Shown: positions 1-64,000, numbered from the stretch's first letter. The stretch is DNA of 64,000 nt from Candidatus Saccharimonadia bacterium (GCA_046597065.1 JBKJLI010000002.1:116071-180070); one strand, 5' to 3'. Notes: a model not told the origin generated them from the sequence alone. A program made the numbers and translations.

Positions 1-227
1 ATAACGGCGGTAAGTTTCAAACTGATCAACTAACTAAAGCTGTAGAAATTCGCAATCAAAAACCCGATATTGAAATTGGTGTCGATGGGGGCGTTACTGA
101 TAAAAACGCTGCCCTAATAAGTTTGCAGGGAGTCGACGTACTTTATGTAGGTGGTTTTTTGCAATCGGCGGAGGACCCTCAGGCTGCCTTAGCCGAGATT
201 GATAATCAAGTTGGTATTAAAAAATGA
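1..227 (+). CDS. rpe: Ribulose-phosphate 3-epimerase, C-terminal fragment (5' end outside window)
   Basis: The in-frame translation ends ...IGVDGGVTDKNAALISLQGVDVLYVGGFLQSAEDP...GIKK*. The GVDGG and G(A/V)DVLV(A/G)GS-like motifs match the Rpe C-terminus. The stop overlaps the tkt start (ATGA). Confidence 0.6.
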   Translation, partial: NGGKFQTDQLTKAVEIRNQKPDIEIGVDGGVTDKNAALISLQGVDVLYVGGFLQSAEDPQAALAEIDNQVGIKK

Positions 228-1099
228 CAATTAACGATTTAGAAAAACAGGCTACAGTAATTCGCGAAGATATTATTGAGATGCTTGTGGCAGCTGGTAG
301 TGGCCACTCCGCCGGATCATTGGGCATGGCCGATGTATTCACGGCGCTATATTTTGAAATACTAAATCATGATCCAAAAAAACCAGACTGGCCCGACCGT
401 GATCGTTTGATCTTGTCTAATGGTCATATTGTGCCAGTGCGTTACGCCACTATGGCAAGAGCTGGGTATTTTCCGGTTAGTGAACTCAAAACTTTACGAA
501 AGCTTGGCACCCGGTTGCAAGGGCACCCCGAGCGCATGCGGTTGCCTGGGCTAGAAACAACTAGTGGTCCGCTTGGCTCTGGGTTAAGTGCTGCCTGTGG
601 CATTGCACTGGCTTTACGTATGGACGGCAAGCAACACAGCCGAGTTTACTGCGCCACCGGTGACGGCGAGCTAGACGAAGGTAATATTTGGGAAGCGGTA
701 ATGTTTGCGTCTAAGTATCGCTTGAATGGGCTCACTGTTATTGTCGATCGCAATAATATCCAGATTGATGGACCAACCGAATCGGTGATGCCATTAGGCG
801 ATGTAGGCGATAAGTTTAAGGCATTTGGTTGGCATGTTTTGGAGGTCGACGGACACAATATCCAAGCAATTATTGATGCCTGTAATCTTGCCAACGCGGT
901 CGAAGATCGCCCAACGGTAATTGTGGCTCGAACAATACCGGGTAAGGGAGTCGGTTATATGGAATATGATTACCGTTGGCATGGCAACCCTCCGGGCACA
1001 TTAGAGTTGGAAGGCGATCCGCCAAAGGCAGACCAAGCCAAAGTAGCTTTGCATGATTTGCGAACCCTTGGCGGCCGAATTAGGGGTGAGCATGAGTAA
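224..1099 (+). CDS. Transketolase, N-terminal (thiamine-diphosphate-binding) subunit of a split transketolase
   Basis: 291 aa. GSGHSAGSLG, GDGELDEGNIWEA and the DRNNIQIDG motif match the transketolase N-terminal half. It is followed 16 nt later by the C-terminal half as a separate ORF. Confidence 0.85.
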   Translation: MTINDLEKQATVIREDIIEMLVAAGSGHSAGSLGMADVFTALYFEILNHDPKKPDWPDRDRLILSNGHIVPVRYATMARAGYFPVSELKTLRKLGTRLQGHPERMRLPGLETTSGPLGSGLSAACGIALALRMDGKQHSRVYCATGDGELDEGNIWEAVMFASKYRLNGLTVIVDRNNIQIDGPTESVMPLGDVGDKFKAFGWHVLEVDGHNIQAIIDACNLANAVEDRPTVIVARTIPGKGVGYMEYDYRWHGNPPGTLELEGDPPKADQAKVALHDLRTLGGRIRGEHE

Positions 1100-1114
1100 T
1101 TTGAGGATTAATGC

Positions 1115-2101
1115 ATGTTAAATCATGTTCAAAAGTTGGCAGCCGATGTTTTGAGCCCTGATGTTAAGCAGGAGCCTATTCGTAATGGTTTTGGTCGTGG
1201 GCTGGTAACTGCCGCCGAAAACAACCCATCGATAGTGGCCCTTTGTGCCGACCTAACCGCCTCTACTAAAATGGACGCATTTGCCAAACGCTTTCCCGAG
1301 CGGTTTGTTGAGGTTGGCATTGCCGAGCAGAATTTAGTTACGGTTGCATCGGGTATGGCCCTTACGGGGAAAATTCCATTTGCATCCAGCTACGCCGCCT
1401 TTTCACCCGGCCGAAACTGGGAGCAAATCCGTACATCAGTTTGTCTTAACGAAACGAACGTAAAAATCGTTGGCTCACATGCTGGTGTTTCAGTCGGCCC
1501 AGACGGTGCAACCCACCAAATATTAGAAGACATCGCTTTAATGAGAGTGCTTCCAAACATGACGGTTGTGGTTCCTTGCGATAGCGTTGAGGCCGAAAAA
1601 GCAACCATTGCTATAGCTAGCCAAAGCGGGGGTGCTTATTTGCGGTTAGCTCGCGAAAAATCACCGGTTATTACCACCGCTGATTCGCCATTTCATCTTG
1701 GTAAGGTTCAAGTGTTACGTGAAGGCACCGATCTAACGATAGTGGCCTGTGGCGTCATGGTATACCAATCTCTACTGGCTGCCGAGGCGCTATCTAAAAA
1801 GGGGATTGAGGCAGAGGTTATTAACTGCGCGATTATTAAGCCACTCGATACGGTTGGGTTGCTGGCCTCAATTCGAAAAACCGGTCGGGTACTGACCTGC
1901 GAGGAAGGTCAGATTGCCGGTGGTATGGGATCGGCAATAGCCGAATTGATTAGCGAACAGTATCCGGCGCCGCTTAAGCGCATTGGCATTCGTGATCATT
2001 TTGGCGAAAGTGGAAAGCCCGAAGAGCTGTATGAGCATTTTGGCCTAACTGCGCCACACATTGCAAAAGCCGCCCAAGAGCTAATAAAAAAGGATAAATA
2101 G
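1115..2101 (+). CDS. Transketolase, C-terminal (pyrimidine-binding/C-terminal domain) subunit
   Basis: 328 aa. EVGIAEQNLVTVASGMA and the C-terminal regulatory domain (GSAIAELI...) are typical of TktB/C-terminal subunit proteins. Confidence 0.85.
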   Translation: MLNHVQKLAADVLSPDVKQEPIRNGFGRGLVTAAENNPSIVALCADLTASTKMDAFAKRFPERFVEVGIAEQNLVTVASGMALTGKIPFASSYAAFSPGRNWEQIRTSVCLNETNVKIVGSHAGVSVGPDGATHQILEDIALMRVLPNMTVVVPCDSVEAEKATIAIASQSGGAYLRLAREKSPVITTADSPFHLGKVQVLREGTDLTIVACGVMVYQSLLAAEALSKKGIEAEVINCAIIKPLDTVGLLASIRKTGRVLTCEEGQIAGGMGSAIAELISEQYPAPLKRIGIRDHFGESGKPEELYEHFGLTAPHIAKAAQELIKKDK

Positions 2102-2986
2102 ATGACCGAAAATATAAAAAAAGCTCGCGAAATGTATGACCGTGCCCGGGCCGAAAAATTCGCCATTGGTGCTTTTAACATCGATAACCAGGAAACCATG
2201 ATTGCAGTAGCTCGCGCTGCCAAAGCACAGAACGCCCCGGTTATGGTAGAGGCAAGTGATGGCGAGGTTAAAGCTTTAGGCTTGAAAAACATTCGTGACA
2301 TGGTAGATAACTACAGTGCAGAGTATGGCGTAACCATGTTCATAAACTTAGACCACAGCCCGACGGTAGAAGCCTGTAAGGCTGCAATTGATGCTGGTTT
2401 TGAGTTTATACATATTGATATTTCACAGGCCAACCATGACGCCAGCGATGAGGATATTATCAAAGCAACCGAAGAAGTTGTGCGCTATGCCGCCAAAACC
2501 GGTGCACTAGTAGAAAGCGAACCGCACTACTTTGGAGGTAGCTCTAATTTGCATAAAGAGACCATCGATTATGTTGAAATTAAGAAAACATTTTCTACGC
2601 CACAAGGAGCCAAGGCGTTTGTGAATGCTACCGGCATTGATACCTTCGCCGCTGCCATTGGCAATCTTCATGGTAAATACCCAGTGCCAAAAGAGTTAGA
2701 CATCGCTCTGCTGGAACAGATTCGGTCTTCAATCGGCTGTGCAATTAGTTTACATGGGGGATCGGGGACTCCTGATCACTTTTATAAAGAGGCGGTGAGA
2801 GCCGGTGTTACAAAAATTAACATTAACTCTGATATGCGTATTGCCTATCGCAATACACTTGAGCAGCAACTAAAAGCCAACCCAGATGAGTATGCAGTAG
2901 TTAAGTTAATCCCGGCGGTGATTGACGCGGTGCAGGCGGTGGTTGAGCATAAGATAGAAATGTTCAATTCGGCAGGCAAGGCCTGA
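2102..2986 (+). CDS. fba: Class II fructose-bisphosphate aldolase (ketose-bisphosphate aldolase family)
   Basis: 294 aa. FNIDNQE..., LDHS, IHIDISQ, LHGGSG and KININSD motifs match class II FBA/tagatose-bisphosphate aldolase. It directly follows the tkt stop. Confidence 0.85.
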   Translation: MTENIKKAREMYDRARAEKFAIGAFNIDNQETMIAVARAAKAQNAPVMVEASDGEVKALGLKNIRDMVDNYSAEYGVTMFINLDHSPTVEACKAAIDAGFEFIHIDISQANHDASDEDIIKATEEVVRYAAKTGALVESEPHYFGGSSNLHKETIDYVEIKKTFSTPQGAKAFVNATGIDTFAAAIGNLHGKYPVPKELDIALLEQIRSSIGCAISLHGGSGTPDHFYKEAVRAGVTKININSDMRIAYRNTLEQQLKANPDEYAVVKLIPAVIDAVQAVVEHKIEMFNSAGKA

Positions 2987-3054
2987 AACAGACTAAAAAT
3001 TTTCAGTCGGAGCTAATCACAGCTAGTAAGAAGCTATCTGCAAACGACTATAAT

Positions 3055-3624
3055 TTGTCGAATGTAATTAAACGGGTAGGTCCATGCACTTTATCGCCGC
3101 ATACCGATTATTGGCGTGAGCTAGTAGACTCGATAATAAGTCAACAGCTAAGCATTAAAGCTTCGGCTACAATTGTTAAGCGGTTTGCTCGGCTAGGCTT
3201 AGGGAATTTTCCAACACCAAAAGAAGTTTTGGGGTTGGAGTTTGATGTACTGCGGTCGGTTGGTATGTCTGGTGCAAAGGCCAACTATGTCCAGGATTTA
3301 GCAAGGCATGTGTTGGATAGAAGAATTGATCTAGAGAGCTTGCCAACGCTTAGTAATGAAGAAATCATAACGGTATTGACCGATGTTAAGGGCATTGGAG
3401 AGTGGACGGCGCATATGTTCTTAATATTTAGCCTTAGAAGACTCGATGTATTGCCAACTGGGGATCTAGGCGTCAGACGAGGAATGCGAATACTTTATGA
3501 GCTCAATGAGCTACCAAATCCAATCGAGATGCAATCGATATCAGCCCATTGTGGTTGGATGGGATATGAGTCGGTCGCTGCCTGGTACTTATGGCGGGTG
3601 GTTGACCAACCACATCCAGATTGA
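3055..3624 (+). CDS. HhH-GPD superfamily DNA glycosylase (AlkA-like 3-methyladenine DNA glycosylase II)
   Basis: 189 aa with a TTG start. A helix-hairpin-helix LTDVKGIGEWTAHMFL is followed by a Gly/Asp-rich loop (LPTGDLGVRRG), the HhH-GPD signature with catalytic Asp. The size fits a minimal AlkA/MagIII-type enzyme. Confidence 0.65.
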   Translation: MSNVIKRVGPCTLSPHTDYWRELVDSIISQQLSIKASATIVKRFARLGLGNFPTPKEVLGLEFDVLRSVGMSGAKANYVQDLARHVLDRRIDLESLPTLSNEEIITVLTDVKGIGEWTAHMFLIFSLRRLDVLPTGDLGVRRGMRILYELNELPNPIEMQSISAHCGWMGYESVAAWYLWRVVDQPHPD

Positions 3625-3697
3625 CAGCCTTCGCGGGAGCAATCATAATTAAGCTTAAGTATTATAAAAAATAAAATAAAAAAGCAAACTATCAGAT

Positions 3698-4672
3698 ATG
3701 GAACCAAGCGAAATTAGAATAATGTCGATCGGAGCGGCGTCGCAAGATGTCCTGGTTTCGGGTCGTGATTTGCACGCTAAGCGTGACGTGCGTACTCATG
3801 CTTACATTGAACAGTTCCCTTTAGGTGCAAAGCTTGAACTTGATCGGGTAGTATTTGATACCGGTGGCGGTGCCACTAACGCGGCGGTGACATTTGCACG
3901 CCAAGGATTTAAAACCGGATTTGCGGGTAAGATTGGCCGCGACCCAGCTGGCGCCGAAGTCTTACGGGTGCTTAAACGCGAAGGTATCGATACAAGCCAC
4001 GTTCATGTTGGCGATCGACAAACCACTGCTTATTCGGTAATTTTATTAGCCGACAACGGGGAGCGCACTATTTTAGCATTGCGTGGCGCCTCGGCTCATT
4101 TGCGCTCGGAGGATTTTTATAAAGGCCCAGAAATTAAGGCCGACTGGTTATATATTTCTTCGGTGGCCGGCAATATGGATCTACTTAAACGCCTGATAGT
4201 TCATGCCCATAATCGTGGTACCAAAGTTGCAATTAACCCCGGCCGCGGCGAGTTGGCCGAGCCTAAAAAATTACGTGATTTGCTTAGTGGGGTCGAAGTT
4301 CTACTGGCTAATCGCGAAGAGTTGCAGCGATTATTCGGTGGCGAAAAACCAACCGATACTCTACTTAATGCTATGGGTCACTGCCCATATGTGGTTTTGA
4401 CTGACGGACCTAAGGGTAGTTATGCCACCAACGGCCATAGCATTACCTTTGCTGGCCAGTACAAAAAAGTGCCGGTTATTGATCGCACCGGAGCCGGCGA
4501 TGCCTTTAACTCCGGATTTGTAGCAGCCATTGCCAGAGGCTGGTCGATTGAAGACGCCTTAACATTAGGCAGCGCCAACTCTACCTCGGTAGTTCAGGTT
4601 GTTGGCGCTAAGGGTGGAATCTTACGCGGCGCCAAGGTAAAGCGGATGAAGGTCCAACGGGTCGCGATTTAA
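3698..4672 (+). CDS. PfkB-family carbohydrate kinase (ribokinase-like)
   Basis: 324 aa. An N-terminal GG motif (FDTGGGATNAAV) and a C-terminal DTTGAGD-type motif (DRTGAGDAFNSGF) are diagnostic of the ribokinase/PfkB superfamily. Confidence 0.75.
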   Translation: MEPSEIRIMSIGAASQDVLVSGRDLHAKRDVRTHAYIEQFPLGAKLELDRVVFDTGGGATNAAVTFARQGFKTGFAGKIGRDPAGAEVLRVLKREGIDTSHVHVGDRQTTAYSVILLADNGERTILALRGASAHLRSEDFYKGPEIKADWLYISSVAGNMDLLKRLIVHAHNRGTKVAINPGRGELAEPKKLRDLLSGVEVLLANREELQRLFGGEKPTDTLLNAMGHCPYVVLTDGPKGSYATNGHSITFAGQYKKVPVIDRTGAGDAFNSGFVAAIARGWSIEDALTLGSANSTSVVQVVGAKGGILRGAKVKRMKVQRVAI

Positions 4673-5901
4673 TGAGCTTATTAGCTACCTTACTGATGGC
4701 TAAGGAGCCATTACTTGATCAAGCTTTAGCCCAACTAGAAAAGCGCACTGGTAAAAAAGGCGTCGATGTAAAGCTAACCGCCGAACTTGCCGAAAAGTCG
4801 GCCAAAATGACTAAGTTGATGGGGTTAAGGCCGGATTGTAGCGGCGAAGAGCTGTATCTTGCTTTGCTTAAAAAAATTAAAGAGCAAGATGCACATTTAG
4901 CCACTACTATTGGTGGACGCGATGCCGAAGATGTTAACGAAATGATTCCACTGGCACTGCGGCGGCTGGAGCAGATTCAGATGCCCCGTAATTGCTTTGC
5001 ACTTAAATACTCAAAGGCCGCCGAGATGCTTGTAAAACGGCAGCCGGAACAGTTAATGAAGCGGCTAGGATATACCGATGCTGCTACCATGGTGGCCAAC
5101 GAAGATTTGGCGGAGCTTTTCATAGCCATTCGTTTTACCGAAGGGCCAGATTGGTTAAATGATTTCAATACCGTTTATGAGGATTTAAAAAGCAGTGACT
5201 TTGAAGAACGGCCAATTAAACTGGTGCGCTTTGATGCTAAGAAATGGGGTGATGTAGCCGCTCATTTCATCGATAAAAAGAAACACATCAACACCCATTC
5301 CAAAGAGCTTGGCGTAGTAGCAATCTTGCCTCCACCGCATCCACATATGAAGGCAATAACCCTAAAAGTCATTACTCTAACGCTGCATTACTTTAATGAA
5401 GTACGACTATATAGTGCCTACTTTAAGCTATTATCCGGCCGCCCACATTTTGGCCATATTCTAAGCGAAACCTTAATTGCCGATACACCGCACGTGCAAC
5501 TAATTGAGCATCATAAAATTCACTGGCGAGTGATCCAGCGTTATTATGGAAAGATTGGCGAGGGCGATAAGCACCCGGAAATTTTTCAGCCTCATTTACA
5601 GCCAGAAGACCTTCACTGGCGTTCGGCTGAAAAGATTTTGTATCAGATAGACCCAGAGATGAATATTTGGCAAGATATGGACTATGTTGGGGTGCTGAAG
5701 GGGAGCGATATTGTCACTTTCAACCTTATGGATATTGCCTTGGCATATGCCAACGAGATTCCCTTTGAAGAGCGCTATTTGTATCACTTTCGCGAGTCGT
5801 TGTGGAATGAGGTGTTTGCTCGCTATATGGGTAACAAGCTTTTACGTGAACAGTTATTGAATAAGCTCGATAATGCTATCGTAAAACCGGAAATGCTATG
5901 A
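4672..5901 (+). CDS. Hypothetical protein (409 aa, soluble, His-rich central region)
   Basis: A long ORF with non-repetitive composition. Its ATGA overlap with the upstream gene and its stop overlapping the next start suggest translational coupling. No motif is recognised. Confidence 0.5.
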   Translation: MSLLATLLMAKEPLLDQALAQLEKRTGKKGVDVKLTAELAEKSAKMTKLMGLRPDCSGEELYLALLKKIKEQDAHLATTIGGRDAEDVNEMIPLALRRLEQIQMPRNCFALKYSKAAEMLVKRQPEQLMKRLGYTDAATMVANEDLAELFIAIRFTEGPDWLNDFNTVYEDLKSSDFEERPIKLVRFDAKKWGDVAAHFIDKKKHINTHSKELGVVAILPPPHPHMKAITLKVITLTLHYFNEVRLYSAYFKLLSGRPHFGHILSETLIADTPHVQLIEHHKIHWRVIQRYYGKIGEGDKHPEIFQPHLQPEDLHWRSAEKILYQIDPEMNIWQDMDYVGVLKGSDIVTFNLMDIALAYANEIPFEERYLYHFRESLWNEVFARYMGNKLLREQLLNKLDNAIVKPEML

Positions 5902-6461
5902 AAACCGCTCCACATAGTCGCTATCCATATCAAATCTGCGTGTCGGGCGCGGCTAAGGGAACAACGGTTAATGGCGCGCACTTATTGGCCGAAGCAGCTG
6001 GCCGCAGAATAGCCGAACGGGGCCATGTTTGCTTAACGGGGGCCACTAGCGGGCTGCCCGACCACGCCGCCAAGGGAGCCAAAGAGGCGGGCGGCGTTTC
6101 GATAGGGTTTTCGCCGGCCGCATCACGACGCGACCACGTAAAAAGCTACAAGCTGCCGACAAAGTATTATGACAGCATTTTGTGTACTGGCTTTGAATAC
6201 ACCGGTCGCGATTTACTACTGGTGCGCTCTAGCGACGCCATTATTACGATTGGTGGGCGGATAGGTACCTTGCAAGAGTTTGCGGTGGCCTTTGAAGAAA
6301 AGACGCCAATTGGTATTGTGGTTGGTTCAGGCGGAGTTACCGATGTAATCAAAGTTATCTTAAAAGCCGCCAAGCGCAATCGTCACACCGTACTTTATGA
6401 TGAAGACCCAGCTAAGTTGGTCGATCAAATGATTGAGATACTTGGCCAACGCGATAAATAA
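5898..6461 (+). CDS. LOG/TIGR00725-family Rossmann-fold nucleotide-binding protein
   Basis: 187 aa. TGATSGLPD and GGRIGTLQEFAVAFEE motifs (PGGxGTxEE-like) are characteristic of the LOG family (putative lysine-decarboxylase / cytokinin riboside 5'-monophosphate phosphoribohydrolase). Confidence 0.6.
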   Translation: MKTAPHSRYPYQICVSGAAKGTTVNGAHLLAEAAGRRIAERGHVCLTGATSGLPDHAAKGAKEAGGVSIGFSPAASRRDHVKSYKLPTKYYDSILCTGFEYTGRDLLLVRSSDAIITIGGRIGTLQEFAVAFEEKTPIGIVVGSGGVTDVIKVILKAAKRNRHTVLYDEDPAKLVDQMIEILGQRDK

Positions 6462-6478
6462 GTTCAAAAATGGGAAAA

Positions 6479-6519
6479 GCCTGAAAACGTTGATCCGTCT
6501 TACGACGGCATTTTCAGGC
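6479..6519 (+). terminator. Stem-loop downstream of the LOG-family gene
   Basis: GCCTGAAAACG...CGTTTTCAGGC-like inverted repeat (gcctgaaaacgttgatccgtcttacgacggcattttcaggc) 18 nt after the stop. There is no clean T-run. Confidence 0.4.
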
Positions 6520-6560
6520 TTGGGGTAGCACCCCTCCGTTCCCTCTGCGATCCCGCAGTT

Positions 6561-6785
6561 TTAGCTCTTGCCTCTTTTCCTTCGAGGAATGAAGATGTAT
6601 GCGAGAACGATGATGAAGATGAAGACACCAAAGGTGTCAACGAACTTCACGGTGGCGACCATCGCCAGCTGGAGGAGGAAGTATCCTCCGATCAACATGA
6701 CAGCCAGTGCCACGATTGCGTGCAGCCAGCTCTGGACCGCCCAGTCGAACGCCTGTCGAATGATCGAGGGGTTGTTGTTCGGCAT
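6561..6785 (-). CDS. Small membrane protein (74 aa) in a high-GC islet; 2 predicted TM helices, basic C-terminus (PRRKRGKS)
   Basis: The ORF has a strong G/C third-codon-position bias (CCG AAC AAC AAC CCC TCG ATC...) unlike flanking genes. The product is hydrophobic. An AAAGGT SD sits 6 nt upstream. Confidence 0.5.
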   Translation of the reverse strand: MPNNNPSIIRQAFDWAVQSWLHAIVALAVMLIGGYFLLQLAMVATVKFVDTFGVFIFIIVLAYIFIPRRKRGKS

Positions 6786-6980
6786 ATCGTACCTTTCTGA
6801 GATCGGTCAATGGTGGCTGCGATAAGCGGCCACATGGAGGGGCTGAAGTTTGAGGTGCTACATTGCCAGATTGTGCTGAAAGCGTAAATTTGACAATAGG
6901 CAATAGTACTACAAATACTACAAGAAGTCAATAGCACTTATGGTTCACGGCACTTGTTAATGCTTGTATAATTAAATGTT

Positions 6981-8972
6981 ATGACTCAGTTCAAACTCTC
7001 GAGTAAATATCTGCCAGCCGGTGATCAGCCCTCTGCTATCGCTCAGCTTAATGACGGCCTAAAACGCGGCGATAAAGAGCAGACATTGCTAGGTGTAACT
7101 GGGTCCGGTAAAACCTTTACCATGGCCAATATTATCCAACAGCAGCAACGGCCGACATTGATCTTAAGCCATAATAAGACCTTAGCTGCACAGCTTTATG
7201 GCGAGTTTAAGCAGTTTTTCCCAGATAATGCTGTTCAATACTTTGTTAGTTATTACGATTACTATCAACCAGAGGCTTATATACCCCGAAGCGACACATT
7301 TATCGAAAAAGATAGCGCCATTAATGAAGAAATCGATAGGCTGCGTCATGCAGCTACGATGAGCCTGTTGAGTCGCAAAGATGTAATAATTGTGGCTTCG
7401 GTAAGCTGTATTTACGGCCTAGGTAACCCAGGCGACTACATGAGTATGACGGTCGACGTAAAGGTGGGCGAGACGCGCAAACGCGACAAGCTGCTGCGCC
7501 TGCTCACCGATATTCAGTACAGCCGCAATGACATGAACTTTACGCGCGGGACTTTTAGGGTTCGTGGAGATACGGTTGAGATTTTTCCGGCCGGCGACGA
7601 GACTGCTTTTCGGGTGGAGTTTTATGGCGACGAGGTTGAACGCATTCGCCAGGTGGACCCATTAACGGGGGAGGTTATTGCCGACCGTAAGGACTTAAAA
7701 GTTTTTCCAGCCAAGCACTTTGTGACACCCAATGAAAAGTTAATGAAAGCAATTGGTGGGGTAAATACCGAGCTAGCCACGCGAGTGGCGGAACTAAAAG
7801 TTCAGAATAAACTAATCGAAGCCCAGCGCCTAGAGCAGCGCACCAAATTTGATATGGAGATGCTAGAACAGACCGGATTTGTTGGCGGCATTGAAAACTA
7901 CTCGCGTTATCTAGGCAGCCGTGAGCCGGGTGAACAGCCGGCAACACTGATCGACTACTTTCCAGATGATTTTTTGCTTTTTGTTGATGAAAGCCATATC
8001 ACTATTCCTCAGGTACGGGGGATGTTTAATGGTGATCGTGCTCGCAAAGAAACGCTCGTCAATTATGGCTTTCGATTGCCAAGTGCTTTAGACAACCGTC
8101 CACTTCGTTTTGATGAGTTTGAGCGCCACATCAATCAAGCTATTTACGTTTCGGCGACCCCGGCGCCGTGGGAGCTTGAGCGTTCAGTGCAGGTGGCGCG
8201 GCAAATAATTCGACCCACTGGGTTGCTAGATCCAGAAATTGAAGTAAGGCCGGTTGAGCATCAGATTGATGATTTGATAAAAGAGATTCGTTCAACAGTA
8301 GCCAAAAAACAGCGGGTGCTGGTGACTACCCTAACCAAGAGGATGGCCGAGGATCTAACAACCTATTTACAAGAGAGCGGCATAAAGGTGCAGTACCTGC
8401 ATTCAGAGATAAATACTCTGGACAGAGTTGATATTCTGCATGATTTACGTAGCGGTGTGTTTGACGTTGTGGTTGGTATTAATCTGCTACGCGAGGGCCT
8501 AGATTTGCCGGAAGTCAGCCTGGTGGCAATTATCGATGCCGACAAAGAGGGTTTTTTGCGCAGTGAGTCGGCCTTAATGCAAACCATTGGTCGCGCCGCC
8601 CGCCATGTTGAAGGAAGAGTGATTATGTACGCCGACAACATTACACGTTCTATGAAGGCGGCTATCGACACTACAATTGAGAGGCGGAAAATTCAGGGTG
8701 CATATAATGAACAGCATGGAGTTACCGCAACCGGTATTAAAAAGGCGTTAGCCGAGCGCATGCAGGCCGAAGAGGCTGCCGAGACCGCCGATATAAAGCC
8801 GCTAAATATTAAGGACATACCCAAAGATGAACGCAAACACTTGCTAGACGAACTAGGGATGCAAATGCAGATGGCGGCCGAAAACCTACAGTTTGAAAAA
8901 GCCGGGGCATTACGTGACCAAATTGAGGAAATTAAGGCAGCTACCGCGGCCACTAAAAGGCCCAAAATCTAA
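6981..8972 (+). CDS. uvrB: Excinuclease ABC subunit B
   Basis: 663 aa. Walker [11 protein letters not shown], helicase motifs, and a C-terminal UVR domain ([17 protein letters not shown]). Confidence 0.95.
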
Positions 8973-9037
8973 GATCTGGATTGACAGCATAAGCGGTTTG
9001 CCAGATAATTTAGGCAATATACACAAGGAAAAATCCA

Positions 9038-9751
9038 GTGCATCCCGAACTTAATAAATATATTGCTGATAAGCGTACCCATGGGCTGAGCGATGAAGCC
9101 ATAAAAGATAATTTAGTTGCGGGTGGCTGGAATGAAACCACCGTTAGCGCGGCTTTACGGGGTGATGCCAGCGAGGTTCCGGCACCTCCTCCGCCCCCAG
9201 CAGGTCCTGTAGTTAGCCCCATAGCAGCAGGTGGGCAGCCAGCACCGGTAGCCGTGGTACAAAACTTCACCACTACCGGGCTGGAATACATTATTATGTT
9301 TATTAGTTTGTGGGTAACCGCTACCTCGATCGGTTTTCTGGCGCATGAAATGGTGAATAACGCGCTGGCCAACGATACCAGTAACACCTACAGTTTTGCT
9401 GGATTTGATCAGATGTCGGTAGCCGCTCTAATTGTTTCCCTGCCAATATTTACGATACTATTCCTGAGGTTAAAAAAGCGCGAAAACAACGATGCCTCAA
9501 TAAAAAATGATCCATCTCGCAAAAAAGCGGTGCAATTAACTTTAATTGTAACTTTTCTAACTGGCTTGCTTAACGTCATCGGTTATATTTATGGCCTTCT
9601 AACCCCTGCCACAAGTGGTACTAGCGATTATATCGGGATTGGGGCATCTACACAGGGCGGCATCATCAATCTTGCTCATACGCTCATTACTTTGCTGATT
9701 GCCGGCGGTATTTTCGCTTATTATTGGCACGATGAACACAAAAAAGACTAA
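9038..9751 (+). CDS. Hypothetical membrane protein with N-terminal soluble domain and Pro-rich linker (PAPPPPPAGPVVSP)
   Basis: 237 aa with a GTG start and an AAGGA SD. About 4 predicted TM helices follow a proline/alanine-rich low-complexity linker. Confidence 0.5.
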   Translation: MHPELNKYIADKRTHGLSDEAIKDNLVAGGWNETTVSAALRGDASEVPAPPPPPAGPVVSPIAAGGQPAPVAVVQNFTTTGLEYIIMFISLWVTATSIGFLAHEMVNNALANDTSNTYSFAGFDQMSVAALIVSLPIFTILFLRLKKRENNDASIKNDPSRKKAVQLTLIVTFLTGLLNVIGYIYGLLTPATSGTSDYIGIGASTQGGIINLAHTLITLLIAGGIFAYYWHDEHKKD

Positions 9752-9756
9752 CTGAA

Positions 9757-10227
9757 ATGCGAAAGTATTACTTAGGCATCGCATTTATCTGGGTACTAGC
9801 GGCGGGTATAATCTCTATTCATTATTTTGGACAGGCTGGGAAGGTAGAGGATGTCCAAAGGTTGGAGGACTTAACCTCAATTAACGACCGTGTTAGTGCA
9901 TATATCGAAAAGAACAATAAGCTTCCGGATAAGCTTGGCGACGTACAACTCAATACATTAAAACGAAGTTCGAGCGAATATGAATATATCAAAGGATCGA
10001 GCACTGTAGCTGATCAGGTGGAATATCAACTTTGCGCAACTTTTAGCAAATCAAATGGGTATATCCCTGCGACTAGTGGCCAGGATGATTATTTAAGTGG
10101 CGGTACCACCAGCCACAAAGCCGGTCGTCAGTGCTTTACTTTGACTCAATATGTGGCACCGAATGAGACTATTCGCCCTGGTCAACCATCAATTTTCAGC
10201 CCTACCCCTACTCAACAAGTCCGTTAA
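9757..10227 (+). CDS. Hypothetical N-terminally membrane-anchored protein
   Basis: 156 aa with a single N-terminal TM/signal-anchor (LGIAFIWVLAAGIISI) and an extracytoplasmic-looking Ser/Thr/Gly-rich remainder. It lies 6 nt after the preceding ORF. Confidence 0.5.
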   Translation: MRKYYLGIAFIWVLAAGIISIHYFGQAGKVEDVQRLEDLTSINDRVSAYIEKNNKLPDKLGDVQLNTLKRSSSEYEYIKGSSTVADQVEYQLCATFSKSNGYIPATSGQDDYLSGGTTSHKAGRQCFTLTQYVAPNETIRPGQPSIFSPTPTQQVR

Positions 10228-10292
10228 ATAGAAAGACCCCAACTTCCTCGCCAGGGTTGGGCCCATAGTAATAATTTGTCCCAATCGTTACT

Positions 10293-10321
10293 TTGACAAG
10301 CGGATATTAAAATGATATAAC
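10293..10321 (+). promoter_or_regulatory. Near-consensus sigma70-type promoter (TTGACA-17 nt-TATAAC)
   Basis: TTGACA at 10293-10298, an exact 17-nt spacer, and TATAAC at 10316-10321, about 50 nt upstream of the ATG at 10370. Confidence 0.45.
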
Positions 10322-10369
10322 ATTTATTAGTCTTCAGTTGTCCAAATCGACCTCTTTGAAAGGACGAGC

Positions 10370-10624
10370 ATGAAGAAGCACTGTAGTACGCGAAGGTCGG
10401 TTTCTCAAATTCCGACGGCCAATTACAGGTTGATGGATCTGATCATCTGCATTTCGATGATGAAACTTCTCTTCATCCTGGTGCTCGCAGCCTTGCTATC
10501 CAGTGGCTGGGAACGAGTTATCGCAGTGGCTTGCTTTGCAGGTTTGATTGCTTCGGCATGGCTGATTCGTCGGTGGACAGTCAATGGGTTGCGTGGCAAC
10601 TCCAAGCCCTATAGAAAGGACTAG
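10370..10624 (+). CDS. Small membrane protein (84 aa) in high-GC islet
   Basis: An AAAGGACGAGC SD sits 1 nt upstream of the ATG. The product is hydrophobic (2 TM helices). The codons are GC-rich at the third position. Confidence 0.45.
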   Translation: MKKHCSTRRSVSQIPTANYRLMDLIICISMMKLLFILVLAALLSSGWERVIAVACFAGLIASAWLIRRWTVNGLRGNSKPYRKD

Positions 10625-10626
10625 AG

Positions 10627-10854
10627 ATGAATCAGTATGCCTGGTTGATCATCGGCCTGACGTTCGCGGTGCTGGCACTTCATTCGAGGCGAAAGGCAAT
10701 CAGCTACTGGCTGCTGCCCCGAATCAAGCTGTGCTTTCAGCTGATCAACCCAATCCGAGTGCAGCCCAAGCCCACCCAACGGCATCGGCAGGTCAAGGAG
10801 CCTTCACATTCCCGCCGCCGCCATCGTGGCAAGCGCGGTAAGGCCCCGTCGTAA
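10627..10854 (+). CDS. Small membrane protein (75 aa) with strongly basic C-terminal tail (RRRHRGKRGKAPS)
   Basis: It starts 2 nt after the previous stop with its own AAAGGA SD. It has one TM helix and an Arg/Lys/His-rich tail. A terminator follows. Confidence 0.45.
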   Translation: MNQYAWLIIGLTFAVLALHSRRKAISYWLLPRIKLCFQLINPIRVQPKPTQRHRQVKEPSHSRRRHRGKRGKAPS

Positions 10855-10875
10855 TGACGGGGCCTGTAGTTTTTA
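10842..10875 (+). terminator. Intrinsic terminator (GGCCCCGTCGTAATGACGGGGCC + T-run)
   Basis: A perfect 9-bp stem overlaps the stop codon of the 75-aa ORF and is followed by TGTAGTTTTT. Confidence 0.55.
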
Positions 10876-10890
10876 AAGCGCCTTTTAGTC

Positions 10891-10919
10891 TTGAAAACTG
10901 TTGTCAAACTACGTATAAT
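10891..10919 (+). promoter_or_regulatory. Candidate uvrA promoter (TTGAAA-17 nt-TATAAT)
   Basis: TTGAAA at 10891-10896, a 17-nt spacer, and TATAAT at 10914-10919, about 30 nt upstream of the uvrA TTG start, which has a GAGGAA SD. Confidence 0.4.
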
Positions 10920-10949
10920 CAGTACTTGCTTTAAGATGAGGAATCGAGC

Positions 10950-13832
10950 TTGAGCCTACAAGACAAGATTGTGGTTCGCGGGGCCCGCGAGCACAACCTC
11001 AAAAATATTAACGTTGAAATACCACGCGATAAACTAGTAGTTATCACCGGCCTTTCTGGTTCGGGTAAATCATCCTTGGCCTTCGACACCATTTACGCCG
11101 AAGGACAGCGTCGTTACGTAGAAAGCTTAAGCGCCTACGCCCGACAGTTTTTAGGCCTAATGGAAAAGCCGGATGTTGATCAAATTGATGGATTGAGCCC
11201 AGCGATTTCGATTGATCAAAAGTCAAGCAGCCGCAACCCTCGCTCGACGGTTGGAACGGTCACCGAAATATATGATTACATGCGCTTACTATGGGCGCGG
11301 GTGGGCGTACCGCATTGTCCAATATGTGGCCTAGAAGTGCTACGCCAGACCAGCGGGCAGATTGTAGATCAAATTATGGAACTGCCAGCCGATACGCGGA
11401 TTATGGTACTGGCGCCAATTATTGATGATAAAAAGGGTGAGCATCGCAGCGTGGTAGCTGATCTTAAAAAAGCCGGCTTCACCCGAGTTCGGGTTGATGG
11501 CACAATTATGGATATTGGGGAGTTCCCAGATTTAGATAAACAAAAAAAGCACACCATTGAGGCTGTGGTAGACCGCAGCACGGTGGATATTGAAGAGCGG
11601 CAGCGGCTAACCGATTCGGTTGAACAAGCGCTTGCCCTGGGAGACGGGGTGGTACATATTCTGCAGGCTGATAGTGGCAAAGAAATGAGCTACAGTGAAC
11701 GGTACGCCTGCCCAGTACATCGAGAGATCAGTCTACCCGAAATTGCACCGCGTAATTTCAGCTTTAACTCGCCTCATGGTGCTTGCCCCCACTGTACTGG
11801 CTTGGGCATCCGCTTAGAGGTAGACCCAGAGCTGGTAATCCCAAATCGCCGGTTAACGATTGCCGAAGGGGCTATTAGGCCATGGAGCCGCACAACTGCA
11901 CGTGTAACCTGGTACAGTCGGATGGTAGAGGGCGTGGCCAAACAGTTTGGTTTTTCGATCGACGTTCCGGTGAGTCAAATGAAGCCCGAGGATTTAAAAA
12001 TTATTCTGTATGGTGCAGCCGATACTACCATTGCGATGCGAGGCCCAGGTGGTCGCACCTACAACACCAGTTACGAGGGTGTAGTACCTAACATGGAGCG
12101 GCGATATCACGAGACTGATTCGGAATTTGTGCGCAAAGATATCAGTAAGTACATGGCTGAGCGGACTTGCCCGGTTTGCGAAGGTAAACGCTTAAAGCCA
12201 GAAATTATTGCTGTTACGATTGCGAAGCAGTCGATTGTAGATGTCACCACACTTTCAATAGAAGAAGCTCGCGGCTTTTTTGAAGGACTTAAGTTAAGTC
12301 AGCGCGATGAGATTATTGCCCGCCAGATTTTAAAAGAGGTGCGTTCACGGCTACAGTTTTTAAATGATGTTGGATTGAGCTACCTAACCCTCGATCGAAG
12401 TGCTAACACTTTGGCTGGCGGTGAGGCCCAGCGCATTAGGCTAGCAACCCAAATTGGCTCTAGCTTAATGGGTGTGCTTTATATTTTGGATGAGCCTTCT
12501 ATTGGTTTACACCAACGCGATAATGATCGTTTGATTTCCACCTTGGTTCGTTTGCGCGATTTGGGCAACACTGTAATCGTGGTTGAGCACGACGAGGACA
12601 CTATGCGAGCGGCCGACTGGTTGATTGATATTGGCCCAAGAGCCGGAGAGCATGGCGGCGAGGTAGTGGCGGCCGGTACACCCCAGTTCGTGACCGATCA
12701 TCCTCATAGCCTAACAGGTGAATATCTGGCTGGCCGCAAACAGATCGAGGTGCCACCTAAACGCCGCTCTGGCAGCGGACAAAGTATCGAAATTAAAAAC
12801 GCTCGTGAACACAATTTAAAGAATGTGGATGTAAAAATACCGTTAGGGCGATTTGTAACGGTGACAGGTGTTTCGGGTAGCGGCAAATCGAGCTTGATTA
12901 ATGATATTTTGGCCAAAAAGTTGGCCCAGGTGTTTCACCGCGCTGGTGACCTGCCGGGCAAGCATGACGATATTGAGGGGCTAAAATCACTTGATAAAGT
13001 AATTAGTGTAGATCAGTCGCCAATTGGCCGCACTCCTCGCAGCAACCCTGCAACATACACGGGGGTGTTCGGGGATATTCGTGATTTGTTTGCATCTACA
13101 CCAGAGGCCAAGATTCGAGGTTATCAGGCCGGACGTTTTAGTTTTAACGTAAAGGGTGGTCGCTGCGAGGTTTGTAAGGGCGATGGCATTATAAAAATTG
13201 AAATGCACTTTTTGCCAGATGTTTACGTAACCTGCGATGAGTGCAAGGGTCGCCGTTACAATCGTGAAGCTTTAGAAATCCACTACAAAGGTAAAAACAT
13301 CTCTGAAGTGCTTGATATGACCGTTGAAGAGGCGAGTAAATTTTTTGAAAACATCCCACGAGTTATGCGCAAAATTGAGACGCTTAATAGTGTGGGCTTG
13401 GGTTATATTCGCTTGGGCCAGCCAGCTACCACGCTTTCGGGCGGAGAGGCCCAGCGCATCAAGCTGGCTACCGAGTTAGCGCGGCGCAGTACCGGTAAAA
13501 CACTCTATATTTTAGATGAACCCACCACTGGACTGCATTTTGAAGACGTCAAAAAATTACTAGAAGTGTTGAATGCGCTGGTGGACACGGGAAACACCGT
13601 ATTAGTGATCGAGCATAACTTAGATGTAATAAAATCAGCCGATTGGGTAATTGATATGGGCCCAGAGGGCGGTGACGGTGGTGGGGCGATTATCGCCGAG
13701 GGTACGCCCGAAAATGTGGCCGAGGTAACTGGATCGCACACAGGGCTATATTTAAAACGAGTGCTAGGAAAAAAGCTGTCTAAACTGGCAGCTGCACCTA
13801 AGACTCAGGTCAAAACCAAGCAACCGGTTTGA
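10950..13832 (+). CDS. uvrA: Excinuclease ABC subunit A
   Basis: 960 aa. Two ABC ATPase modules ([14 protein letters not shown]; [14 protein letters not shown]), zinc-finger CxxC pairs, and LSGGEAQRI signature motifs. Confidence 0.95.
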
Positions 13833-13858
13833 TTTAGGCAAAAAGAGAGCCCACCGAA

Positions 13859-13884
13859 GTGGGCCCTCGGTGGGCGTTGGATCA
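13859..13884. terminator. Bidirectional hairpin between convergent uvrA and the high-GC ORF
   Basis: Overlapping stems GCCCAC-CGAA-GTGGGC and CCCACCGA...TCGGTGGG. There is an A-run on the + side and a T-run for the minus-strand transcript. Confidence 0.5.
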
Positions 13885-14487
13885 GGTGACCGTGACGGCA
13901 GGCTGAGCCTCAAGGTACTCCAGCAGGCGGTTGGTCCTGTGTGCCAGAATTCCGGCGTAACGCACAGCCTGTCCGCGCTGGGTTAGCACGAAGTTCATGG
14001 CGTCGGCCACCTGGATCGCAGAAGTGGCTTCTGTTCTGATAGCTGCAAGCAGCCACTCTACAACGTCCACCAGCCGGTCACCTTCAAGCGGATTTGCTTC
14101 GGCGTACATGTCGTGATCACGACTGAGCCGACCGACGCGGTCCGGAAGCGTTACCGGAAAGCGTTGGAAGAGGTCGGTGACGTCACTGAAGTATTCCTCC
14201 AGTTGAATTCGGGTAGGCCTGTGATTCATCACGATCCACCTTGCAGCCAAGAACCCGAACTCCGAACAGGTGGAATCGTTCATGAGTGCTGCAACGTCGT
14301 AGGTCATCAGTGGCCGGGCGCCAACTTCATCAATGCCACAGACGTATCCAGGCACGCCACCTTCGTAAACGAAGTATTGATTGTCCAGAGCCATGGAGCC
14401 AAGCATCGTAATGCTCAACCACTCCCTTGAGCCTGGGATTGGGTCTGGAGTGTCCCGTAGAGGTGTATCAAGCGTTGGGGAGCCCAT
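13882..14487 (-). CDS. Hypothetical protein (201 aa), high-GC foreign-looking gene between uvrA and uvrC
   Basis: A perfect AGGAGG SD sits 6 nt upstream of the ATG. The reading frame has a strong GC3 bias and the product is a non-repetitive soluble protein. No family motif is recognised. Confidence 0.55.
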   Translation of the reverse strand: MGSPTLDTPLRDTPDPIPGSREWLSITMLGSMALDNQYFVYEGGVPGYVCGIDEVGARPLMTYDVAALMNDSTCSEFGFLAARWIVMNHRPTRIQLEEYFSDVTDLFQRFPVTLPDRVGRLSRDHDMYAEANPLEGDRLVDVVEWLLAAIRTEATSAIQVADAMNFVLTQRGQAVRYAGILAHRTNRLLEYLEAQPAVTVT

Positions 14488-14579
14488 GGCTCGCCTCCTA
14501 TGTTTTGAGGGCCGAATTGAAAGGTACGAGATTGAAACTAATTATACCTTAAACCAGTCGTTAAGTCAATGATTATGGT

Positions 14580-16034
14580 ATGATTGTACAGATGGAACTT
14601 AATGAAAAGTTAAAGAAAAAGCTGGCGGAGCTGCCCAAGGTTCCGGGGGTTTATTTTCACAAAGACTTAAAGGGCAAGATTATCTACATCGGAAAAGCCG
14701 CTAATCTTAAAAATCGAGTTGGTTCCTACTTTCAGCGAAGTCGTACTCGAGATGTAAAAACTGCCTTGCTGGTTCATGATATTGCCATGACTGACTGGAT
14801 CACTGTCGATAGCGAGGTAGAAGCGTTGTTCTTGGAATCGGAGTTCATTAAACGCTACAAGCCCAAATATAATATCGACCTGCGCGATGATAAGCACTGG
14901 ATTTATATTCGGATTCCGATGAGCGACGAATGGCCGGTAATTAGCTTTGTACGCCGCCCAATGGATGACCGAGCCGACTATTGGGGGCCGTTTACCTCTA
15001 GCGATGCCGTACGCAAAGCCATGCGCCAGCTAAGAAAAGTCTTCCCCTACATCACCCATCCTGTAAAGCCGATGCCCAAGCGGGCTTGTTTGCACTATCA
15101 CATTGGTTTGTGCCCTGGGCCCGAGGTGGGGGCAATCATACCAGCCGAATATAAACGTAGCTTACGCCGTTTGCAGCTGTATTTTAAGGGCGAAAAAACC
15201 AAGTTGATAGCGACTTTAGAGCGCGAAATGCAGCGGGCATCTAAGGCAAAAGATTTCGAGCTGGCGGCTCGACGACGCGACCAACTGCGCAACCTGAGGG
15301 CTTTAAGCCAGCAGATGCTGTTTAGTGACAAAGAAATGTTTGATTTACGGCTAGACCAGGCTTTAATGGGTTTGGCTGACCAACTAGATCTAAAAGGTGC
15401 CCCACGGCGAATTGAGGCGTATGACATATCACATTTACAGGGTAGTGATAACGTGGCTAGTATGGTGGTGTTTCAAGATGGTGTACCTAACAAAGAAGAG
15501 TACCGGCGGTTTCAGATGCGGCTAACTGGTAACGACGACTTTGCTCATATGCGCGAAGTCGTTCGTCGACGGTTTAGTGGCCGTAATTGGGAGCGCTGGG
15601 CCAAGCCTGATTTAATATTAATCGATGGCGGAAAGGGCCAGTTGAGCGCGGCACTAGGCGTGCTGGATGAACTAGGTATAAATATTCCCACTGTTGGGCT
15701 AGCCAAACGCGAAGAAGAGATCATTCGGCGAGCCGAGGTTGGTTTTGATACATTATTGCTGTCAAAAGATTCGCATATTTTGCAACTATTGCAGCGGGTA
15801 CGTGATGAGGCTCATCGCTTTGCTGTGACTTATCATAGTTTGCTACGATCTAAGCGCCAAACCGCCTCAGTTCTCGATAGTATTCCTGGCATTGGGCCAG
15901 CCACACGAAAAAAATTGATTAAGCGATTTGGCAGTGTGGCCGGCATAAAACAGGCATCATTAGCCGAACTAGCAACCGAAATTGGGGCAACTAAAGCTCA
16001 GGTTACCCTTGAGCGACTGGCCGACCCGAGCTAA
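14580..16034 (+). CDS. uvrC: Excinuclease ABC subunit C (compact, 484 aa)
   Basis: An N-terminal GIY-YIG domain (VPGVYFHKD...IIYIGKAANLKNRV), a UVR motif (DFELAARRRDQLRNL), an RNase-H-like endonuclease region, and a C-terminal (HhH)2 (IPGIGPATRKKLIKRFGSVAGI). Confidence 0.9.
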   Translation: MIVQMELNEKLKKKLAELPKVPGVYFHKDLKGKIIYIGKAANLKNRVGSYFQRSRTRDVKTALLVHDIAMTDWITVDSEVEALFLESEFIKRYKPKYNIDLRDDKHWIYIRIPMSDEWPVISFVRRPMDDRADYWGPFTSSDAVRKAMRQLRKVFPYITHPVKPMPKRACLHYHIGLCPGPEVGAIIPAEYKRSLRRLQLYFKGEKTKLIATLEREMQRASKAKDFELAARRRDQLRNLRALSQQMLFSDKEMFDLRLDQALMGLADQLDLKGAPRRIEAYDISHLQGSDNVASMVVFQDGVPNKEEYRRFQMRLTGNDDFAHMREVVRRRFSGRNWERWAKPDLILIDGGKGQLSAALGVLDELGINIPTVGLAKREEEIIRRAEVGFDTLLLSKDSHILQLLQRVRDEAHRFAVTYHSLLRSKRQTASVLDSIPGIGPATRKKLIKRFGSVAGIKQASLAELATEIGATKAQVTLERLADPS

Positions 16035-16096
16035 AATAATTATGGTTAAGCACTCAGTGCTAAATTTTTTGAATACACCAACTAGCCGGAGACCCC

Positions 16097-16468
16097 ATGG
16101 CCGAACTGATATATGTTGCAGATGATGATACCGGATTAAGGACTGCCTATGCTGCAGCCCTACACAAATTAGGATACGAAGTTGAGACCGCCTCTGACGG
16201 CTTAGAAGCTCTAAATTTGGTTAAAAAGCGTAAGCCAAATGTAATTTTACTGGACATGCTGATGCCAAATCTAGATGGCATTGGATTTTTAAAGGCCCTT
16301 AGAGCCGATAAAGCCAACGACGACGTTATTGTAATTGTGGTAAGTAATTTCGAGTCTATGCCAGAGGCCAATGATTACAATGTAGTTAAATATTTGTCGA
16401 AGTTACAGCATGATCCAGAAGCAGTGGCATCGAGAGTTGCCGACATCATTGGAGGCAACCATGCGTAG
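16097..16468 (+). CDS. Stand-alone response regulator receiver domain (CheY-like)
   Basis: 123 aa. The DDD acidic pocket (YVADDDTGL) and the phospho-acceptor context ILLDMLMPNLDG, plus KALRA...VIVIVVSN, match a receiver domain. There is no output domain and no kinase nearby. Confidence 0.75.
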   Translation: MAELIYVADDDTGLRTAYAAALHKLGYEVETASDGLEALNLVKKRKPNVILLDMLMPNLDGIGFLKALRADKANDDVIVIVVSNFESMPEANDYNVVKYLSKLQHDPEAVASRVADIIGGNHA

Positions 16469-16841
16469 TAGTTTGATAGGCAGCTTTTTGCTGCGTTGGT
16501 TTATTAACTTTTTGGGGCTGTGGGCCGCCGCCGCACTGTTGACTGGTGTTGATTATGGAAATCGGCTGGCAGTGTTGGTATGGGCCGCCCTTATCTTTTC
16601 GTTAGTAAATGCGGCCATACGGCCACTTGTCGTGGTATTAGCGCTACCAGCCATCATTCTGTCGTTGGGGCTGTTTATACTTGTGGTCAACGCCCTGATG
16701 CTTTACTTGGTAACAGTGTTGTATCCCGATTTTAGTGTTAGCTCGTTTGGGCAGGCCATTCTGGCTGTGGTGATTATTTGGATAGTCAACTATGTAATGA
16801 GTGCGCTGATAGATGGGAGACGCCATGAAAACACTGTTTAA
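16461..16841 (+). CDS. YvlD/DUF360 (Phage_holin_4_2 superfamily) membrane protein
   Basis: The WFINFLGLWAAAALLTGV...LVNAAIRPLVVVLALPAIILSLGLFILVVNALMLYLV pattern matches the 4-TM YvlD-like family. The start is taken at the ATG at 16461, preceded by a GGAGG SD; the ORF track's upstream start at 16410 is less likely. Confidence 0.6.
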   Translation: MRSSLIGSFLLRWFINFLGLWAAAALLTGVDYGNRLAVLVWAALIFSLVNAAIRPLVVVLALPAIILSLGLFILVVNALMLYLVTVLYPDFSVSSFGQAILAVVIIWIVNYVMSALIDGRRHENTV

Positions 16842-17046
16842 TTACCTAACCATAATCTCGGCAATATTTATGATTACTGCCATTCTATTACAAGCACGCA
16901 GTTCAAGCCTGGGTGCTGGCTTTGGTGGCGATACCAGCTTTACTCATACCCGCCGTGGTGCCGAAAGAGTGCTATACCTTTCAACTATTGGTGCTGGTGT
17001 AGTATTTGTACTCTCTATAATTTTGAGCATTCTGTCGAAACGCTAA
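16825..17046 (+). CDS. secG: Preprotein translocase subunit SecG
   Basis: About 73 aa. TM1-LLQ-(S/G)-rich loop GAGFGG-TM2 is the SecG signature. Confidence 0.6.
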   Translation: MKTLFNYLTIISAIFMITAILLQARSSSLGAGFGGDTSFTHTRRGAERVLYLSTIGAGVVFVLSIILSILSKR

Positions 17047-17060
17047 GCGAGTAACCCTTT

Positions 17061-18818
17061 ATGTCGAATTATTTTACCTTCCGTTTGCAGCGACTGCGTC
17101 GCCGTTGGTGGCGCGAAATTCAATTGGGCTTTTCAGCCATTACTCACTTTTTACACTTTAATGTCCGTGGCAAGGGCCGCCAGTTTGGGATGATCCGGCG
17201 GTTTGCACTGGTGTGGTGGGTGCTTCTGGCTGCTCTGCTATTAGGTTCAATTTGGCAACTTCGTCACGTTATCAGTATCGGAAGTGTATTAAGACCGGTA
17301 GCTGGCGGTACTTATTCAGAGGCACTTACAGGTGAGATCAAAACCATTAATCCGGCACTTCCGGATAACTCGGCAAGTGCCGATGCTGCCAAGCTAATAT
17401 TTAGTGGCCTGACAAAATATGATTCACAAGGAATGTTGCGGTCGGATTTGGCGACCAACTGGGTGATAAGTTCCGACGGTAAAACTTACACTTTCTATTT
17501 GCGCAAGGGAGTAAAGTGGCATGATGGAGTGCCTTTTACGGCCCAAGACGTTTTATTTACTTTGGCAGTGGTGCAAAACCCCGACACTCGATCGCCACTT
17601 GCCCCCGATTGGAAGGGTATCAAGGCAAGCGCACCGAACGACCAGACGGTCATTTTTACCCTGCCCAAGGCATATACACCATTTATGGTTTCAACCACAC
17701 TCGGCATTTTGCCTCGGCACTTGCTCGAAAATGTTGAGCCCAAACAGCTACGAGTAAATACATTTAACCAGCGCCCAGTAGGTACGGGGCCATTTAAGCT
17801 CGAGCAGGTTGATAGCACGTCGGGCAGTCTTGTGTTTAAAGCCAATGATGATTACTTTGGCGGACGGCCGTTGCTTGATAGCATTCGGTTACGAACTTAT
17901 GATACCGCCGATAAGGCGCTGGATGCCTACCAAAAGCGGCAGGTTTTGGGAGTGGCTCGCTTGCAGCCTGGACAGCTTGAAGCCGCCACAAAAACCGGTT
18001 CTTTACGGCTCCATCAGGCTAGCGTTCCCGATCAGGTTTCGGTATTCTTTCACACCAGTAGCGGCATTATGGCCGATAAAACGGTGCGAGCGGCCTTATC
18101 ACAGGCCACTAATCGCCAACAGATTATCGACGAGCAACTTAATGGCCAGGCAGCACCCTTAACCAGCCCACTGACATCACAAGGAATCAACCTTTTTGGC
18201 GCTCCTCATCAGCCCAACTTTGACGTGGCCAAGGCAGTCGCAGCCCTTGAATCAGCTGGCTGGATAAAGGGTCCCGATGGTATACGCTCAAAAAACGGCC
18301 AAAAACTTGAGATTAAACTGGCCACCCAAACGGATACTATCTATGGTGTGGTAGCTCAGCAACTGGCTCTACAATGGGGCAAGGTTGGGGCAAAAGTAGA
18401 GGTAAGCCAGTACGATGCGGCCACCTTGCAACAGAGCTACATCCGCACCCGGCGCTATGATGCGCTACTTTATGGCATAAATATTGGCGCCGATCCAGAC
18501 GTTTATGCGTATTGGCACTCATCACAAGCCACCGATCCCGGCTTAAATTTGTCTAGCTATGCCTCTACAGCTGCCGATAAAGCATTAGAGGGCGGCCGTA
18601 CCGTTCGTGATGTCCAAACTCGTTCAGCCAAATACCGTTCGTTCATACAAGCCTGGATGGCCGACAGCCCGGCCATAATGTTGTATTCACCTTCGTATAC
18701 CTACGCAGTTGATCGAAATGTGCATGGTATTGATATTAGACGACTGGTATCGGCATCGGATCGTTTTGATAATGTTGAGCACTGGTCGTTAAAAGTTAAA
18801 ACCGTCCCCGCCAAGTGA
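17061..18818 (+). CDS. ABC transporter substrate-binding protein, family 5 (oligopeptide/nickel-type)
   Basis: 585 aa. An N-terminal signal-anchor precedes an SBP_bac_5-like core (KWHDGVPFTAQDV..., GTGPFKL, ...DPDVYAYWHS). The true start may be the internal Met at about 17190. Confidence 0.7.
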   Translation: MSNYFTFRLQRLRRRWWREIQLGFSAITHFLHFNVRGKGRQFGMIRRFALVWWVLLAALLLGSIWQLRHVISIGSVLRPVAGGTYSEALTGEIKTINPALPDNSASADAAKLIFSGLTKYDSQGMLRSDLATNWVISSDGKTYTFYLRKGVKWHDGVPFTAQDVLFTLAVVQNPDTRSPLAPDWKGIKASAPNDQTVIFTLPKAYTPFMVSTTLGILPRHLLENVEPKQLRVNTFNQRPVGTGPFKLEQVDSTSGSLVFKANDDYFGGRPLLDSIRLRTYDTADKALDAYQKRQVLGVARLQPGQLEAATKTGSLRLHQASVPDQVSVFFHTSSGIMADKTVRAALSQATNRQQIIDEQLNGQAAPLTSPLTSQGINLFGAPHQPNFDVAKAVAALESAGWIKGPDGIRSKNGQKLEIKLATQTDTIYGVVAQQLALQWGKVGAKVEVSQYDAATLQQSYIRTRRYDALLYGINIGADPDVYAYWHSSQATDPGLNLSSYASTAADKALEGGRTVRDVQTRSAKYRSFIQAWMADSPAIMLYSPSYTYAVDRNVHGIDIRRLVSASDRFDNVEHWSLKVKTVPAK

Positions 18819-18878
18819 TGATCGCGGGCTGGAATAATTTGCCAGCCTAAGCTACTATTACTCGGTTACCACCAGTTT

Positions 18879-18964
18879 GGGCGAGTGGTGAAATGGTAGA
18901 CACGCTAGTTTCAGGTACTAGTGAGCGCAAGCTCGTGGAGGTTCAATTCCTCTCTCGCCCACCA
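18879..18964 (+). tRNA. tRNA-Leu (anticodon CAG)
   Basis: GGGCGAG...CTCGCCC acceptor, anticodon stem CTAGT/ACTAG with loop TTCAGGT, long variable arm, T-loop GGAGGTTCAATTCCTCT, and encoded CCA. Confidence 0.85.
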
Positions 18965-18976
18965 GCAATCATTTAG

Positions 18977-19780
18977 CTAAACAATTTCGATAATGATAGC
19001 TTTGCCGTCGGTAAAGTATCGAGCTCCGGTGGCATTTTTGCTTGGCTTAGAAGGTTCAATCGGTTCTATCATTTGGTGATTCCCGACCATTAAAGAGCCG
19101 TATTTAATCAACTCTAAGGCTATTAAGTCGCGCTCTTCATCTAGATCGGGGTTGATGTGGTGATGAACGAACGGTGGCAGCCAGTCAAGACGCAAACTAG
19201 TATCATAACTAGCAGCCGCAATCCAGACCTGCTGATCTTTGGGCAGCACCTTTGTCGTTCGCCACAGTCGTATATGATGCCGCTGGCTAAAGCTCTTTTT
19301 GGCAGTTAGCTTTTGAAACGATAAATCTTGCAGACCAAAACCAATAAAGTGGGGTGTAAATGGCCCGGTTTTGTGTGAGCGCTTAAATAAGGTACTTATG
19401 CTAGCTAAAGCCATATGGATAGGAGTGGCTGGGTTGGCTGGGCTCCACCCGGCTTTTTCGAAAGCCCGCTTTATGCCATTTTCGGTGCCAACTACAATCA
19501 TGTTAATGGGGTCCATACGCTGCCCGGTTACAGCTTGGCTAAAGCGGGGGAGTCCATCAAGAATCTCTTGACTAAGATTTAGGTGGCTGGTTTTGCGGAA
19601 ATCACGAGGCTTGTACAGTTTTTCGAGTGTAGTCATATGTAGAACCGTAGAGATAAGCCGCATCGATGTAAGGGCGGCAAAGCCAATGGTAATTCTAGTC
19701 AACCAGTTGTTGTAAAAGCGCTTCATAACCAAGTTATTATGCGGTCTGGGGGCCAATCTGTCGAGTAGCAACAGGTACAA
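18977..19780 (-). CDS. Hypothetical membrane-anchored protein
   Basis: 267 aa. An N-terminal TM segment is followed by a His-rich motif SQRHHIRLWRT. It may resemble LssY-C-like domains, but this is weak. The start is uncertain (alternative Met 19 residues in). Confidence 0.45.
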   Translation of the reverse strand: MYLLLLDRLAPRPHNNLVMKRFYNNWLTRITIGFAALTSMRLISTVLHMTTLEKLYKPRDFRKTSHLNLSQEILDGLPRFSQAVTGQRMDPINMIVVGTENGIKRAFEKAGWSPANPATPIHMALASISTLFKRSHKTGPFTPHFIGFGLQDLSFQKLTAKKSFSQRHHIRLWRTTKVLPKDQQVWIAAASYDTSLRLDWLPPFVHHHINPDLDEERDLIALELIKYGSLMVGNHQMIEPIEPSKPSKNATGARYFTDGKAIIIEIV

Positions 19781-19800
19781 GAAACTGTTATGCTTAAGTC

Positions 19801-21432
19801 ATGAAAAACGCACAAATAAAAGAATTGCGCACACGGATAAATGGCAGCGTTACAGCGGAAGCCGATGCTCGCGAATACTACTCAACAGATGGCAGTGTGT
19901 TTAAGATTATGCCCAGCGCAGTGATATACCCTCAAAATAGCGTTGATGTTCAAAAAACGGTGGCCTATGCCAGTCAACAAGCTGATACCAAATCCGCTAA
20001 ATTCAGTTTAATTGCTCGCGGTAAGGGTACTGATCAGGGCGGTGGGGCGTTAGGCGATGGTGCTATGGTGGTGTTCCCGGCCCACATGAATCACATTGGC
20101 AAGTTAACTAAAGACACCGTAACAGTGCAGCCGGGTGTCATTTTTGGTTCATTGCAGCAGGCTCTACACACCCATGGACGCTTTTTGCCTACTTATCCGT
20201 CATCAATTGATTTTGCGACTATTGGAGGCGCGGTTGCCAATAACACATGCGGCGAAATGACGCTAAAGTATGGCTCAACCGCCGACTGGGTCAAAAGCCT
20301 CAGGGTGGTGCTGGATGATGGTTCACTAATTGAAACTAGGCGCCTTAATCGCCGCGAGCTTAATCGTAAAAAGGGGCTGATGACAAGAGAAGGGGATATT
20401 TACCGGCGCATCGATGGGTTACTGAAAGATAACGCTCACCTAATAAAAGACACCGCTGTGGGCACAAGTAAAAATTCAACGGGTTATCGGCTGGGAGCCA
20501 TAAAGCGTCGTGATGGCTCATTTGATCTTAGTCAACTGTTTGTCGGGGCTCAGGGCACACTAGGTATGATCACCGAAACCACGCTTAAAACCGCACCCTA
20601 TCAGCATTTTACTACCCTAGTAGTTGGCTTCTTTGACAGTCTTGAAAAGGCCGGTGAAGCAGTCTTAAAACTAAAAAAGCTTCAGCCCGCAGCTATGGAA
20701 GTAGTGGACTACTACCTACTCGATTTCTTGCGTAAAAATCAGCCCGAAACGATCAAGGGATTGGTGCCGGACGAACTGCCAAAAATCATTATATTGATTG
20801 AATTTGATAACCAATCGCACTTACGTCAGAACATTTTGCGTCGACGCACTCAACGCATTTTAAACAAACTGGCCTCCTCGCAGCGCTGGACTCAAAATCC
20901 TCGCACCGAACACCGGTTATGGAAGATCCGTCACTCCGCCGCAGCTGTTATTTGGATGAATAATGGCCCCAAAAAGGCGTTGCCAATTATTGAAGACGGT
21001 TGTGTACCGGTCGAAAAGTTACCGCAGTTTTTAGAAGGCGTTTACGCCATGCTAAAAAAGTACAAATTAGAGATTGCAGTGTGGGGCCACGCCGGTGATG
21101 CCGACTTTCACATGCAACCGTTTATGGATTTATCTAAAGTTAAAGACCGCAAACTGGTCTTTAAGGTTATGGATGAGTTTTACGACATGGTTATTAAGAT
21201 GGGCGGTACAACCGCTGGCGAGCACAACGACGGCTTATTGCGCGCACCATACCTAGAGCAGCTGTATGGCAAAGAGATGTATCAAGTTTTTAAAGAGGTT
21301 AAGCAGATTTGCGACCCCAAAGGGATATTTAATCCCCGAATTAAATTGGATGTTAAGCGCAAAGATATTGAACCATTGCTGCGCCATGAGTACTCAATGA
21401 AGCATCTTTATGATCATTTGCCACGTACTTAA
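19801..21432 (+). CDS. FAD-binding oxidoreductase (FAD-linked oxidase, GlcD/D-lactate dehydrogenase-like)
   Basis: 543 aa. An FAD_binding_4 N-terminal domain (ARGKGTDQGGGALG...) and an FAD-oxidase C-terminal domain. Confidence 0.8.
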   Translation: MKNAQIKELRTRINGSVTAEADAREYYSTDGSVFKIMPSAVIYPQNSVDVQKTVAYASQQADTKSAKFSLIARGKGTDQGGGALGDGAMVVFPAHMNHIGKLTKDTVTVQPGVIFGSLQQALHTHGRFLPTYPSSIDFATIGGAVANNTCGEMTLKYGSTADWVKSLRVVLDDGSLIETRRLNRRELNRKKGLMTREGDIYRRIDGLLKDNAHLIKDTAVGTSKNSTGYRLGAIKRRDGSFDLSQLFVGAQGTLGMITETTLKTAPYQHFTTLVVGFFDSLEKAGEAVLKLKKLQPAAMEVVDYYLLDFLRKNQPETIKGLVPDELPKIIILIEFDNQSHLRQNILRRRTQRILNKLASSQRWTQNPRTEHRLWKIRHSAAAVIWMNNGPKKALPIIEDGCVPVEKLPQFLEGVYAMLKKYKLEIAVWGHAGDADFHMQPFMDLSKVKDRKLVFKVMDEFYDMVIKMGGTTAGEHNDGLLRAPYLEQLYGKEMYQVFKEVKQICDPKGIFNPRIKLDVKRKDIEPLLRHEYSMKHLYDHLPRT

Positions 21433-21449
21433 TATAAGGAGATTTAGTA

Positions 21450-21785
21450 ATGTTATTTTTTAAAGCCAGGCCACGTGCTCGTTTTGCATCTTGGTCATTT
21501 TTAGCTCTGTTAGTACTGTTTGCCTCTATTTCAACTCAACGGCTAGCGGTTGGTTTAACCGGAATCGGAGCTGTACTTATCATTAGCTCAATTTTGGTAG
21601 AAGCCAACAAAGAACGAATTTGGGACGATTACAAAAAGCAGTATAAGTACTCAAAAAATGATTTGCTGCCTAAGTCTTGGTCTGAGCCAAATCAGTTGTA
21701 TTATCGATTGAACATTTACCTGGTGTGGCCAACTGTCTTTTTACTAGGCCTAGCGGCAATCTACGCGGCTTACTTGATCGCATAA
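21450..21785 (+). CDS. Hypothetical small membrane protein (111 aa)
   Basis: Two or three predicted TM helices and native-like base composition. Confidence 0.45.
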   Translation: MLFFKARPRARFASWSFLALLVLFASISTQRLAVGLTGIGAVLIISSILVEANKERIWDDYKKQYKYSKNDLLPKSWSEPNQLYYRLNIYLVWPTVFLLGLAAIYAAYLIA

Positions 21786-21813
21786 AATTTGCTAAACTAA
21801 CCTGGATCATCGC

Positions 21814-21900
21814 GCGGACGTGGTGGAATGGTAGACACGCCAGCTTGAGGGGCTGGTGGCCGCTTAGGCCGTGGAGGTTCAAGTCCTCTCGTCCGCACCA
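21814..21900 (+). tRNA. tRNA-Leu (anticodon GAG)
   Basis: GCGGACG/CGTCCGC acceptor, anticodon stem CCAGC/GCTGG with loop TTGAGGG, long variable arm, T-arm GGAGGTTCAAGTCCTCT, and CCA. Confidence 0.85.
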
Positions 21901-21940
21901 AAACAACACAAGCGGCCTTCTCTGGTCGTTTTGTTGTTTT
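21900..21940 (+). terminator. Hairpin immediately after tRNA-Leu(GAG)
   Basis: AAAACAACA...TGTTGTTTT, a 9-bp stem with a loop of about 23 nt ending in a T-rich arm. Confidence 0.35.
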
Positions 21941-22035
21941 GTAGCCGCAGGACTTGAACCGATAGGTGAGAATTGCCAGTGGCAGTTCGCAAGACCGGAA
22001 GCCCGGCGGACGAATGTCGCCGAGCTGGGTGGGGT

Positions 22036-22088
22036 CGAGGCACGCCTGCTTGCAGGGTGACCGTGACCAAGTCCTCTCTCGCGCACCA
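22036..22088 (+). other. Degenerate direct copy of the 3' half of tRNA-Leu (pseudo-tRNA fragment, att-like)
   Basis: ...GGCACGCCTGCTTGCAGGGTG...CCAAGTCCTCTCTCGCGCACCA aligns with ACACGCCAGCTTGAGGGGCTGG...TCAAGTCCTCTCGTCCGCACCA of the intact tRNA 140 nt upstream. No 5' acceptor partner is present. Confidence 0.4.
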
Positions 22089-22137
22089 AAACGGACTTTA
22101 AGGTATTGCAAATATCTAGATTTCTGCTGAGTCTCGT

Positions 22138-23358
22138 CTAGCCTCTGGCCCAGAAGACTAGCCTGTCGCCAACGCCAACATTATCAAGCCCAGCGTATAA
22201 GTGGGCTGCGTTCCTCTGTCGCTGCACTCTCACGCCGTTGGAAACAATCCCAGCCTCGTTAAAGCCCCAGGTGTTGGTTAACATTTCTGCCAAGCTATCT
22301 GCAGTGTGAAAAGTATGATGGTCACTATTCGTGTCAAAAATTGGTCGGCGTAACTGATGCGAAGAACCACTTCCCGTTATTAAAGGTATAAACTCCGCTA
22401 ACTGAACAGAATTCGGGACACTACCAATCAACATTGCACCCGTTTGCTTCAACCATGGTAAGATTGATTTTTTAAACACAACAGCATGGTGATCAATGTG
22501 CTCGAGTATCTCGCCAAATACCACAACATCAGCTTCTGGGGCATGCTGCCCGAAGTACTCAGCTCGCTTTGTCATTACGTCTACGGCAACTCCTTTATCC
22601 AGATATCTTCCGTGCAGCCCGTAAAGTATAAGGTCTTTTGATACATCAAATCCTGTTATTGTGGTTGCCGCTCTTTCGCTTGGATTTAATTGCGCGATAA
22701 TATTGCGTTCAAGCGGAAGTGGTCCAGTCCCAAAATTGACTAGTGATGCACGTCCTTTGTTTGCCAACGCCTTACGTATGCCTATGAGCCCGAGATCTGT
22801 GAGCATTTCGATGCGTCTGATATGCAAGCCTTCACCTTTTAGGTAGCAATAGTACTGGTCTAAAACGCCAGGCTGTGTAAAATCCTGAGCCTCTACATGT
22901 AAAACAGCTGAGGGGTCGATTTCTATATTGGCAGTGGGCACAGTCTTCCTAGCTTGTACGATTGCCGCTGCTATTACTGGGAATGGTTCAAGCATTTCTT
23001 GACTTGTAAGCGGGTTCGAGGACCATTTTTTTAATAGGTCTTGGTCTGGGACGCGCCCAATAGGGTCTGCAAGATGAATGCCGGCAGCTCTAATCCGATC
23101 ATCTGAAATCGGAATGCCGGATAAGTGGCCATTTGCTAAAGCTCCTAGATATAATCTTTGTTCATACGTCGGGTCTTCTAAGTCGATTCTGTAAAGTGCG
23201 CCTGACTCCCTTAGATTATATAGTTGGCTAGGTGAGAATAGTGGGCTGCATTCGAAACCTACCAAAAAGGTGTCTTGTGGGGTTTGATTATCGAGTACTT
23301 GAGCTTCCAACGACGGCATAATGTTGCATATATTGACACAAAAACAACAAAATATCAA
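22138..23358 (-). CDS. Hypothetical protein with C-terminal class I SAM-dependent methyltransferase-like domain
   Basis: 406 aa (the start may be Met14). Motif I-like VNFGTGPL, an acidic D after beta2 (TGFDVS), and motif II DVVVFGEILEHIDHH. The N-terminal ~200 aa has no recognisable family. Confidence 0.5.
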   Translation of the reverse strand: MIFCCFCVNICNIMPSLEAQVLDNQTPQDTFLVGFECSPLFSPSQLYNLRESGALYRIDLEDPTYEQRLYLGALANGHLSGIPISDDRIRAAGIHLADPIGRVPDQDLLKKWSSNPLTSQEMLEPFPVIAAAIVQARKTVPTANIEIDPSAVLHVEAQDFTQPGVLDQYYCYLKGEGLHIRRIEMLTDLGLIGIRKALANKGRASLVNFGTGPLPLERNIIAQLNPSERAATTITGFDVSKDLILYGLHGRYLDKGVAVDVMTKRAEYFGQHAPEADVVVFGEILEHIDHHAVVFKKSILPWLKQTGAMLIGSVPNSVQLAEFIPLITGSGSSHQLRRPIFDTNSDHHTFHTADSLAEMLTNTWGFNEAGIVSNGVRVQRQRNAAHLYAGLDNVGVGDRLVFWARG

Positions 23359-23861
23359 ATCACTCGATTTACTTTACCCTGTTTCACCAGTATCATTAGA
23401 ATTAGTCCCAAACGCCTTCATAAACTGGTCCAACCAGCTTAAAAGGTGTGCGAAAGAAAGTGCCTCAAGGGCACCAGCAATTATCGACAAACCAATTAAT
23501 TTTAATTGCAGTGGATTAATCCCCACAACTCATAATATTTTACATTTATTGACAGGTTGGTTATAGATAGTGCATAGTGACCACAACTTTTGTGGTAGCT
23601 GTGTGTGCTCGAAACTAGTTCTAGCACAAGCACCAACGACAAAGGATCGACGATGGTATGCATTCGACTGTGCTTCGCTTGCCAGAATGGTAACCACCAT
23701 CGGCACGCCGAAGTGATTCAGGGCGTACCCGAGGGCATGTTGGGTGGCGCTAGGTGTGATTGCACTGGTGCTTGTGATCCGAGTGGAAACTTTCGGGAAC
23801 TGCAGGGTCACATCTCTACGGCTCACCGTCGGAGAGATCAACGCGTCCAAACTCGGGGGAG

Positions 23862-24431
23862 GTGAGTATGAGGACGGCTCAGGCCGCTGCGATGGTCCAG
23901 TGGGGCCCAATCGGCCGTTACATCCAGCCAATATCACTGTCGCTAACGGTGATGATGGTGGGTTTTTTCATGTTCTGTGGGTTGTTTTCGGCGAACTCTG
24001 CTAAGGCGGTGTTGCCGGCTGTGGTCACAGAAGAGAGGGGTCCAAGGCAGCTCATTTCATCGCCTGGCGGAGGCGACCCAGAGAGGTTGTATTGTTCCAA
24101 GCCAGGTAAAAGCAAGTGGCAACTTCGCAGTTTCATTGTTCACTATCTGAGCCAGAAGGGGCTCGAAGGCGGCGTCGACATTTCGACCATTTGCTGGGCC
24201 TACATCGATATATTTGGCTTCAGGTCGGAAGCCGACTTTCTGGTTCAGGCCGATACCCTGGCTTTGGCCGGTTACATCAGAAAAGAAGGCGCCGCCGCCG
24301 ATTGCTATTACGTCATCCAGAAGATGGGTCTTGAAGAGCTGAAGCGAGATGATCAGTATCTGGTCAGCCAGATGAGTCGATGGTTGTCAGATATGCCCAA
24401 CTTTGTCGGCAAGGAAACCACTGGTGGTTGA
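23862..24431 (+). CDS. Hypothetical protein in high-GC cassette (start codon uncertain)
   Basis: The longest frame runs through a markedly GC-rich ~0.85 kb block. The C-terminal ~120 aa is non-repetitive (…CWAYIDIFGFRSEADFLVQADTLALAGYIRKEG…). A hairpin follows the stop. Other frames give low-complexity ORFs. Confidence 0.4.
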   Translation: MSMRTAQAAAMVQWGPIGRYIQPISLSLTVMMVGFFMFCGLFSANSAKAVLPAVVTEERGPRQLISSPGGGDPERLYCSKPGKSKWQLRSFIVHYLSQKGLEGGVDISTICWAYIDIFGFRSEADFLVQADTLALAGYIRKEGAAADCYYVIQKMGLEELKRDDQYLVSQMSRWLSDMPNFVGKETTGG

Positions 24432-24447
24432 AACCACCAAAAACATC

Positions 24448-24479
24448 TGAGGCCCTAGTTCAAGCAAGAACTGGGGCCT
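24448..24479 (+). terminator. Hairpin GAGGCCC-N-GGGGCCTC after the high-GC cassette
   Basis: gaggccctagttcaagcaagaactggggcctc, 15 nt after the stop. Confidence 0.4.
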
Positions 24480-24690
24480 CAAAACGGATTAATCAGCTTT
24501 TTATAATTCATGGTGCAGCAGCTATCAAAAAATTTCCACCAGATAAGGGATGAGATAGCCCGTTGGAGGTCAATACTGGAAATTCCCTATCAAGAATACC
24601 TACACGCACAATCCCACTAAGGGAGACTAGGGAGTTACACGGCTGAGACCTAAATCACAAAAGGGCTAGAAATTTTGGTATCCTATTTAC

Positions 24691-25263
24691 ATGAAAGATG
24701 TAGTCGCCATTATTGCTATCATTCTCACGTTTGTCGGCTATTTACCCTACATAAGAGATACCATCAAGGGTAAGACTAAACCCCATGTCTATACTTGGTT
24801 TGTGTGGGGGCTTGTCACACTGATTGCCTTTGCTCTTCAAGTAAGCGCAAAAGCAGGCGTAGGTTCGCTAGTAACTCTCGCCGCGGGATTGGTTTGCTTA
24901 GCGATATTTGTTCTTGGCTTGCGTCAGGGCAAAAGAGACATACCCTTTATTGATAAAGTTTGCTTATCCTTAGCCCTCGTTGCACTCGTAGCATGGTTGT
25001 TTGCGAAACAGCCTGTTCTTTCAATTATTATTGTAGCGTTAGCTGATATGCTTGGGTTTATTCCGACAATTCGTAAGTCATGGCATGCGCCACACCAAGA
25101 AACGCTGTCATCTTATGAAATGAATACTTTTCGTTTCGCACTGGCTATTTATGCCCTGCAACACTACACGATAGTTACTATTCTCTACCCATTAACTTGG
25201 ATAGTCGCAAATGGGTTGTTTAGCATTTACCTCATTATTCGCCGTAAACAGGTACTTACTTAG
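24691..25263 (+). CDS. Hypothetical integral membrane protein (190 aa, ~6 TM)
   Basis: Evenly spaced hydrophobic helices. A ThiT/ECF-S-like size was considered, but there is no supporting motif. Confidence 0.5.
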   Translation: MKDVVAIIAIILTFVGYLPYIRDTIKGKTKPHVYTWFVWGLVTLIAFALQVSAKAGVGSLVTLAAGLVCLAIFVLGLRQGKRDIPFIDKVCLSLALVALVAWLFAKQPVLSIIIVALADMLGFIPTIRKSWHAPHQETLSSYEMNTFRFALAIYALQHYTIVTILYPLTWIVANGLFSIYLIIRRKQVLT

Positions 25264-25741
25264 TTTTGTGTCGCACAATGATGATTGTACGGCCAACGCT
25301 AACAGATATGGCGGCCATTTTTTAGCGACAGGGTGGCTTGTCAAGGGTTAGGGTAAAACGGCTCCGTATCTGTTAAAAACATTATTATGACATGTCGCAC
25401 TTTTGCGATGATTACTCGCCAAGTCCGTGACTATTGAGGCACAAAGTATAGTTCCTTTTGTAAAGCTCGAATAGCCTGTTATCGGCTGGCGATCCGGAAC
25501 CTTCAACCTGTTTAACCGCATACTTATTGCACCCTTGGCGATCCCAATAGGGTCGCCATCCAAAAAAGAATAGTAAGTAGATTGATATTATGGTAAGCAA
25601 TACGGTTTTACCGCGTATCTGAGGCATTTTGAGCCGCATAAGATCCTTTCCAAGGTATTTATTGGTAAAAGGGACGGCAAACTAAAAAAGCTCGCCACAA
25701 GCGGCAACCTTTCGGCTACCCATCACCGTTTCCAGTAATGA

Positions 25742-25782
25742 CCACGAAAAGAAGTACTCATGACGAGCTGTTTCTTTTCGTG
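25742..25782. repeat. Perfect 12-bp inverted repeat CCACGAAAAGAA-N17-TTCTTTTCGTGG
   Basis: It was read directly from the sequence. It lies in the 1.3 kb ORF-less stretch upstream of the serine recombinase. Confidence 0.5.
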
Positions 25783-26538
25783 GATTTGATGACCATGCCC
25801 CTAACTAATTAGTGGTTTAGGCCTAGTGGTTGCCCACATAAAAGTAGTATACCGCAGGGACACCCTACCCGCACCCGAAATTGTCAGGCGGCTTGCAGGT
25901 ACTTATTATTAGCCTGTCCTCCGCCGTATTTATAAGACAGACATATTAACGGTTAATTGTGGCTACAATTTTTGTGGGAAATTTTTTGGTTAAAAGTGAC
26001 CACCTCTAGTGGAGTCGTTTTGCTCACTATATTAGCCCCATTCTAAGAGGGATGTTAGCCCTGCTCCGTGTGTCTGTCTTCGTTTTTATGATCGTTTTTT
26101 TTGCCATCACAAAAGAGATGGCATGGCGAAAATAGTCGTTTACTCTGCCTATTTTTGTGTATAGACTAAGCCCTATAAGTATAGGTACTTTCAGAGCCAA
26201 GCCCCGACATCTCACCACGATAAGACGTGAGAGAAATGAGATGAAATGGCAGGCGGTGCGGTACCAGATACTCCGGCGAAAGCAACGGACTCCAAAGTCA
26301 ACAGGGTTCAAATTCGTGTTTCCGCCGCCTCTAAGCGTAAGGAAGACGCACTAGCACTAGCATATCTTGTCTACGATATTTTCATAGAAGAAGGCCGCGG
26401 TGATAAAGTAGAAAATGGACAAAACAATGCAAATCAAACTAAACATACCTAATTTATCGATAGTAGTGGGGACTTCTGTTGGCTTCGATTTGCAAGCCTT
26501 GTCCCAGAGGTCTCCACTAGTATCCGTAAGGTGTAGTT

Positions 26539-28098
26539 ATGCCTAAACAAATACTTGCCGTAGCGTTATGTAGGGTTTCCAGTATTGAACAGTTGGAGAG
26601 TGGCAGTCTCGGCCATCAAAAAGGTAACGTGCTTAAAGCTGCCGAAGAACTAGGGGCCATAATACCCGATGACGCAGTATGGGAGGGTGCGGTATCAAGC
26701 AAGAAGGGCGTAAACTTTAATCGAAAAGACCTAAAGCAGATCTACGAATACTGCAAAAAGAACACGGCAGTCCGGTATGTAATCGTACAGGAAGTCGATA
26801 GATTTATGAGGAGTCCTGACGAGCAGACCTACTTTTATGTAAAGTTCTGGTACGAACTAAGGGTCAGAATATGGTTTGCCGATAAGCCGGAGCTTAACGA
26901 GGACACCCACGTTGCAAGTTTGCTGAGGTATATGGAGGGTTGGAGAGCTGCCGGAAGCAACGAAGAACGGCAAAACAAGTCAATCAACGGCCAGACGGAT
27001 GCCCTAAAAGAAGGCAGATACCCTTTCGCTCCTAAGCCCGGCTACAAGAGGGGTTATGAAAAAGGCATACAAGAGCCTCACGAAGTCCGAGGTCCAATAC
27101 TCAAAGCCACACTACTAGACATCTTCACAAAGCGCCGAACGCCCACCCAGGCACTCATAGAGTTGAACAAGAGCGAATTTATGAAGGGGCGGTACCCCTA
27201 CAAGATGGATAAGTTTAGGGGCATCGTTACTGACTGTTTTTATGCAGGGATTGTTGAATGCGATAAGCAGGTCAAATTTCGTAACGAAGGTGGACTACAC
27301 GAATCCCTAATCACTAAAGACCAGCACTATGAGCTTGTTAGAATCATGAACGACAAAAAGAAAGTACAGTCCGGTCCTCGCAAGAACGGCAACCCGAAAT
27401 ACCCCTTATCAAACCATGTAACTTGCGATTTATGTAAGGACAATTCAATTGGCAGATATGTTGGCTACGACCATGGCAATGGCAAGAACCCGGAGCTAGT
27501 CTATGAGAAATACCGTTGCCGTGTATGTAGGCGATACCTTACGAGGGATGAACTCCATCCAAAGATAGAAAAACAATTCAAGGATAACCCCGTGAGCGAC
27601 AAGGGCTTAAAGGATTTTATCAAAGCCCTAGACATTGTATGGAAGCAGAAGGAGGGTGAGGCAGGCCAAGAGGCAAATCGCCTTAGGCATAAGATCACAA
27701 ACCTCAATGATCAAATAGCCGACCAGGTAGAAGCGGCCACAGACCCTAGCAATGCATACATCAAGTCGGACATTCTTGCTGCCATTAGCAAGAAAAAGTC
27801 CGAAGTAGCTGAGCTTGAAGACCAGTTATCAAAGGCAGGTAGCAAAGCTGACAATGACAAGGAGCGTTTTCTGAGGTTTGCTTTTAAGTTTGTTGATGAG
27901 ATGGGCGGTCGGTTTTTGGAAATATCCCCCGAAAACAGGCTGAGGTGTAAACAAATCGTTTTCCCTGCCGGATTTTACCTAGATGCTGAGAATAGAGTTT
28001 ACACCCCAGAAATTAGTGAACTTATCAGATTAGCAGGCAACAAAAAAGACCTTCCAATAACTGAAAAGTCCCATTTGGTGCGGGTACAGGGACTCTAA
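26539..28098 (+). CDS. Large serine recombinase (phage-integrase/transposase-type serine recombinase)
   Basis: 519 aa. N-terminal resolvase catalytic domain with AVALCRVSSIEQ (catalytic Ser) and VIVQEVDRFMRS (E/DxDRLxR motif). Then a recombinase domain, a zinc ribbon (CDLC...C..C) and a coiled-coil. A TAAGGTG SD is present. The 3' end runs antisense into tRNA-Gly. Confidence 0.85.
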   Translation: MPKQILAVALCRVSSIEQLESGSLGHQKGNVLKAAEELGAIIPDDAVWEGAVSSKKGVNFNRKDLKQIYEYCKKNTAVRYVIVQEVDRFMRSPDEQTYFYVKFWYELRVRIWFADKPELNEDTHVASLLRYMEGWRAAGSNEERQNKSINGQTDALKEGRYPFAPKPGYKRGYEKGIQEPHEVRGPILKATLLDIFTKRRTPTQALIELNKSEFMKGRYPYKMDKFRGIVTDCFYAGIVECDKQVKFRNEGGLHESLITKDQHYELVRIMNDKKKVQSGPRKNGNPKYPLSNHVTCDLCKDNSIGRYVGYDHGNGKNPELVYEKYRCRVCRRYLTRDELHPKIEKQFKDNPVSDKGLKDFIKALDIVWKQKEGEAGQEANRLRHKITNLNDQIADQVEAATDPSNAYIKSDILAAISKKKSEVAELEDQLSKAGSKADNDKERFLRFAFKFVDEMGGRFLEISPENRLRCKQIVFPAGFYLDAENRVYTPEISELIRLAGNKKDLPITEKSHLVRVQGL

Positions 28099-28151
28099 CC
28101 CTGGACCTCTTCCTTGGCAAGGAAGCGCTCTAACAGCTGAGCTACACCCGC
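28076..28151 (-). tRNA. tRNA-Gly (anticodon GCC), T-loop non-canonical (TTAGAGT)
   Basis: GCGGGTG/TACCCGC acceptor, D-arm GCTC/GAGC, anticodon stem CTTCC/GGAAG with loop TTGCCAA, T-stem CAGGG/CCCTG, and CCA. Position 56 is A rather than the near-universal C. Confidence 0.75.
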
Positions 28152-28154
28152 ATA

Positions 28155-28230
28155 TGGTGGCGAGACTCGGACTCGAACCGAGGACACGAGGCTCTTCAAG
28201 CCACTGCTCTACCAACTGAGCTATCTCGCC
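28155..28230 (-). tRNA. tRNA-Phe (anticodon GAA)
   Basis: GGCGAGA/TCTCGCC acceptor, anticodon loop TTGAAGA, variable GTGTC, T-arm CTCGGTTCGAGTCCGAG, and CCA. It is very similar to canonical bacterial tRNA-Phe. It lies 3 nt from tRNA-Gly. Confidence 0.85.
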
Positions 28231-28305
28231 GCGTTCGGTCGCAACTCAAAAATCATACCTGGATTTAAGAGTTTTTTCAACGGTTCTGTTGATGTGTTTT
28301 GGGGG

Positions 28306-29271
28306 TTAGATGTGGTTTTCGCCGCCGAACAGCTTAGATACCGAACTGTGCGTGAAAACAGCTAAAATTGCAGCCGCAAGCAAGTTCGAAACCGAAAGGG
28401 TGACGATTTTTTTGCTGCGCGTCGTTACTGGCAGGGTATCGGTGACAATAACTTGGTCGATAGCTGAGGCATCAATCCGTTGAATTGCTGGCCCCGATAG
28501 TATGCCGTGGGTGGCCATGGCGTAAATTTTGATAGCACCATGCTGCTTTAACATCTCGGCGGCGGCGCAAAGTGTGCCAGCAGTGTCGATCATATCATCG
28601 ATTAAAATGCAGGTTTTGCCCGCGACTTCGCCTACTACATCTAGTGCCTCGACGGAGTTGGCAATATCTTTGGAACGGCGCTTGTGAATGATTGCTAAAT
28701 CTAGCCCCAATTTTTTGGAGTAGCGGTCACTGGTGGCAACTCGGCCGGCATCAGGTGATACAATCACGGCCTTATCGTCAAAGTTTTGTTGGATATAACG
28801 AACCAGGGTGGGCATTGCGGTTAGGTGGTCAAAGGGACCATCAAAAAATCCTTGGATCTGGCTAGAATGCAGATCGATGCTCATAATTCGGTCGGCACCG
28901 GCGGTAGTAAAGATGTCTGATACTAGCTTGGCCGTAATCGGTTCACGCCCACTGGCCTTGCGGTCTTGCCGGGCGTAGCCATAAAAAGGGCAAACGGCGA
29001 TTATCCTACTGGCAGAGGCGCGTTTAGCGGCATCGATTAAAATAGCTTGTTCCAGTATGGAATCGTTAATGTTCTTATAATGGGTTTGGATGATGAAAAC
29101 ATCTGAACCACGAACCGATTCACTGAGTTTGCAGCCAATTTCGCCATTAGAAAAATCGATTAGGTTCGGTTCGCTAAGTGCGGTGTTGAGGTGCTTGGCT
29201 ACATTTTTCGCTAGTTTAGGGTGAGAACGACCGGATATGATCTGCAGGCCGCGCTTGGTATCTAAAGCCAT
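28306..29271 (-). CDS. prs: Ribose-phosphate pyrophosphokinase (PRPP synthetase)
   Basis: Starts MALDTKRGLQIISGRSHPKLA... PRPP-binding loop DLHSSQIQGFF and DDMIDTAGT motifs. The ORF extends upstream to an alternative GTG at 29319. Confidence 0.85.
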   Translation of the reverse strand: MALDTKRGLQIISGRSHPKLAKNVAKHLNTALSEPNLIDFSNGEIGCKLSESVRGSDVFIIQTHYKNINDSILEQAILIDAAKRASASRIIAVCPFYGYARQDRKASGREPITAKLVSDIFTTAGADRIMSIDLHSSQIQGFFDGPFDHLTAMPTLVRYIQQNFDDKAVIVSPDAGRVATSDRYSKKLGLDLAIIHKRRSKDIANSVEALDVVGEVAGKTCILIDDMIDTAGTLCAAAEMLKQHGAIKIYAMATHGILSGPAIQRIDASAIDQVIVTDTLPVTTRSKKIVTLSVSNLLAAAILAVFTHSSVSKLFGGENHI

Positions 29272-29379
29272 GGTGGTCACTTTAGTTAATTTCCCCTGGA
29301 TTATTCGGTTATGTAACACTGCTAATATACACGAAAGCCCTCACGCAGGAGTGCTTTCGCATTTCCGCATGAGGGCGGG

Positions 29380-29838
29380 TTAGAAGTCGAGCTTCTTGAG
29401 AACGATGGTTGCATCGAATTCGCCGGGCTCGCCCTCGCCGGTCAGGGTTGCGAAAACGCTTTCGTAGCTGAAAAGGCTAAGCATACCAACGCGCCTCCTC
29501 ACGACCCGCTCGGCTATATCTAGGCCGACGATCGAGACGTAGAATTCATTGATGGCGAGGTGCGGCGTACTGGGGTCGGGGTCGCTGGTAGAGGATTCGA
29601 AAAGCTCCACCATAACAACCAGGTCGCCCAGCACGAAGTACTTGGGGAGCACCACACGATTAGTGAGAACTGTGAGATTCTCCTTCATCGTTGCGGCAAC
29701 ACGTTGCATCTTGTTCGTGATGATGTGATCGATGGCTGCTCGCGCCCGCTCACGCTGCTGGATGGATTCCTGTTCGGCGACGACCAGGGCGGCCGCGCGT
29801 GATCCTTGGTCTTCGACGACTCTCTTTAAGATACTCAT
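29380..29838 (-). CDS. Hypothetical protein (152 aa) in high-GC islet
   Basis: An AAAGGTGG SD is present. There is a strong GC3 bias and nested hairpins just downstream of the stop (29334-29379). The product is soluble and no motif is recognised. Confidence 0.5.
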   Translation of the reverse strand: MSILKRVVEDQGSRAAALVVAEQESIQQRERARAAIDHIITNKMQRVAATMKENLTVLTNRVVLPKYFVLGDLVVMVELFESSTSDPDPSTPHLAINEFYVSIVGLDIAERVVRRRVGMLSLFSYESVFATLTGEGEPGEFDATIVLKKLDF

Positions 29839-29923
29839 GTGCCACCTTTCGTAGAGGCAGAAGTAGGCGTATATTACTACAACATTAAAAAATAGTAAAT
29901 ACTAGTTTTCGAGATGAGAATAA

Positions 29924-30000
29924 TTCCTGGTGGGCGATGAGGGATTCGAACCCGCGACCCCCTCGGTGTAAACGAGGTGCTCTAACCAGCTGAGCTAATC
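29924..30000 (-). tRNA. tRNA-Val (anticodon TAC)
   Basis: GGGCGAT/ATCGCCC acceptor, anticodon stem CCTCG/CGAGG with loop TTTACAC, T-loop TTCGAAT, and CCA. It is close to canonical tRNA-Val(UAC). Confidence 0.85.
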
Positions 30001-30115
30001 GCCCGAACCCCAGTATGGTAGCAGTTTAAATCTGACGAGTGAAGAGGTTGGCTGGATAATGGCGGCTGACAACAGGTTGAGCTCCGTGTATAATTTGAAG
30101 ATCCCACTCAAATAC

Positions 30116-30189
30116 GGCACTGTGGCGGAGTGGTTACGCAGCGGTCTGCAAAACCGCGTACGCCGGTTCAATTCCGGTCGGTGCCTCCA
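30116..30189 (+). tRNA. tRNA-Cys (anticodon GCA)
   Basis: GGCACTG/CGGTGCC acceptor, 3-bp D-stem, anticodon stem GCGGT/ACCGC with loop CTGCAAA, T-arm GCCGGTTCAATTCCGGT, and CCA. Confidence 0.85.
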
Positions 30190-30276
30190 GGGAGAGTGGT
30201 GGAATCGGTATACACGACGGACTTAAAATCCGTTGCCCATACGGGCTTGAGGGTTCAAGTCCCTCCTCTCCCACCA
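30190..30276 (+). tRNA. tRNA-Leu (anticodon TAA)
   Basis: It starts on the nucleotide after the CCA of tRNA-Cys. GGGAGAG/CTCTCCC acceptor, anticodon stem ACGGA/TCCGT with loop CTTAAAA, long variable arm, T-arm GAGGGTTCAAGTCCCTC, and CCA. Confidence 0.85.
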
Positions 30277-30391
30277 GCAATTATTATTATTGGCTTTACA
30301 ACCTAAATTCAAAGTGCTTGTGCTTTATACTTTAACGCGGTATAAATGCATAAGAAAAGAAAAAATACTAATTTTACTGATAACGCTATCT

Positions 30392-32218
30392 ATGTCAACG
30401 AAACCAAAAACTCAATCTAACATTTCCTCTGCGTTATCTAGCAATGGACTTCTTCGACACGGACAAAATTTATCAAAACGTAAGCTGATAGTAATAGCTC
30501 TCATATTAGGGTTGGTAGGCATTTATGTGGTTTACCGGTCGTTAGCGTCGGGTGCCGTCGGCAGTGTTGAGGGGGAGTCCTTAAGCGGCAGCGGAACAGT
30601 TATATCGTCTACCACTGCAAGTAACGGAAAGTATCTACAGATCAATAGCGCGACGGTTACTGCCGGCACAATTACCACCACGGCACCAGCTACAACCTTG
30701 AGCGTAGCAGCCAGTGGTATACAGTGCCATGGTGCGCCGCAGGTAAGCATTAAGATTGATGGCAGTCAGGCTTTGGTCGCTAGCGTCTCAAACTCTAGTG
30801 GTTGGGTTAATTACACCGCAAATATTCCAATTTCTCAGGGTACTCATGCAATCAGCGCGGAATTAAAAAATCCATTGACCAGAGGTAAATGCAGTCGTGC
30901 ACTTAATCTTGATGTTGTCAGAGCATTAGACAATAGTTCGACCGACACCACGCCTCCGGGCGTTTCGATCGCCAACCCTTCTAACGGATCTACGGTTTCT
31001 GGAACGGTAAACATTGCAGCTTCGGCTTCAGATAATGTGGGTGTCACAAAAGTAGAATTCTACGTGAATAATTCGTTGTCGAACATGGTATCAGCATCGC
31101 CATACAACCTAAGCTGGGATACAACATTAGTAGCTAATGGAGCCTACAGTTTGGTGGCTAAAGCGTATGATGCTGCTGGCAATGTGACACCTTCTGCTGC
31201 AGTTAACGTGACTGTAGCAAACAATGCCTCAACTTTAGGCGCTTCGCTTCCGCCACCACTCCCAGAATCTAGTGGCAGCAAGGTTAGCGGATCGACTACG
31301 ACCGCGCTGTCCACCTTGGTGAGTGGGCTCAGTGCTGGAACAACACTTTGTTTACACGGCGGCGTTTATGGCCAAGGGCAAACATCGTCAGTAACATTAT
31401 CAGCGTCCGGAACTGCCTCAAACCCAATTACAATTGAATCGTGTACTGGGGAGACGGCTCAAATCGCGCAGCTAATTAAAGTAACTGGGAATTATATCAG
31501 GTTACGGAATTTGAAAATCATTCGAAATAACTACCCAACCGATAGCCGCTACGGACAGAGCGGCACGAGCCCAGGAGGTAATGTCGGCATATGGCTGACT
31601 GGACAGCATGTGACTCTTGAGCACTCTGAAATCACGGGTGCGACAATGTCGGGGATATTTGGAGGCGGGGCATATGATCAGATAATTTCTAACTATGTAC
31701 ACAACAACGGCACAACTCCCGATGATCATGGCATCTACTACACTAGCAATAACTCATTAATAGCCAATAACCTGTTTGTCGCGAACTATGACTTCGGCAT
31801 ACAGCTCGGATATACCAGTACGTATGGCAATGTGGTGGCTAATAATACTACAGTCCAGAATGGTTTTGGTAATCCATCTTACCCTGGATCTGGCACGGTT
31901 ACCTTTTCGGGGACAAGTTCAAACTTGTTTGTAAACAATATTTCGGCTGGTAACGCCCAGTATGGATTCAAGACATACGATACAACCAACACACTATCTC
32001 ATAATGATGCATTTAATAACCCTGCCGGTGTGAGCAGTGGTAACTATGCTTCAATCGCCGCGATGCTTAGCACTAACCCGCTATTTGTATCGACTAGTGA
32101 CTTTCATTTGCAATCTGGGAGCCCGGCCATTGGATACGGTGATCCGGCTTATACTCCTCAAACAGATTACTATGGTAACCAGAGAAGCAGCGCCGACCTT
32201 GGCGCCATAGCACACTAG
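30392..32218 (+). CDS. Cell-surface protein: N-terminal signal-anchor, Ig-like (Big-type) domains, right-handed parallel beta-helix repeats
   Basis: MSTKPKT... then a TM helix, and Ser/Thr-rich repeats with 'VSIANPSNGSTVSGTVNIAASASDNVGVTKVEFYVNN' Ig-like modules. The C-terminal half has NN(G/L)...N..(F/Y) beta-helix (PbH1-like) repeats. The upstream 30290 start runs into the tRNA and is rejected. Confidence 0.6.
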   Translation: MSTKPKTQSNISSALSSNGLLRHGQNLSKRKLIVIALILGLVGIYVVYRSLASGAVGSVEGESLSGSGTVISSTTASNGKYLQINSATVTAGTITTTAPATTLSVAASGIQCHGAPQVSIKIDGSQALVASVSNSSGWVNYTANIPISQGTHAISAELKNPLTRGKCSRALNLDVVRALDNSSTDTTPPGVSIANPSNGSTVSGTVNIAASASDNVGVTKVEFYVNNSLSNMVSASPYNLSWDTTLVANGAYSLVAKAYDAAGNVTPSAAVNVTVANNASTLGASLPPPLPESSGSKVSGSTTTALSTLVSGLSAGTTLCLHGGVYGQGQTSSVTLSASGTASNPITIESCTGETAQIAQLIKVTGNYIRLRNLKIIRNNYPTDSRYGQSGTSPGGNVGIWLTGQHVTLEHSEITGATMSGIFGGGAYDQIISNYVHNNGTTPDDHGIYYTSNNSLIANNLFVANYDFGIQLGYTSTYGNVVANNTTVQNGFGNPSYPGSGTVTFSGTSSNLFVNNISAGNAQYGFKTYDTTNTLSHNDAFNNPAGVSSGNYASIAAMLSTNPLFVSTSDFHLQSGSPAIGYGDPAYTPQTDYYGNQRSSADLGAIAH

Positions 32219-32317
32219 TAATAAGTTGTTAGTTTGGATTGTGAGTGATCATAATTTTGCTGCCAACAGTGCTTAAAAGTGGTAAAATAGGGTTAGATTA
32301 TTTATGAGGCAGCAACC

Positions 32318-32872
32318 ATGAGCATTTGGATTATTGTAGGGATTCTAGTCGTCATAGTCGGCGGTGTGGTCGTAATATTTAACGGGCTTGTCACCAATAA
32401 GCAGCGGGTTGATGAGGCTTGGAGTGATATTAATGTTTTGCTTAAGCGACGTTATGATTTGATTCCGAACTTAGTCACTACGGTTAAGGGTTACGCCACT
32501 CATGAATCGAAAGTTTTTGAGGGTGTTAGTGCAGCCCGCTCGGCCGCTATGGGCGCAAGCGGAATTCAAGATAAGGCTAAGGCCGAAAACCAGCTTGAGG
32601 GCACGCTAAAGAGCTTGTTCGCAGTTTCCGAGGCCTATCCTGATCTAAAGGCCAACCAAAACTTTCAGCAGTTGCAGGAAGAGTTAGTTGATACTGAAGA
32701 TAAGATTCAAGCTGCCCGACGTTTTTACAACGGTACGGTGCGCGACTTTAACACTAAGCTTGGTGTATTTCCCACCAACATGTTCGGTGGGATGCTGGGC
32801 TTTAAGGCTCGAGAATTTTTTGAGGCCGACAATCAGGCGGCAATCAATGAGCCGGTTGAGGTTAAGTTTTAA
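32318..32872 (+). CDS. lemA: LemA family protein
   Basis: 184 aa. An N-terminal TM helix, then QRVDEAWSDINVLLKRRYDLIPNLV and ...ARRFYNGTVRDFNTKL...FPTNMFGG, the canonical LemA motifs. Confidence 0.8.
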   Translation: MSIWIIVGILVVIVGGVVVIFNGLVTNKQRVDEAWSDINVLLKRRYDLIPNLVTTVKGYATHESKVFEGVSAARSAAMGASGIQDKAKAENQLEGTLKSLFAVSEAYPDLKANQNFQQLQEELVDTEDKIQAARRFYNGTVRDFNTKLGVFPTNMFGGMLGFKAREFFEADNQAAINEPVEVKF

Positions 32873-32885
32873 GTAGGCGAAGTTG

Positions 32886-33377
32886 ATGCAGGATCTGAGT
32901 AACACTTATGCCTGGGATGAGTCACTAGCTTTAGCGGCGGCGGCGGTTCGTGCTTGCGAAGAGTTTAGTGATGCTGAACACAACGTATTGGTGTGGCATT
33001 TGCGTCAGTTGGTAGTTGATTTACCGGCCGGTGTGGTGGCCGATTTGCAGGCTAAACGGCCGGCTAGCCGGGACGCATTGGTGAAATTAGAGGTAGTCAT
33101 GGCTCTAATCAAAAAAATATATCCCGCTATCGATTTATTGGAACTTGAGGACACCCATCAAACCCTAGTGGCGCGAATGGATGGCCAATTTGCTGCTTCA
33201 AAGCCGTATACTACTGATAAGGGGTCTGAGCTTGCTGAACATGAGCAAGCTATCAGTGTAAGCAAACCAGTTGAAGTGGAGCCCGCAGGTGCTGACGATC
33301 CTGATGCAGAAACGGATATACTTGCGTCAACGCAGCCGGCGACCTTGGTTAGCGTACCGATAACAACTTCTAAATAA
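32886..33377 (+). CDS. Hypothetical acidic protein
   Basis: About 163 aa, acidic and soluble. It is upstream of and likely co-transcribed with htpX. The start is taken at the ATG 3 nt after the TTG. Confidence 0.45.
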   Translation: MQDLSNTYAWDESLALAAAAVRACEEFSDAEHNVLVWHLRQLVVDLPAGVVADLQAKRPASRDALVKLEVVMALIKKIYPAIDLLELEDTHQTLVARMDGQFAASKPYTTDKGSELAEHEQAISVSKPVEVEPAGADDPDAETDILASTQPATLVSVPITTSK

Positions 33378-33378
33378 A

Positions 33379-34260
33379 ATGTATACAGAAATTGCCGCAA
33401 ACAAGCGGAAAACCTTTTTATTATTGGCCATATTTGTTGCCTTTATTTCGACGCTAGGTTATCTTTTTGGCATTGGCAGCGGTAGCCCCACACTGTTTTA
33501 CTGGGTGGGAATAGGATCTTTAATATACTCGATCGTAACGTACTGGTTTTCGGATAAGATCGCATTGGGCATGAGCCGAGCAAAACCGATCACCAAGGCT
33601 GAAGCCCCTCAACTATATCGATTGGTTGAAAACCTTAGTATTACGGCCGGATTACCGATGCCCAAGGTTTATATTATTCAAGACCCATCACCGAACGCTT
33701 TTGCGACCGGTCGTGGACCCAAAAATGCCGCCGTGGCGGTAACTTCTGGCTTACTTGAGCGTCTAGATAAACCCGAGCTCGAGGGCGTACTTGCACATGA
33801 AATGAGTCACGTTGGCAACTATGATATTCGGCTAATGAGCGCGGTGACCGCTCTTGTAAGTTTAGTTGCATTTATTAGCGACTTCTTTTTTCGCATGACA
33901 CTGTTTAGTGATGATGACAACAGAAGTCCAGCCAGTTTTGCGATTGGCCTATTGGCAGCGATTTTAGCCCCATTAATTGCGACCGTGATTCAACTAGCGA
34001 TTTCGCGGCGGCGAGAGTACTTAGCCGATGCATCGGCAGCCTTGCTTACGCGCTATCCCGAAGGTCTGGCATTGGCATTAGAAAAAATTTCACAAGCCCC
34101 ACCAATGCAACGAAGCTCAAATGCCACTGCTCACCTATATATATCAAGCCCAACCGGTAAAAGTAAGGGTCTAGGTGGTATTATGGCCAATTTGTTTAGC
34201 ACCCATCCGCCAATCGAAGACCGAGTTAACCGTCTGCGTGAAATGGGCCACAAGTTATGA
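33379..34260 (+). CDS. htpX: Zinc metalloprotease HtpX (peptidase M48)
   Basis: 293 aa. N-terminal TM helices, HEMSHV (HExxH), and a downstream E (…EYLADASAA) fit M48/HtpX topology. Confidence 0.85.
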   Translation: MYTEIAANKRKTFLLLAIFVAFISTLGYLFGIGSGSPTLFYWVGIGSLIYSIVTYWFSDKIALGMSRAKPITKAEAPQLYRLVENLSITAGLPMPKVYIIQDPSPNAFATGRGPKNAAVAVTSGLLERLDKPELEGVLAHEMSHVGNYDIRLMSAVTALVSLVAFISDFFFRMTLFSDDDNRSPASFAIGLLAAILAPLIATVIQLAISRRREYLADASAALLTRYPEGLALALEKISQAPPMQRSSNATAHLYISSPTGKSKGLGGIMANLFSTHPPIEDRVNRLREMGHKL

Positions 34261-35057
34261 CAACTTTTACTAAGCGCCTTAAAAAGACGGCCAAAATCCC
34301 TAAACCAGTGCTGATTGGCTTTATGCCTTTACTTAAAAGTAGCTGGAGCGAGTGGCGCCTGTGGTGGCGCCCGCTGATATTGCTTGCAGCAGTTGTAGGC
34401 ATCCCAGTAGCAGTGGCATCAACTTTTTTGCTCGATACTGGTAGTGATAGCGCCCTTTCGGCCTATCTGACTTTAGCTCAGTTGATCATGAACACGGCCT
34501 TAATTTACGCTGTGTTCCTGCTGCGGGTCGATGCCAAGCGACAGCTGAGCCCTGGACGGGTTTATTATGATTCCTCGGTTGTGCTAGTGCGGATAATCCT
34601 GACCACGGCGCTTTTAGGACTGCTTGCGCTGCCCTTACTTTTGGGAGTTTTAATAATCGCATATGGCATCGTTTTACCAGGCGTAGCACTGGGCGCTGGC
34701 GAACAAGCATTGATTATTTTGCTATCGTTGCTGGCGTTGGTACCGGGATTTTACGTCATAACTCGTAGCTGGGCTTCTATATACGTTTTGTTCGAAAGCC
34801 CGGATGGTCCAATAGCTTCACTAAGAATGAGCTGGCGCTTAACTAAGGGCGTAACCACTGGTGTGTTCAACCGATTATTTGGGTTAGCAGGTTTAACTAT
34901 GCTTGTTTTGATTGTACCAACCGGAATATTACTGTTTAGCCAAAACTACTTTCATTCAAACCTCTTCGGTTTTGCCTTACAGCTAATGCTTTCGTTACTA
35001 GTTCTGCCATTTACAACGCTTTATTTAACAAAGTTGTACCAGGAGCTGCCACGGTGA
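34257..35057 (+). CDS. Hypothetical polytopic membrane protein
   Basis: 266 aa with multiple Leu/Ala-rich TM helices. ATGA coupling to htpX. Confidence 0.5.
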   Translation: MTTFTKRLKKTAKIPKPVLIGFMPLLKSSWSEWRLWWRPLILLAAVVGIPVAVASTFLLDTGSDSALSAYLTLAQLIMNTALIYAVFLLRVDAKRQLSPGRVYYDSSVVLVRIILTTALLGLLALPLLLGVLIIAYGIVLPGVALGAGEQALIILLSLLALVPGFYVITRSWASIYVLFESPDGPIASLRMSWRLTKGVTTGVFNRLFGLAGLTMLVLIVPTGILLFSQNYFHSNLFGFALQLMLSLLVLPFTTLYLTKLYQELPR

Positions 35058-37069
35058 ATCGCACCGAGGCTGCTAAGCGAGTGGCCAAGTTGCGAGAACT
35101 TCTTAACCAGTACCGTTTTCATTACTACGTTCAGGACAATCCCACGGTAGATGATGGGGTTTATGATTCATTAAATGTCGAGCTACGTGAGCTAGAAGCC
35201 AGATACCCTGATTTAATCACATCAGATTCACCAACACAGCGGGTTGGTGCTAAGCCGACTAGCGGTTTTAAGTCGGCGCCTCATCTTTCACCAATGCTGA
35301 GCCTGAATGATGTTTTTGATTACAATGAGGTAGAAGCTTGGGTTGTCAGGTTGCAAAAGCTACTTGCGGAGCGGTTTAAGCCACAGTTTTATGGTGAGAT
35401 TAAGATGGATGGCTTGGCCGCTTCATTAATATATCAAGACGGAGTTTTGTCCCAAGGATTAACTCGAGGTGACGGTCGTAATGGCGAGGATGTAACCGAC
35501 AATTTGCGCACTATCGAATCGATACCATTGCGGTTACATGCTAATAAGTCGGCGCCATCCTCGGTTTATAAAGGTCGCTTTGAGGTTCGCGGTGAGGTGC
35601 TTTTATACAAAGCCGCCTTTGAGCGTCTTAACCAACAACGTGTCAATGCCGACAAACCACTGTTTGCCAACCCCCGCAATACTGCCGCCGGTACCATTCG
35701 CCAGTTGGATCCTAAATTGGTGGCTGAACGCGGCTTAAGCTTTCACGTATATGGCGTCGTTACTGATGTAGATGGCATTAATACTCATGCCGATGAACAC
35801 GAATTGGCAGCCAAACTTGGGTTTAAGGTAGAGGCAAACAGCCTTAGATTAGACTCTACCACTGCGATTATAAAGTATTTAGACATCTGGGAAGAAAAGC
35901 GCAAACAACTGCCATACAATACCGATGGCATCGTTGTAACCCTGAATGATCGATCTGATTACCAGCGCGTCGGGGTGGCGGGCCGAGCACCTCGCGGCTC
36001 AGTTGCATATAAATTTCAGGCCGAACAAGCAACCACAAAGCTTAAAGATATTCAGGTAAGTATTGGGCGAACTGGGGCCGCCACCCCCTTTGCCGTCCTC
36101 GAACCAGTACATATTGCCGGCTCTACCGTGCAAATGGCTACCCTGCATAATGCCAGCGAAGTAGCTCGTAAGGATGTACGCATTGGCGACACAGTCATTG
36201 TTCAAAAGGCTGGTGATATTATTCCAGAAGTGGTGTGCAGTTTGCCAGATTTGCGCACCGGGAATGAAAAGACTTTCGTGATGCCTAAGAACTGCCCGGT
36301 TTGTAAAGAGCCGTTGTACAAACGTGATCAAGATGCGATTTGGCGTTGCGTAAATTTTGATTGCCCAGCTCTAGAAAGCGGTCGGATAATTCATTTTGCT
36401 AGTAAAACTGCTTTTGACATTGAAGGACTAGGTGAAAAAAATGTCGATGCCTTGCTAGATGCCAGGTTAATTAAAGATGTTGCCGATCTGTTTAAGCTAA
36501 CAACTACTAAGTTAGAAGGGCTAGAGCGATTTGCGGCAGTTTCGGCTGCCAAGCTTGTGGATGCAATCCAAACCAAAAAGTCGGTGTCTTTGGATCGCTT
36601 TATTTATGGGTTGGGAATTCGCCATGTTGGCCAACAAACCGCTGTTGATATTGCCAACTATTTTGGTAGTTTGGCCAAGTTTACGACTGCCGATTTAAAA
36701 ACCTTGCAGCAAGTCCCTGGTATTGGAAATGTGGTGGCGACCAGCGTTCAAGATTGGCTAGAATCTCAGCGGCACCAAGAACTATTGCGCAAACTAGAGC
36801 TGGCGGGTGTGCAGCCAATCGCGATTAAACGGGTCAAAGGCCCTCTAACGGGTAAACAGTTTGTAATCACCGGTACGCTCGTAAGCTTTAGTCGTGAACA
36901 GGCCGGCGAGCGTTTGGCCAGCCTGGGAGGCAAGCTGCAGAATGCTGTAACGTCTGAAACCAACTACGTGGTAGTAGGTGATTCACCTGGTGCTAGCAAA
37001 CTGGCCAAGTCCGCCAAACTTGGAATAGATCAAATTGATGAAGGCAAACTGCTGAAACTGCTCAACTAA
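35054..37069 (+). CDS. ligA: NAD-dependent DNA ligase
   Basis: 671 aa. Adenylation motif KMDGLA, OB fold, Zn finger (CPVCKEP...C..C), HhH and a C-terminal BRCT domain. Confidence 0.95.
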   Translation: MNRTEAAKRVAKLRELLNQYRFHYYVQDNPTVDDGVYDSLNVELRELEARYPDLITSDSPTQRVGAKPTSGFKSAPHLSPMLSLNDVFDYNEVEAWVVRLQKLLAERFKPQFYGEIKMDGLAASLIYQDGVLSQGLTRGDGRNGEDVTDNLRTIESIPLRLHANKSAPSSVYKGRFEVRGEVLLYKAAFERLNQQRVNADKPLFANPRNTAAGTIRQLDPKLVAERGLSFHVYGVVTDVDGINTHADEHELAAKLGFKVEANSLRLDSTTAIIKYLDIWEEKRKQLPYNTDGIVVTLNDRSDYQRVGVAGRAPRGSVAYKFQAEQATTKLKDIQVSIGRTGAATPFAVLEPVHIAGSTVQMATLHNASEVARKDVRIGDTVIVQKAGDIIPEVVCSLPDLRTGNEKTFVMPKNCPVCKEPLYKRDQDAIWRCVNFDCPALESGRIIHFASKTAFDIEGLGEKNVDALLDARLIKDVADLFKLTTTKLEGLERFAAVSAAKLVDAIQTKKSVSLDRFIYGLGIRHVGQQTAVDIANYFGSLAKFTTADLKTLQQVPGIGNVVATSVQDWLESQRHQELLRKLELAGVQPIAIKRVKGPLTGKQFVITGTLVSFSREQAGERLASLGGKLQNAVTSETNYVVVGDSPGASKLAKSAKLGIDQIDEGKLLKLLN

Positions 37070-37122
37070 CTATACAAATAGAAGTATTGACGTTAATCGT
37101 AATTGGCGTCAACATGATGTAA

Positions 37123-38058
37123 GTGAATATTATCGAAGTCCGCAATTTACGTAAGCGCTATAAGAAGGCAGATACCGACGCCGTTAAAAACATCTCTTTT
37201 GATGTTAAAGAGGGTGAGTTTTTTGCTTTTTTGGGTCCAAACGGTGCCGGCAAAACCACTACTATTTCAATTTTGACTACCACGCTAACTAAGACAGCTG
37301 GCAGTGTCAAAATCGCCGGTTTTGATTTGGATGCCGACCAAGATGAGGTCCGCCGCAACATTGGAATTATTTTTCAAAGCCCCAGTTTAGATCTGAACCT
37401 CAGTGGCGAAGAAAACATTCGTTTTCACGCCTCGTTATATGGCGTTTACGGTTTTCGCCCAAGTATAAAACTAATGCCTAAGGATTACAAAAAACGAATT
37501 GGTGAGCTGGCTGCAATTCTAGATATGAAAGATGAAATCTACAAACCGGTTAAAACCTACTCTGGCGGAATGAAGCGAAAACTCGAGATTGTACGTAGCT
37601 TGATTCACCAACCAAAAATACTGTTTTTAGATGAGCCAACTACTGGACTCGATCCCATCAGTCGTAAAAATTTGTGGGAATATATTGACGGTGTACGAAA
37701 AGAGTTTGGAACTACCGTTTTCTTAACCACCCACTATTTGGATGAAGCCGAGGGTGCCGACACCGTAAGTATCATTAACCATGGCAAGATTGTGGTGCAG
37801 GGCCCGCCCGCCAAAATTAAAGAAGATCTTATCAACGAGTATCTTGTTATTGATAGCAAGGAACGCGAAAGCCTCGAAAAAGAGCTAAAGTCCAAGCGGC
37901 TTAAGGTCGAAAATCGCGATGAACTTTGGGTTCAGACCAACGGCAAAAACTTACAGCAGTTGATTGCGGGCATCCAAACTCCGCTAACTAGCTTGCGAAC
38001 CGTTACTCCAACATTAGAGCAAGCTTACGTCGACATAATTGGGGAGCAGGAAGACTAA
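37123..38058 (+). CDS. ABC transporter ATP-binding protein (ABC-2 exporter type)
   Basis: 311 aa with a GTG start. Walker A GPNGAGKTT, signature YSGGMKRKL and Walker B ILFLDEPT. Confidence 0.85.
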   Translation: MNIIEVRNLRKRYKKADTDAVKNISFDVKEGEFFAFLGPNGAGKTTTISILTTTLTKTAGSVKIAGFDLDADQDEVRRNIGIIFQSPSLDLNLSGEENIRFHASLYGVYGFRPSIKLMPKDYKKRIGELAAILDMKDEIYKPVKTYSGGMKRKLEIVRSLIHQPKILFLDEPTTGLDPISRKNLWEYIDGVRKEFGTTVFLTTHYLDEAEGADTVSIINHGKIVVQGPPAKIKEDLINEYLVIDSKERESLEKELKSKRLKVENRDELWVQTNGKNLQQLIAGIQTPLTSLRTVTPTLEQAYVDIIGEQED

Positions 38059-38840
38059 TGAATAGCCAAATCCGCAACCTTAATGCCCTACTTGCTATTT
38101 CATATGGTTCATTTATGCGCTTTATAAAAGATCGACCGCGGGTAATATCGAGCTTGGTTTTCCCAGCAGTAACTATAGGAATTCTGGGCGGAGGAATTGG
38201 CGCTAACATAAAAGGGTATGACTTTATCACCTTTGTGTTCGTCGGAACGGTTGCCAACACCTTGTTTCAAACTACCGCTCAAGGACTTCTAAACCTGGTT
38301 ATCGATCGTGAATCAGGCTTAACCCAAGAACTTTACGTTGCACCGGTATCGCGTGGCATCATCTTTTTGGGCAAGATTTTAGGTGAGGGTGCCGCAGCCT
38401 ATATTCAGGTGTTAGGGGTAATCGCAATTGCTATAATCATGGGCGCAAATGTGACTTCGACTCAGTTAATTCTGAGTATCGTGGCCGGTATCCCAATCGC
38501 GTTGCTGGGAGGCGCCTTTGGAATTGTGTTGATCGCACTGGCCAACAGCCAACAGGCGGCCAACGCATTATTCCCAGTTCTGATTTTGCCGCAGTTTTTC
38601 TTGGCGGGAGTCTTTAACCCTATCAAAAATTTAACTGGACTACTTAATATTCTTAGTCATATAACGCCTTTAAGGTACGCCGTCGATTTTCAGCGTGGTA
38701 TATTTTATCGTGGCTTACCCGAGTACGATTCAGTGGTATTAATGAGTCCTTGGAAGAACCTAATCGTGATTATCGGCTTTTTTATGTTATTCCTGATTGG
38801 CGGTGGCTATATGTACTTGCGCCGCGAACGTAACCGCTAA
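38058..38840 (+). CDS. ABC-2 family transporter permease
   Basis: 260 aa, 6 TM. It overlaps the ATPase stop (TAATG). Confidence 0.7.
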   Translation: MNSQIRNLNALLAISYGSFMRFIKDRPRVISSLVFPAVTIGILGGGIGANIKGYDFITFVFVGTVANTLFQTTAQGLLNLVIDRESGLTQELYVAPVSRGIIFLGKILGEGAAAYIQVLGVIAIAIIMGANVTSTQLILSIVAGIPIALLGGAFGIVLIALANSQQAANALFPVLILPQFFLAGVFNPIKNLTGLLNILSHITPLRYAVDFQRGIFYRGLPEYDSVVLMSPWKNLIVIIGFFMLFLIGGGYMYLRRERNR

Positions 38841-38899
38841 AATTAGTTTGCATAATATCCAGCTTTGCTCCAGGTTGGTTGAGCCGTTACAATAGAAGC

Positions 38900-39187
38900 A
38901 TGTCTAAGATATCTGCAGATGAGGTTCGGCGCATTGCCGAGCTAGCCCAAATTGGCTTAAGCGACGCAGAGGTTGCTAGTTTTAGTACCGATCTCAGTCA
39001 AATCATCGGGTTTGTTGAACAGCTTGAAGCCGTCGACGTTAAGGGTGTTGAGCCAACCGATCAGGTAACCGGCTTGGTTGATATTTGGCGTGAGGATAAG
39101 GTTGAACCGGGCTTGAGCTTAGAGGATTTAAAGCTGAATGCTCCCGATTGGAGTGATGATCAGTTTAAGGTTAAGCGCGTTTTATGA
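38900..39187 (+). CDS. gatC: Asp-tRNA(Asn)/Glu-tRNA(Gln) amidotransferase subunit C
   Basis: MSKISADEVRRIAELAQIGLSDAEV...FVEQLEAVDVKGVEPT is the GatC family pattern. The upstream TTG at 38879 is possible but less likely. Confidence 0.8.
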   Translation: MSKISADEVRRIAELAQIGLSDAEVASFSTDLSQIIGFVEQLEAVDVKGVEPTDQVTGLVDIWREDKVEPGLSLEDLKLNAPDWSDDQFKVKRVL

Positions 39188-40605
39188 GTGTTAATTTAAG
39201 ACGTCCGATAGCTGATTTGGTGGCAGAGGTTCAGGCCGGTAAACTGACAGCGGTCGAGCTGGTAGAAGCTAGCTTAGCGGCGATTAAATCTGATGATCAC
39301 CATGCCGTGCTAGAGGTTAACCCAGAAGCATTAGGTCAGGCTAAAAAGATTGATGCCGGGAATAAAAAAGGACGGCTTGCTGGGATCCCGTTTGTAGCCA
39401 AGAACAATTTCTTGACCAACCATACTCACACAACCGCTAGCAGTAATATATTGGAGCCGTTTAGAGCACCATATCAATCAACGGCAATCGAAAAGCTGGA
39501 GGCCGAAGGAGCAATTATGGTTGGTAAAGCCAACATGGACGCTTTTGCCCATGGCTCATCAACCGAAAACAGTGATTTTGGACCAACTAAAAATCCAGTT
39601 GATAGTAGTTTTTCTCCCGGCGGTTCTTCGGGTGGTTCCGCTGCTGCCGTTCGCCTAGGTCTGGCTTGTTTTGCGCTTGGTACCGATACGGGGGGCTCGA
39701 TTAGACAGCCAGCGGCCTTCAGTGGCGTAGTTGGCCTAAAACCTACCTACGGGCTAGTGTCGCGCTACGGGGTGGTAGCCATGGGCAGCTCGGTGGATGT
39801 GATTGGCCCCCTCGCTAATCGAGTGGGTGATGTAGCCTTAGTACTGGATGTAATGGCCGGTCGAGATTCTAAGGATGCCACTACTATTGAGCGCGAAAAG
39901 GAATCGTATGTTGATCTAGATAGTGGGTTGAGGGGCAAAAAAATCGGCGTTGTTAAGGAATACCTTGGCGAGGGCATCAGCGGTGAGGTGAAAGACTCGG
40001 TGATTCAGGCCATTGAGCAGATGAAGCAGGCCGGGGCCGAGGTAGAGGAGATTAGTTTGCCGGCGGTAACGCTGGCGCTGGCCAGTTACTACATTTTAGT
40101 ACCGGCCGAGATTAGCTCTAACCTGGCGCGTTATGATGGTATTCGCTTTGGCCACAGTGCCACAAATGCCAAGACGCTGGCAGAGACCTATTTGATGAGC
40201 CGCGATCAGGGCTTTGGAGCTGAGGCTAAGCGTCGGATTATGGTCGGGACTTATGTGCTGTCGAGCGGCTACTATGATGCCTACTACAAAAAGGCCCAGC
40301 AAGTCAGAACGCTGATCATCCAGCAGTTTAACGTAGCCTTTAAAAAGTTTAACTTGTTGCTGGGCCCAACCACACCGACCACGGCTTTTAAGCTGGGTGA
40401 AAAAAATCTGGATCCGTTGGCAATGTATTTGGCTGATGTTAATACCGTTGCGCTCAACTTAGTGGGCGCTTGCGGTATCAGCATACCGATAGCAGAGGCT
40501 GGGGGCCTACCGGTTGGGCTGCAACTTATGGCTGCTCAGCGTGGCGAGCGCGAATTGTTGGGTGCTGCGGCTGCAGTTGAGGAGTTGGCGGGGAGCGCAA
40601 TATGA
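39184..40605 (+). CDS. gatA: Glutamyl-tRNA(Gln) amidotransferase subunit A
   Basis: 473 aa. Amidase signature GGSSGGSAAAV and the Ser-cisSer-Lys triad context. Confidence 0.95.
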   Translation: MSVNLRRPIADLVAEVQAGKLTAVELVEASLAAIKSDDHHAVLEVNPEALGQAKKIDAGNKKGRLAGIPFVAKNNFLTNHTHTTASSNILEPFRAPYQSTAIEKLEAEGAIMVGKANMDAFAHGSSTENSDFGPTKNPVDSSFSPGGSSGGSAAAVRLGLACFALGTDTGGSIRQPAAFSGVVGLKPTYGLVSRYGVVAMGSSVDVIGPLANRVGDVALVLDVMAGRDSKDATTIEREKESYVDLDSGLRGKKIGVVKEYLGEGISGEVKDSVIQAIEQMKQAGAEVEEISLPAVTLALASYYILVPAEISSNLARYDGIRFGHSATNAKTLAETYLMSRDQGFGAEAKRRIMVGTYVLSSGYYDAYYKKAQQVRTLIIQQFNVAFKKFNLLLGPTTPTTAFKLGEKNLDPLAMYLADVNTVALNLVGACGISIPIAEAGGLPVGLQLMAAQRGERELLGAAAAVEELAGSAI

Positions 40606-41033
40606 TTTGGTACTTGGTGATAATTTTAGCGGCAGGGTTGTTGATACTTGCGGTGATGATGCGGCCACAATCCAGCACCAAGAGGAAGCATGGAAGCAAT
40701 CGTACGGGCGTGATGGACCGCGAGTTTGTGGCTCGAAAGTGGGCGGACATAGAGTTGATGGTTGCGGGTCGTGGCGGAAGTTTGCGCGACGCCGTTAGCG
40801 AAGCCGACAAACTGCTGGATTACGCCTTAAAGCACTCGGGAGTTTCGGGTGCAACCATGGGCGAGCGCCTAAAAAACTCGCGGGGTCGCTTTAGTAATCT
40901 CGATGAGATTTGGAACGCCCACAAATTGCGCAATGCCCTAGCCCACGAGGCTGATTTTGACCTAGTAGCGACACAGGCTAAGCAGGCCGTCGACCAGTTA
41001 AAGCAAGGTCTAAAAGATTTGGGTGCACTATGA
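40602..41033 (+). CDS. Hypothetical membrane-anchored protein inserted between gatA and gatB (HEPN-like R-x4-HE motif)
   Basis: 143 aa. An N-terminal TM helix and a C-terminal helical region with ...WNAHKLRNALAHEADF... It is translationally coupled on both sides (ATGA overlaps). Confidence 0.5.
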   Translation: MIWYLVIILAAGLLILAVMMRPQSSTKRKHGSNRTGVMDREFVARKWADIELMVAGRGGSLRDAVSEADKLLDYALKHSGVSGATMGERLKNSRGRFSNLDEIWNAHKLRNALAHEADFDLVATQAKQAVDQLKQGLKDLGAL

Positions 41034-42475
41034 GCAAGTATGAGATTGTTATAGGCATCGAGACTCACGTGCAGCTGGCCACTAAAAGCAAACTGTTCTG
41101 TGGCTGTAATAATGATTCGCGAACGGCAACGCCAAACGCTCACGTTTGCCCAGTTTGCGCCGGTTTCCCGGGCGCGTTGCCGGTGCTAAATCATCGGGCG
41201 GTCGAACTATCGCTAATAGCTGGCCAAGCCTTAAATGCTTATGAAAATACAAAACCGTTTAAGTCTAAGTTTGACCGTAAAAATTACTTTTACCCCGATA
41301 GTCCAATGAATTATCAGATTACCCAGTTTGATCAGCCAATTGTGGGCAGAGGATTCGTGGAATTGCCGGGTGGCAAGAAAGTGGGTGTAACTCGAGCTCA
41401 CTTGGAAGCAGATGCCGGCAAGTTAACTCATCCTGATGGCAAAAATTATTCGCTTGTCGATTTAAATCGGGCCGGCACACCCCTGCTCGAGATTGTGTCA
41501 GAGCCAGATATGCGCAGCGCGGGTGAGGCTAAAAGCTATGCCCATGAACTGCACAACCTGATGCGCTATGCCGCTGTCAGCGATGCAAACCTTTACTATG
41601 GCAACATGCGCTTTGACGTTAATGTTAGCCTGCGGCCAGCGGGAAGTAACCAGTTAGGCACCCGTACCGAAACCAAAAATCTTAACTCTTTTAAGGCGGT
41701 GGCCGGCGCGGTTGAGTTTGAGGCCAGACGTCAAGTGGTAGTTTTGGATAAGGGCGAAAAGGTAATACAAGAAACCCGCGGCTGGGATGATGCCAAGAAC
41801 TGTACTTTTTCGCAGCGCAGTAAGGAAGAAGCGCACGATTATCGCTATTTTCCTGAACCAGATCTACCGCCATTAGAAATAACGGCAGCAATGTTAGAAC
41901 GGGCGCGTAAGGACTTTCCTAAAGATCGCCATCCAACTTATATTCGCAGTCAAATGATCGGACATGGGTTGGATAAAAGCATCGTTGAAACGCTAATAAG
42001 TGAACCAATGCTAGCCTTTTTGTATCTAGATTCTATTAAAGGCGATCATAAAGGTTATCATCGCCGCATCTCCAACTGGTTAACAGGTGAAGTCAGGTCG
42101 ATAATGCAGTCTGAGCCAACCGGGCCAATCGAAAACCTTTCGTCTGATCGTTTAGTAGAGCTAGCCGAGATGGTTGAAAATGATGAACTAAGTAGCACAG
42201 CCGCTAAAGAGGTTTTGCTTGAAGTAATTAGAACCGGTCGCGAGCCACGGCATTTGGCTAAGCAAAAAAACCTCATTCAAGTTTCTGACAAAGGGGAAAT
42301 TGAAAAAATCATCCATGCGGTAATCGCGGCAAACCCAGGGCCGGTAGCTCAGTATCGAACTGGCGAGCAAAAGGTGCTAGGATTTTTAGTAGGACAGGTT
42401 ATGCAAAGCAGCCGCGGCCAAGCCAACCCGCCAGTTGTTAATCAGATTTTGAAACGCATTCTAGAGGATAAATAG
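41030..42475 (+). CDS. gatB: Aspartyl/glutamyl-tRNA(Asn/Gln) amidotransferase subunit B
   Basis: 481 aa. GatB N-terminal catalytic fold (…CGCNNDS…VCPVCAGFPG) and a C-terminal YqeY-like tail. Confidence 0.95.
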   Translation: MSKYEIVIGIETHVQLATKSKLFCGCNNDSRTATPNAHVCPVCAGFPGALPVLNHRAVELSLIAGQALNAYENTKPFKSKFDRKNYFYPDSPMNYQITQFDQPIVGRGFVELPGGKKVGVTRAHLEADAGKLTHPDGKNYSLVDLNRAGTPLLEIVSEPDMRSAGEAKSYAHELHNLMRYAAVSDANLYYGNMRFDVNVSLRPAGSNQLGTRTETKNLNSFKAVAGAVEFEARRQVVVLDKGEKVIQETRGWDDAKNCTFSQRSKEEAHDYRYFPEPDLPPLEITAAMLERARKDFPKDRHPTYIRSQMIGHGLDKSIVETLISEPMLAFLYLDSIKGDHKGYHRRISNWLTGEVRSIMQSEPTGPIENLSSDRLVELAEMVENDELSSTAAKEVLLEVIRTGREPRHLAKQKNLIQVSDKGEIEKIIHAVIAANPGPVAQYRTGEQKVLGFLVGQVMQSSRGQANPPVVNQILKRILEDK

Positions 42476-43039
42476 GTGAATACCCCCGACATTACAAGTA
42501 TTTTTACCCAGCTAACACTGGATTTAAATTCAATTCTTCCAAAAATCCCGGTGGCCATTATCACCACCTTAGTGGGTATCGTTATCATTCGAGTGATATC
42601 GTGGGTTTCTGCATGGGTGTTAGGGCTTGCCAAAATGCCACGTGGTTTAAGGTCAATTTTGATCTCAATAATCGATGTTTTGTTAGCCATCTTTTTAATT
42701 ATCGTGGTCTTACAGTCTTTGGGCTTAAACAACTTAGCGTTGATCATATCGGCCGCATTAGCAGGAATGGGCATCGCCTTTGGCAATGGCACGGTTAGCT
42801 TGGTGGCCGATGTTGTGTCTGGAATTAGCTTGGCAAACGACAAGAACTTCTCGGTTGGAGATATTGTGATTGTTGGCAAGGATGCCAATCGGGTGCAGGG
42901 TGAGGTTGTAAGCATGGACATGCGGCGTACTCGTGTTAAAACTGTCAAAGGTCATATTTACAGCTACCCGAACATAGCGATTGAGCGGGATGCTTTTGTG
43001 CTAATTGCCAAAAAACGCGACCGCAAGCCAACTATCTAA
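42476..43039 (+). CDS. Small MscS-family mechanosensitive channel
   Basis: 187 aa with a GTG start. TM helices, then LANDKNFSVGDIVIVGKDANRVQGEVVSMDMRRTRVKTVKGHIYSYPNIAI, the MscS beta-domain signature. Confidence 0.7.
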   Translation: MNTPDITSIFTQLTLDLNSILPKIPVAIITTLVGIVIIRVISWVSAWVLGLAKMPRGLRSILISIIDVLLAIFLIIVVLQSLGLNNLALIISAALAGMGIAFGNGTVSLVADVVSGISLANDKNFSVGDIVIVGKDANRVQGEVVSMDMRRTRVKTVKGHIYSYPNIAIERDAFVLIAKKRDRKPTI

Positions 43040-43101
43040 ACGCCAAAGCTTGCGCCATGTGCTCGAGCGATCGATAATAGAGAAATAAACAGCGGGCAAG
43101 A

Positions 43102-43392
43102 ATGGATTCAAATCAAATTCAAACAATCTTAGTAGTGCTACTATCGGTCGGCTTTTTAATGCTGCTGGCTCTAGGTATTGCGATGTCTTACATCATGATT
43201 AAGATATTAATGAACTTACGACGTTTAACCCAGCGGCTAGATGAAACTACTGAAAACGTCGGTGAGATGGCTAAATATATCGGTAAAAAAGTTGGTCCAG
43301 CGGCAGCCTCGGCGGTAGCATCGGTAATTTTTAGACGAGCTAAGTCAGGATTTAAAAGGGGTAGAAAGGAAAAAGATAATGGGGAGGAATAA
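43102..43392 (+). CDS. DUF948-like small membrane protein (general-stress YtxG-like)
   Basis: 96 aa. An N-terminal TM helix and a coiled-coil (LRRLTQRLDETTENVGEMAKYIGKK). Confidence 0.45.
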   Translation: MDSNQIQTILVVLLSVGFLMLLALGIAMSYIMIKILMNLRRLTQRLDETTENVGEMAKYIGKKVGPAAASAVASVIFRRAKSGFKRGRKEKDNGEE

Positions 43393-43882
43393 TGAAGTGA
43401 AGAAACATACCAAAGGGTTTGTTAAGGGAACCTTAATTGGGGCGGCCATTGGCAGCCTGGCAGCACTACTACTAGCACCCAAAAGCGGAAAAGAGACTCA
43501 AGCCGACATTAAGGCCAAGGCGCGCAAGGTAGTAAAGGATGTTGATCAACGGGTAACCGATTTACAATCAGAGCTTGATGGTCGAATTGATGAGTTTAAA
43601 GTAGTCGCCAAAGATTTACGAGGTGAAGCATATGAAGAGAGCCAAAAATTGGTAACTAAGGCCGAGCTGTTAAAGCAGGACCTACAGGACTCGGCTGGCA
43701 AGATTGGTAAAGCCGGCAAGTCGGTTAAAGACGATGCCGTGATTGACGCTAAGCGTCTGGTTAGCGAGGGCTCGGCTGTTATTAGCGAGTTAGAGCGAGC
43801 GACCAAAAAGATTATACGTTCGGCGCAGGATAAGGTTAAAGAACAAGGAGAGCGTCAGGGCGGCGATGACGATCAAGAATAG
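43379..43882 (+). CDS. YtxH-like protein
   Basis: FVKGTLIGAAIGSLAALLLAPKSGKETQADIK is the hallmark YtxH N-terminal motif, followed by a long charged coiled-coil. The start is ambiguous (ATG 43379 vs GTG 43397 with a GGGGAGG SD). Confidence 0.6.
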   Translation: MGRNNEVKKHTKGFVKGTLIGAAIGSLAALLLAPKSGKETQADIKAKARKVVKDVDQRVTDLQSELDGRIDEFKVVAKDLRGEAYEESQKLVTKAELLKQDLQDSAGKIGKAGKSVKDDAVIDAKRLVSEGSAVISELERATKKIIRSAQDKVKEQGERQGGDDDQE

Positions 43883-44135
43883 CCCAACGGCAGAAGATTA
43901 TGAGCGATTGGGCCGGGCGATAGAAGCGGCATTGATTGATGACTATATCGACTTGCTTGGAAATACGCGACGTCAGGTACGCGGTGCATTTGTAAGGGGA
44001 TTGTTCACTGGCTTAGGCACTGTGCTGGGAGCAACACTGATCGTGGCATTCATTGTGTGGCTGCTACACCTATTGGGTGGCCTACCAGTCGTCGGTCAAT
44101 ACCTCCAAGGCGCCAGCGACACTATCGTTAAGTAA
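43866..44135 (+). CDS. Hypothetical small membrane protein (89 aa)
   Basis: A C-terminal TM helix. It overlaps the YtxH-like stop. Confidence 0.4.
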   Translation: MTIKNSPTAEDYERLGRAIEAALIDDYIDLLGNTRRQVRGAFVRGLFTGLGTVLGATLIVAFIVWLLHLLGGLPVVGQYLQGASDTIVK

Positions 44136-44210
44136 CTTAATCAAACCGGAGTTGCGGGCTGCACAGGCCTTAGCGCTTATGCTAAAATTGAGCCAGTAAA
44201 GGGGACCGGT

Positions 44211-47200
44211 GTGAGTCAAACTACTAAGGACGCGGCGGCAAAAACGGCCACCGCGGCCAATTTCGTTCATTTGCATACGCACACACATTACAGCTTGCTG
44301 GATGGGCTGCAAAAAGTACCTCAGCTACTCGACCGTGTGAAAGAGCTGGGCATGAACGCCGTGGCGCTGACCGATCATGGAACGCTAACCGGTGCCATCG
44401 AGTTTTATAACGAAGCTAAAAAGCGCGACATAAAGCCAATTATTGGTCTTGAGGCCTATGTGGCTCCTCGCGGAATGGGTGACAAAACCGGCAAGGTGGA
44501 TGCCAACCCTTACCATTTAATTTTGCTAGCCAAGAATTTGACTGGCTATCACAATTTAATGAAATTATCGACAAGAGCCCACTTGGACGGCTTTTACTAC
44601 AAACCGCGGGTTGATCGCGAGCTTTTAGCCGAGCTCAAAGAGGGTCTTATTGTGTTGTCTGGTTGTGCTTCCGGTGAGGTGGCAAAGCATATCTTAAACG
44701 GATCATTGGATGAAGCCCAAGCCACCATTGAATGGTATCGTGACACTTTTGGTAAAGATAATTATTATCTGGAACTTCAAGATCATGAAGAATGGGAACC
44801 CCAGATTCGGATTAACCAGGGCTTAATCAAGTTGAGTAAAGCAACCGGCGTGCCACTAGTTGTAACCAGCGATAGCCACTACACTAAACGCGACGATCGT
44901 GAAGCTCATGAGGTGCTACTGTGCGTTCAGACCGGAAAGACGATTGGCGACACCGATCGCATGGAAATGGATATGGCGCTATATGTATCGAGCGCAGATG
45001 AAGTGGCAGAGCGTTGGAAGGAGTATCCCGAAGCAGTCGCTAACTCGCTTAAAATCGCAGATGCCTGTGACATTAAACTCGTCATGGACCGCATTTTGAT
45101 TCCGCGCTTTCCAACCCCCGAGGGCAAACAGGAGTCGGGCTATCTGCGTGAGCTCTGCTGGCAGGGATTAATGTGGCGTTATGGGGATATACCTAAAGAA
45201 GATATGCATACTGCCTCGGAGGAGCGGGCGCGCAAAGAGCTGCCGGCTGCGGTAGTAGAGCGGGCCGATTTTGAGCTAGGAGTCATCGGCAAAATGAAGT
45301 ACGAAGGCTATTTCTTAATCGTGGCGGATTTTGTTAACTGGGGCAAAAACCAAGGTATCATTTTTGGTCCCGGTCGTGGTTCAGCTGCTGGTGCCATTAT
45401 TGCCTATGCTCTTAATATCACCGATCTCGATCCCTTAAAGTACGACCTACTATTCGAACGTTTTTTAAACCCAGACCGCATTAGCATGCCGGATATTGAC
45501 ATCGACATCCAAGATACCCGTCGTGATGAGGTTATTGCCTACGTGACCGAAAAATACGGTCAGGATCAGGTAGCTCAGATAATTACCTTTGGGACCATGG
45601 CCGCCCGAAACGCCGTACGCGATACAGGACGAGCGTTGGGCATGAGTTATGCCGAAGTTGATGCTATAGCAAAACTTGTGCCCCAGCCGGTGCAGGGCCG
45701 CCACGTTCCGTTGAGCATCGCCGCCGGGTTAAAGCCAGCCAAAGGCGATTTGCGACCGGCGCCGGAACTTGTAGCCGAATATCAGGCAAACCCACGAGCT
45801 AAGAACCTGATTGATCTGGCCTGTAAGCTCGAGGGTACGATTCGTTCAAACAGTGTACATGCCGCCGGCGTGGTGATTGCACCCGATGCCATCGTTAACT
45901 ACACACCGCTGCAGCGTGCCCAAAAAGGCGGCATTTGCACCCAGTACTCGATGAACCCGATCGAGCAACTGGGGTTACTCAAAATGGACTTTTTAGGTCT
46001 TTCAAACTTAACGATAATTAAAAATACACTGCGCGTAATTAAGCGGGTGCATGGCGTTTCAATCGACATCGCCGACATTCCGCTTGATGACACTAAGACT
46101 TACGAGTTGTTTACACGCGGCGACACCACGGGGGTTTTCCAGTTGGAATCAGCTGGAATGAAGCGGTACTTACGTGCGCTTAAGCCCACCAAGTTTGATG
46201 ATATTGTAGCGATGGTGGCGCTGTATCGTCCTGGCCCAATGCAGTTTATTGATGACTTTATCGAGCGTAAGCATGGTCGCCGACGGGTTAGTTTTGAGCA
46301 CTCCGGCATGGAAGCGGCGCTAAGCGAAACCTATGGCATCTTGGTTTACCAAGAGCAGTTCATGCAAATCAGCAAGGACATGTGCGGGTTTACGGGAGGC
46401 CAGGCCGACACGCTGCGAAAGGCCATCGGCAAAAAGCAGCGCGACACCATGGCCAAAATGAAGACGGCTTTTATTGATGGTATGGTGGATCATTCCAAAG
46501 TAGAGCGTCATTTTGCCGAAACCTTTTGGGGCCAGCTTGAAGCTTTTGCAGACTACTGTTTTAACAAATCTCACTCCGCCTGCTACGCCCTGATAGCGGT
46601 TCAGACTGCTTATTTAAAGGCCAACTATCCTGCGGCTTTTATGGCGGCATTAATGACCAGCAACTATGACAACATCGACAAGATTTCGATGGAGGTTAGC
46701 GAGTGCCAACGTATGGGTATAAAGGTGCTCCCTCCTGACGTAAATGAGAGCTTTTTAGAGTTTAGTGTGCTGCCTGAAAGTGGCGATATCCGCTTTGGCC
46801 TGAGTGCCATCAAAAACGTTGGCACAGGGGCGATAGAAGCAGTGTTGTTGGCTCGCGAAACCGGCGGGCCGTTTTTTGGAGTTGAGGATTTTGCTAAGCG
46901 GGTAAACGCCGGAGAGGTAAACCGCAAAGTCTGGGAAGCTTTAATTAAAACCGGCGCGATGGATCGTTTTGGGGAGCGTTGGCAGCTGCTTTTTAACCTT
47001 GACACCATTACCTCATATGCATCAAAGGCCCAAAAGAATGCTCTTAGCGGTCAAATCGATATTTTTGGCTCGATGGGAGTGGAGGATGCTTTGCCGGGTA
47101 TTCGGATGGAGCACCCACCAACCGCGCCAGATCCACGCGAACAGCTTACCTGGGAACGTGAGCTACTAGGGCTGTATCTGTCGCATCACCCCCTAGATGA

Positions 47201-47885
47201 GTTCAGCGAGTATTTAGAACGTACTACAACGCCAATAGTCGATATTGGGGTTGAGCATGAGGGCCAGTCGGTGACGGTTGGTGGCTTAATTACGACTGTG
47301 CGCAAAATTACTACCAAAAATGGTGCCACCATGGCGTTTGTGGCAGTAGAGGACAAAAGCCAATCCGAGGGCAGGAGTAATAGCTTAGAGCTGATAGTTT
47401 TTCCGAAAGCTTACGAAAAAAGTCCTGAGCTATGGGAGCCGGACATGGTGGTAGCGGTACAGGGAAAAGTTTCAACCAAGGACCGCGATGGTCGGGTAGG
47501 TGAGATTAAAGTGATGGTTGATAAGGCGATTAAGGTTGACCCGCAGCTAGTAGTGGCTAGTGGCAAGCGGGTCGGCGCACCAAAGCTTACGAAAGCGGCA
47601 CCGTTAAAGTTGGCAGTAGCTGAGGCGGCAGCCCCTATCGCCCAAGTCTTGATCGAAATCAAACTGGCGTCAATGACTGATGTGGCGGTACTCACTGCCA
47701 TAAAAGATATCGTGTCGGCAGCGCCAGGCGATAGCGAGGTGCACTTGCACTTGCCCGGAACACCGGTAAAAAAGATTCGCATGCCTGGTGGAGTTACCAT
47801 TAGTGACAAGCTATTAGAACGGCTGCGATTGGTTGTTAAGGGTGGTAGTGTGGAGAAAATTGATTTAGTAGAGAGGGTGGCATAG
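44211..47885 (+). CDS. dnaE: DNA polymerase III subunit alpha
   Basis: 1224 aa with a GTG start. PHP domain HLHTHTHYSLLDG, polymerase core, (HhH) and an OB-fold C-terminus. Confidence 0.95.
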   Translation: MSQTTKDAAAKTATAANFVHLHTHTHYSLLDGLQKVPQLLDRVKELGMNAVALTDHGTLTGAIEFYNEAKKRDIKPIIGLEAYVAPRGMGDKTGKVDANPYHLILLAKNLTGYHNLMKLSTRAHLDGFYYKPRVDRELLAELKEGLIVLSGCASGEVAKHILNGSLDEAQATIEWYRDTFGKDNYYLELQDHEEWEPQIRINQGLIKLSKATGVPLVVTSDSHYTKRDDREAHEVLLCVQTGKTIGDTDRMEMDMALYVSSADEVAERWKEYPEAVANSLKIADACDIKLVMDRILIPRFPTPEGKQESGYLRELCWQGLMWRYGDIPKEDMHTASEERARKELPAAVVERADFELGVIGKMKYEGYFLIVADFVNWGKNQGIIFGPGRGSAAGAIIAYALNITDLDPLKYDLLFERFLNPDRISMPDIDIDIQDTRRDEVIAYVTEKYGQDQVAQIITFGTMAARNAVRDTGRALGMSYAEVDAIAKLVPQPVQGRHVPLSIAAGLKPAKGDLRPAPELVAEYQANPRAKNLIDLACKLEGTIRSNSVHAAGVVIAPDAIVNYTPLQRAQKGGICTQYSMNPIEQLGLLKMDFLGLSNLTIIKNTLRVIKRVHGVSIDIADIPLDDTKTYELFTRGDTTGVFQLESAGMKRYLRALKPTKFDDIVAMVALYRPGPMQFIDDFIERKHGRRRVSFEHSGMEAALSETYGILVYQEQFMQISKDMCGFTGGQADTLRKAIGKKQRDTMAKMKTAFIDGMVDHSKVERHFAETFWGQLEAFADYCFNKSHSACYALIAVQTAYLKANYPAAFMAALMTSNYDNIDKISMEVSECQRMGIKVLPPDVNESFLEFSVLPESGDIRFGLSAIKNVGTGAIEAVLLARETGGPFFGVEDFAKRVNAGEVNRKVWEALIKTGAMDRFGERWQLLFNLDTITSYASKAQKNALSGQIDIFGSMGVEDALPGIRMEHPPTAPDPREQLTWERELLGLYLSHHPLDEFSEYLERTTTPIVDIGVEHEGQSVTVGGLITTVRKITTKNGATMAFVAVEDKSQSEGRSNSLELIVFPKAYEKSPELWEPDMVVAVQGKVSTKDRDGRVGEIKVMVDKAIKVDPQLVVASGKRVGAPKLTKAAPLKLAVAEAAAPIAQVLIEIKLASMTDVAVLTAIKDIVSAAPGDSEVHLHLPGTPVKKIRMPGGVTISDKLLERLRLVVKGGSVEKIDLVERVA

Positions 47886-47936
47886 TCACCCCAGAGCCTT
47901 GATCTTAGGCCCAGATCATGCTAGATTACTTGGGTT

Positions 47937-48566
47937 ATGCATCCGACTATTACTGAAATTGAGACCCGCCACCGCAAGCCGGCCATTGCCGCCGTGCGAT
48001 CTGGTGATACCGTACGTGTTCACCAGCTGATTCGTGAAGGGGCCAAGCAGCGAGTGCAGGTGTTCGAAGGCGTGGTTATTCGTACAGACCGCATGGACAG
48101 CGTTACGGCCTCAATTACGGTTCGCCGGATAGCCAGCGGCATCGGAGTTGAAAAGACTTTTTTAATGCACTCTCCTAACATTGATAGGGTAGAGGTGATG
48201 CGCCGCGGTAAGGTTCGCCGTAATTATCTAACCTTTTTGCGAGATCGCCGCGGTAAGTCGGCTCGGCTAAAAGAGGTGGCCTTAGATCGTGATGAGGTTA
48301 ATGTGACCCCGGTTAAAGATGTTGTCATGGAAGACCCCATCGCTGACGCTGACGATAATGTTGATGCCGATATCACCGAGATTGATCCTGGTTCCGGCGA
48401 AGACGAGCTGAATCAAGCCGATGAATCTACCGAAGATGTTGCTAAAACTGAGTCCAAAGAGGCGGCGGCTGATGATGCGAATGCCGAAGACGGTGGTGGC
48501 GATGAGTCGGTGGCAGAAGTTGAAGAAGCCGAAATTGGCGTTGATAAGGCCGATAAAGCCGTATAG
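47937..48566 (+). CDS. rplS: 50S ribosomal protein L19 with ~95-aa acidic C-terminal extension
   Basis: The N-terminal 115 aa (…VRVHQLIREGAKQRVQVFEGVVI…RRGKVRRNYLTFLRDRRGKSARLKE) are canonical L19. The tail is D/E/A-rich low complexity. Confidence 0.85.
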   Translation: MHPTITEIETRHRKPAIAAVRSGDTVRVHQLIREGAKQRVQVFEGVVIRTDRMDSVTASITVRRIASGIGVEKTFLMHSPNIDRVEVMRRGKVRRNYLTFLRDRRGKSARLKEVALDRDEVNVTPVKDVVMEDPIADADDNVDADITEIDPGSGEDELNQADESTEDVAKTESKEAAADDANAEDGGGDESVAEVEEAEIGVDKADKAV

Positions 48567-48634
48567 TACAACTTAATAGTTAAGTTTTGATTAAAAAGTC
48601 CCGTATTACGGGGCTTTTTGGTATTGTTTAGTAT

Positions 48635-49309
48635 ATGGGGGCGATAATACATCCAACACGTGATGCCGAAAAGAGCTGGTGGCAAGCCGGTAAGCTACTA
48701 GTGGCCGGCATCGACGAGGTCGGTCGCGGGCCAGCGGCCGGGCCGGTAACCGTTGGGGCAGTTATATTGCCCCAAAATTGCCGGCTTCATGGGGTCGCAG
48801 ACTCCAAGCTGCTAACTGCGCCAGCTCGCATCCGGCTAGCCAGGCTAATTAAGCGCCAAGCTATAGCAGTTGGGCTGGGTTGGGCATCTTGCACTGAAAT
48901 CGACGACATTGGTATAACTGCTGCGCTCAAGCTAGCATCGATTAGGGCCATTGCCCAGTTAAATCCACAGCCAGTCGTTATCATACTGGATGGAAATCAT
49001 AACTATTTAGGTGACGAATACCTGGTGGATGTGGTTGTTAAGGCCGATCAAACCTGTATGGCTGCTGCTGCCGCCAGTGTTATTGCTAAGGTTGCTCGCG
49101 ATAACTATATGGAGTTAGTTGCCCAGCGACATCCCGAATACGGCTTGGCCTCAAATAAAGGCTATCTATCAACGGCGCACCTGGCTGCTCTTGAAGAACA
49201 TGGGCCCAGCCCAGCCCATCGGCATAGTTGGAAAGGAGTTGGAGTATCAGTAGTAACCCAGCCTCAAGCACAACCACGGCAGTCGGTAGGGCAGCTGAGC
49301 TTGCTGTAG
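48635..49309 (+). CDS. rnhB: Ribonuclease HII
   Basis: 224 aa. GIDEVGRGPAAGPV and the downstream DSK motif. Confidence 0.9.
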   Translation: MGAIIHPTRDAEKSWWQAGKLLVAGIDEVGRGPAAGPVTVGAVILPQNCRLHGVADSKLLTAPARIRLARLIKRQAIAVGLGWASCTEIDDIGITAALKLASIRAIAQLNPQPVVIILDGNHNYLGDEYLVDVVVKADQTCMAAAAASVIAKVARDNYMELVAQRHPEYGLASNKGYLSTAHLAALEEHGPSPAHRHSWKGVGVSVVTQPQAQPRQSVGQLSLL

Positions 49310-49626
49310 CCAACTGGCTTCAGCAACGCGGCCACCAAATTTTGGCCCAAAACTGGTGTATTCGTGGTGGTGAGCTCGATGTAGTATCAATTTTTAGGGG
49401 CCGTATACACGTGGTAGAAGTTAAATACCGACGGAGCGATCGGTTTGGTGGCGGACTTGATGCCATCACTCCACAAAAGCTACGCCGCGTACAAGCGACT
49501 ACTAGGTCTTGGTTAAGCCAGTATCCCGGCAGTTGGAGCGGTTATCAAATTGACGCAGCGGTTGTTTCCGGCTATCCAAAACCAACTAAAATCAACTATA
49601 TCCTCAACATTGCCCAGGTTGGCTGA
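49228..49626 (+). CDS. YraN family (UPF0102) endonuclease
   Basis: GRAAELAVANWLQQRGHQILAQNWCIRGGELDVVS...HVVEVKYR is the UPF0102 pattern. The only in-frame start gives an 82-nt overlap with rnhB. Confidence 0.7.
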   Translation: MERSWSISSNPASSTTTAVGRAAELAVANWLQQRGHQILAQNWCIRGGELDVVSIFRGRIHVVEVKYRRSDRFGGGLDAITPQKLRRVQATTRSWLSQYPGSWSGYQIDAAVVSGYPKPTKINYILNIAQVG

Positions 49627-49642
49627 TGATACAATAATTTGC

Positions 49643-51445
49643 ATGAGTAAGCTCGATATTAAAACTTCCTGGGATTTAAGCCCATTGTTGAGTGGTGACA
49701 ACGACCCCAAAATTGCGGATTATCGCAAACAAACGTCAGAAGCCACCGATGCTTTTGTTAAGAACTGGCGCGAACGCGATGATTATTTGCATGATCCTAA
49801 GATACTGCGCGAGGCGCTCGACGAACTGAAAGCTTGGGAGGAGATGCCAGGTAATGCTAATGAGGTGGTCTACTTTCATCTGCGGTCTGAAGTTGAAAGT
49901 GACAATGCTACCGTAAAAGCCAAATATGGTCAGGCAATGGAGTTTTATCAGTCAGTCATCGTAAAGATGCAGTTCTTCAACCTTAAATTGGGGCGGATCA
50001 ATCCCAACGATCAAAAGAAACTGATAGATGCGCCCGAACTGAAACCCTTTCGACATTATTTAGTGCGTATTTTTGAGTCTGCCAAACACCGGCTTAGTGA
50101 GCCCGAAGAGCGTATCTTGACCTTAAAGTCGACTGTTGCCCGAGATAAATGGATGCAAATGACTAACGATCTACTAGCAAAACTGCAACAAGAGACCATT
50201 AACGCTCAGGGGAAGAAGCAAAAACTCGGTCTGGAAGGTTTGATTGGACTGTTCGAATCCGAAAACCAAGACGTCAGGGATCAAGCCGCCGCCGCTTTTA
50301 ATCGGCTACTGCTAGAGACCTCCTTTACAGCAGAAGCCGAAATCAACGCCGTACTGTTAAACAAAAAGATAGATGATGAACTGCGTGGATATGACAGGCC
50401 TGACCAAGCACGCCATATATCAGATGATATTCCTACAATCGCTGTCGATAAGTTGGTAGAAGCGGTTAGCGGCCGGTTTGAAATCTCTAAACGCTACTAT
50501 CAACTCAAGGCAAAGTTAATGGGCAAGGACAAATTGGCCTATCATGAGCGAAATATTCCTTATGGGGAGGCCAACCAGGACCTGAAATACGCTGATGCTG
50601 TAGAGCTTGTAACCGACATCTTTACCGGCATAGACCCTCAGTTTGCGGAAATCTTTACCAGTGCAGTCGAAAATGGGCGGGTAGATGTTTATCCTAAGCA
50701 AGGAAAGCGGGGCGGAGCATTTTGCACGATTGATGGTAAGCAGCACCCAGTGCTAGTGTTATTAAACTATAACAACAAACTCAGTGACATCCGTACGATC
50801 GCGCATGAGTTTGGGCATGCTATTAATCACGAGCTATCACGCAAACAAAACTCACTCAATTTTGACATCGGGCTGGCAACAGCAGAAGTTGCTAGTACCT
50901 TCATGGAAAGTTTTGCTTCTGCTCGCTTGATCCGCGATGCTAATGAAGAGCTGGCCTTTGGGTTGATGCTAGGGGAGCTTGGCGATCTTGTATCAACTGT
51001 GTTTCGCCAAACCGCTTTTTATAACTTTGAAACGGATCTACACCGCGAGTTCCGTAAAAATGGCCATCTGACTTATCAAGATATTGGCAAGATTTTTCAA
51101 CGCCATATGATTTCATATATGGGTGATGCGGTTGAGCAGTCGCCCGGATCTGAAAACTGGTGGATATACGTGATGCATTTTCGGGTAATGTTCTACGTTT
51201 ACTCCTATACCTCGGGGAGTCTGATCTCTAGAGCACTGGCGGCAAAGGTTCGACAGGATCCAAAGTTTATCGACCAAGTTAAGCAGTTTCTATCATCTGG
51301 CACATCTAAATCACCAGATGAGGTATTTTTAAGTATGGGTATCAATATTACAGATAGTGGCTTCTGGAGTGAGGGGATAGACGAAATCGAAGCATTGCTA
51401 GACCGAACCGAGAAACTAGCCAAAAAACTAGGCAAAATCAACTAA
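49643..51445 (+). CDS. pepF: Oligoendopeptidase F (M3B family)
   Basis: It starts MSKLDIKTSWDLSPLL, the typical PepF N-terminus. HEFGHAINHE is the HExxH zinc motif with a downstream E. The upstream ATG at 49550 overlaps yraN and is less likely. Confidence 0.85.
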   Translation: MSKLDIKTSWDLSPLLSGDNDPKIADYRKQTSEATDAFVKNWRERDDYLHDPKILREALDELKAWEEMPGNANEVVYFHLRSEVESDNATVKAKYGQAMEFYQSVIVKMQFFNLKLGRINPNDQKKLIDAPELKPFRHYLVRIFESAKHRLSEPEERILTLKSTVARDKWMQMTNDLLAKLQQETINAQGKKQKLGLEGLIGLFESENQDVRDQAAAAFNRLLLETSFTAEAEINAVLLNKKIDDELRGYDRPDQARHISDDIPTIAVDKLVEAVSGRFEISKRYYQLKAKLMGKDKLAYHERNIPYGEANQDLKYADAVELVTDIFTGIDPQFAEIFTSAVENGRVDVYPKQGKRGGAFCTIDGKQHPVLVLLNYNNKLSDIRTIAHEFGHAINHELSRKQNSLNFDIGLATAEVASTFMESFASARLIRDANEELAFGLMLGELGDLVSTVFRQTAFYNFETDLHREFRKNGHLTYQDIGKIFQRHMISYMGDAVEQSPGSENWWIYVMHFRVMFYVYSYTSGSLISRALAAKVRQDPKFIDQVKQFLSSGTSKSPDEVFLSMGINITDSGFWSEGIDEIEALLDRTEKLAKKLGKIN

Positions 51446-51566
51446 TTATCACTTGACAAACATAAGCATTTATAGTACTATGGCGCACATGTCCTAGGCC
51501 TGGTGCTTTGGGCAAGTTGTTCGAAAACCTGGCCTACCCAAACCCCCGTTCCTGAGGAGGAACTAC

Positions 51567-52010
51567 ATGCGCAAGTATAGCTTCACCGAGTACATCAACT
51601 CGATCCTGTTCTGGGTCGTCCTTGCTGGAGTGTCCGCCTATTTTGGGGCCTCCCAGGATGCCACACTCTACGTGCTGACGGTGATTTTCGCCTTCGGTGC
51701 GGCCAAGAGCATGGTCGGTGCCATCAGGATGCGTCCGCACTACGATGACAAGGTGAACCAGATGCACGCCAAGAGAGCAATTCTGTTGGGGGTCGCATTC
51801 TTCGGCAGTTCTCTCTGGGCTCTGCAGTACTACGAAAGCGACTCGTTCGTCTACAGCTTCTTGCAGGGATCCGCGATCTTCGGAATCGTTGTCGTCGCCA
51901 TTGCGATGACCGTTATCGACATGACAGAGCAGCGGGGACAAGATCGCATCGATTACGACGACGCTGCCGGAGAGCCGGTACACGTCATGTACGTTCCGCG
52001 TCGCCGGTAG
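51567..52010 (+). CDS. Hypothetical 4-TM membrane protein (147 aa) in high-GC islet
   Basis: A GAGGAGG SD sits 6 nt upstream. There is a strong GC3 bias, and hairpin 52037-52067 follows. Confidence 0.55.
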   Translation: MRKYSFTEYINSILFWVVLAGVSAYFGASQDATLYVLTVIFAFGAAKSMVGAIRMRPHYDDKVNQMHAKRAILLGVAFFGSSLWALQYYESDSFVYSFLQGSAIFGIVVVAIAMTVIDMTEQRGQDRIDYDDAAGEPVHVMYVPRRR

Positions 52011-52036
52011 GCCCCTCGAACACCCGCGTCCCGTTA

Positions 52037-52067
52037 GGGGTGGTGCAGCTTTTAGCTGCACCACCCC
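52037..52067 (+). terminator. Hairpin GGGGTGGTGCAGC-TTTTA-GCTGCACCACCCC
   Basis: A perfect 13-bp stem 27 nt after the stop. There is no downstream T-run. Confidence 0.45.
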
Positions 52068-52189
52068 ACGGGGCGCTTGTCATTACTGCCCCAAATTGCT
52101 ATTATCCACATGAAGAGTCGGCCCCGGTCGGCTGTTTTTATCCCATCTTTTGATGGCACATTTAAATAACATTAGAATAGGAACTTAGT

Positions 52190-53443
52190 ATGAATGCACA
52201 GTTTATGGCCGCAATCGCCCAGATTGCCGAAGAAAAAAGTTTACCCCGCGAGACCATTTTAGAGACGGTAGAGGCTGCCTTAGCCGCCGCCTACAAAAAG
52301 GATTATGGCGACAAAGACCAAGTGGTGCGAGTAGCGTTAAATGAGCACACCGGAGAAATGAAAGTTTTTGTTTCAAAAGAGGTGGTGGCAGATGATAAGC
52401 CTGACGAAGACTTTAATGATCAGCTGCATATTCGATTAATAGACGCTAAAAAGACCGATAAAAAGGCTAAGCTAGGAACTGAAGATGAACCTTATATGGT
52501 AGAGTTTGCGGTCGATCCAGGCGAAGGCTTTGGCCGCGTAGCTGCCCAAACCGCCAAGCAAGTGATAATTCAGCGTCTACGTGAAGCCGAGCGTGAGATT
52601 ATTTTTAATGAGTACACCGATAAGGTTGAAACCATGCTGAACGGAAACGTCCAGAGGGTTGATGGCAACATTGTTTATGTTGATATCGGGAAAACCAACG
52701 GTGTGCTGTTTGCATCAGAGCAGATTCCTGGTGAGCGTTACTATCCCGGCCAACGCCTAAAAGTATTTTTGGTGCGAGTTGAGCAGTCGGCACGCGGGCC
52801 CCAGGTGGTGTTAAGCCGCGCCCACGCCAAAATGGTAGAGCGCTTGTTTGAGCTTGAGGTGCCCGAAATTGAGACCGGTACCGTAGAGATCATGGGCGTG
52901 GCCCGAGAGTCAGGTGTGCGTAGTAAAGTAGCGGTGAAGTCAAATAGCGATAGCGTTGACCCAGTAGGTACGTTTGTTGGTGGCCGCGGCGCTCGCGTTC
53001 AGGCCGTGATGGGTGAGCTTGGTGAGGAGAAGATCGACATCATCCTTTTTAGTGAGGATGCCGAAACTTACATCATCAACGCTCTTAGCCCAACCAAGGT
53101 TATCGCCGTTACTTTGGATGAAGCCGATCGCAAAGCCATTGTGAAAGTTCCCGAGGATCAGTTAAGTTTAGCTATTGGTAAACAAGGGCAAAATGTGCGT
53201 CTAGCTGCCAAGCTAACTGGCTGGAATATCGACATTACTAGTGCTGATGAAAGCAAGATAGAGGCTACGGCCGATGCTGCCGCTCCCGAGCCTAAGCCGG
53301 GTCGTAAAGATTTAGAGGGTTCGCTAATTGATGCGGTTAATAGCCAGGTTGACGGTGGGGAAGTTACAAAAGAGCCTCAGAATGAGCCTGAGCATATCAC
53401 CGAGTTAAAGCCCGAAAATGATCCTGCCGACAAGCCAGAATAA
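52190..53443 (+). CDS. nusA: Transcription termination/antitermination factor NusA
   Basis: 417 aa. NusA N-terminal domain, S1 and two KH domains (…IDIILFSEDAETYIINALSP…VRLAAKLTGWNIDI), and an acidic C-terminal tail. Confidence 0.9.
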   Translation: MNAQFMAAIAQIAEEKSLPRETILETVEAALAAAYKKDYGDKDQVVRVALNEHTGEMKVFVSKEVVADDKPDEDFNDQLHIRLIDAKKTDKKAKLGTEDEPYMVEFAVDPGEGFGRVAAQTAKQVIIQRLREAEREIIFNEYTDKVETMLNGNVQRVDGNIVYVDIGKTNGVLFASEQIPGERYYPGQRLKVFLVRVEQSARGPQVVLSRAHAKMVERLFELEVPEIETGTVEIMGVARESGVRSKVAVKSNSDSVDPVGTFVGGRGARVQAVMGELGEEKIDIILFSEDAETYIINALSPTKVIAVTLDEADRKAIVKVPEDQLSLAIGKQGQNVRLAAKLTGWNIDITSADESKIEATADAAAPEPKPGRKDLEGSLIDAVNSQVDGGEVTKEPQNEPEHITELKPENDPADKPE

Positions 53444-53570
53444 GTGCTAAAATAACTAAAGACGCCGTGGGCGGCGTAGACTGAAAAAATTCCTCAAAAT
53501 CCGATATTGTACTTGGCACTCTAGGCCATAGAGTGCTAATATAGGGATAATTAGTAAGGGATGGTAGCTA

Positions 53571-56051
53571 ATGTCTGTAGAGTTTGGGCCCCAGTTTGAT
53601 CGTTTTACCGAGAACGCCAAGCAGAGCTTGGAGCATGCTGATGCTGTCGCCCGATCAATGGCATCGAGTTATATTGGCACCGAACACATTTTACTGGGAA
53701 TTTTGCAGCAGGATGGTTCGATTGGGGCCAAGATTCTACGTAATGCGGGGGTAACTTTAGAGAAGGCTCAGATGGTGCTGAGCTTTTCGCCAAAAGTAAT
53801 TGCTCACAATCACAAGGGCTTAAGCGAGACTGCCAAAAACACACTTACACTTTCGTGGCGGGTCGCCAGTGAGTTTGGCCAGCCTTATTCCGGTACCGAG
53901 CACATTTTGTTCGCGCTGTTAAGCCAAAAAAACGCCCGTTCTAATACTTTGTTGCGTGAAATGCAGGTCGATCCGATGCTGGTGCGCGGTGAGCTGGAAA
54001 GCTATCTTAGCAACCAACAGTTCTTTCCGGTTGATGAGCCAGTCACTGCTGGTACTGGACAGCGCGGCAAAAAGGTTAAATCCAAAACGCCAGCACTTGA
54101 TAATTTTGGCGTCGATCTGACAGCTAAGGCTAAAGATGGTCTGCTCGATCCAGTGGTTGGCCGCGAAACCCAAATCGGTCGCGTCATCACCATATTGAAC
54201 CGTCGCTCTAAGAACAATCCGGTTTTAATTGGTGAGCCTGGGGTTGGTAAGACGGCAATTGTTGAGGGCCTGGCTCAACGTATTATTAGTGAAGACGTAC
54301 CGGAAATGTTGCAGAACAAGCGGGTGATCATGCTTGATTTGGCTAGCGTAATCGCCGGTACCAAGTACCGTGGCGAGTTTGAAGAGCGTTTAAAAAAGCT
54401 ACTCGACGAGGTTACGGTTAACAAAGCGGTAATACTGTTTATTGATGAGCTGCATACCGTAGTTGGAGCCGGAGCCGCCGAAGGTGCGATTGATGCTGCC
54501 AATATCTTAAAGCCAGCCTTGAGCCGCGGTGAGATTCAAGTGATTGGCGCCACAACTTTGGATGAGTACCGCAAGCATATCGAAAAAGACTCGGCATTAG
54601 AACGGCGATTTCAGCCGGTTCAGGTACCAGAGGCCACAGTTGATGAAACCATCCAGGTGCTTTATGGTCTGCGCCCGCGCTATGAGGAGCATCACCGAGT
54701 AGAGATTTCTGATGAGGCAATTATTCAGGCAGCCAAGCTAGCCCATCGCTACATTGCCGATCGCTTTTTGCCCGATAAGGCAATCGATCTTATTGACGAG
54801 GCGGCTTCGCTGGTGCGAATTATGCGCGGCGGGGTAAGCCGACCGGTCCGCACTCTGCAAAAACAGCTAGCGGTCGCGCAGACAGAGATAGAGGAGGCGG
54901 TTAATGAACAAGACTTTGAACTGGCGGCTAAGTTAAAGACGCGTGCAAGTTTACTTGAGCAGCGCGTACATGCGGCCAAAGCTCGTGATGGTAGCGGGGA
55001 TGAATCACTGCGCATTATTGCCGAAGATATTGCACAGGTAGTAAATGTTATGACCGGCATACCGGTAACACGGCTTGTGGATATTGAGGTCAAAAGCTTG
55101 GTTGATTTAGATAATCGCTTGCAAAAGCACATTATTGGCCAAGATGAGGCAGTGGCCTCTATTGCCAAAGCCATCCGACGTAGTCGCACTGGCATAAGTG
55201 ATGCTCGACGTCCAATTGGTTCATTTATCTTTTTAGGGCCAACTGGAGTCGGGAAAACCGAACTAGCCAGAGTCTTGAGCGAAGAGGTTTTTTCAAGTCG
55301 TGAGTCGATGATTAAAATTGACATGAGTGAGTTTATGGAAAAGCACAACGTGGCCCGTTTGGTTGGCGCCCCGGCCGGATACGTTGGCTACGATGAGGGA
55401 GGTCAGTTAACCGAAATGGTTCGCCGCTCACCCTATAGCTTGGTTTTGTTTGATGAAATTGAAAAGGCTCATCCGGATGTGTTCAACATGCTCCTGCAAG
55501 TACTCGAAGACGGTTACATGACCGATGCCAAAGGTCGCCGAGTCGACTTCCGTAATACCATAATTATTATGACCAGCAACGTTGGAGCCGAAACCATGTA
55601 TCAAGAGGCTCAGTTGGGCTTTCAAGCTAAAACTCAGGCCGAAGAAAAGCAACTTGAACGACACCATGAGCGAGTAAAGGAGCAGGTGTTGGCCGCGCTA
55701 AAAAAGAGCTTTCGCCCAGAGTTTTTAAATCGGGTCGATGATGTGGTGGTATTCAAATCACTATCAAAACCAGAGATCGGGAGGATATTAGACTTGCAGT
55801 TGGCCGAGCTAACAACACGCGTCAAAGAGCAAGGCCTCAGCTTGCGCTTTTCATCGACCGCTAAAGATCTGCTAGTATCCAAGGGCTACAACGTTGATCA
55901 GGGCGCTCGGCCAATGCGCCGCGCCATCCAGGATTTGATTGAGGATCCGCTGGCGGTTGGTGTGTTGAGCGGCGAGTTTAAGGATGGCGACACTATTAGC
56001 ATCACGGCCAAGGATGGTCAGTTGAAGCTGCGAGTACCGACTAAAGCATAG
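53571..56051 (+). CDS. clpC: ATP-dependent Clp protease ATP-binding subunit ClpC (class III Hsp100)
   Basis: 826 aa. Two Clp_N repeats, AAA-1 ([15 protein letters not shown]), a UVR-like linker, AAA-2 ([15 protein letters not shown]), and a ClpB D2-small domain. Confidence 0.9.
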
Positions 56052-56091
56052 ATACATTCGCTTTATGTTCGGTTTATGCTAGCATTTAAGT

Positions 56092-57426
56092 ATGGCTAAA
56101 AGTAGCACCCAGTTTGTCTGCCAAAAGTGTGGCGCAACTCAACCCAGGTGGGCTGGGAAGTGCGACCGTTGTGGCGAATGGAACTCGTTGGTTGAGACAG
56201 CGCCAATGAGCCCAAAAAATGCCGGCGGAGTTGCATTAAAGCCAGAGAGGGTCGGCGAAGTGGCTGCCAGTAATATGTCTCGCTTTGGCAGTGGCATAGA
56301 ACAGGTTGATGTCGTAGTGGGTGGCGGTATTGTTCCCGGATCGGTGATTTTGCTGTCGGGCGACCCTGGCATTGGTAAATCAACGTTGGTGCTTCAAATT
56401 GCTGCGGCAGTATCAAATGGTAAAAAAGTCTTATATGTCAGCGGTGAAGAGTCAGCGGCACAGATCAATCTTAGAGCAGAGCGGTTGGGTGTAGGTAAAT
56501 CTCATCTCGATTTGCTCGCGGCAACATCGGCCGATGGTGTAGCTGCAACCATAGCCCAAGGTAACTATGAACTGGTAATTGTCGACTCTATCCAAACGAT
56601 GGCCTGCGACGATTTAAGTGGTAGCGCTGGCAGTGTAGGCCAGATCAGTGCTAGTGCTCAAATTTTACAGCGCGTAGCCAAACTGCAGCATGCGGCCATT
56701 ATTATGATTGGGCATGTAACCAAGGAGGGCTCGATTGCCGGGCCCAAGATTCTGGAGCATTTGGTAGATGTGGTTTTGTACATGGAGGGTGAAAGGTATG
56801 GAGCATTTAAAGCATTAAGGGGGGTAAAGAACCGCTTTGGCTCAACCAGTGAAGTAGCCATATTTGAAATGGTCGACAGTGGTTTAGCACCGGTGCCAAA
56901 TCCCTCAGAAGCCTTGCTAGCCGAGCGGCAAGCGGCTCCAGGATCGGTGGTGCTGGCAACCGTCGAGGGCAGCCGGCCATTACTTGTTGAGGTGCAGGCG
57001 CTGGTGTCTAAGTCGCCGTTTGGGTACCCCAAGCGCACGGCCTCTGGCTTTGACCTGAATAGGCTTAATTTACTGGTTGCGGTGATCTCACGGCGGGCCG
57101 GCTTAAACTTGAGTGATCAGGACATTTATGTTAATATAATTGGCGGATTGAAGATAGCCGAACCGGCCGCCGATCTAGCAATCATTTTGGCAATTGCCTC
57201 CGCGTATCAAGACAAGCCAGTCTCACCAGAGTTGGTTTCGTTCGGAGAGGTTGGTCTAAGTGGCGAAATTCGATCCGTTAGCAATGTGGCCGGCCGCCTA
57301 AAAGAGGCCAAGAAGCTGGGCTTTCGTTACGCCATTGGCCCTAGCCGGGGCAATCCGAGCACCGGCCTGAACCAGGTTAAAACGATCAAGCAAGCGATCG
57401 AAGCTGCATTATCAAAGGTGACATAG
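56092..57426 (+). CDS. radA: DNA repair protein RadA (Sms)
   Basis: 444 aa. C4 zinc finger CQKCGATQPRWAGKCDRCGEW, RecA-like Walker A GDPGIGKST, KNRFG motif, and a Lon-like C-terminal domain. Confidence 0.95.
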   Translation: MAKSSTQFVCQKCGATQPRWAGKCDRCGEWNSLVETAPMSPKNAGGVALKPERVGEVAASNMSRFGSGIEQVDVVVGGGIVPGSVILLSGDPGIGKSTLVLQIAAAVSNGKKVLYVSGEESAAQINLRAERLGVGKSHLDLLAATSADGVAATIAQGNYELVIVDSIQTMACDDLSGSAGSVGQISASAQILQRVAKLQHAAIIMIGHVTKEGSIAGPKILEHLVDVVLYMEGERYGAFKALRGVKNRFGSTSEVAIFEMVDSGLAPVPNPSEALLAERQAAPGSVVLATVEGSRPLLVEVQALVSKSPFGYPKRTASGFDLNRLNLLVAVISRRAGLNLSDQDIYVNIIGGLKIAEPAADLAIILAIASAYQDKPVSPELVSFGEVGLSGEIRSVSNVAGRLKEAKKLGFRYAIGPSRGNPSTGLNQVKTIKQAIEAALSKVT

Positions 57427-57487
57427 GCACCGATTATCAAACTAGTTTAAGCGATCCTATGGCGCTTATTTTGGAAGTAATATATTT

Positions 57488-58420
57488 ATGATTTTTAACA
57501 AAAAAGAAACAAACGCCGAACCTGCGGGTCTGCCGGCACTTAATGAAGTTGGCGTTCTAGTCGACACCTCGGTAATAATTGATGGTCGTATTGGAGACAT
57601 ATCTAAAGCCGGCTTTGCACCTGGCAAACTACTGATACCGCGATTTGTTCTGGCAGAGTTGCAGAACATAGCCGACTCTAGTGAGGCGATGCGTCGCGGC
57701 CGTGGGCGTCGTGGCTTAGAGGTACTACATGAAATGCGCCAATCGGGCGTAGATATGGAGATTATTGAGGACGATTATGCCGAGATTGGCGAGGTTGACG
57801 CTAAATTAGTGCGACTGGCCCGTGATCGTAAAGCCCATGTGCTTACTACCGACTACAACCTTAATCGCGTTGCGAGTATTGAGGGCGTTCGCGTCTTAAA
57901 CATTAATGAACTGGCTAATGCTGTGCGTCCGGTAATTCTACCAGGCGAAACCATGATGATACGAATAGTACAGGCTGGTAAAGAAAAAGGGCAGGGTGTT
58001 GGTTATCTGGCTGATGGCACTATGATCGTAGTTGATGGCGGAGATCGCTTGATTGGCCAAGATGTTAACTGTGAGATCACACGGGTATTTCAGACCGTTG
58101 CCGGAAAAATGTTGTTTGCCGCGCCTGTGGGTGGGGTAAAAGCTAGTGCGGCCAAACCTCATAATCGCCCACCTAAAACGGACAAAACAAGTGAGCAGCG
58201 CAGTGAACCGCGACCCAATACTTCTAGCCACGACAGTCGTGGACCACGCCGCGGCAAGGCTGAATCAGCTGGGCCTCGGCAAGACGCCCCTAAACCTCCG
58301 CAAAATGGCGGCGGTGAAGATCGAAACCGCAAACCGCGTAAACGCTTAAGCCCAACTCAACGGCTAGAAAACAGCCTAATGGAAATGACGGGCGGAAACG
58401 ATATTCAGCCAAATAGCTAA
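57488..58420 (+). CDS. PIN/TRAM domain protein (YacL-like) with basic Pro-rich C-terminal tail
   Basis: PIN core ([13 protein letters not shown]...[16 protein letters not shown]...LTTDYNL), a TRAM fold ([30 protein letters not shown]...), and a disordered R/P/K-rich tail. Confidence 0.75.
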
Positions 58421-58486
58421 GACGACACAATTGGCCACTTATACTTACATTTTGATTTAGTTCTTCGGCCCCTTGGGATTACCCTT

Positions 58487-61096
58487 TCAGGGGCCGAATC
58501 CGGTTATATTAATGGTTTTTTCGGTTTCACCGGTATACAACCCAGCATCACTAACGCTGGCCTTGATCGTGTGGCTGCCACCGGCTGTTGGTATGTAGGG
58601 GAAGGTGTAAACCGTACTACCGCTAATAGTTTGGGTTGAAATAACTTGGTCGTCGAAGAAAATGGTTAAACTATTGGCGGTGAAAGTGCCACTAACGACC
58701 GTGGCAGTGATCAGAATGGGATTGTCACCTGTGACAGTCAGGGTAACCAAGGGCTTTATATCAGAGCAACTATGGGCATTATCGCTTTCGTTTGGTATGG
58801 CACCCCCAGATCCTGCGCCGATACTTGCCGCCAGTGCTGCCACCGGCGGCTCCCATCGACCATAGGCAATATCGGTAGCTGGTATTTCGGCATGAATCTG
58901 GCCAGAGGTGACGGTTTGAACAGCGGCAGGTGGTGTACAGGGAGTTGCCAGCTTCCCAGAAATCTTATCTACCTGGGCGGTTTTAACGCTGCCTGCTTCT
59001 TGGACCTTGTACCAGCTGGGGAAAATATCAGTACGTTTGTTTTTAGTGGCAGCGGTCACAGCTGTGCCGGTATCGCCATCTAGGGTTAAGGTTTGGATGC
59101 CACTGGCTGTCGGAAAGGCGCTATCGGCAGGGTAGTCAGCAAGGGCTTTTACCATATAGTCATGCCAAATTGGGGCCGCTATATCAACCGCCTCGCTGGT
59201 CATTGGCTTGTTATCGTTGTTGCCGGCCCAAACCCCGGTAACTAGGTCGGGCGAAAAGCCCATCGTCCAGGCGTCGTTATAATACTCAGTTGTACCGGTT
59301 TTGGCACCAACGTTGCGGCCGTTGATATGCAACGGGTTATTCGCCCCAAAGATGTACTGGCGAGACCTATCATCACTAAGAACATTAGACATGATGTAGG
59401 CAATCTGAGCGTCAAGGACACGCTTACCTTGAGGCTTTGAGTTGTCTTCGATCACTTTATTGCGTGGGTCGGTAACTTTTAAAACCGGTATTGGCTGGTA
59501 ATGCATGCCGCCGTTAGCAAAGCTGCTGTAGGCGTTAACCATGTCATTTAGCTTGACCTCGCCAGATCCTAGTACTAAGCTCAATCCATAATCTCCAGCC
59601 GGCTGGTTTAAGGTAGTGATACCAAGGTTGTGGGCGGTTTGAATGGAGCTACTTACACCGGCAATGTAGAGCATTTTTACTGCAGGGATATTCAATGAGC
59701 CATCAAGTGCGGTGCGGACCGACTGGATGCCGTAGTTGCGGCCAGAGTAGTTTTTTGGAGTGTAGCCCCCACCAAAATCGGTTTTAACATCATAGATAGT
59801 ACTACCGGCCCCCCAGTTACCTTTTAGGGCTGTGGCGTAAACAAAGGGCTTAAAACTCGAGCCCGGCTGGCGGTTCGCCAAGGCCACATTATATGCACCA
59901 TACTTTTTATCGTTATAGTCATATGAACCGATCATGGCCAGCACTTGACCGGTCTTTGGATCGGCCGATACCATTGCGACGTTGGACCCGCCTGAACGCC
60001 GAACGGCTGAAATCCCGGTGCGAGGATTGTCGATAGCGCCTTGAGCCAGTTGCTGCTTTTTAACATCAAGAGTGGTGATTACTTTAAGGCCGCCATTATC
60101 AACTGCTCCAGCGCCATACTTGTTTTCTAAGTATTCCTGAGCGTAGTAGGCAAAATGAGGATATGGGCTGACGGCAGTCAAAGTTTGAGGGGTGGCGGCT
60201 AGGCCGATAGTTGAAAAATCGGTATCGACTTTTGCCTTGTCGGCCTCGGCTTTTGTTAAATATTTCTGATCGGTCATGCGGTCAAGAATTAGATGCTGTC
60301 GTTCTACTAATGAGTCTTTATGCTGTCCATAAGGTGAAAAATAGGTTGGTGCATTAGGTATGGCGGCTAGGAGTGCCGACTGCGACACCGTTAGGTTTGG
60401 CGTACATTTATCACCCTTAATGTCCTGTGGGAAGTAGGTGCGACAGGCGGCTTCGATGCCATATGCTTGGTTGCCGTATGGGATTTCATTAAGATAAAGC
60501 TTTAAAATGTCATCTTTTTTATATAGCGACTCAATTTCGATAGATAGAATCAACTCTTTCATTTTTCGAGTCACGCTTTGGTCGGTGGTTTCAAGGAGTG
60601 CGTTTTTAACATATTGCTGAGTAATGGTTGAACCACCTTGTAGCGAACCACCTGCTCGGTTAAAAACGTCAACAAAGGCGGCTCTTAAAATACCCAAAAC
60701 GCTAAATCCACCATGTTTATAAAAGTTGCGATCCTCTATCGAGATGGTGGCATCTTTAAGGCTCTGGGGCATGTCGGAAAACTCGATAACTTTGCGGTTT
60801 TTGTCGCCATGGATTTCGAAAATCTTGGTTTGTCCGGTGCGGTCGAAGAACTCGGTATTTTGCGAGCCGATACGCGCGTTTATCTTGCCGGGGCTGGGAA
60901 GGTCCTTAGCGAAATACAGAAAAACTAACAGAATAAACGCAAAACCACCGGCAGCAATTTTACCAGCCCGCTTAGCACCATCAGCATTTAGCCAGTAGCG
61001 CTTAAAGTTATTAGGACTGGTGAATGAGCCGAAAAATCGACCGGCGCGAGCTTTAATATCTTTGCTACCGCCGCGAATCACTTTACGTTGAGCCAT
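58487..61096 (-). CDS. Penicillin-binding protein 1A (bifunctional glycosyltransferase/transpeptidase) with C-terminal Ig-like extension
   Basis: 869 aa. An N-terminal TM, GT51 motifs (EDRNFYKHGG, ...GGSTITQQ), transpeptidase SxxK (GSSFKP), SxN and KTGTT motifs, and a ~200-aa C-terminal beta-rich domain. Confidence 0.9.
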   Translation of the reverse strand: MAQRKVIRGGSKDIKARAGRFFGSFTSPNNFKRYWLNADGAKRAGKIAAGGFAFILLVFLYFAKDLPSPGKINARIGSQNTEFFDRTGQTKIFEIHGDKNRKVIEFSDMPQSLKDATISIEDRNFYKHGGFSVLGILRAAFVDVFNRAGGSLQGGSTITQQYVKNALLETTDQSVTRKMKELILSIEIESLYKKDDILKLYLNEIPYGNQAYGIEAACRTYFPQDIKGDKCTPNLTVSQSALLAAIPNAPTYFSPYGQHKDSLVERQHLILDRMTDQKYLTKAEADKAKVDTDFSTIGLAATPQTLTAVSPYPHFAYYAQEYLENKYGAGAVDNGGLKVITTLDVKKQQLAQGAIDNPRTGISAVRRSGGSNVAMVSADPKTGQVLAMIGSYDYNDKKYGAYNVALANRQPGSSFKPFVYATALKGNWGAGSTIYDVKTDFGGGYTPKNYSGRNYGIQSVRTALDGSLNIPAVKMLYIAGVSSSIQTAHNLGITTLNQPAGDYGLSLVLGSGEVKLNDMVNAYSSFANGGMHYQPIPVLKVTDPRNKVIEDNSKPQGKRVLDAQIAYIMSNVLSDDRSRQYIFGANNPLHINGRNVGAKTGTTEYYNDAWTMGFSPDLVTGVWAGNNDNKPMTSEAVDIAAPIWHDYMVKALADYPADSAFPTASGIQTLTLDGDTGTAVTAATKNKRTDIFPSWYKVQEAGSVKTAQVDKISGKLATPCTPPAAVQTVTSGQIHAEIPATDIAYGRWEPPVAALAASIGAGSGGAIPNESDNAHSCSDIKPLVTLTVTGDNPILITATVVSGTFTANSLTIFFDDQVISTQTISGSTVYTFPYIPTAGGSHTIKASVSDAGLYTGETEKTINITGFGP

Positions 61097-61200
61097 AGTT
61101 GGTTGAGCACTCTCCTCTGGTAGACATTATAGCGAGTACCAAGCAGTTTCACCAGCCTGGATGGTTTTATCCAACGGGTGGGCAACAGCTTTAATATGCT

Positions 61201-62394
61201 ATGATTATGGTCATGAAAGAGCTAATTCTAGGACGCGCCAAGGATATTATCACCGAAGCCGATTTTGAGCGTGGGCTCGAAAGTAAAAAACTCCGTATCA
61301 AGTTTGGCATCGACCCCACCGGCCCCCGCTTGCACTTGGGTCGAGCCTCAACTATCCGCCGACTACGTAATTTGCAAGATATGGGGCACACAATTGTATT
61401 AATTATTGGCGACCGCACCGCCGAAATTGGCGATGCTTCCGACAAGTCATCACAGCGCGAGGTATTAAGTGCCGATCAGATTCACGCCAATATAACAGAT
61501 TATAAGCGGCAATTAGGCCTTATTCTGGATATTGATAAAGTCGAGCTGCACTACAACTCGGAGTGGTTCGACAAGCTCGAAGTGGCCGAGCTTGCTAAAC
61601 TTGCCAGCCACTTTACTGTGGCCCAGATGATCGAACGCGACAATTTTTCTAAGCGTTTCAAGGAACAGAAACCAATTAGTTTGCACGAGTTTTTGTATCC
61701 GGTATTACAAGGGTATGATTCGGTGGCGATCAAGGCTGATGTAGAAGTCGGCGGTACCGACCAACTGTTTAATATGATGGCCGGGCGCACCTTACAGAAG
61801 CATTATGGCCAAGTTCCACAGTGCGTAGTGACTTTTGATTTGTTAACTGCACCGGATGGTCGAAAAATGTCGACAAGTTGGCAGAACGCTATCTTTATTA
61901 CCGATGAACCAGCCGACATGTATGGCAAAATAATGCGTATTAATGATGAGTTAATTGCCGAGTACTATCGAATATGTACCGATATACCTCTGGACGTAAT
62001 TGAACAGGCGGTGGCTGGTATTGCAGGAGGCGCCAACCCGCGTGATACCAAGGCCAGTCTGGCGCGAGAGATCGTGCGAATTTACCATGGTGAGGATGAG
62101 GCCATTGCGGCCGAGGAGGCCTTTAACCGCCAGTTTCGGGATAAGCAGCCCGATGCCAGCGATCGTGAGGTTCTGAATATTAAGACCTCATCGGAGTTAG
62201 CGGTGGTATATGAGTTCTTGGCTGAACATGGTTTAGCGCCAAGCAAGTCAGAGGCCAAGCGTCTGATAGAACAAGGGGGAGTGCGGATCAATGATGCGGT
62301 GGTAACGGTAAACGCCAAGCACAAGTTTAAGAGTGGCGACATTCTTCAGATTGGCAAGCGTCGAATCTACGAGCTCCATTTAAGCACCAAGTGA
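61201..62394 (+). CDS. tyrS: Tyrosine--tRNA ligase
   Basis: 397 aa. Class I HIGH-type motif HLGR, KMSKS-type KMSTS, and a C-terminal S4 RNA-binding domain. Several N-terminal Met codons are present (MIMVM). Confidence 0.9.
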   Translation: MIMVMKELILGRAKDIITEADFERGLESKKLRIKFGIDPTGPRLHLGRASTIRRLRNLQDMGHTIVLIIGDRTAEIGDASDKSSQREVLSADQIHANITDYKRQLGLILDIDKVELHYNSEWFDKLEVAELAKLASHFTVAQMIERDNFSKRFKEQKPISLHEFLYPVLQGYDSVAIKADVEVGGTDQLFNMMAGRTLQKHYGQVPQCVVTFDLLTAPDGRKMSTSWQNAIFITDEPADMYGKIMRINDELIAEYYRICTDIPLDVIEQAVAGIAGGANPRDTKASLAREIVRIYHGEDEAIAAEEAFNRQFRDKQPDASDREVLNIKTSSELAVVYEFLAEHGLAPSKSEAKRLIEQGGVRINDAVVTVNAKHKFKSGDILQIGKRRIYELHLSTK

Positions 62395-64000
62395 GTTTTA
62401 ATTTAGAGCATCGAGTCGAAACTCTTAAAGGCGTTGGCAAAACCCAAGCCGCCAAACTGGAGCGATTAGGCATTATAACGGTCGGCGACTTGCTGGCACA
62501 CTGGCCGCGGCGGTACGACGACTTTTCGAAGATAATCCCAATGCGACAAATGCGGCCTGGGTCAGTGACATTTAAGGGGCAGATTGTACATATTGCGGCC
62601 CGTCGGGCGCGGGCCAAACGCCTTACAATTACCGAGGCCATTATTACCGACGGCACCGGAACAGTAAAAGCTATTTGGTTTAACCAACCCTTTTTGGTCA
62701 AACAGTACCCCAGTGGCACTCCCGTTTTGGTTGCCGGTCAGCTAGTTTTTAAAAATAGTGATTTGGCAATGCAGTCTCCGGCTCTGGAGCGCGATGAGGG
62801 AGAGGGCGGCCGCCATACGGGGCGGATTGTCCCGGTTTATCCAGAAACCGAGGGTATAAGCTCAAAACAGCTACGAAACTGGATCATGCCACTTTTGCCG
62901 CTTACAGATGATTTAACAGAATCAATGCCGGATATGGTGCTTAAGAAAGCTCGGTTAATGGGCCGTTCGCGGGCGCTGGTAGAGATTCACGCACCATCAA
63001 GTGAGCTGAATCTGCGCAAGGCCCGACACCGGTTTGCCTTTGAAGAACTTTTTTTCATTATCGCAGCTAGTTTGGTCATAAAACACGAGATCAAAACCGA
63101 ACCCGGCCCTCTGATCAAACTACAGGTCCCAGTTGCTCAGGATTTTGTAAAAGCGCTGAGTTTTAACTTAACCAATGCTCAACGCCAAGCCGCTTGGCAG
63201 ATTCTAAAGGACATGACCGGCGAACATCCGATGAATCGCTTGCTCGAAGGCGACGTTGGTACCGGTAAAACGGTGGTGGCTATGTTGGCAGCTACAATGG
63301 CGATTCGCAGTGGGTTTCAGGCGGCCTTAATGGTGCCAACCGACATTCTGGCTCGTCAGCATGCTAGCAGTTTGGCGGCCCTGGCTGAAAAGTTGAGTAT
63401 CAAGATTGCTCTAGTTTTGGGGCGTGACGCTGCTGCAGTTAAACGCGTAGCCGAGGCTGCCGCAGCCGAAGGCAGTGCCCAGCTTGTAATCGGCACGCAC
63501 GCGCTACTTGGCGAAAAGTTTAAGTTTGCCAATCTAGGGTTAGTAATAATCGACGAACAGCACCGCTTTGGCGTAGAACAACGCCAAAAGCTCAAAGATA
63601 AGGCCGGCCGCTTACCGCACCTACTTAGCATGACTGCCACACCGATTCCTCGTACATTGGCCTTGACGGTTTACGGCGATCTGGACATTTCGATTATCGA
63701 TGAGTTGCCGCCGGGTCGTAAAGAAGTGGCTACCAAAGTTATAAAAGCTAAAGACCGCTCGGTAGCTCAGGGTTTTATCGATAAGCAGATAACCGAGGGT
63801 CGGCAGGTATTTGTGGTCTGTCCGCTAATAGATGATTCAGAATTGCTGGCGGTCAAAAGTGTCACTGCCGAAGTTGAGCGATTACGTTTAGGCCCATTTA
63901 AACACCGACGCATTGGTATGGTGCACGGAAAGCTTAAGCCGGCCGAACGTGAAGAAGTAGTTGGCCAATTTGTAGCCGGTGATCTGGATATCCTAGTGGC
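62391..64000 (+). CDS. recG: ATP-dependent DNA helicase RecG (5' part; continues beyond window)
   Basis: A GTG start overlaps the tyrS stop (GTGA). Wedge/OB domain (…GKTQAAKLERLGIITVGDLL…), then helicase motif I GDVGTGKTVVA and ...IIDEQHRFGV (motif II). Confidence 0.8.
   Translation, partial: MSFNLEHRVETLKGVGKTQAAKLERLGIITVGDLLAHWPRRYDDFSKIIPMRQMRPGSVTFKGQIVHIAARRARAKRLTITEAIITDGTGTVKAIWFNQPFLVKQYPSGTPVLVAGQLVFKNSDLAMQSPALERDEGEGGRHTGRIVPVYPETEGISSKQLRNWIMPLLPLTDDLTESMPDMVLKKARLMGRSRALVEIHAPSSELNLRKARHRFAFEELFFIIAASLVIKHEIKTEPGPLIKLQVPVAQDFVKALSFNLTNAQRQAAWQILKDMTGEHPMNRLLEGDVGTGKTVVAMLAATMAIRSGFQAALMVPTDILARQHASSLAALAEKLSIKIALVLGRDAAAVKRVAEAAAAEGSAQLVIGTHALLGEKFKFANLGLVIIDEQHRFGVEQRQKLKDKAGRLPHLLSMTATPIPRTLALTVYGDLDISIIDELPPGRKEVATKVIKAKDRSVAQGFIDKQITEGRQVFVVCPLIDDSELLAVKSVTAEVERLRLGPFKHRRIGMVHGKLKPAEREEVVGQFVAGDLDILV

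Follow-up and report, generated by a model that had tools for sequence, protein, structure and literature searches.

GC-rich islets between conserved genes

The window, the whole 64-kb stretch of DNA that was analysed (GC 0.481), belongs to the Saccharimonadia (CPR; ultra-small bacteria of the TM7 type), as judged from the LOOT RNA and the closest UvrA and NusA relatives; the preliminary description had correctly guessed an epibiont-type organism. It contains six short islets (1 to 6), whose flanks include the gene pairs SLOG|uvrB, uvrA|uvrC, prs|tRNA-Val and pepF|nusA, as described earlier (SLOG then being called LOG). The features are listed below with the GC3 of each ORF and the binomial p against 0.482.

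6561–6785, minus strand: i1 ORF (islet 1), 74 aa, two TM segments, basic C-tail, GC3 0.76, p = 8e-7
10293–10865, plus strand: islet 2 unit, from sequence, terminator prediction and GC3
10293–10321, plus strand: i2 promoter, TTGACA-17-TATAAC, read from the sequence
10370–10624, plus strand: i2a, 84 aa, two TM segments, GC3 0.61, p = 0.011
10627–10854, plus strand: i2b, 75 aa, basic tail, GC3 0.74, p = 6e-6
10841–10865, plus strand: i2 terminator hairpin, from sequence
13849–14569, minus strand: islet 3 unit (promoter, SD, ORF, terminator)
14569–14541, minus strand: i3 promoter, TTGACT-17-TATAAT, from sequence
13882–14487, minus strand: i3 ORF, 201 aa, soluble, GC3 0.62, p = 4e-5, SD GGAGG
13875–13849, minus strand: i3 terminator, from sequence
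23653–24481, plus strand: islet 4, from GC, ORFs and hairpins
23605/23653–23865, plus strand: possible Cys/His-rich small ORF
23868–24431 (or from 23862, GTG), plus strand: i4 ORF, 187 aa (189 aa from the GTG), N-terminal TM segment, GC3 0.63, p = 2e-5, SD GGGAGGTG
24421–24440 and about 24450–24481, plus strand: islet 4 3' hairpins, from sequence
29337–29838, minus strand: islet 5 (ORF, SD, hairpin)
29380–29838, minus strand: i5 ORF, 152 aa, GC3 0.70, p = 4e-8, SD AAAGGTGG
29337–29376, minus strand: i5 3' hairpin, from sequence
51453–52077, plus strand: islet 6 unit (promoter, leader, ORF, terminator)
51453–51481, plus strand: i6 promoter, TTGACA-17-TACTAT, from sequence
before 51567, plus strand: i6 leader, about 80 nt, two hairpins, SD inside the second
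51567–52010, plus strand: i6 ORF, 147 aa, three to four TM segments, GC3 0.76, p = 8e-12, SD GAGGAGG
about 52025–52077, plus strand: i6 terminator, 22-bp hairpin, from sequence

The G+C enrichment and the G/C-ending codons noted by eye in the preliminary description were borne out, and the sliding-window check that it had proposed showed a significant deviation. The bulk GC of islets 1 to 6 was 0.533, 0.514, 0.574, 0.533, 0.566, and 0.576, respectively, versus 0.42–0.50 in the 1-kb flanks. Islets 3, 6, 5, and 4 are the top four 400-bp GC windows of the 64 kb (0.58–0.59) and islet 2 ranks eighth (0.568); the bulk-GC excess of islet 1 is weak. GC3 was 0.61–0.76 in the islet ORFs and 0.48 (S.D. 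0.04–0.06) in the core ORFs, with a maximum of no more than 0.53 in core ORFs of at least 150 aa. The window ORF table, excluding out-of-frame or antisense ORFs overlapping islets or tRNA genes, held no other ORF with a GC3 of at least 0.60, the nearest non-islet ORF being 40602–41033 (0.59). Compared with the host genes, the islets preferred C in NNY codons (0.68 vs 0.38) and G in NNR codons (0.69 vs 0.50), and TTA was nearly missing.

The 3-periodicity was strong in exactly one frame per islet (GC1/2/3 e.g. 0.55/0.39/0.76), with SD and start codon in that frame, in agreement with the claim that the islets are real genes, or at the least strongly periodic ORFs, of non-host composition. For i2a and i2b, which had no homologue and are not called as genes in protein collections, periodicity alone supports coding. 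The i4 ORF is called as a gene by NCBI (187 aa) and Logan (153 aa).

Most islets form a full unit of promoter, SD, ORF, and terminator hairpin. A near-consensus promoter, previously reported for one islet, was seen for i2, i3, and i6. Each islet had been credited with a strong SD of its own, which is the case for i3, i4, i5, and i6; i1, i2a, and i2b have AAAGGx only. GC-rich hairpins follow i2b, i3, i4, i5, and i6, and the proposed bracketing on both sides holds only loosely. Five of the eight products had been described as membrane proteins: i1, i2a, i4, and i6 passed the hydropathy test, i2b was borderline, and i3 and i5 are soluble.

Deviation from the host signature

The pooled islets differed from the rest of the window by a Karlin delta* of 152.5, versus 33.8 ± 10.1 (max 66) for 500 random host sets with sizes matched to the islets, and 0 of the 500 reached the observed value; with about 3 kb in all, single-islet dinucleotide and codon statistics are noisy. 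When the islet proteins were recoded into DNA using the codon preferences of the host, adjusted to GC3 0.68, the recoded set lay at a delta* of only 66 ± 13 from host genes and still at 125 ± 13 (123–125) from the real islets. Since this recoding control misses the islet signature, neither the amino-acid content nor a mere rise in GC3 accounts for the deviation. The host signature is common to relatives, including at 56% GC (delta* 52 for L001, 55 for L098, 63 for L087), so that high GC alone does not produce the islet signature either. The possibility that the islets are translationally optimised, highly expressed genes was ruled out, because L19 and its neighbours are unbiased (NNY-C 0.25–0.50 vs 0.68 in the islets) and the islets also raise G in NNR codons. 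On the explanation favoured below, the islet DNA, lacking the mutational signature of this lineage, would be derived from a pool of GC-richer genes.

The ends of the flanking genes showed no gradient in GC3 of the kind expected from recombination tracts, and no integrase, tRNA, or repeat was found at the borders of four of the six islets. The relative L087 carries a 1.8-kb island of its own with GC3 0.77–0.83.

Islet positions in related genomes

The i1 ORF is convergent with the SLOG gene (5898–6461), the two sharing a hairpin region (6535–6560). P0020 on contig L086 (46% identity, z = 20.8, GC3 0.86) lies in the same convergent position beside a SLOG gene, which shows 78% aa identity to that of the window, and neighbouring genes in general show 78–87%. 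The i1 and P0020 genes are true, vertical-looking orthologues with high GC3 in both lineages.

In L098 (NusA 84–88% aa identical to that of the window), the pepF|nusA slot holds a four-TM ORF of 170 aa with GC3 0.80. Promoter, leader, SD, and terminator are kept right to the start and stop codons, with compensatory changes in leader and terminator, and the ORF body is not alignable. This ORF shares slot, strand, size, and TM layout with i6, and its loop motif is RTRPRHSD versus RMRPHYDD in i6, although the similarity is only marginal (p = 0.009 with full and 0.055 with windowed shuffling). In L100, non-homologous cassettes without the leader occupy the slot, with a GC3 0.82 ORF on the opposite strand. 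Each of the three (window, L098, and L100) fills the gap with a GC3-rich content of its own. Four-fold sites are saturated between the window and L098 (identity 0.31–0.37; JC 1.4–1.85).

The i3 gene was absent from the uvrA|uvrC gap of relatives, which in L001, L002, L006, L009, and L016 contains unrelated genes or is empty. The gap genes of the GC-rich L001 look host-like. An AF2 single-sequence model of i3 (pLDDT 37) was uninformative.

Islets 4 and 5 lie in a variable segment with the following additional features.

21814–21900, plus strand: tRNA-Leu(GAG)
about 22019–22097, plus strand: degenerate second tRNA-Leu-like copy (pseudo-tRNA-Leu)
26539–28098, plus strand: large serine recombinase/integrase, 519 aa (Pfam Resolvase 1e-11, PHROG 95 integrase 3e-29)
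28076–28151: tRNA-Gly, overlapped by the 3' end of the serine recombinase gene

In L091 the FAD-oxidase and LemA genes stand without the segment (21.4–32.3 kb, 11 kb) between them, and in L087 other DNA takes its place. The segment also carries prs and five tRNAs, and the tRNA-Leu pair lies at its left edge. The serine integrase, the only recombinase found, is 2 kb from islet 4; considered as an integrative element, the islet 4 region has an integrase adjoining a tRNA at one end and the pseudo-tRNA-Leu, with no att pair defined. Islet 5 is 90 bp from tRNA-Val (29928–30004). Its family of about 23 members extends to other small genomes and to a phage-like contig, where the homologue P0006 accompanies a P4-type primase-helicase and an endolysin. 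The neighbourhoods differ in four genomes and GC3 is 0.57–0.74 regardless of background. The AF2 model of i5 (pLDDT 91.6) had no fold match.

The flanking genes had been taken to be normally adjacent, which does not agree with the variable small genes in the same gaps of relatives. On synteny the islets divide: i1 has its orthologue in place, the i6 slot holds a doubtful orthologue in L098 and other genes in L100, i3 is absent from its gap in relatives, and the i4/i5 region is absent from its place in L091. The description 'recent, un-ameliorated' fails at two or more slots, given the GC3 of 0.86 in the i1 orthologue and of 0.80–0.82 in the pepF|nusA ORFs of two relatives with saturated synonymous sites. 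Related genomes hold equally odd genes in the same slots, which makes the islets an old, established pattern in this lineage rather than the product of a sudden recent gain of genes from a high-GC host.

Search for homologues and donors

Among 1.84 billion representative proteins, i3 matched only itself, and i4 and i6 likewise had no homologue. Fourteen such proteins were compared with 50,697 phages and 72,556 plasmids without a match. No islet could be traced to a donor, and close homologues came to light only for i1 (one orthologue) and i5 (its family); acquisition is therefore argued from composition and distribution only. The earlier claim of horizontal acquisition stands as regards the foreign-like composition and lacks a donor. 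Nor did the homologues give a donor taxonomy, the i5 relatives being in CPR-like small genomes and on the phage-like contig.

The best compositional match of the window islets was with L081/L096-type small genomes (delta* 47–66, codon-usage ranks 1–5 of 92), versus delta* 109 and rank 16 for an actinobacterial locus. L081 and L096 are probably CPR-like, to judge from their weak or missing NCBIfam matches. The GC3-rich ORFs of relatives (0.77–0.86, ATC:ATT 44:1) were closest to a Pseudonocardiales locus (delta* 67), with other high-GC bacteria at 68–80.

Origin of the islets

We tentatively favour the explanation, held at somewhat under even chances, that the islets are lineage-restricted accessory genes in slots repeatedly refilled from a GC-richer pool. 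They would occupy a few accessory-gene slots between conserved genes, each transcribed alone and most encoding small membrane proteins, and the source would probably be mobile-element-borne or other small-genome bacteria. The slots would be old and the payload would change, as the gaps of relatives hold a very divergent counterpart or another GC3-rich gene, one slot retaining the promoter, leader, and terminator on the host side. The routes of entry would be mixed. Next to i4 lies a module for site-specific integration (serine integrase and tRNA genes), which may have delivered it; i5, beside tRNA-Val and with a relative on a phage-like contig, could have a comparable origin. The i1, i2, i3, and i6 genes may have come in as replacements, the conserved flanks serving for homologous recombination. 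The islets are best read as having several histories rather than as one recent wave from a high-GC host. We would guess that the products serve in the envelope or in interactions, and that the constraint on them is weak or diversifying.

It is also conceivable, though we consider it rather unlikely, that the genes evolved in place, i.e. that they are old, vertical, fast-evolving small genes in which selection on mRNA, or GC-biased gene conversion at loci prone to recombination, actively keeps G/C-ending codons. The ORFans would then be genes diverged past recognition, and missing homologues are what such divergence predicts. The i1/P0020 pair, syntenic, far more diverged than its neighbours, and GC3-rich on both sides, fits this explanation, as does what i6 shares with the L098 ORF; regulatory flanks kept to a few bases from the ORF agree no less well with rapid divergence in place, under active maintenance of GC3, than with the exchange of a cassette. 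Neutral decay over the four-fold divergence should, by a two-state relaxation estimate, have erased most of an inherited GC3 excess. However, raising GC3 on host-type sequence leaves a delta* of 123–125 in the recoding control, the i6 similarity is marginal, the L100 cassettes are non-homologous, on the other strand and without leader, and the i5 family lies in unrelated neighbourhoods. Furthermore, the fast-evolving pepF and rnhB (50% aa identity) have ordinary GC3, SNPs of near-identical strains are not clustered in GC3-rich ORFs, and a gain of 0.3 in GC3 by conversion is, to our knowledge, far above any effect reported in bacteria.

A more specific and distinctly unlikely version of refilling is that these are conserved expression slots (promoter, SD-holding leader hairpin, and long terminator hairpin between housekeeping genes) in which GC3-rich genes of foreign signature for small membrane proteins replace the coding payload again and again, with no recognisable integrase. 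If so, they would constitute a platform on which cassettes are exchanged by recombination, the supply possibly being host or neighbour DNA taken up by natural competence, and which gives an epibiont fast-changing envelope proteins.

Repeated recent transfers, un-ameliorated, from the actinobacterial host of the epibiont, as first proposed, now seem improbable. Cultivated Saccharimonadia do live on Actinomycetota and are naturally competent, the islet codon bias is of the general high-GC kind, and the GC3-rich ORFs of relatives come closest to the Pseudonocardiales locus. Against this, the islet GC3 is well under that of a 65–72% GC actinobacterial genome, the heavy sampling of Actinomycetota has yielded no homologue of i3, i4, or i6, no plasmid or phage matched (thousands of actinophages included), the islets fit L081 and L096 better than the actinobacterial locus, and both i1 and the i6 slot are older than the divergence from relatives whose synonymous sites are saturated.

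It is very improbable that the islets are an artefact, whether through chimeric assembly with DNA of co-occurring organisms of high GC or as GC-rich non-coding DNA with chance ORFs. In favour of an artefact are the metagenomic origin of the assembly, the lower frequency of stop codons at high GC, the frames open on both strands in several islets, and the lack of any gene call for i2a and i2b. Against it, the independently assembled Logan contig L084 is 100% identical to 21832–28135 (6.3 kb) including islet 4 and both junctions, which for this islet answers the earlier concern about chimerism, and every islet has one and the same genome on either side. Islets of this kind are also present in relatives that were sampled and assembled elsewhere (JGI, ENA, Logan), and two assembly sources each record identical i3, i5, and i6 proteins. 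Furthermore, the periodicity is confined to one frame with SD and start codon, and i1 and i5 have conserved protein homologues.

Comparison with known systems

An integron cassette array was rejected, as the window ORFs put through a Pfam scan gave no IntI-type integrase and the hairpins no attC. The islets resemble integron gene cassettes in being single small ORFs at fixed positions followed by a long imperfect hairpin, but they have their own promoters and are scattered, not arrayed. The same scan gave no tyrosine recombinase of any kind, and those core genes that it did not cover are matched in L098 by housekeeping orthologues. We found no attC core or common hairpin architecture; the hairpins are not a repeat family and the islet borders share no repeat. 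A diversity-generating retroelement target was likewise rejected, with no direct repeat pair at any islet and no RT in the Pfam-scanned window ORFs or among the orthologues that the rest have in L098.

Like phage morons or integrative remnants, the islets are autonomous promoter-ORF-terminator units of odd composition, and the phage-like contig of the i5 relative and the integrase near islet 4 point in the same direction. They differ in that no phage structural or replication genes surround any islet and phage collections gave no match.

With compositionally atypical ORFans and horizontal islets in the Lawrence-Ochman and Daubin-Ochman sense, the islets share shortness, lineage restriction, the lack of annotated function, and atypical composition, codon usage, and signature, the last beyond what composition and protein content explain. 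They also lie between conserved genes, some beside tRNA genes and an integrase. No donor or closest homologue outside the lineage was found, and most islets lack a mobility gene or border repeat. Bacterial ORFans are usually AT-richer than their host, whereas the islets are GC-richer. The classical amelioration picture does not predict at least two slots with equally atypical genes in relatives at saturated synonymous divergence. Replacement-type flexible genomic islands, e.g. surface-polysaccharide loci, differ in that here the payload is one or two tiny genes and the relatives compared are of genus level, not strains; the likeness is in the pepF|nusA, uvrA|uvrC, and FAD-oxidase-downstream slots, where the content is non-homologous and the flanks are kept.

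Six GC-rich islets with a synonymous codon bias

The six islets, short gene units between housekeeping genes, had a G+C content of 0.51–0.58 versus 0.42–0.50 for their 1-kb flanks, and four of them were the top four 400-bp windows by G+C in the whole 64 kb (48.1% G+C). Their ORFs, each with a high G+C content at third codon positions (GC3) in one frame only, are:

6561–6785, minus strand: i1, GC3 0.76
10370–10624, plus strand: i2a, GC3 0.61
10627–10854, plus strand: i2b, GC3 0.74
13882–14487, minus strand: i3, GC3 0.62
23862 or 23868–24431, plus strand: i4, GC3 0.63
29380–29838, minus strand: i5, GC3 0.70
51567–52010, plus strand: i6, between pepF and nusA, GC3 0.76

The core ORFs had a GC3 of 0.48 (S.D. 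0.04–0.06), never above 0.53 in those of at least 150 aa, and the islet ORFs differed from the core with binomial p values from 0.011 down to 8e-12. The other tabulated ORFs were below 0.60, barring out-of-frame or antisense ones over islets or tRNA genes. Since GC1 and GC2 of the islet ORFs were ordinary, the shift is synonymous: C made up 0.68 of the pyrimidine-ending codons in the islets versus 0.38, G made up 0.69 of the purine-ending codons versus 0.50, and TTA was nearly missing. Expression-linked codon adaptation was ruled out as the cause, because the L19 ribosomal-protein gene and its neighbours are unbiased. The Karlin dinucleotide-signature distance (δ*) between the pooled islets and the remaining window was 152.5, whereas 500 size-matched random host sets gave 33.8 ± 10.1 with a maximum of 66; the dinucleotides TA (0.60 versus 0.93), GpC (1.04 versus 1.32) and GA/TC (1.14 versus 0.82) differed between the islets and the rest of the window. 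GC windows, GC3 and δ* thus confirmed the G+C enrichment and the single-frame bias claimed in the preliminary description, and sliding GC/GC3 deviated at the islets. The promoters were also present largely as described there. The strong Shine–Dalgarno (SD) sequence ascribed to each islet was largely found, but is weak in i1, i2a and i2b, and the hairpins said to bracket each islet are mostly 3′ terminators.

A 143-aa ORF with an N-terminal transmembrane (TM) segment (40602–41033, plus strand) sits between gatA and gatB and overlaps each of them by 4 nt. It gave no match in a Pfam search, has a GC3 of 0.59, is inside the fifth-richest GC window (40461–40860), and may be a seventh, milder islet absent from the earlier list.

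The islets are not an assembly artefact. Window positions 21832–28135, with islet 4 and its two junctions, matched a Logan contig (run SRR31159421) at 100% identity; NCBI as well as Logan assemblies have identical copies of the i3, i5 and i6 proteins on record; and the same type of islet was seen in relatives from three assembly sources (JGI, ENA and Logan).

Homologues of the islet proteins

No islet protein matched Pfam or PHROGs below E=0.06. The seven proteins were concatenated and scanned with HMMER against the full 1.84 billion cluster representatives: i3, i4 and i6 found only themselves, i2a and i2b found nothing, self included, i1 had one homologue (P0020) and i5 about 22. A profile search with i1 returned P0020 and nothing else. 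A word-index search of the concatenated proteins against 5.8 billion clusters gave no match and missed the self-matches too, and exact-protein look-ups of UvrA, UvrC, i3 and i6 gave no record. There was likewise no match between the islet proteins and all ORFs of 80 UvrA loci (phmmer), between i5 and phages or IMG/VR, or between 14 GC3-rich proteins of the window and its relatives and 50,697 phage records and 72,556 plasmids (tblastn). The single-sequence AF2 model of i3 (pLDDT 37) was unusable, and the literature held nothing relevant on an equivalent in Saccharibacteria. No donor can be named for the islets, and chromosomes of Actinomycetota, a heavily sampled group, are unlikely to be the source. 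The proposal of an actinobacterial host as donor was not supported, given the lack of homologues of i3, i4 and i6 among the cluster representatives and of any phage or plasmid match.

The i5 family (P0004–P0027) comprises proteins of about 150 residues with a long N-terminal helix and a small alpha/beta domain (AF2 pLDDT 91.6); it has no Pfam entry, and its AlphaFold model gave no fold match. The neighbourhoods of its genes, in small genomes (on contigs of at most 0.94 Mb), were unrelated to each other. In two unrelated genomes its immediate upstream neighbour is a GNAT acetyltransferase gene (L081 5424–6459, L096 5167–6471), and one relative is on a 7.4-kb contig bearing a P4-type primase-helicase and an endolysin. 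The GC3 of the family was 0.57–0.74 regardless of background (0.34–0.68).

The integrase/tRNA segment and the lineage of the window

Islets 4 and 5 lie in a segment (21450–32300) with five tRNAs, prs, an integrase, a LOOT RNA and a Big_7/CBM60 surface protein. The features are:

21814–22097: tRNA-Leu(GAG) and, after about 120 nt, a degenerate tRNA-Leu-like copy with the 3′ end (CCAAGTCCTCTCTCGCGCACCA) preserved
25703–25823, minus strand: full-length LOOT RNA (Rfam RF03000, 83.7 bits versus a gathering score of 46.4)
26539–28098, plus strand: serine recombinase/integrase, 519 aa (PHROG 95, 3e-29)
28076–28230, minus strand: tRNA-Gly with adjacent tRNA-Phe, overlapping the integrase 3′ end

The integrase gene, 2 kb downstream of islet 4, has its 3′ end inside tRNA-Gly. 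The degenerate tRNA-Leu copy marks the opposite edge of the segment and may be either a pseudo-tRNA or what is left of an att site; 90 bp separate i5 from tRNA-Val. In a relative (L091, 6020–9686) the LemA and M48 peptidase genes come immediately after the FAD-oxidase gene, and the 11 kb that separate them in the window are therefore a lineage-specific arrangement. This stretch, which runs from tRNA-Leu to the Big_7 protein, is missing at the matching place in L091 and replaced in another relative, L087. Islets 1, 2, 3 and 6 showed no integrase/tRNA marks and no shared repeats, and no repeat or mobile-element border common to the islets was found in the window. The Big_7/CBM60 gene (30290–32218, plus strand; 642 aa) has a GC2 of 0.50, above its GC1 (0.45) and GC3 (0.43), and a high δ* (125–147); its product is probably a surface protein that is repetitive and rich in Ser/Thr.

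The whole window contains seven tRNA genes and, for the most part, tightly packed housekeeping genes (transketolase, aldolase, uvrB, uvrA, uvrC, ligA, gatCAB, dnaE, L19, rnhB, pepF, nusA, clpC, radA, a PBP and tyrS). A gene with a Phage_holin_4_2 match (16410–16841, plus strand; 1.9e-25), between a response-regulator gene and secG, is conserved in relatives and appears to be core genome, not prophage. The nearest UvrA (79% identity) was labelled Candidatus Saccharimonadia (GTDB, one genome per species), and the nearest NusA proteins (82–88%, BLASTP) were metagenomic, those with names being Saccharimonadales or Saccharimonadia. The LOOT RNA motif occurs in OD1/OP11/TM7 lineages. This RNA and the Saccharimonadia-type UvrA and NusA show that the earlier guess of an epibiont-type organism was right. 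The LOOT RNA lies between islet 4 and the integrase, inside the variable segment, and such a position, in what may be a mobile segment, could be a useful clue.

Recurring slots in relatives

P0020 was 46% identical to i1 (alignment z=20.8 against shuffles). Its gene is convergent to a SLOG gene 78% identical to that of the window, with an upstream gene at 87%, in the same arrangement, and its GC3 was 0.86 versus 0.56–0.61 in its neighbours.

For i6, the relative L098 (NusA 84% identical by global alignment and 88% by BLASTP; GC 0.496; core GC3 0.45–0.55) keeps the synteny dnaE-L19-rnhB-UPF0102-pepF-X-nusA-clpC, where X, encoded on the i6 strand, is an ORF of 170 aa with four TM segments and a GC3 of 0.80. 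The DNA alignment showed conservation of the promoter, an 80-nt leader, the start and stop codons, a terminator hairpin and the nusA promoter, whereas the ORF body between them could not be aligned. The two RNA-level elements are:

Window 51484–51566, L098 9199–9284: 5′ leader with two hairpins, the second enclosing the SD (UUCCUGAGGAGGAA)
Window 52008–52090, L098 9792–9875: 22-bp terminator hairpin with two compensatory changes

The second leader hairpin has one compensatory change between the two genomes, and the leader may be a translational control element. Neither element matched Rfam. A tRNA-like reading of the leader was dropped, as it has no canonical T-loop and no Rfam match. The i6 and L098 proteins were 25% identical (p=0.009 versus full shuffles, 0.055 versus windowed shuffles), a marginal similarity, and agree in TM layout and one loop motif. 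In L100 (NusA 82% identical; core GC3 0.37–0.49), the pepF|nusA gap of 1.13 kb is devoid of the leader and contains different ORFs, including one of the other orientation that encodes 93 hydrophobic-type residues (GC3 0.82, opposite strand).

The uvrA|uvrC gap in other Saccharimonadia ranged from 0.28 kb to 8 kb and held i3 in none. The synteny comparison therefore gave a mixed outcome: i1 and its orthologue are in the same place, i3 is absent from the uvrA|uvrC gaps, and the pepF|nusA gaps differ in content. L087 (75% identity in the FAD-oxidase) carries an island of its own, 1.8 kb long (6600–8400; GC 0.50–0.63 versus 0.36–0.47), with two minus-strand ORFs (GC3 0.77 and 0.83) and probably one more that is read antisense (GC1 0.74); its ORFs showed no homology to the window islets.

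Age and origin of the islets

The age was examined in ten pairs of core orthologues from the window and L098, whose four-fold degenerate sites were 31–47% identical (31–37% in nine of the ten pairs), with Jukes–Cantor distances of 0.9–1.85. Under a two-state relaxation model, an inherited GC3 excess would be expected to fall to roughly a third or less per lineage; the excess in the i6 slot was +0.28 to +0.30 in both. The four-fold distance of the SLOG genes between the window and the i1-orthologue locus was 1.09, and i1 as a passive relic would be a borderline case, possible solely with an ancestral GC3 near 1.0. If the occupants of the i1 and i6 slots are orthologous, recent, un-ameliorated acquisition fails for both, as the synonymous divergence is large and the GC3 excess persists; if they are not, the slot was refilled on separate occasions. 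In both cases the pattern would be old and a property of the whole clade. Neither the recent timing nor the actinobacterial-host donor is supported.

For i1 and i6, a mechanism maintaining GC3 in place has to be taken seriously as an alternative. Near-identical strains showed no SNP clustering in GC3-rich ORFs, and flanking gene ends showed no GC3 gradient of the kind that marks recombination tracts. GC3 raised on host-type sequence did not reproduce the islets: host genes recoded to GC3 0.67 stayed at a δ* of 123–125 from the real islets, as did islet proteins back-translated with the codon preferences of the host after scaling to GC3 0.68; the back-translated set was only 66 from host genes. 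As the host signature also persists in relatives up to 56% GC (L001, δ* 52), a simple GC3-raising force on host-type DNA is insufficient, which favours a foreign origin. GC-rich sister Saccharimonadia (L001/L090 type) were rejected as donor, since they have the host signature (δ* 108–110 to the islets) and the gap genes of L001 look host-like.

The GC3-rich ORFs of relatives have the signature of the islets in common (δ* of 86 to the islets and 181 to the host) and look like high-GC bacteria in general, at 67, 68 and 79 to Pseudonocardiales, Mitsuokella and Anaerolineae, respectively. The window islets were nearest to the i5-family carriers L081/L082 and L096 (δ* 47–66), which also took ranks 1–5 of 92 loci by synonymous-codon likelihood, the host being at rank 50. 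The proteins of these carriers had weak NCBIfam matches or none, and their genomes look CPR-like rather than actinobacterial.

The islets are thus real and foreign-looking, and the best reading is that accessory-gene slots would take payload from a GC-richer pool, repeatedly and over a long time, probably by mixed routes of entry. ORFan islets of atypical composition are already known from flexible slots; unusual here are the G+C content above that of the host and the recurrence of the pattern in the same slots, where the regulatory flanks are conserved. In this window, composition alone is enough to recognize accessory genes for small membrane proteins, in recurring slots, and the shortcut from atypical GC to recent transfer misdates them. 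Saccharibacteria have tiny genomes and live attached to other bacteria, so each accessory gene that is kept is probably relevant to that lifestyle. Slot refilling, if true, would offer ultra-small symbionts a simple route to surface variation, and a candidate list of host-interaction genes; maintenance in place, if true, would be an unusually strong bacterial case of locally maintained GC3.

An antisense ORF of 176 aa (51534–52064, minus strand) spans i6, and in L100 gene callers choose the antisense frame of GC3-rich ORFs (2905–3237, plus strand, versus 2944–3225, minus strand; GC1 about 0.77). High GC3 holds the antisense frame open, and gene annotation of such islets is therefore error-prone.
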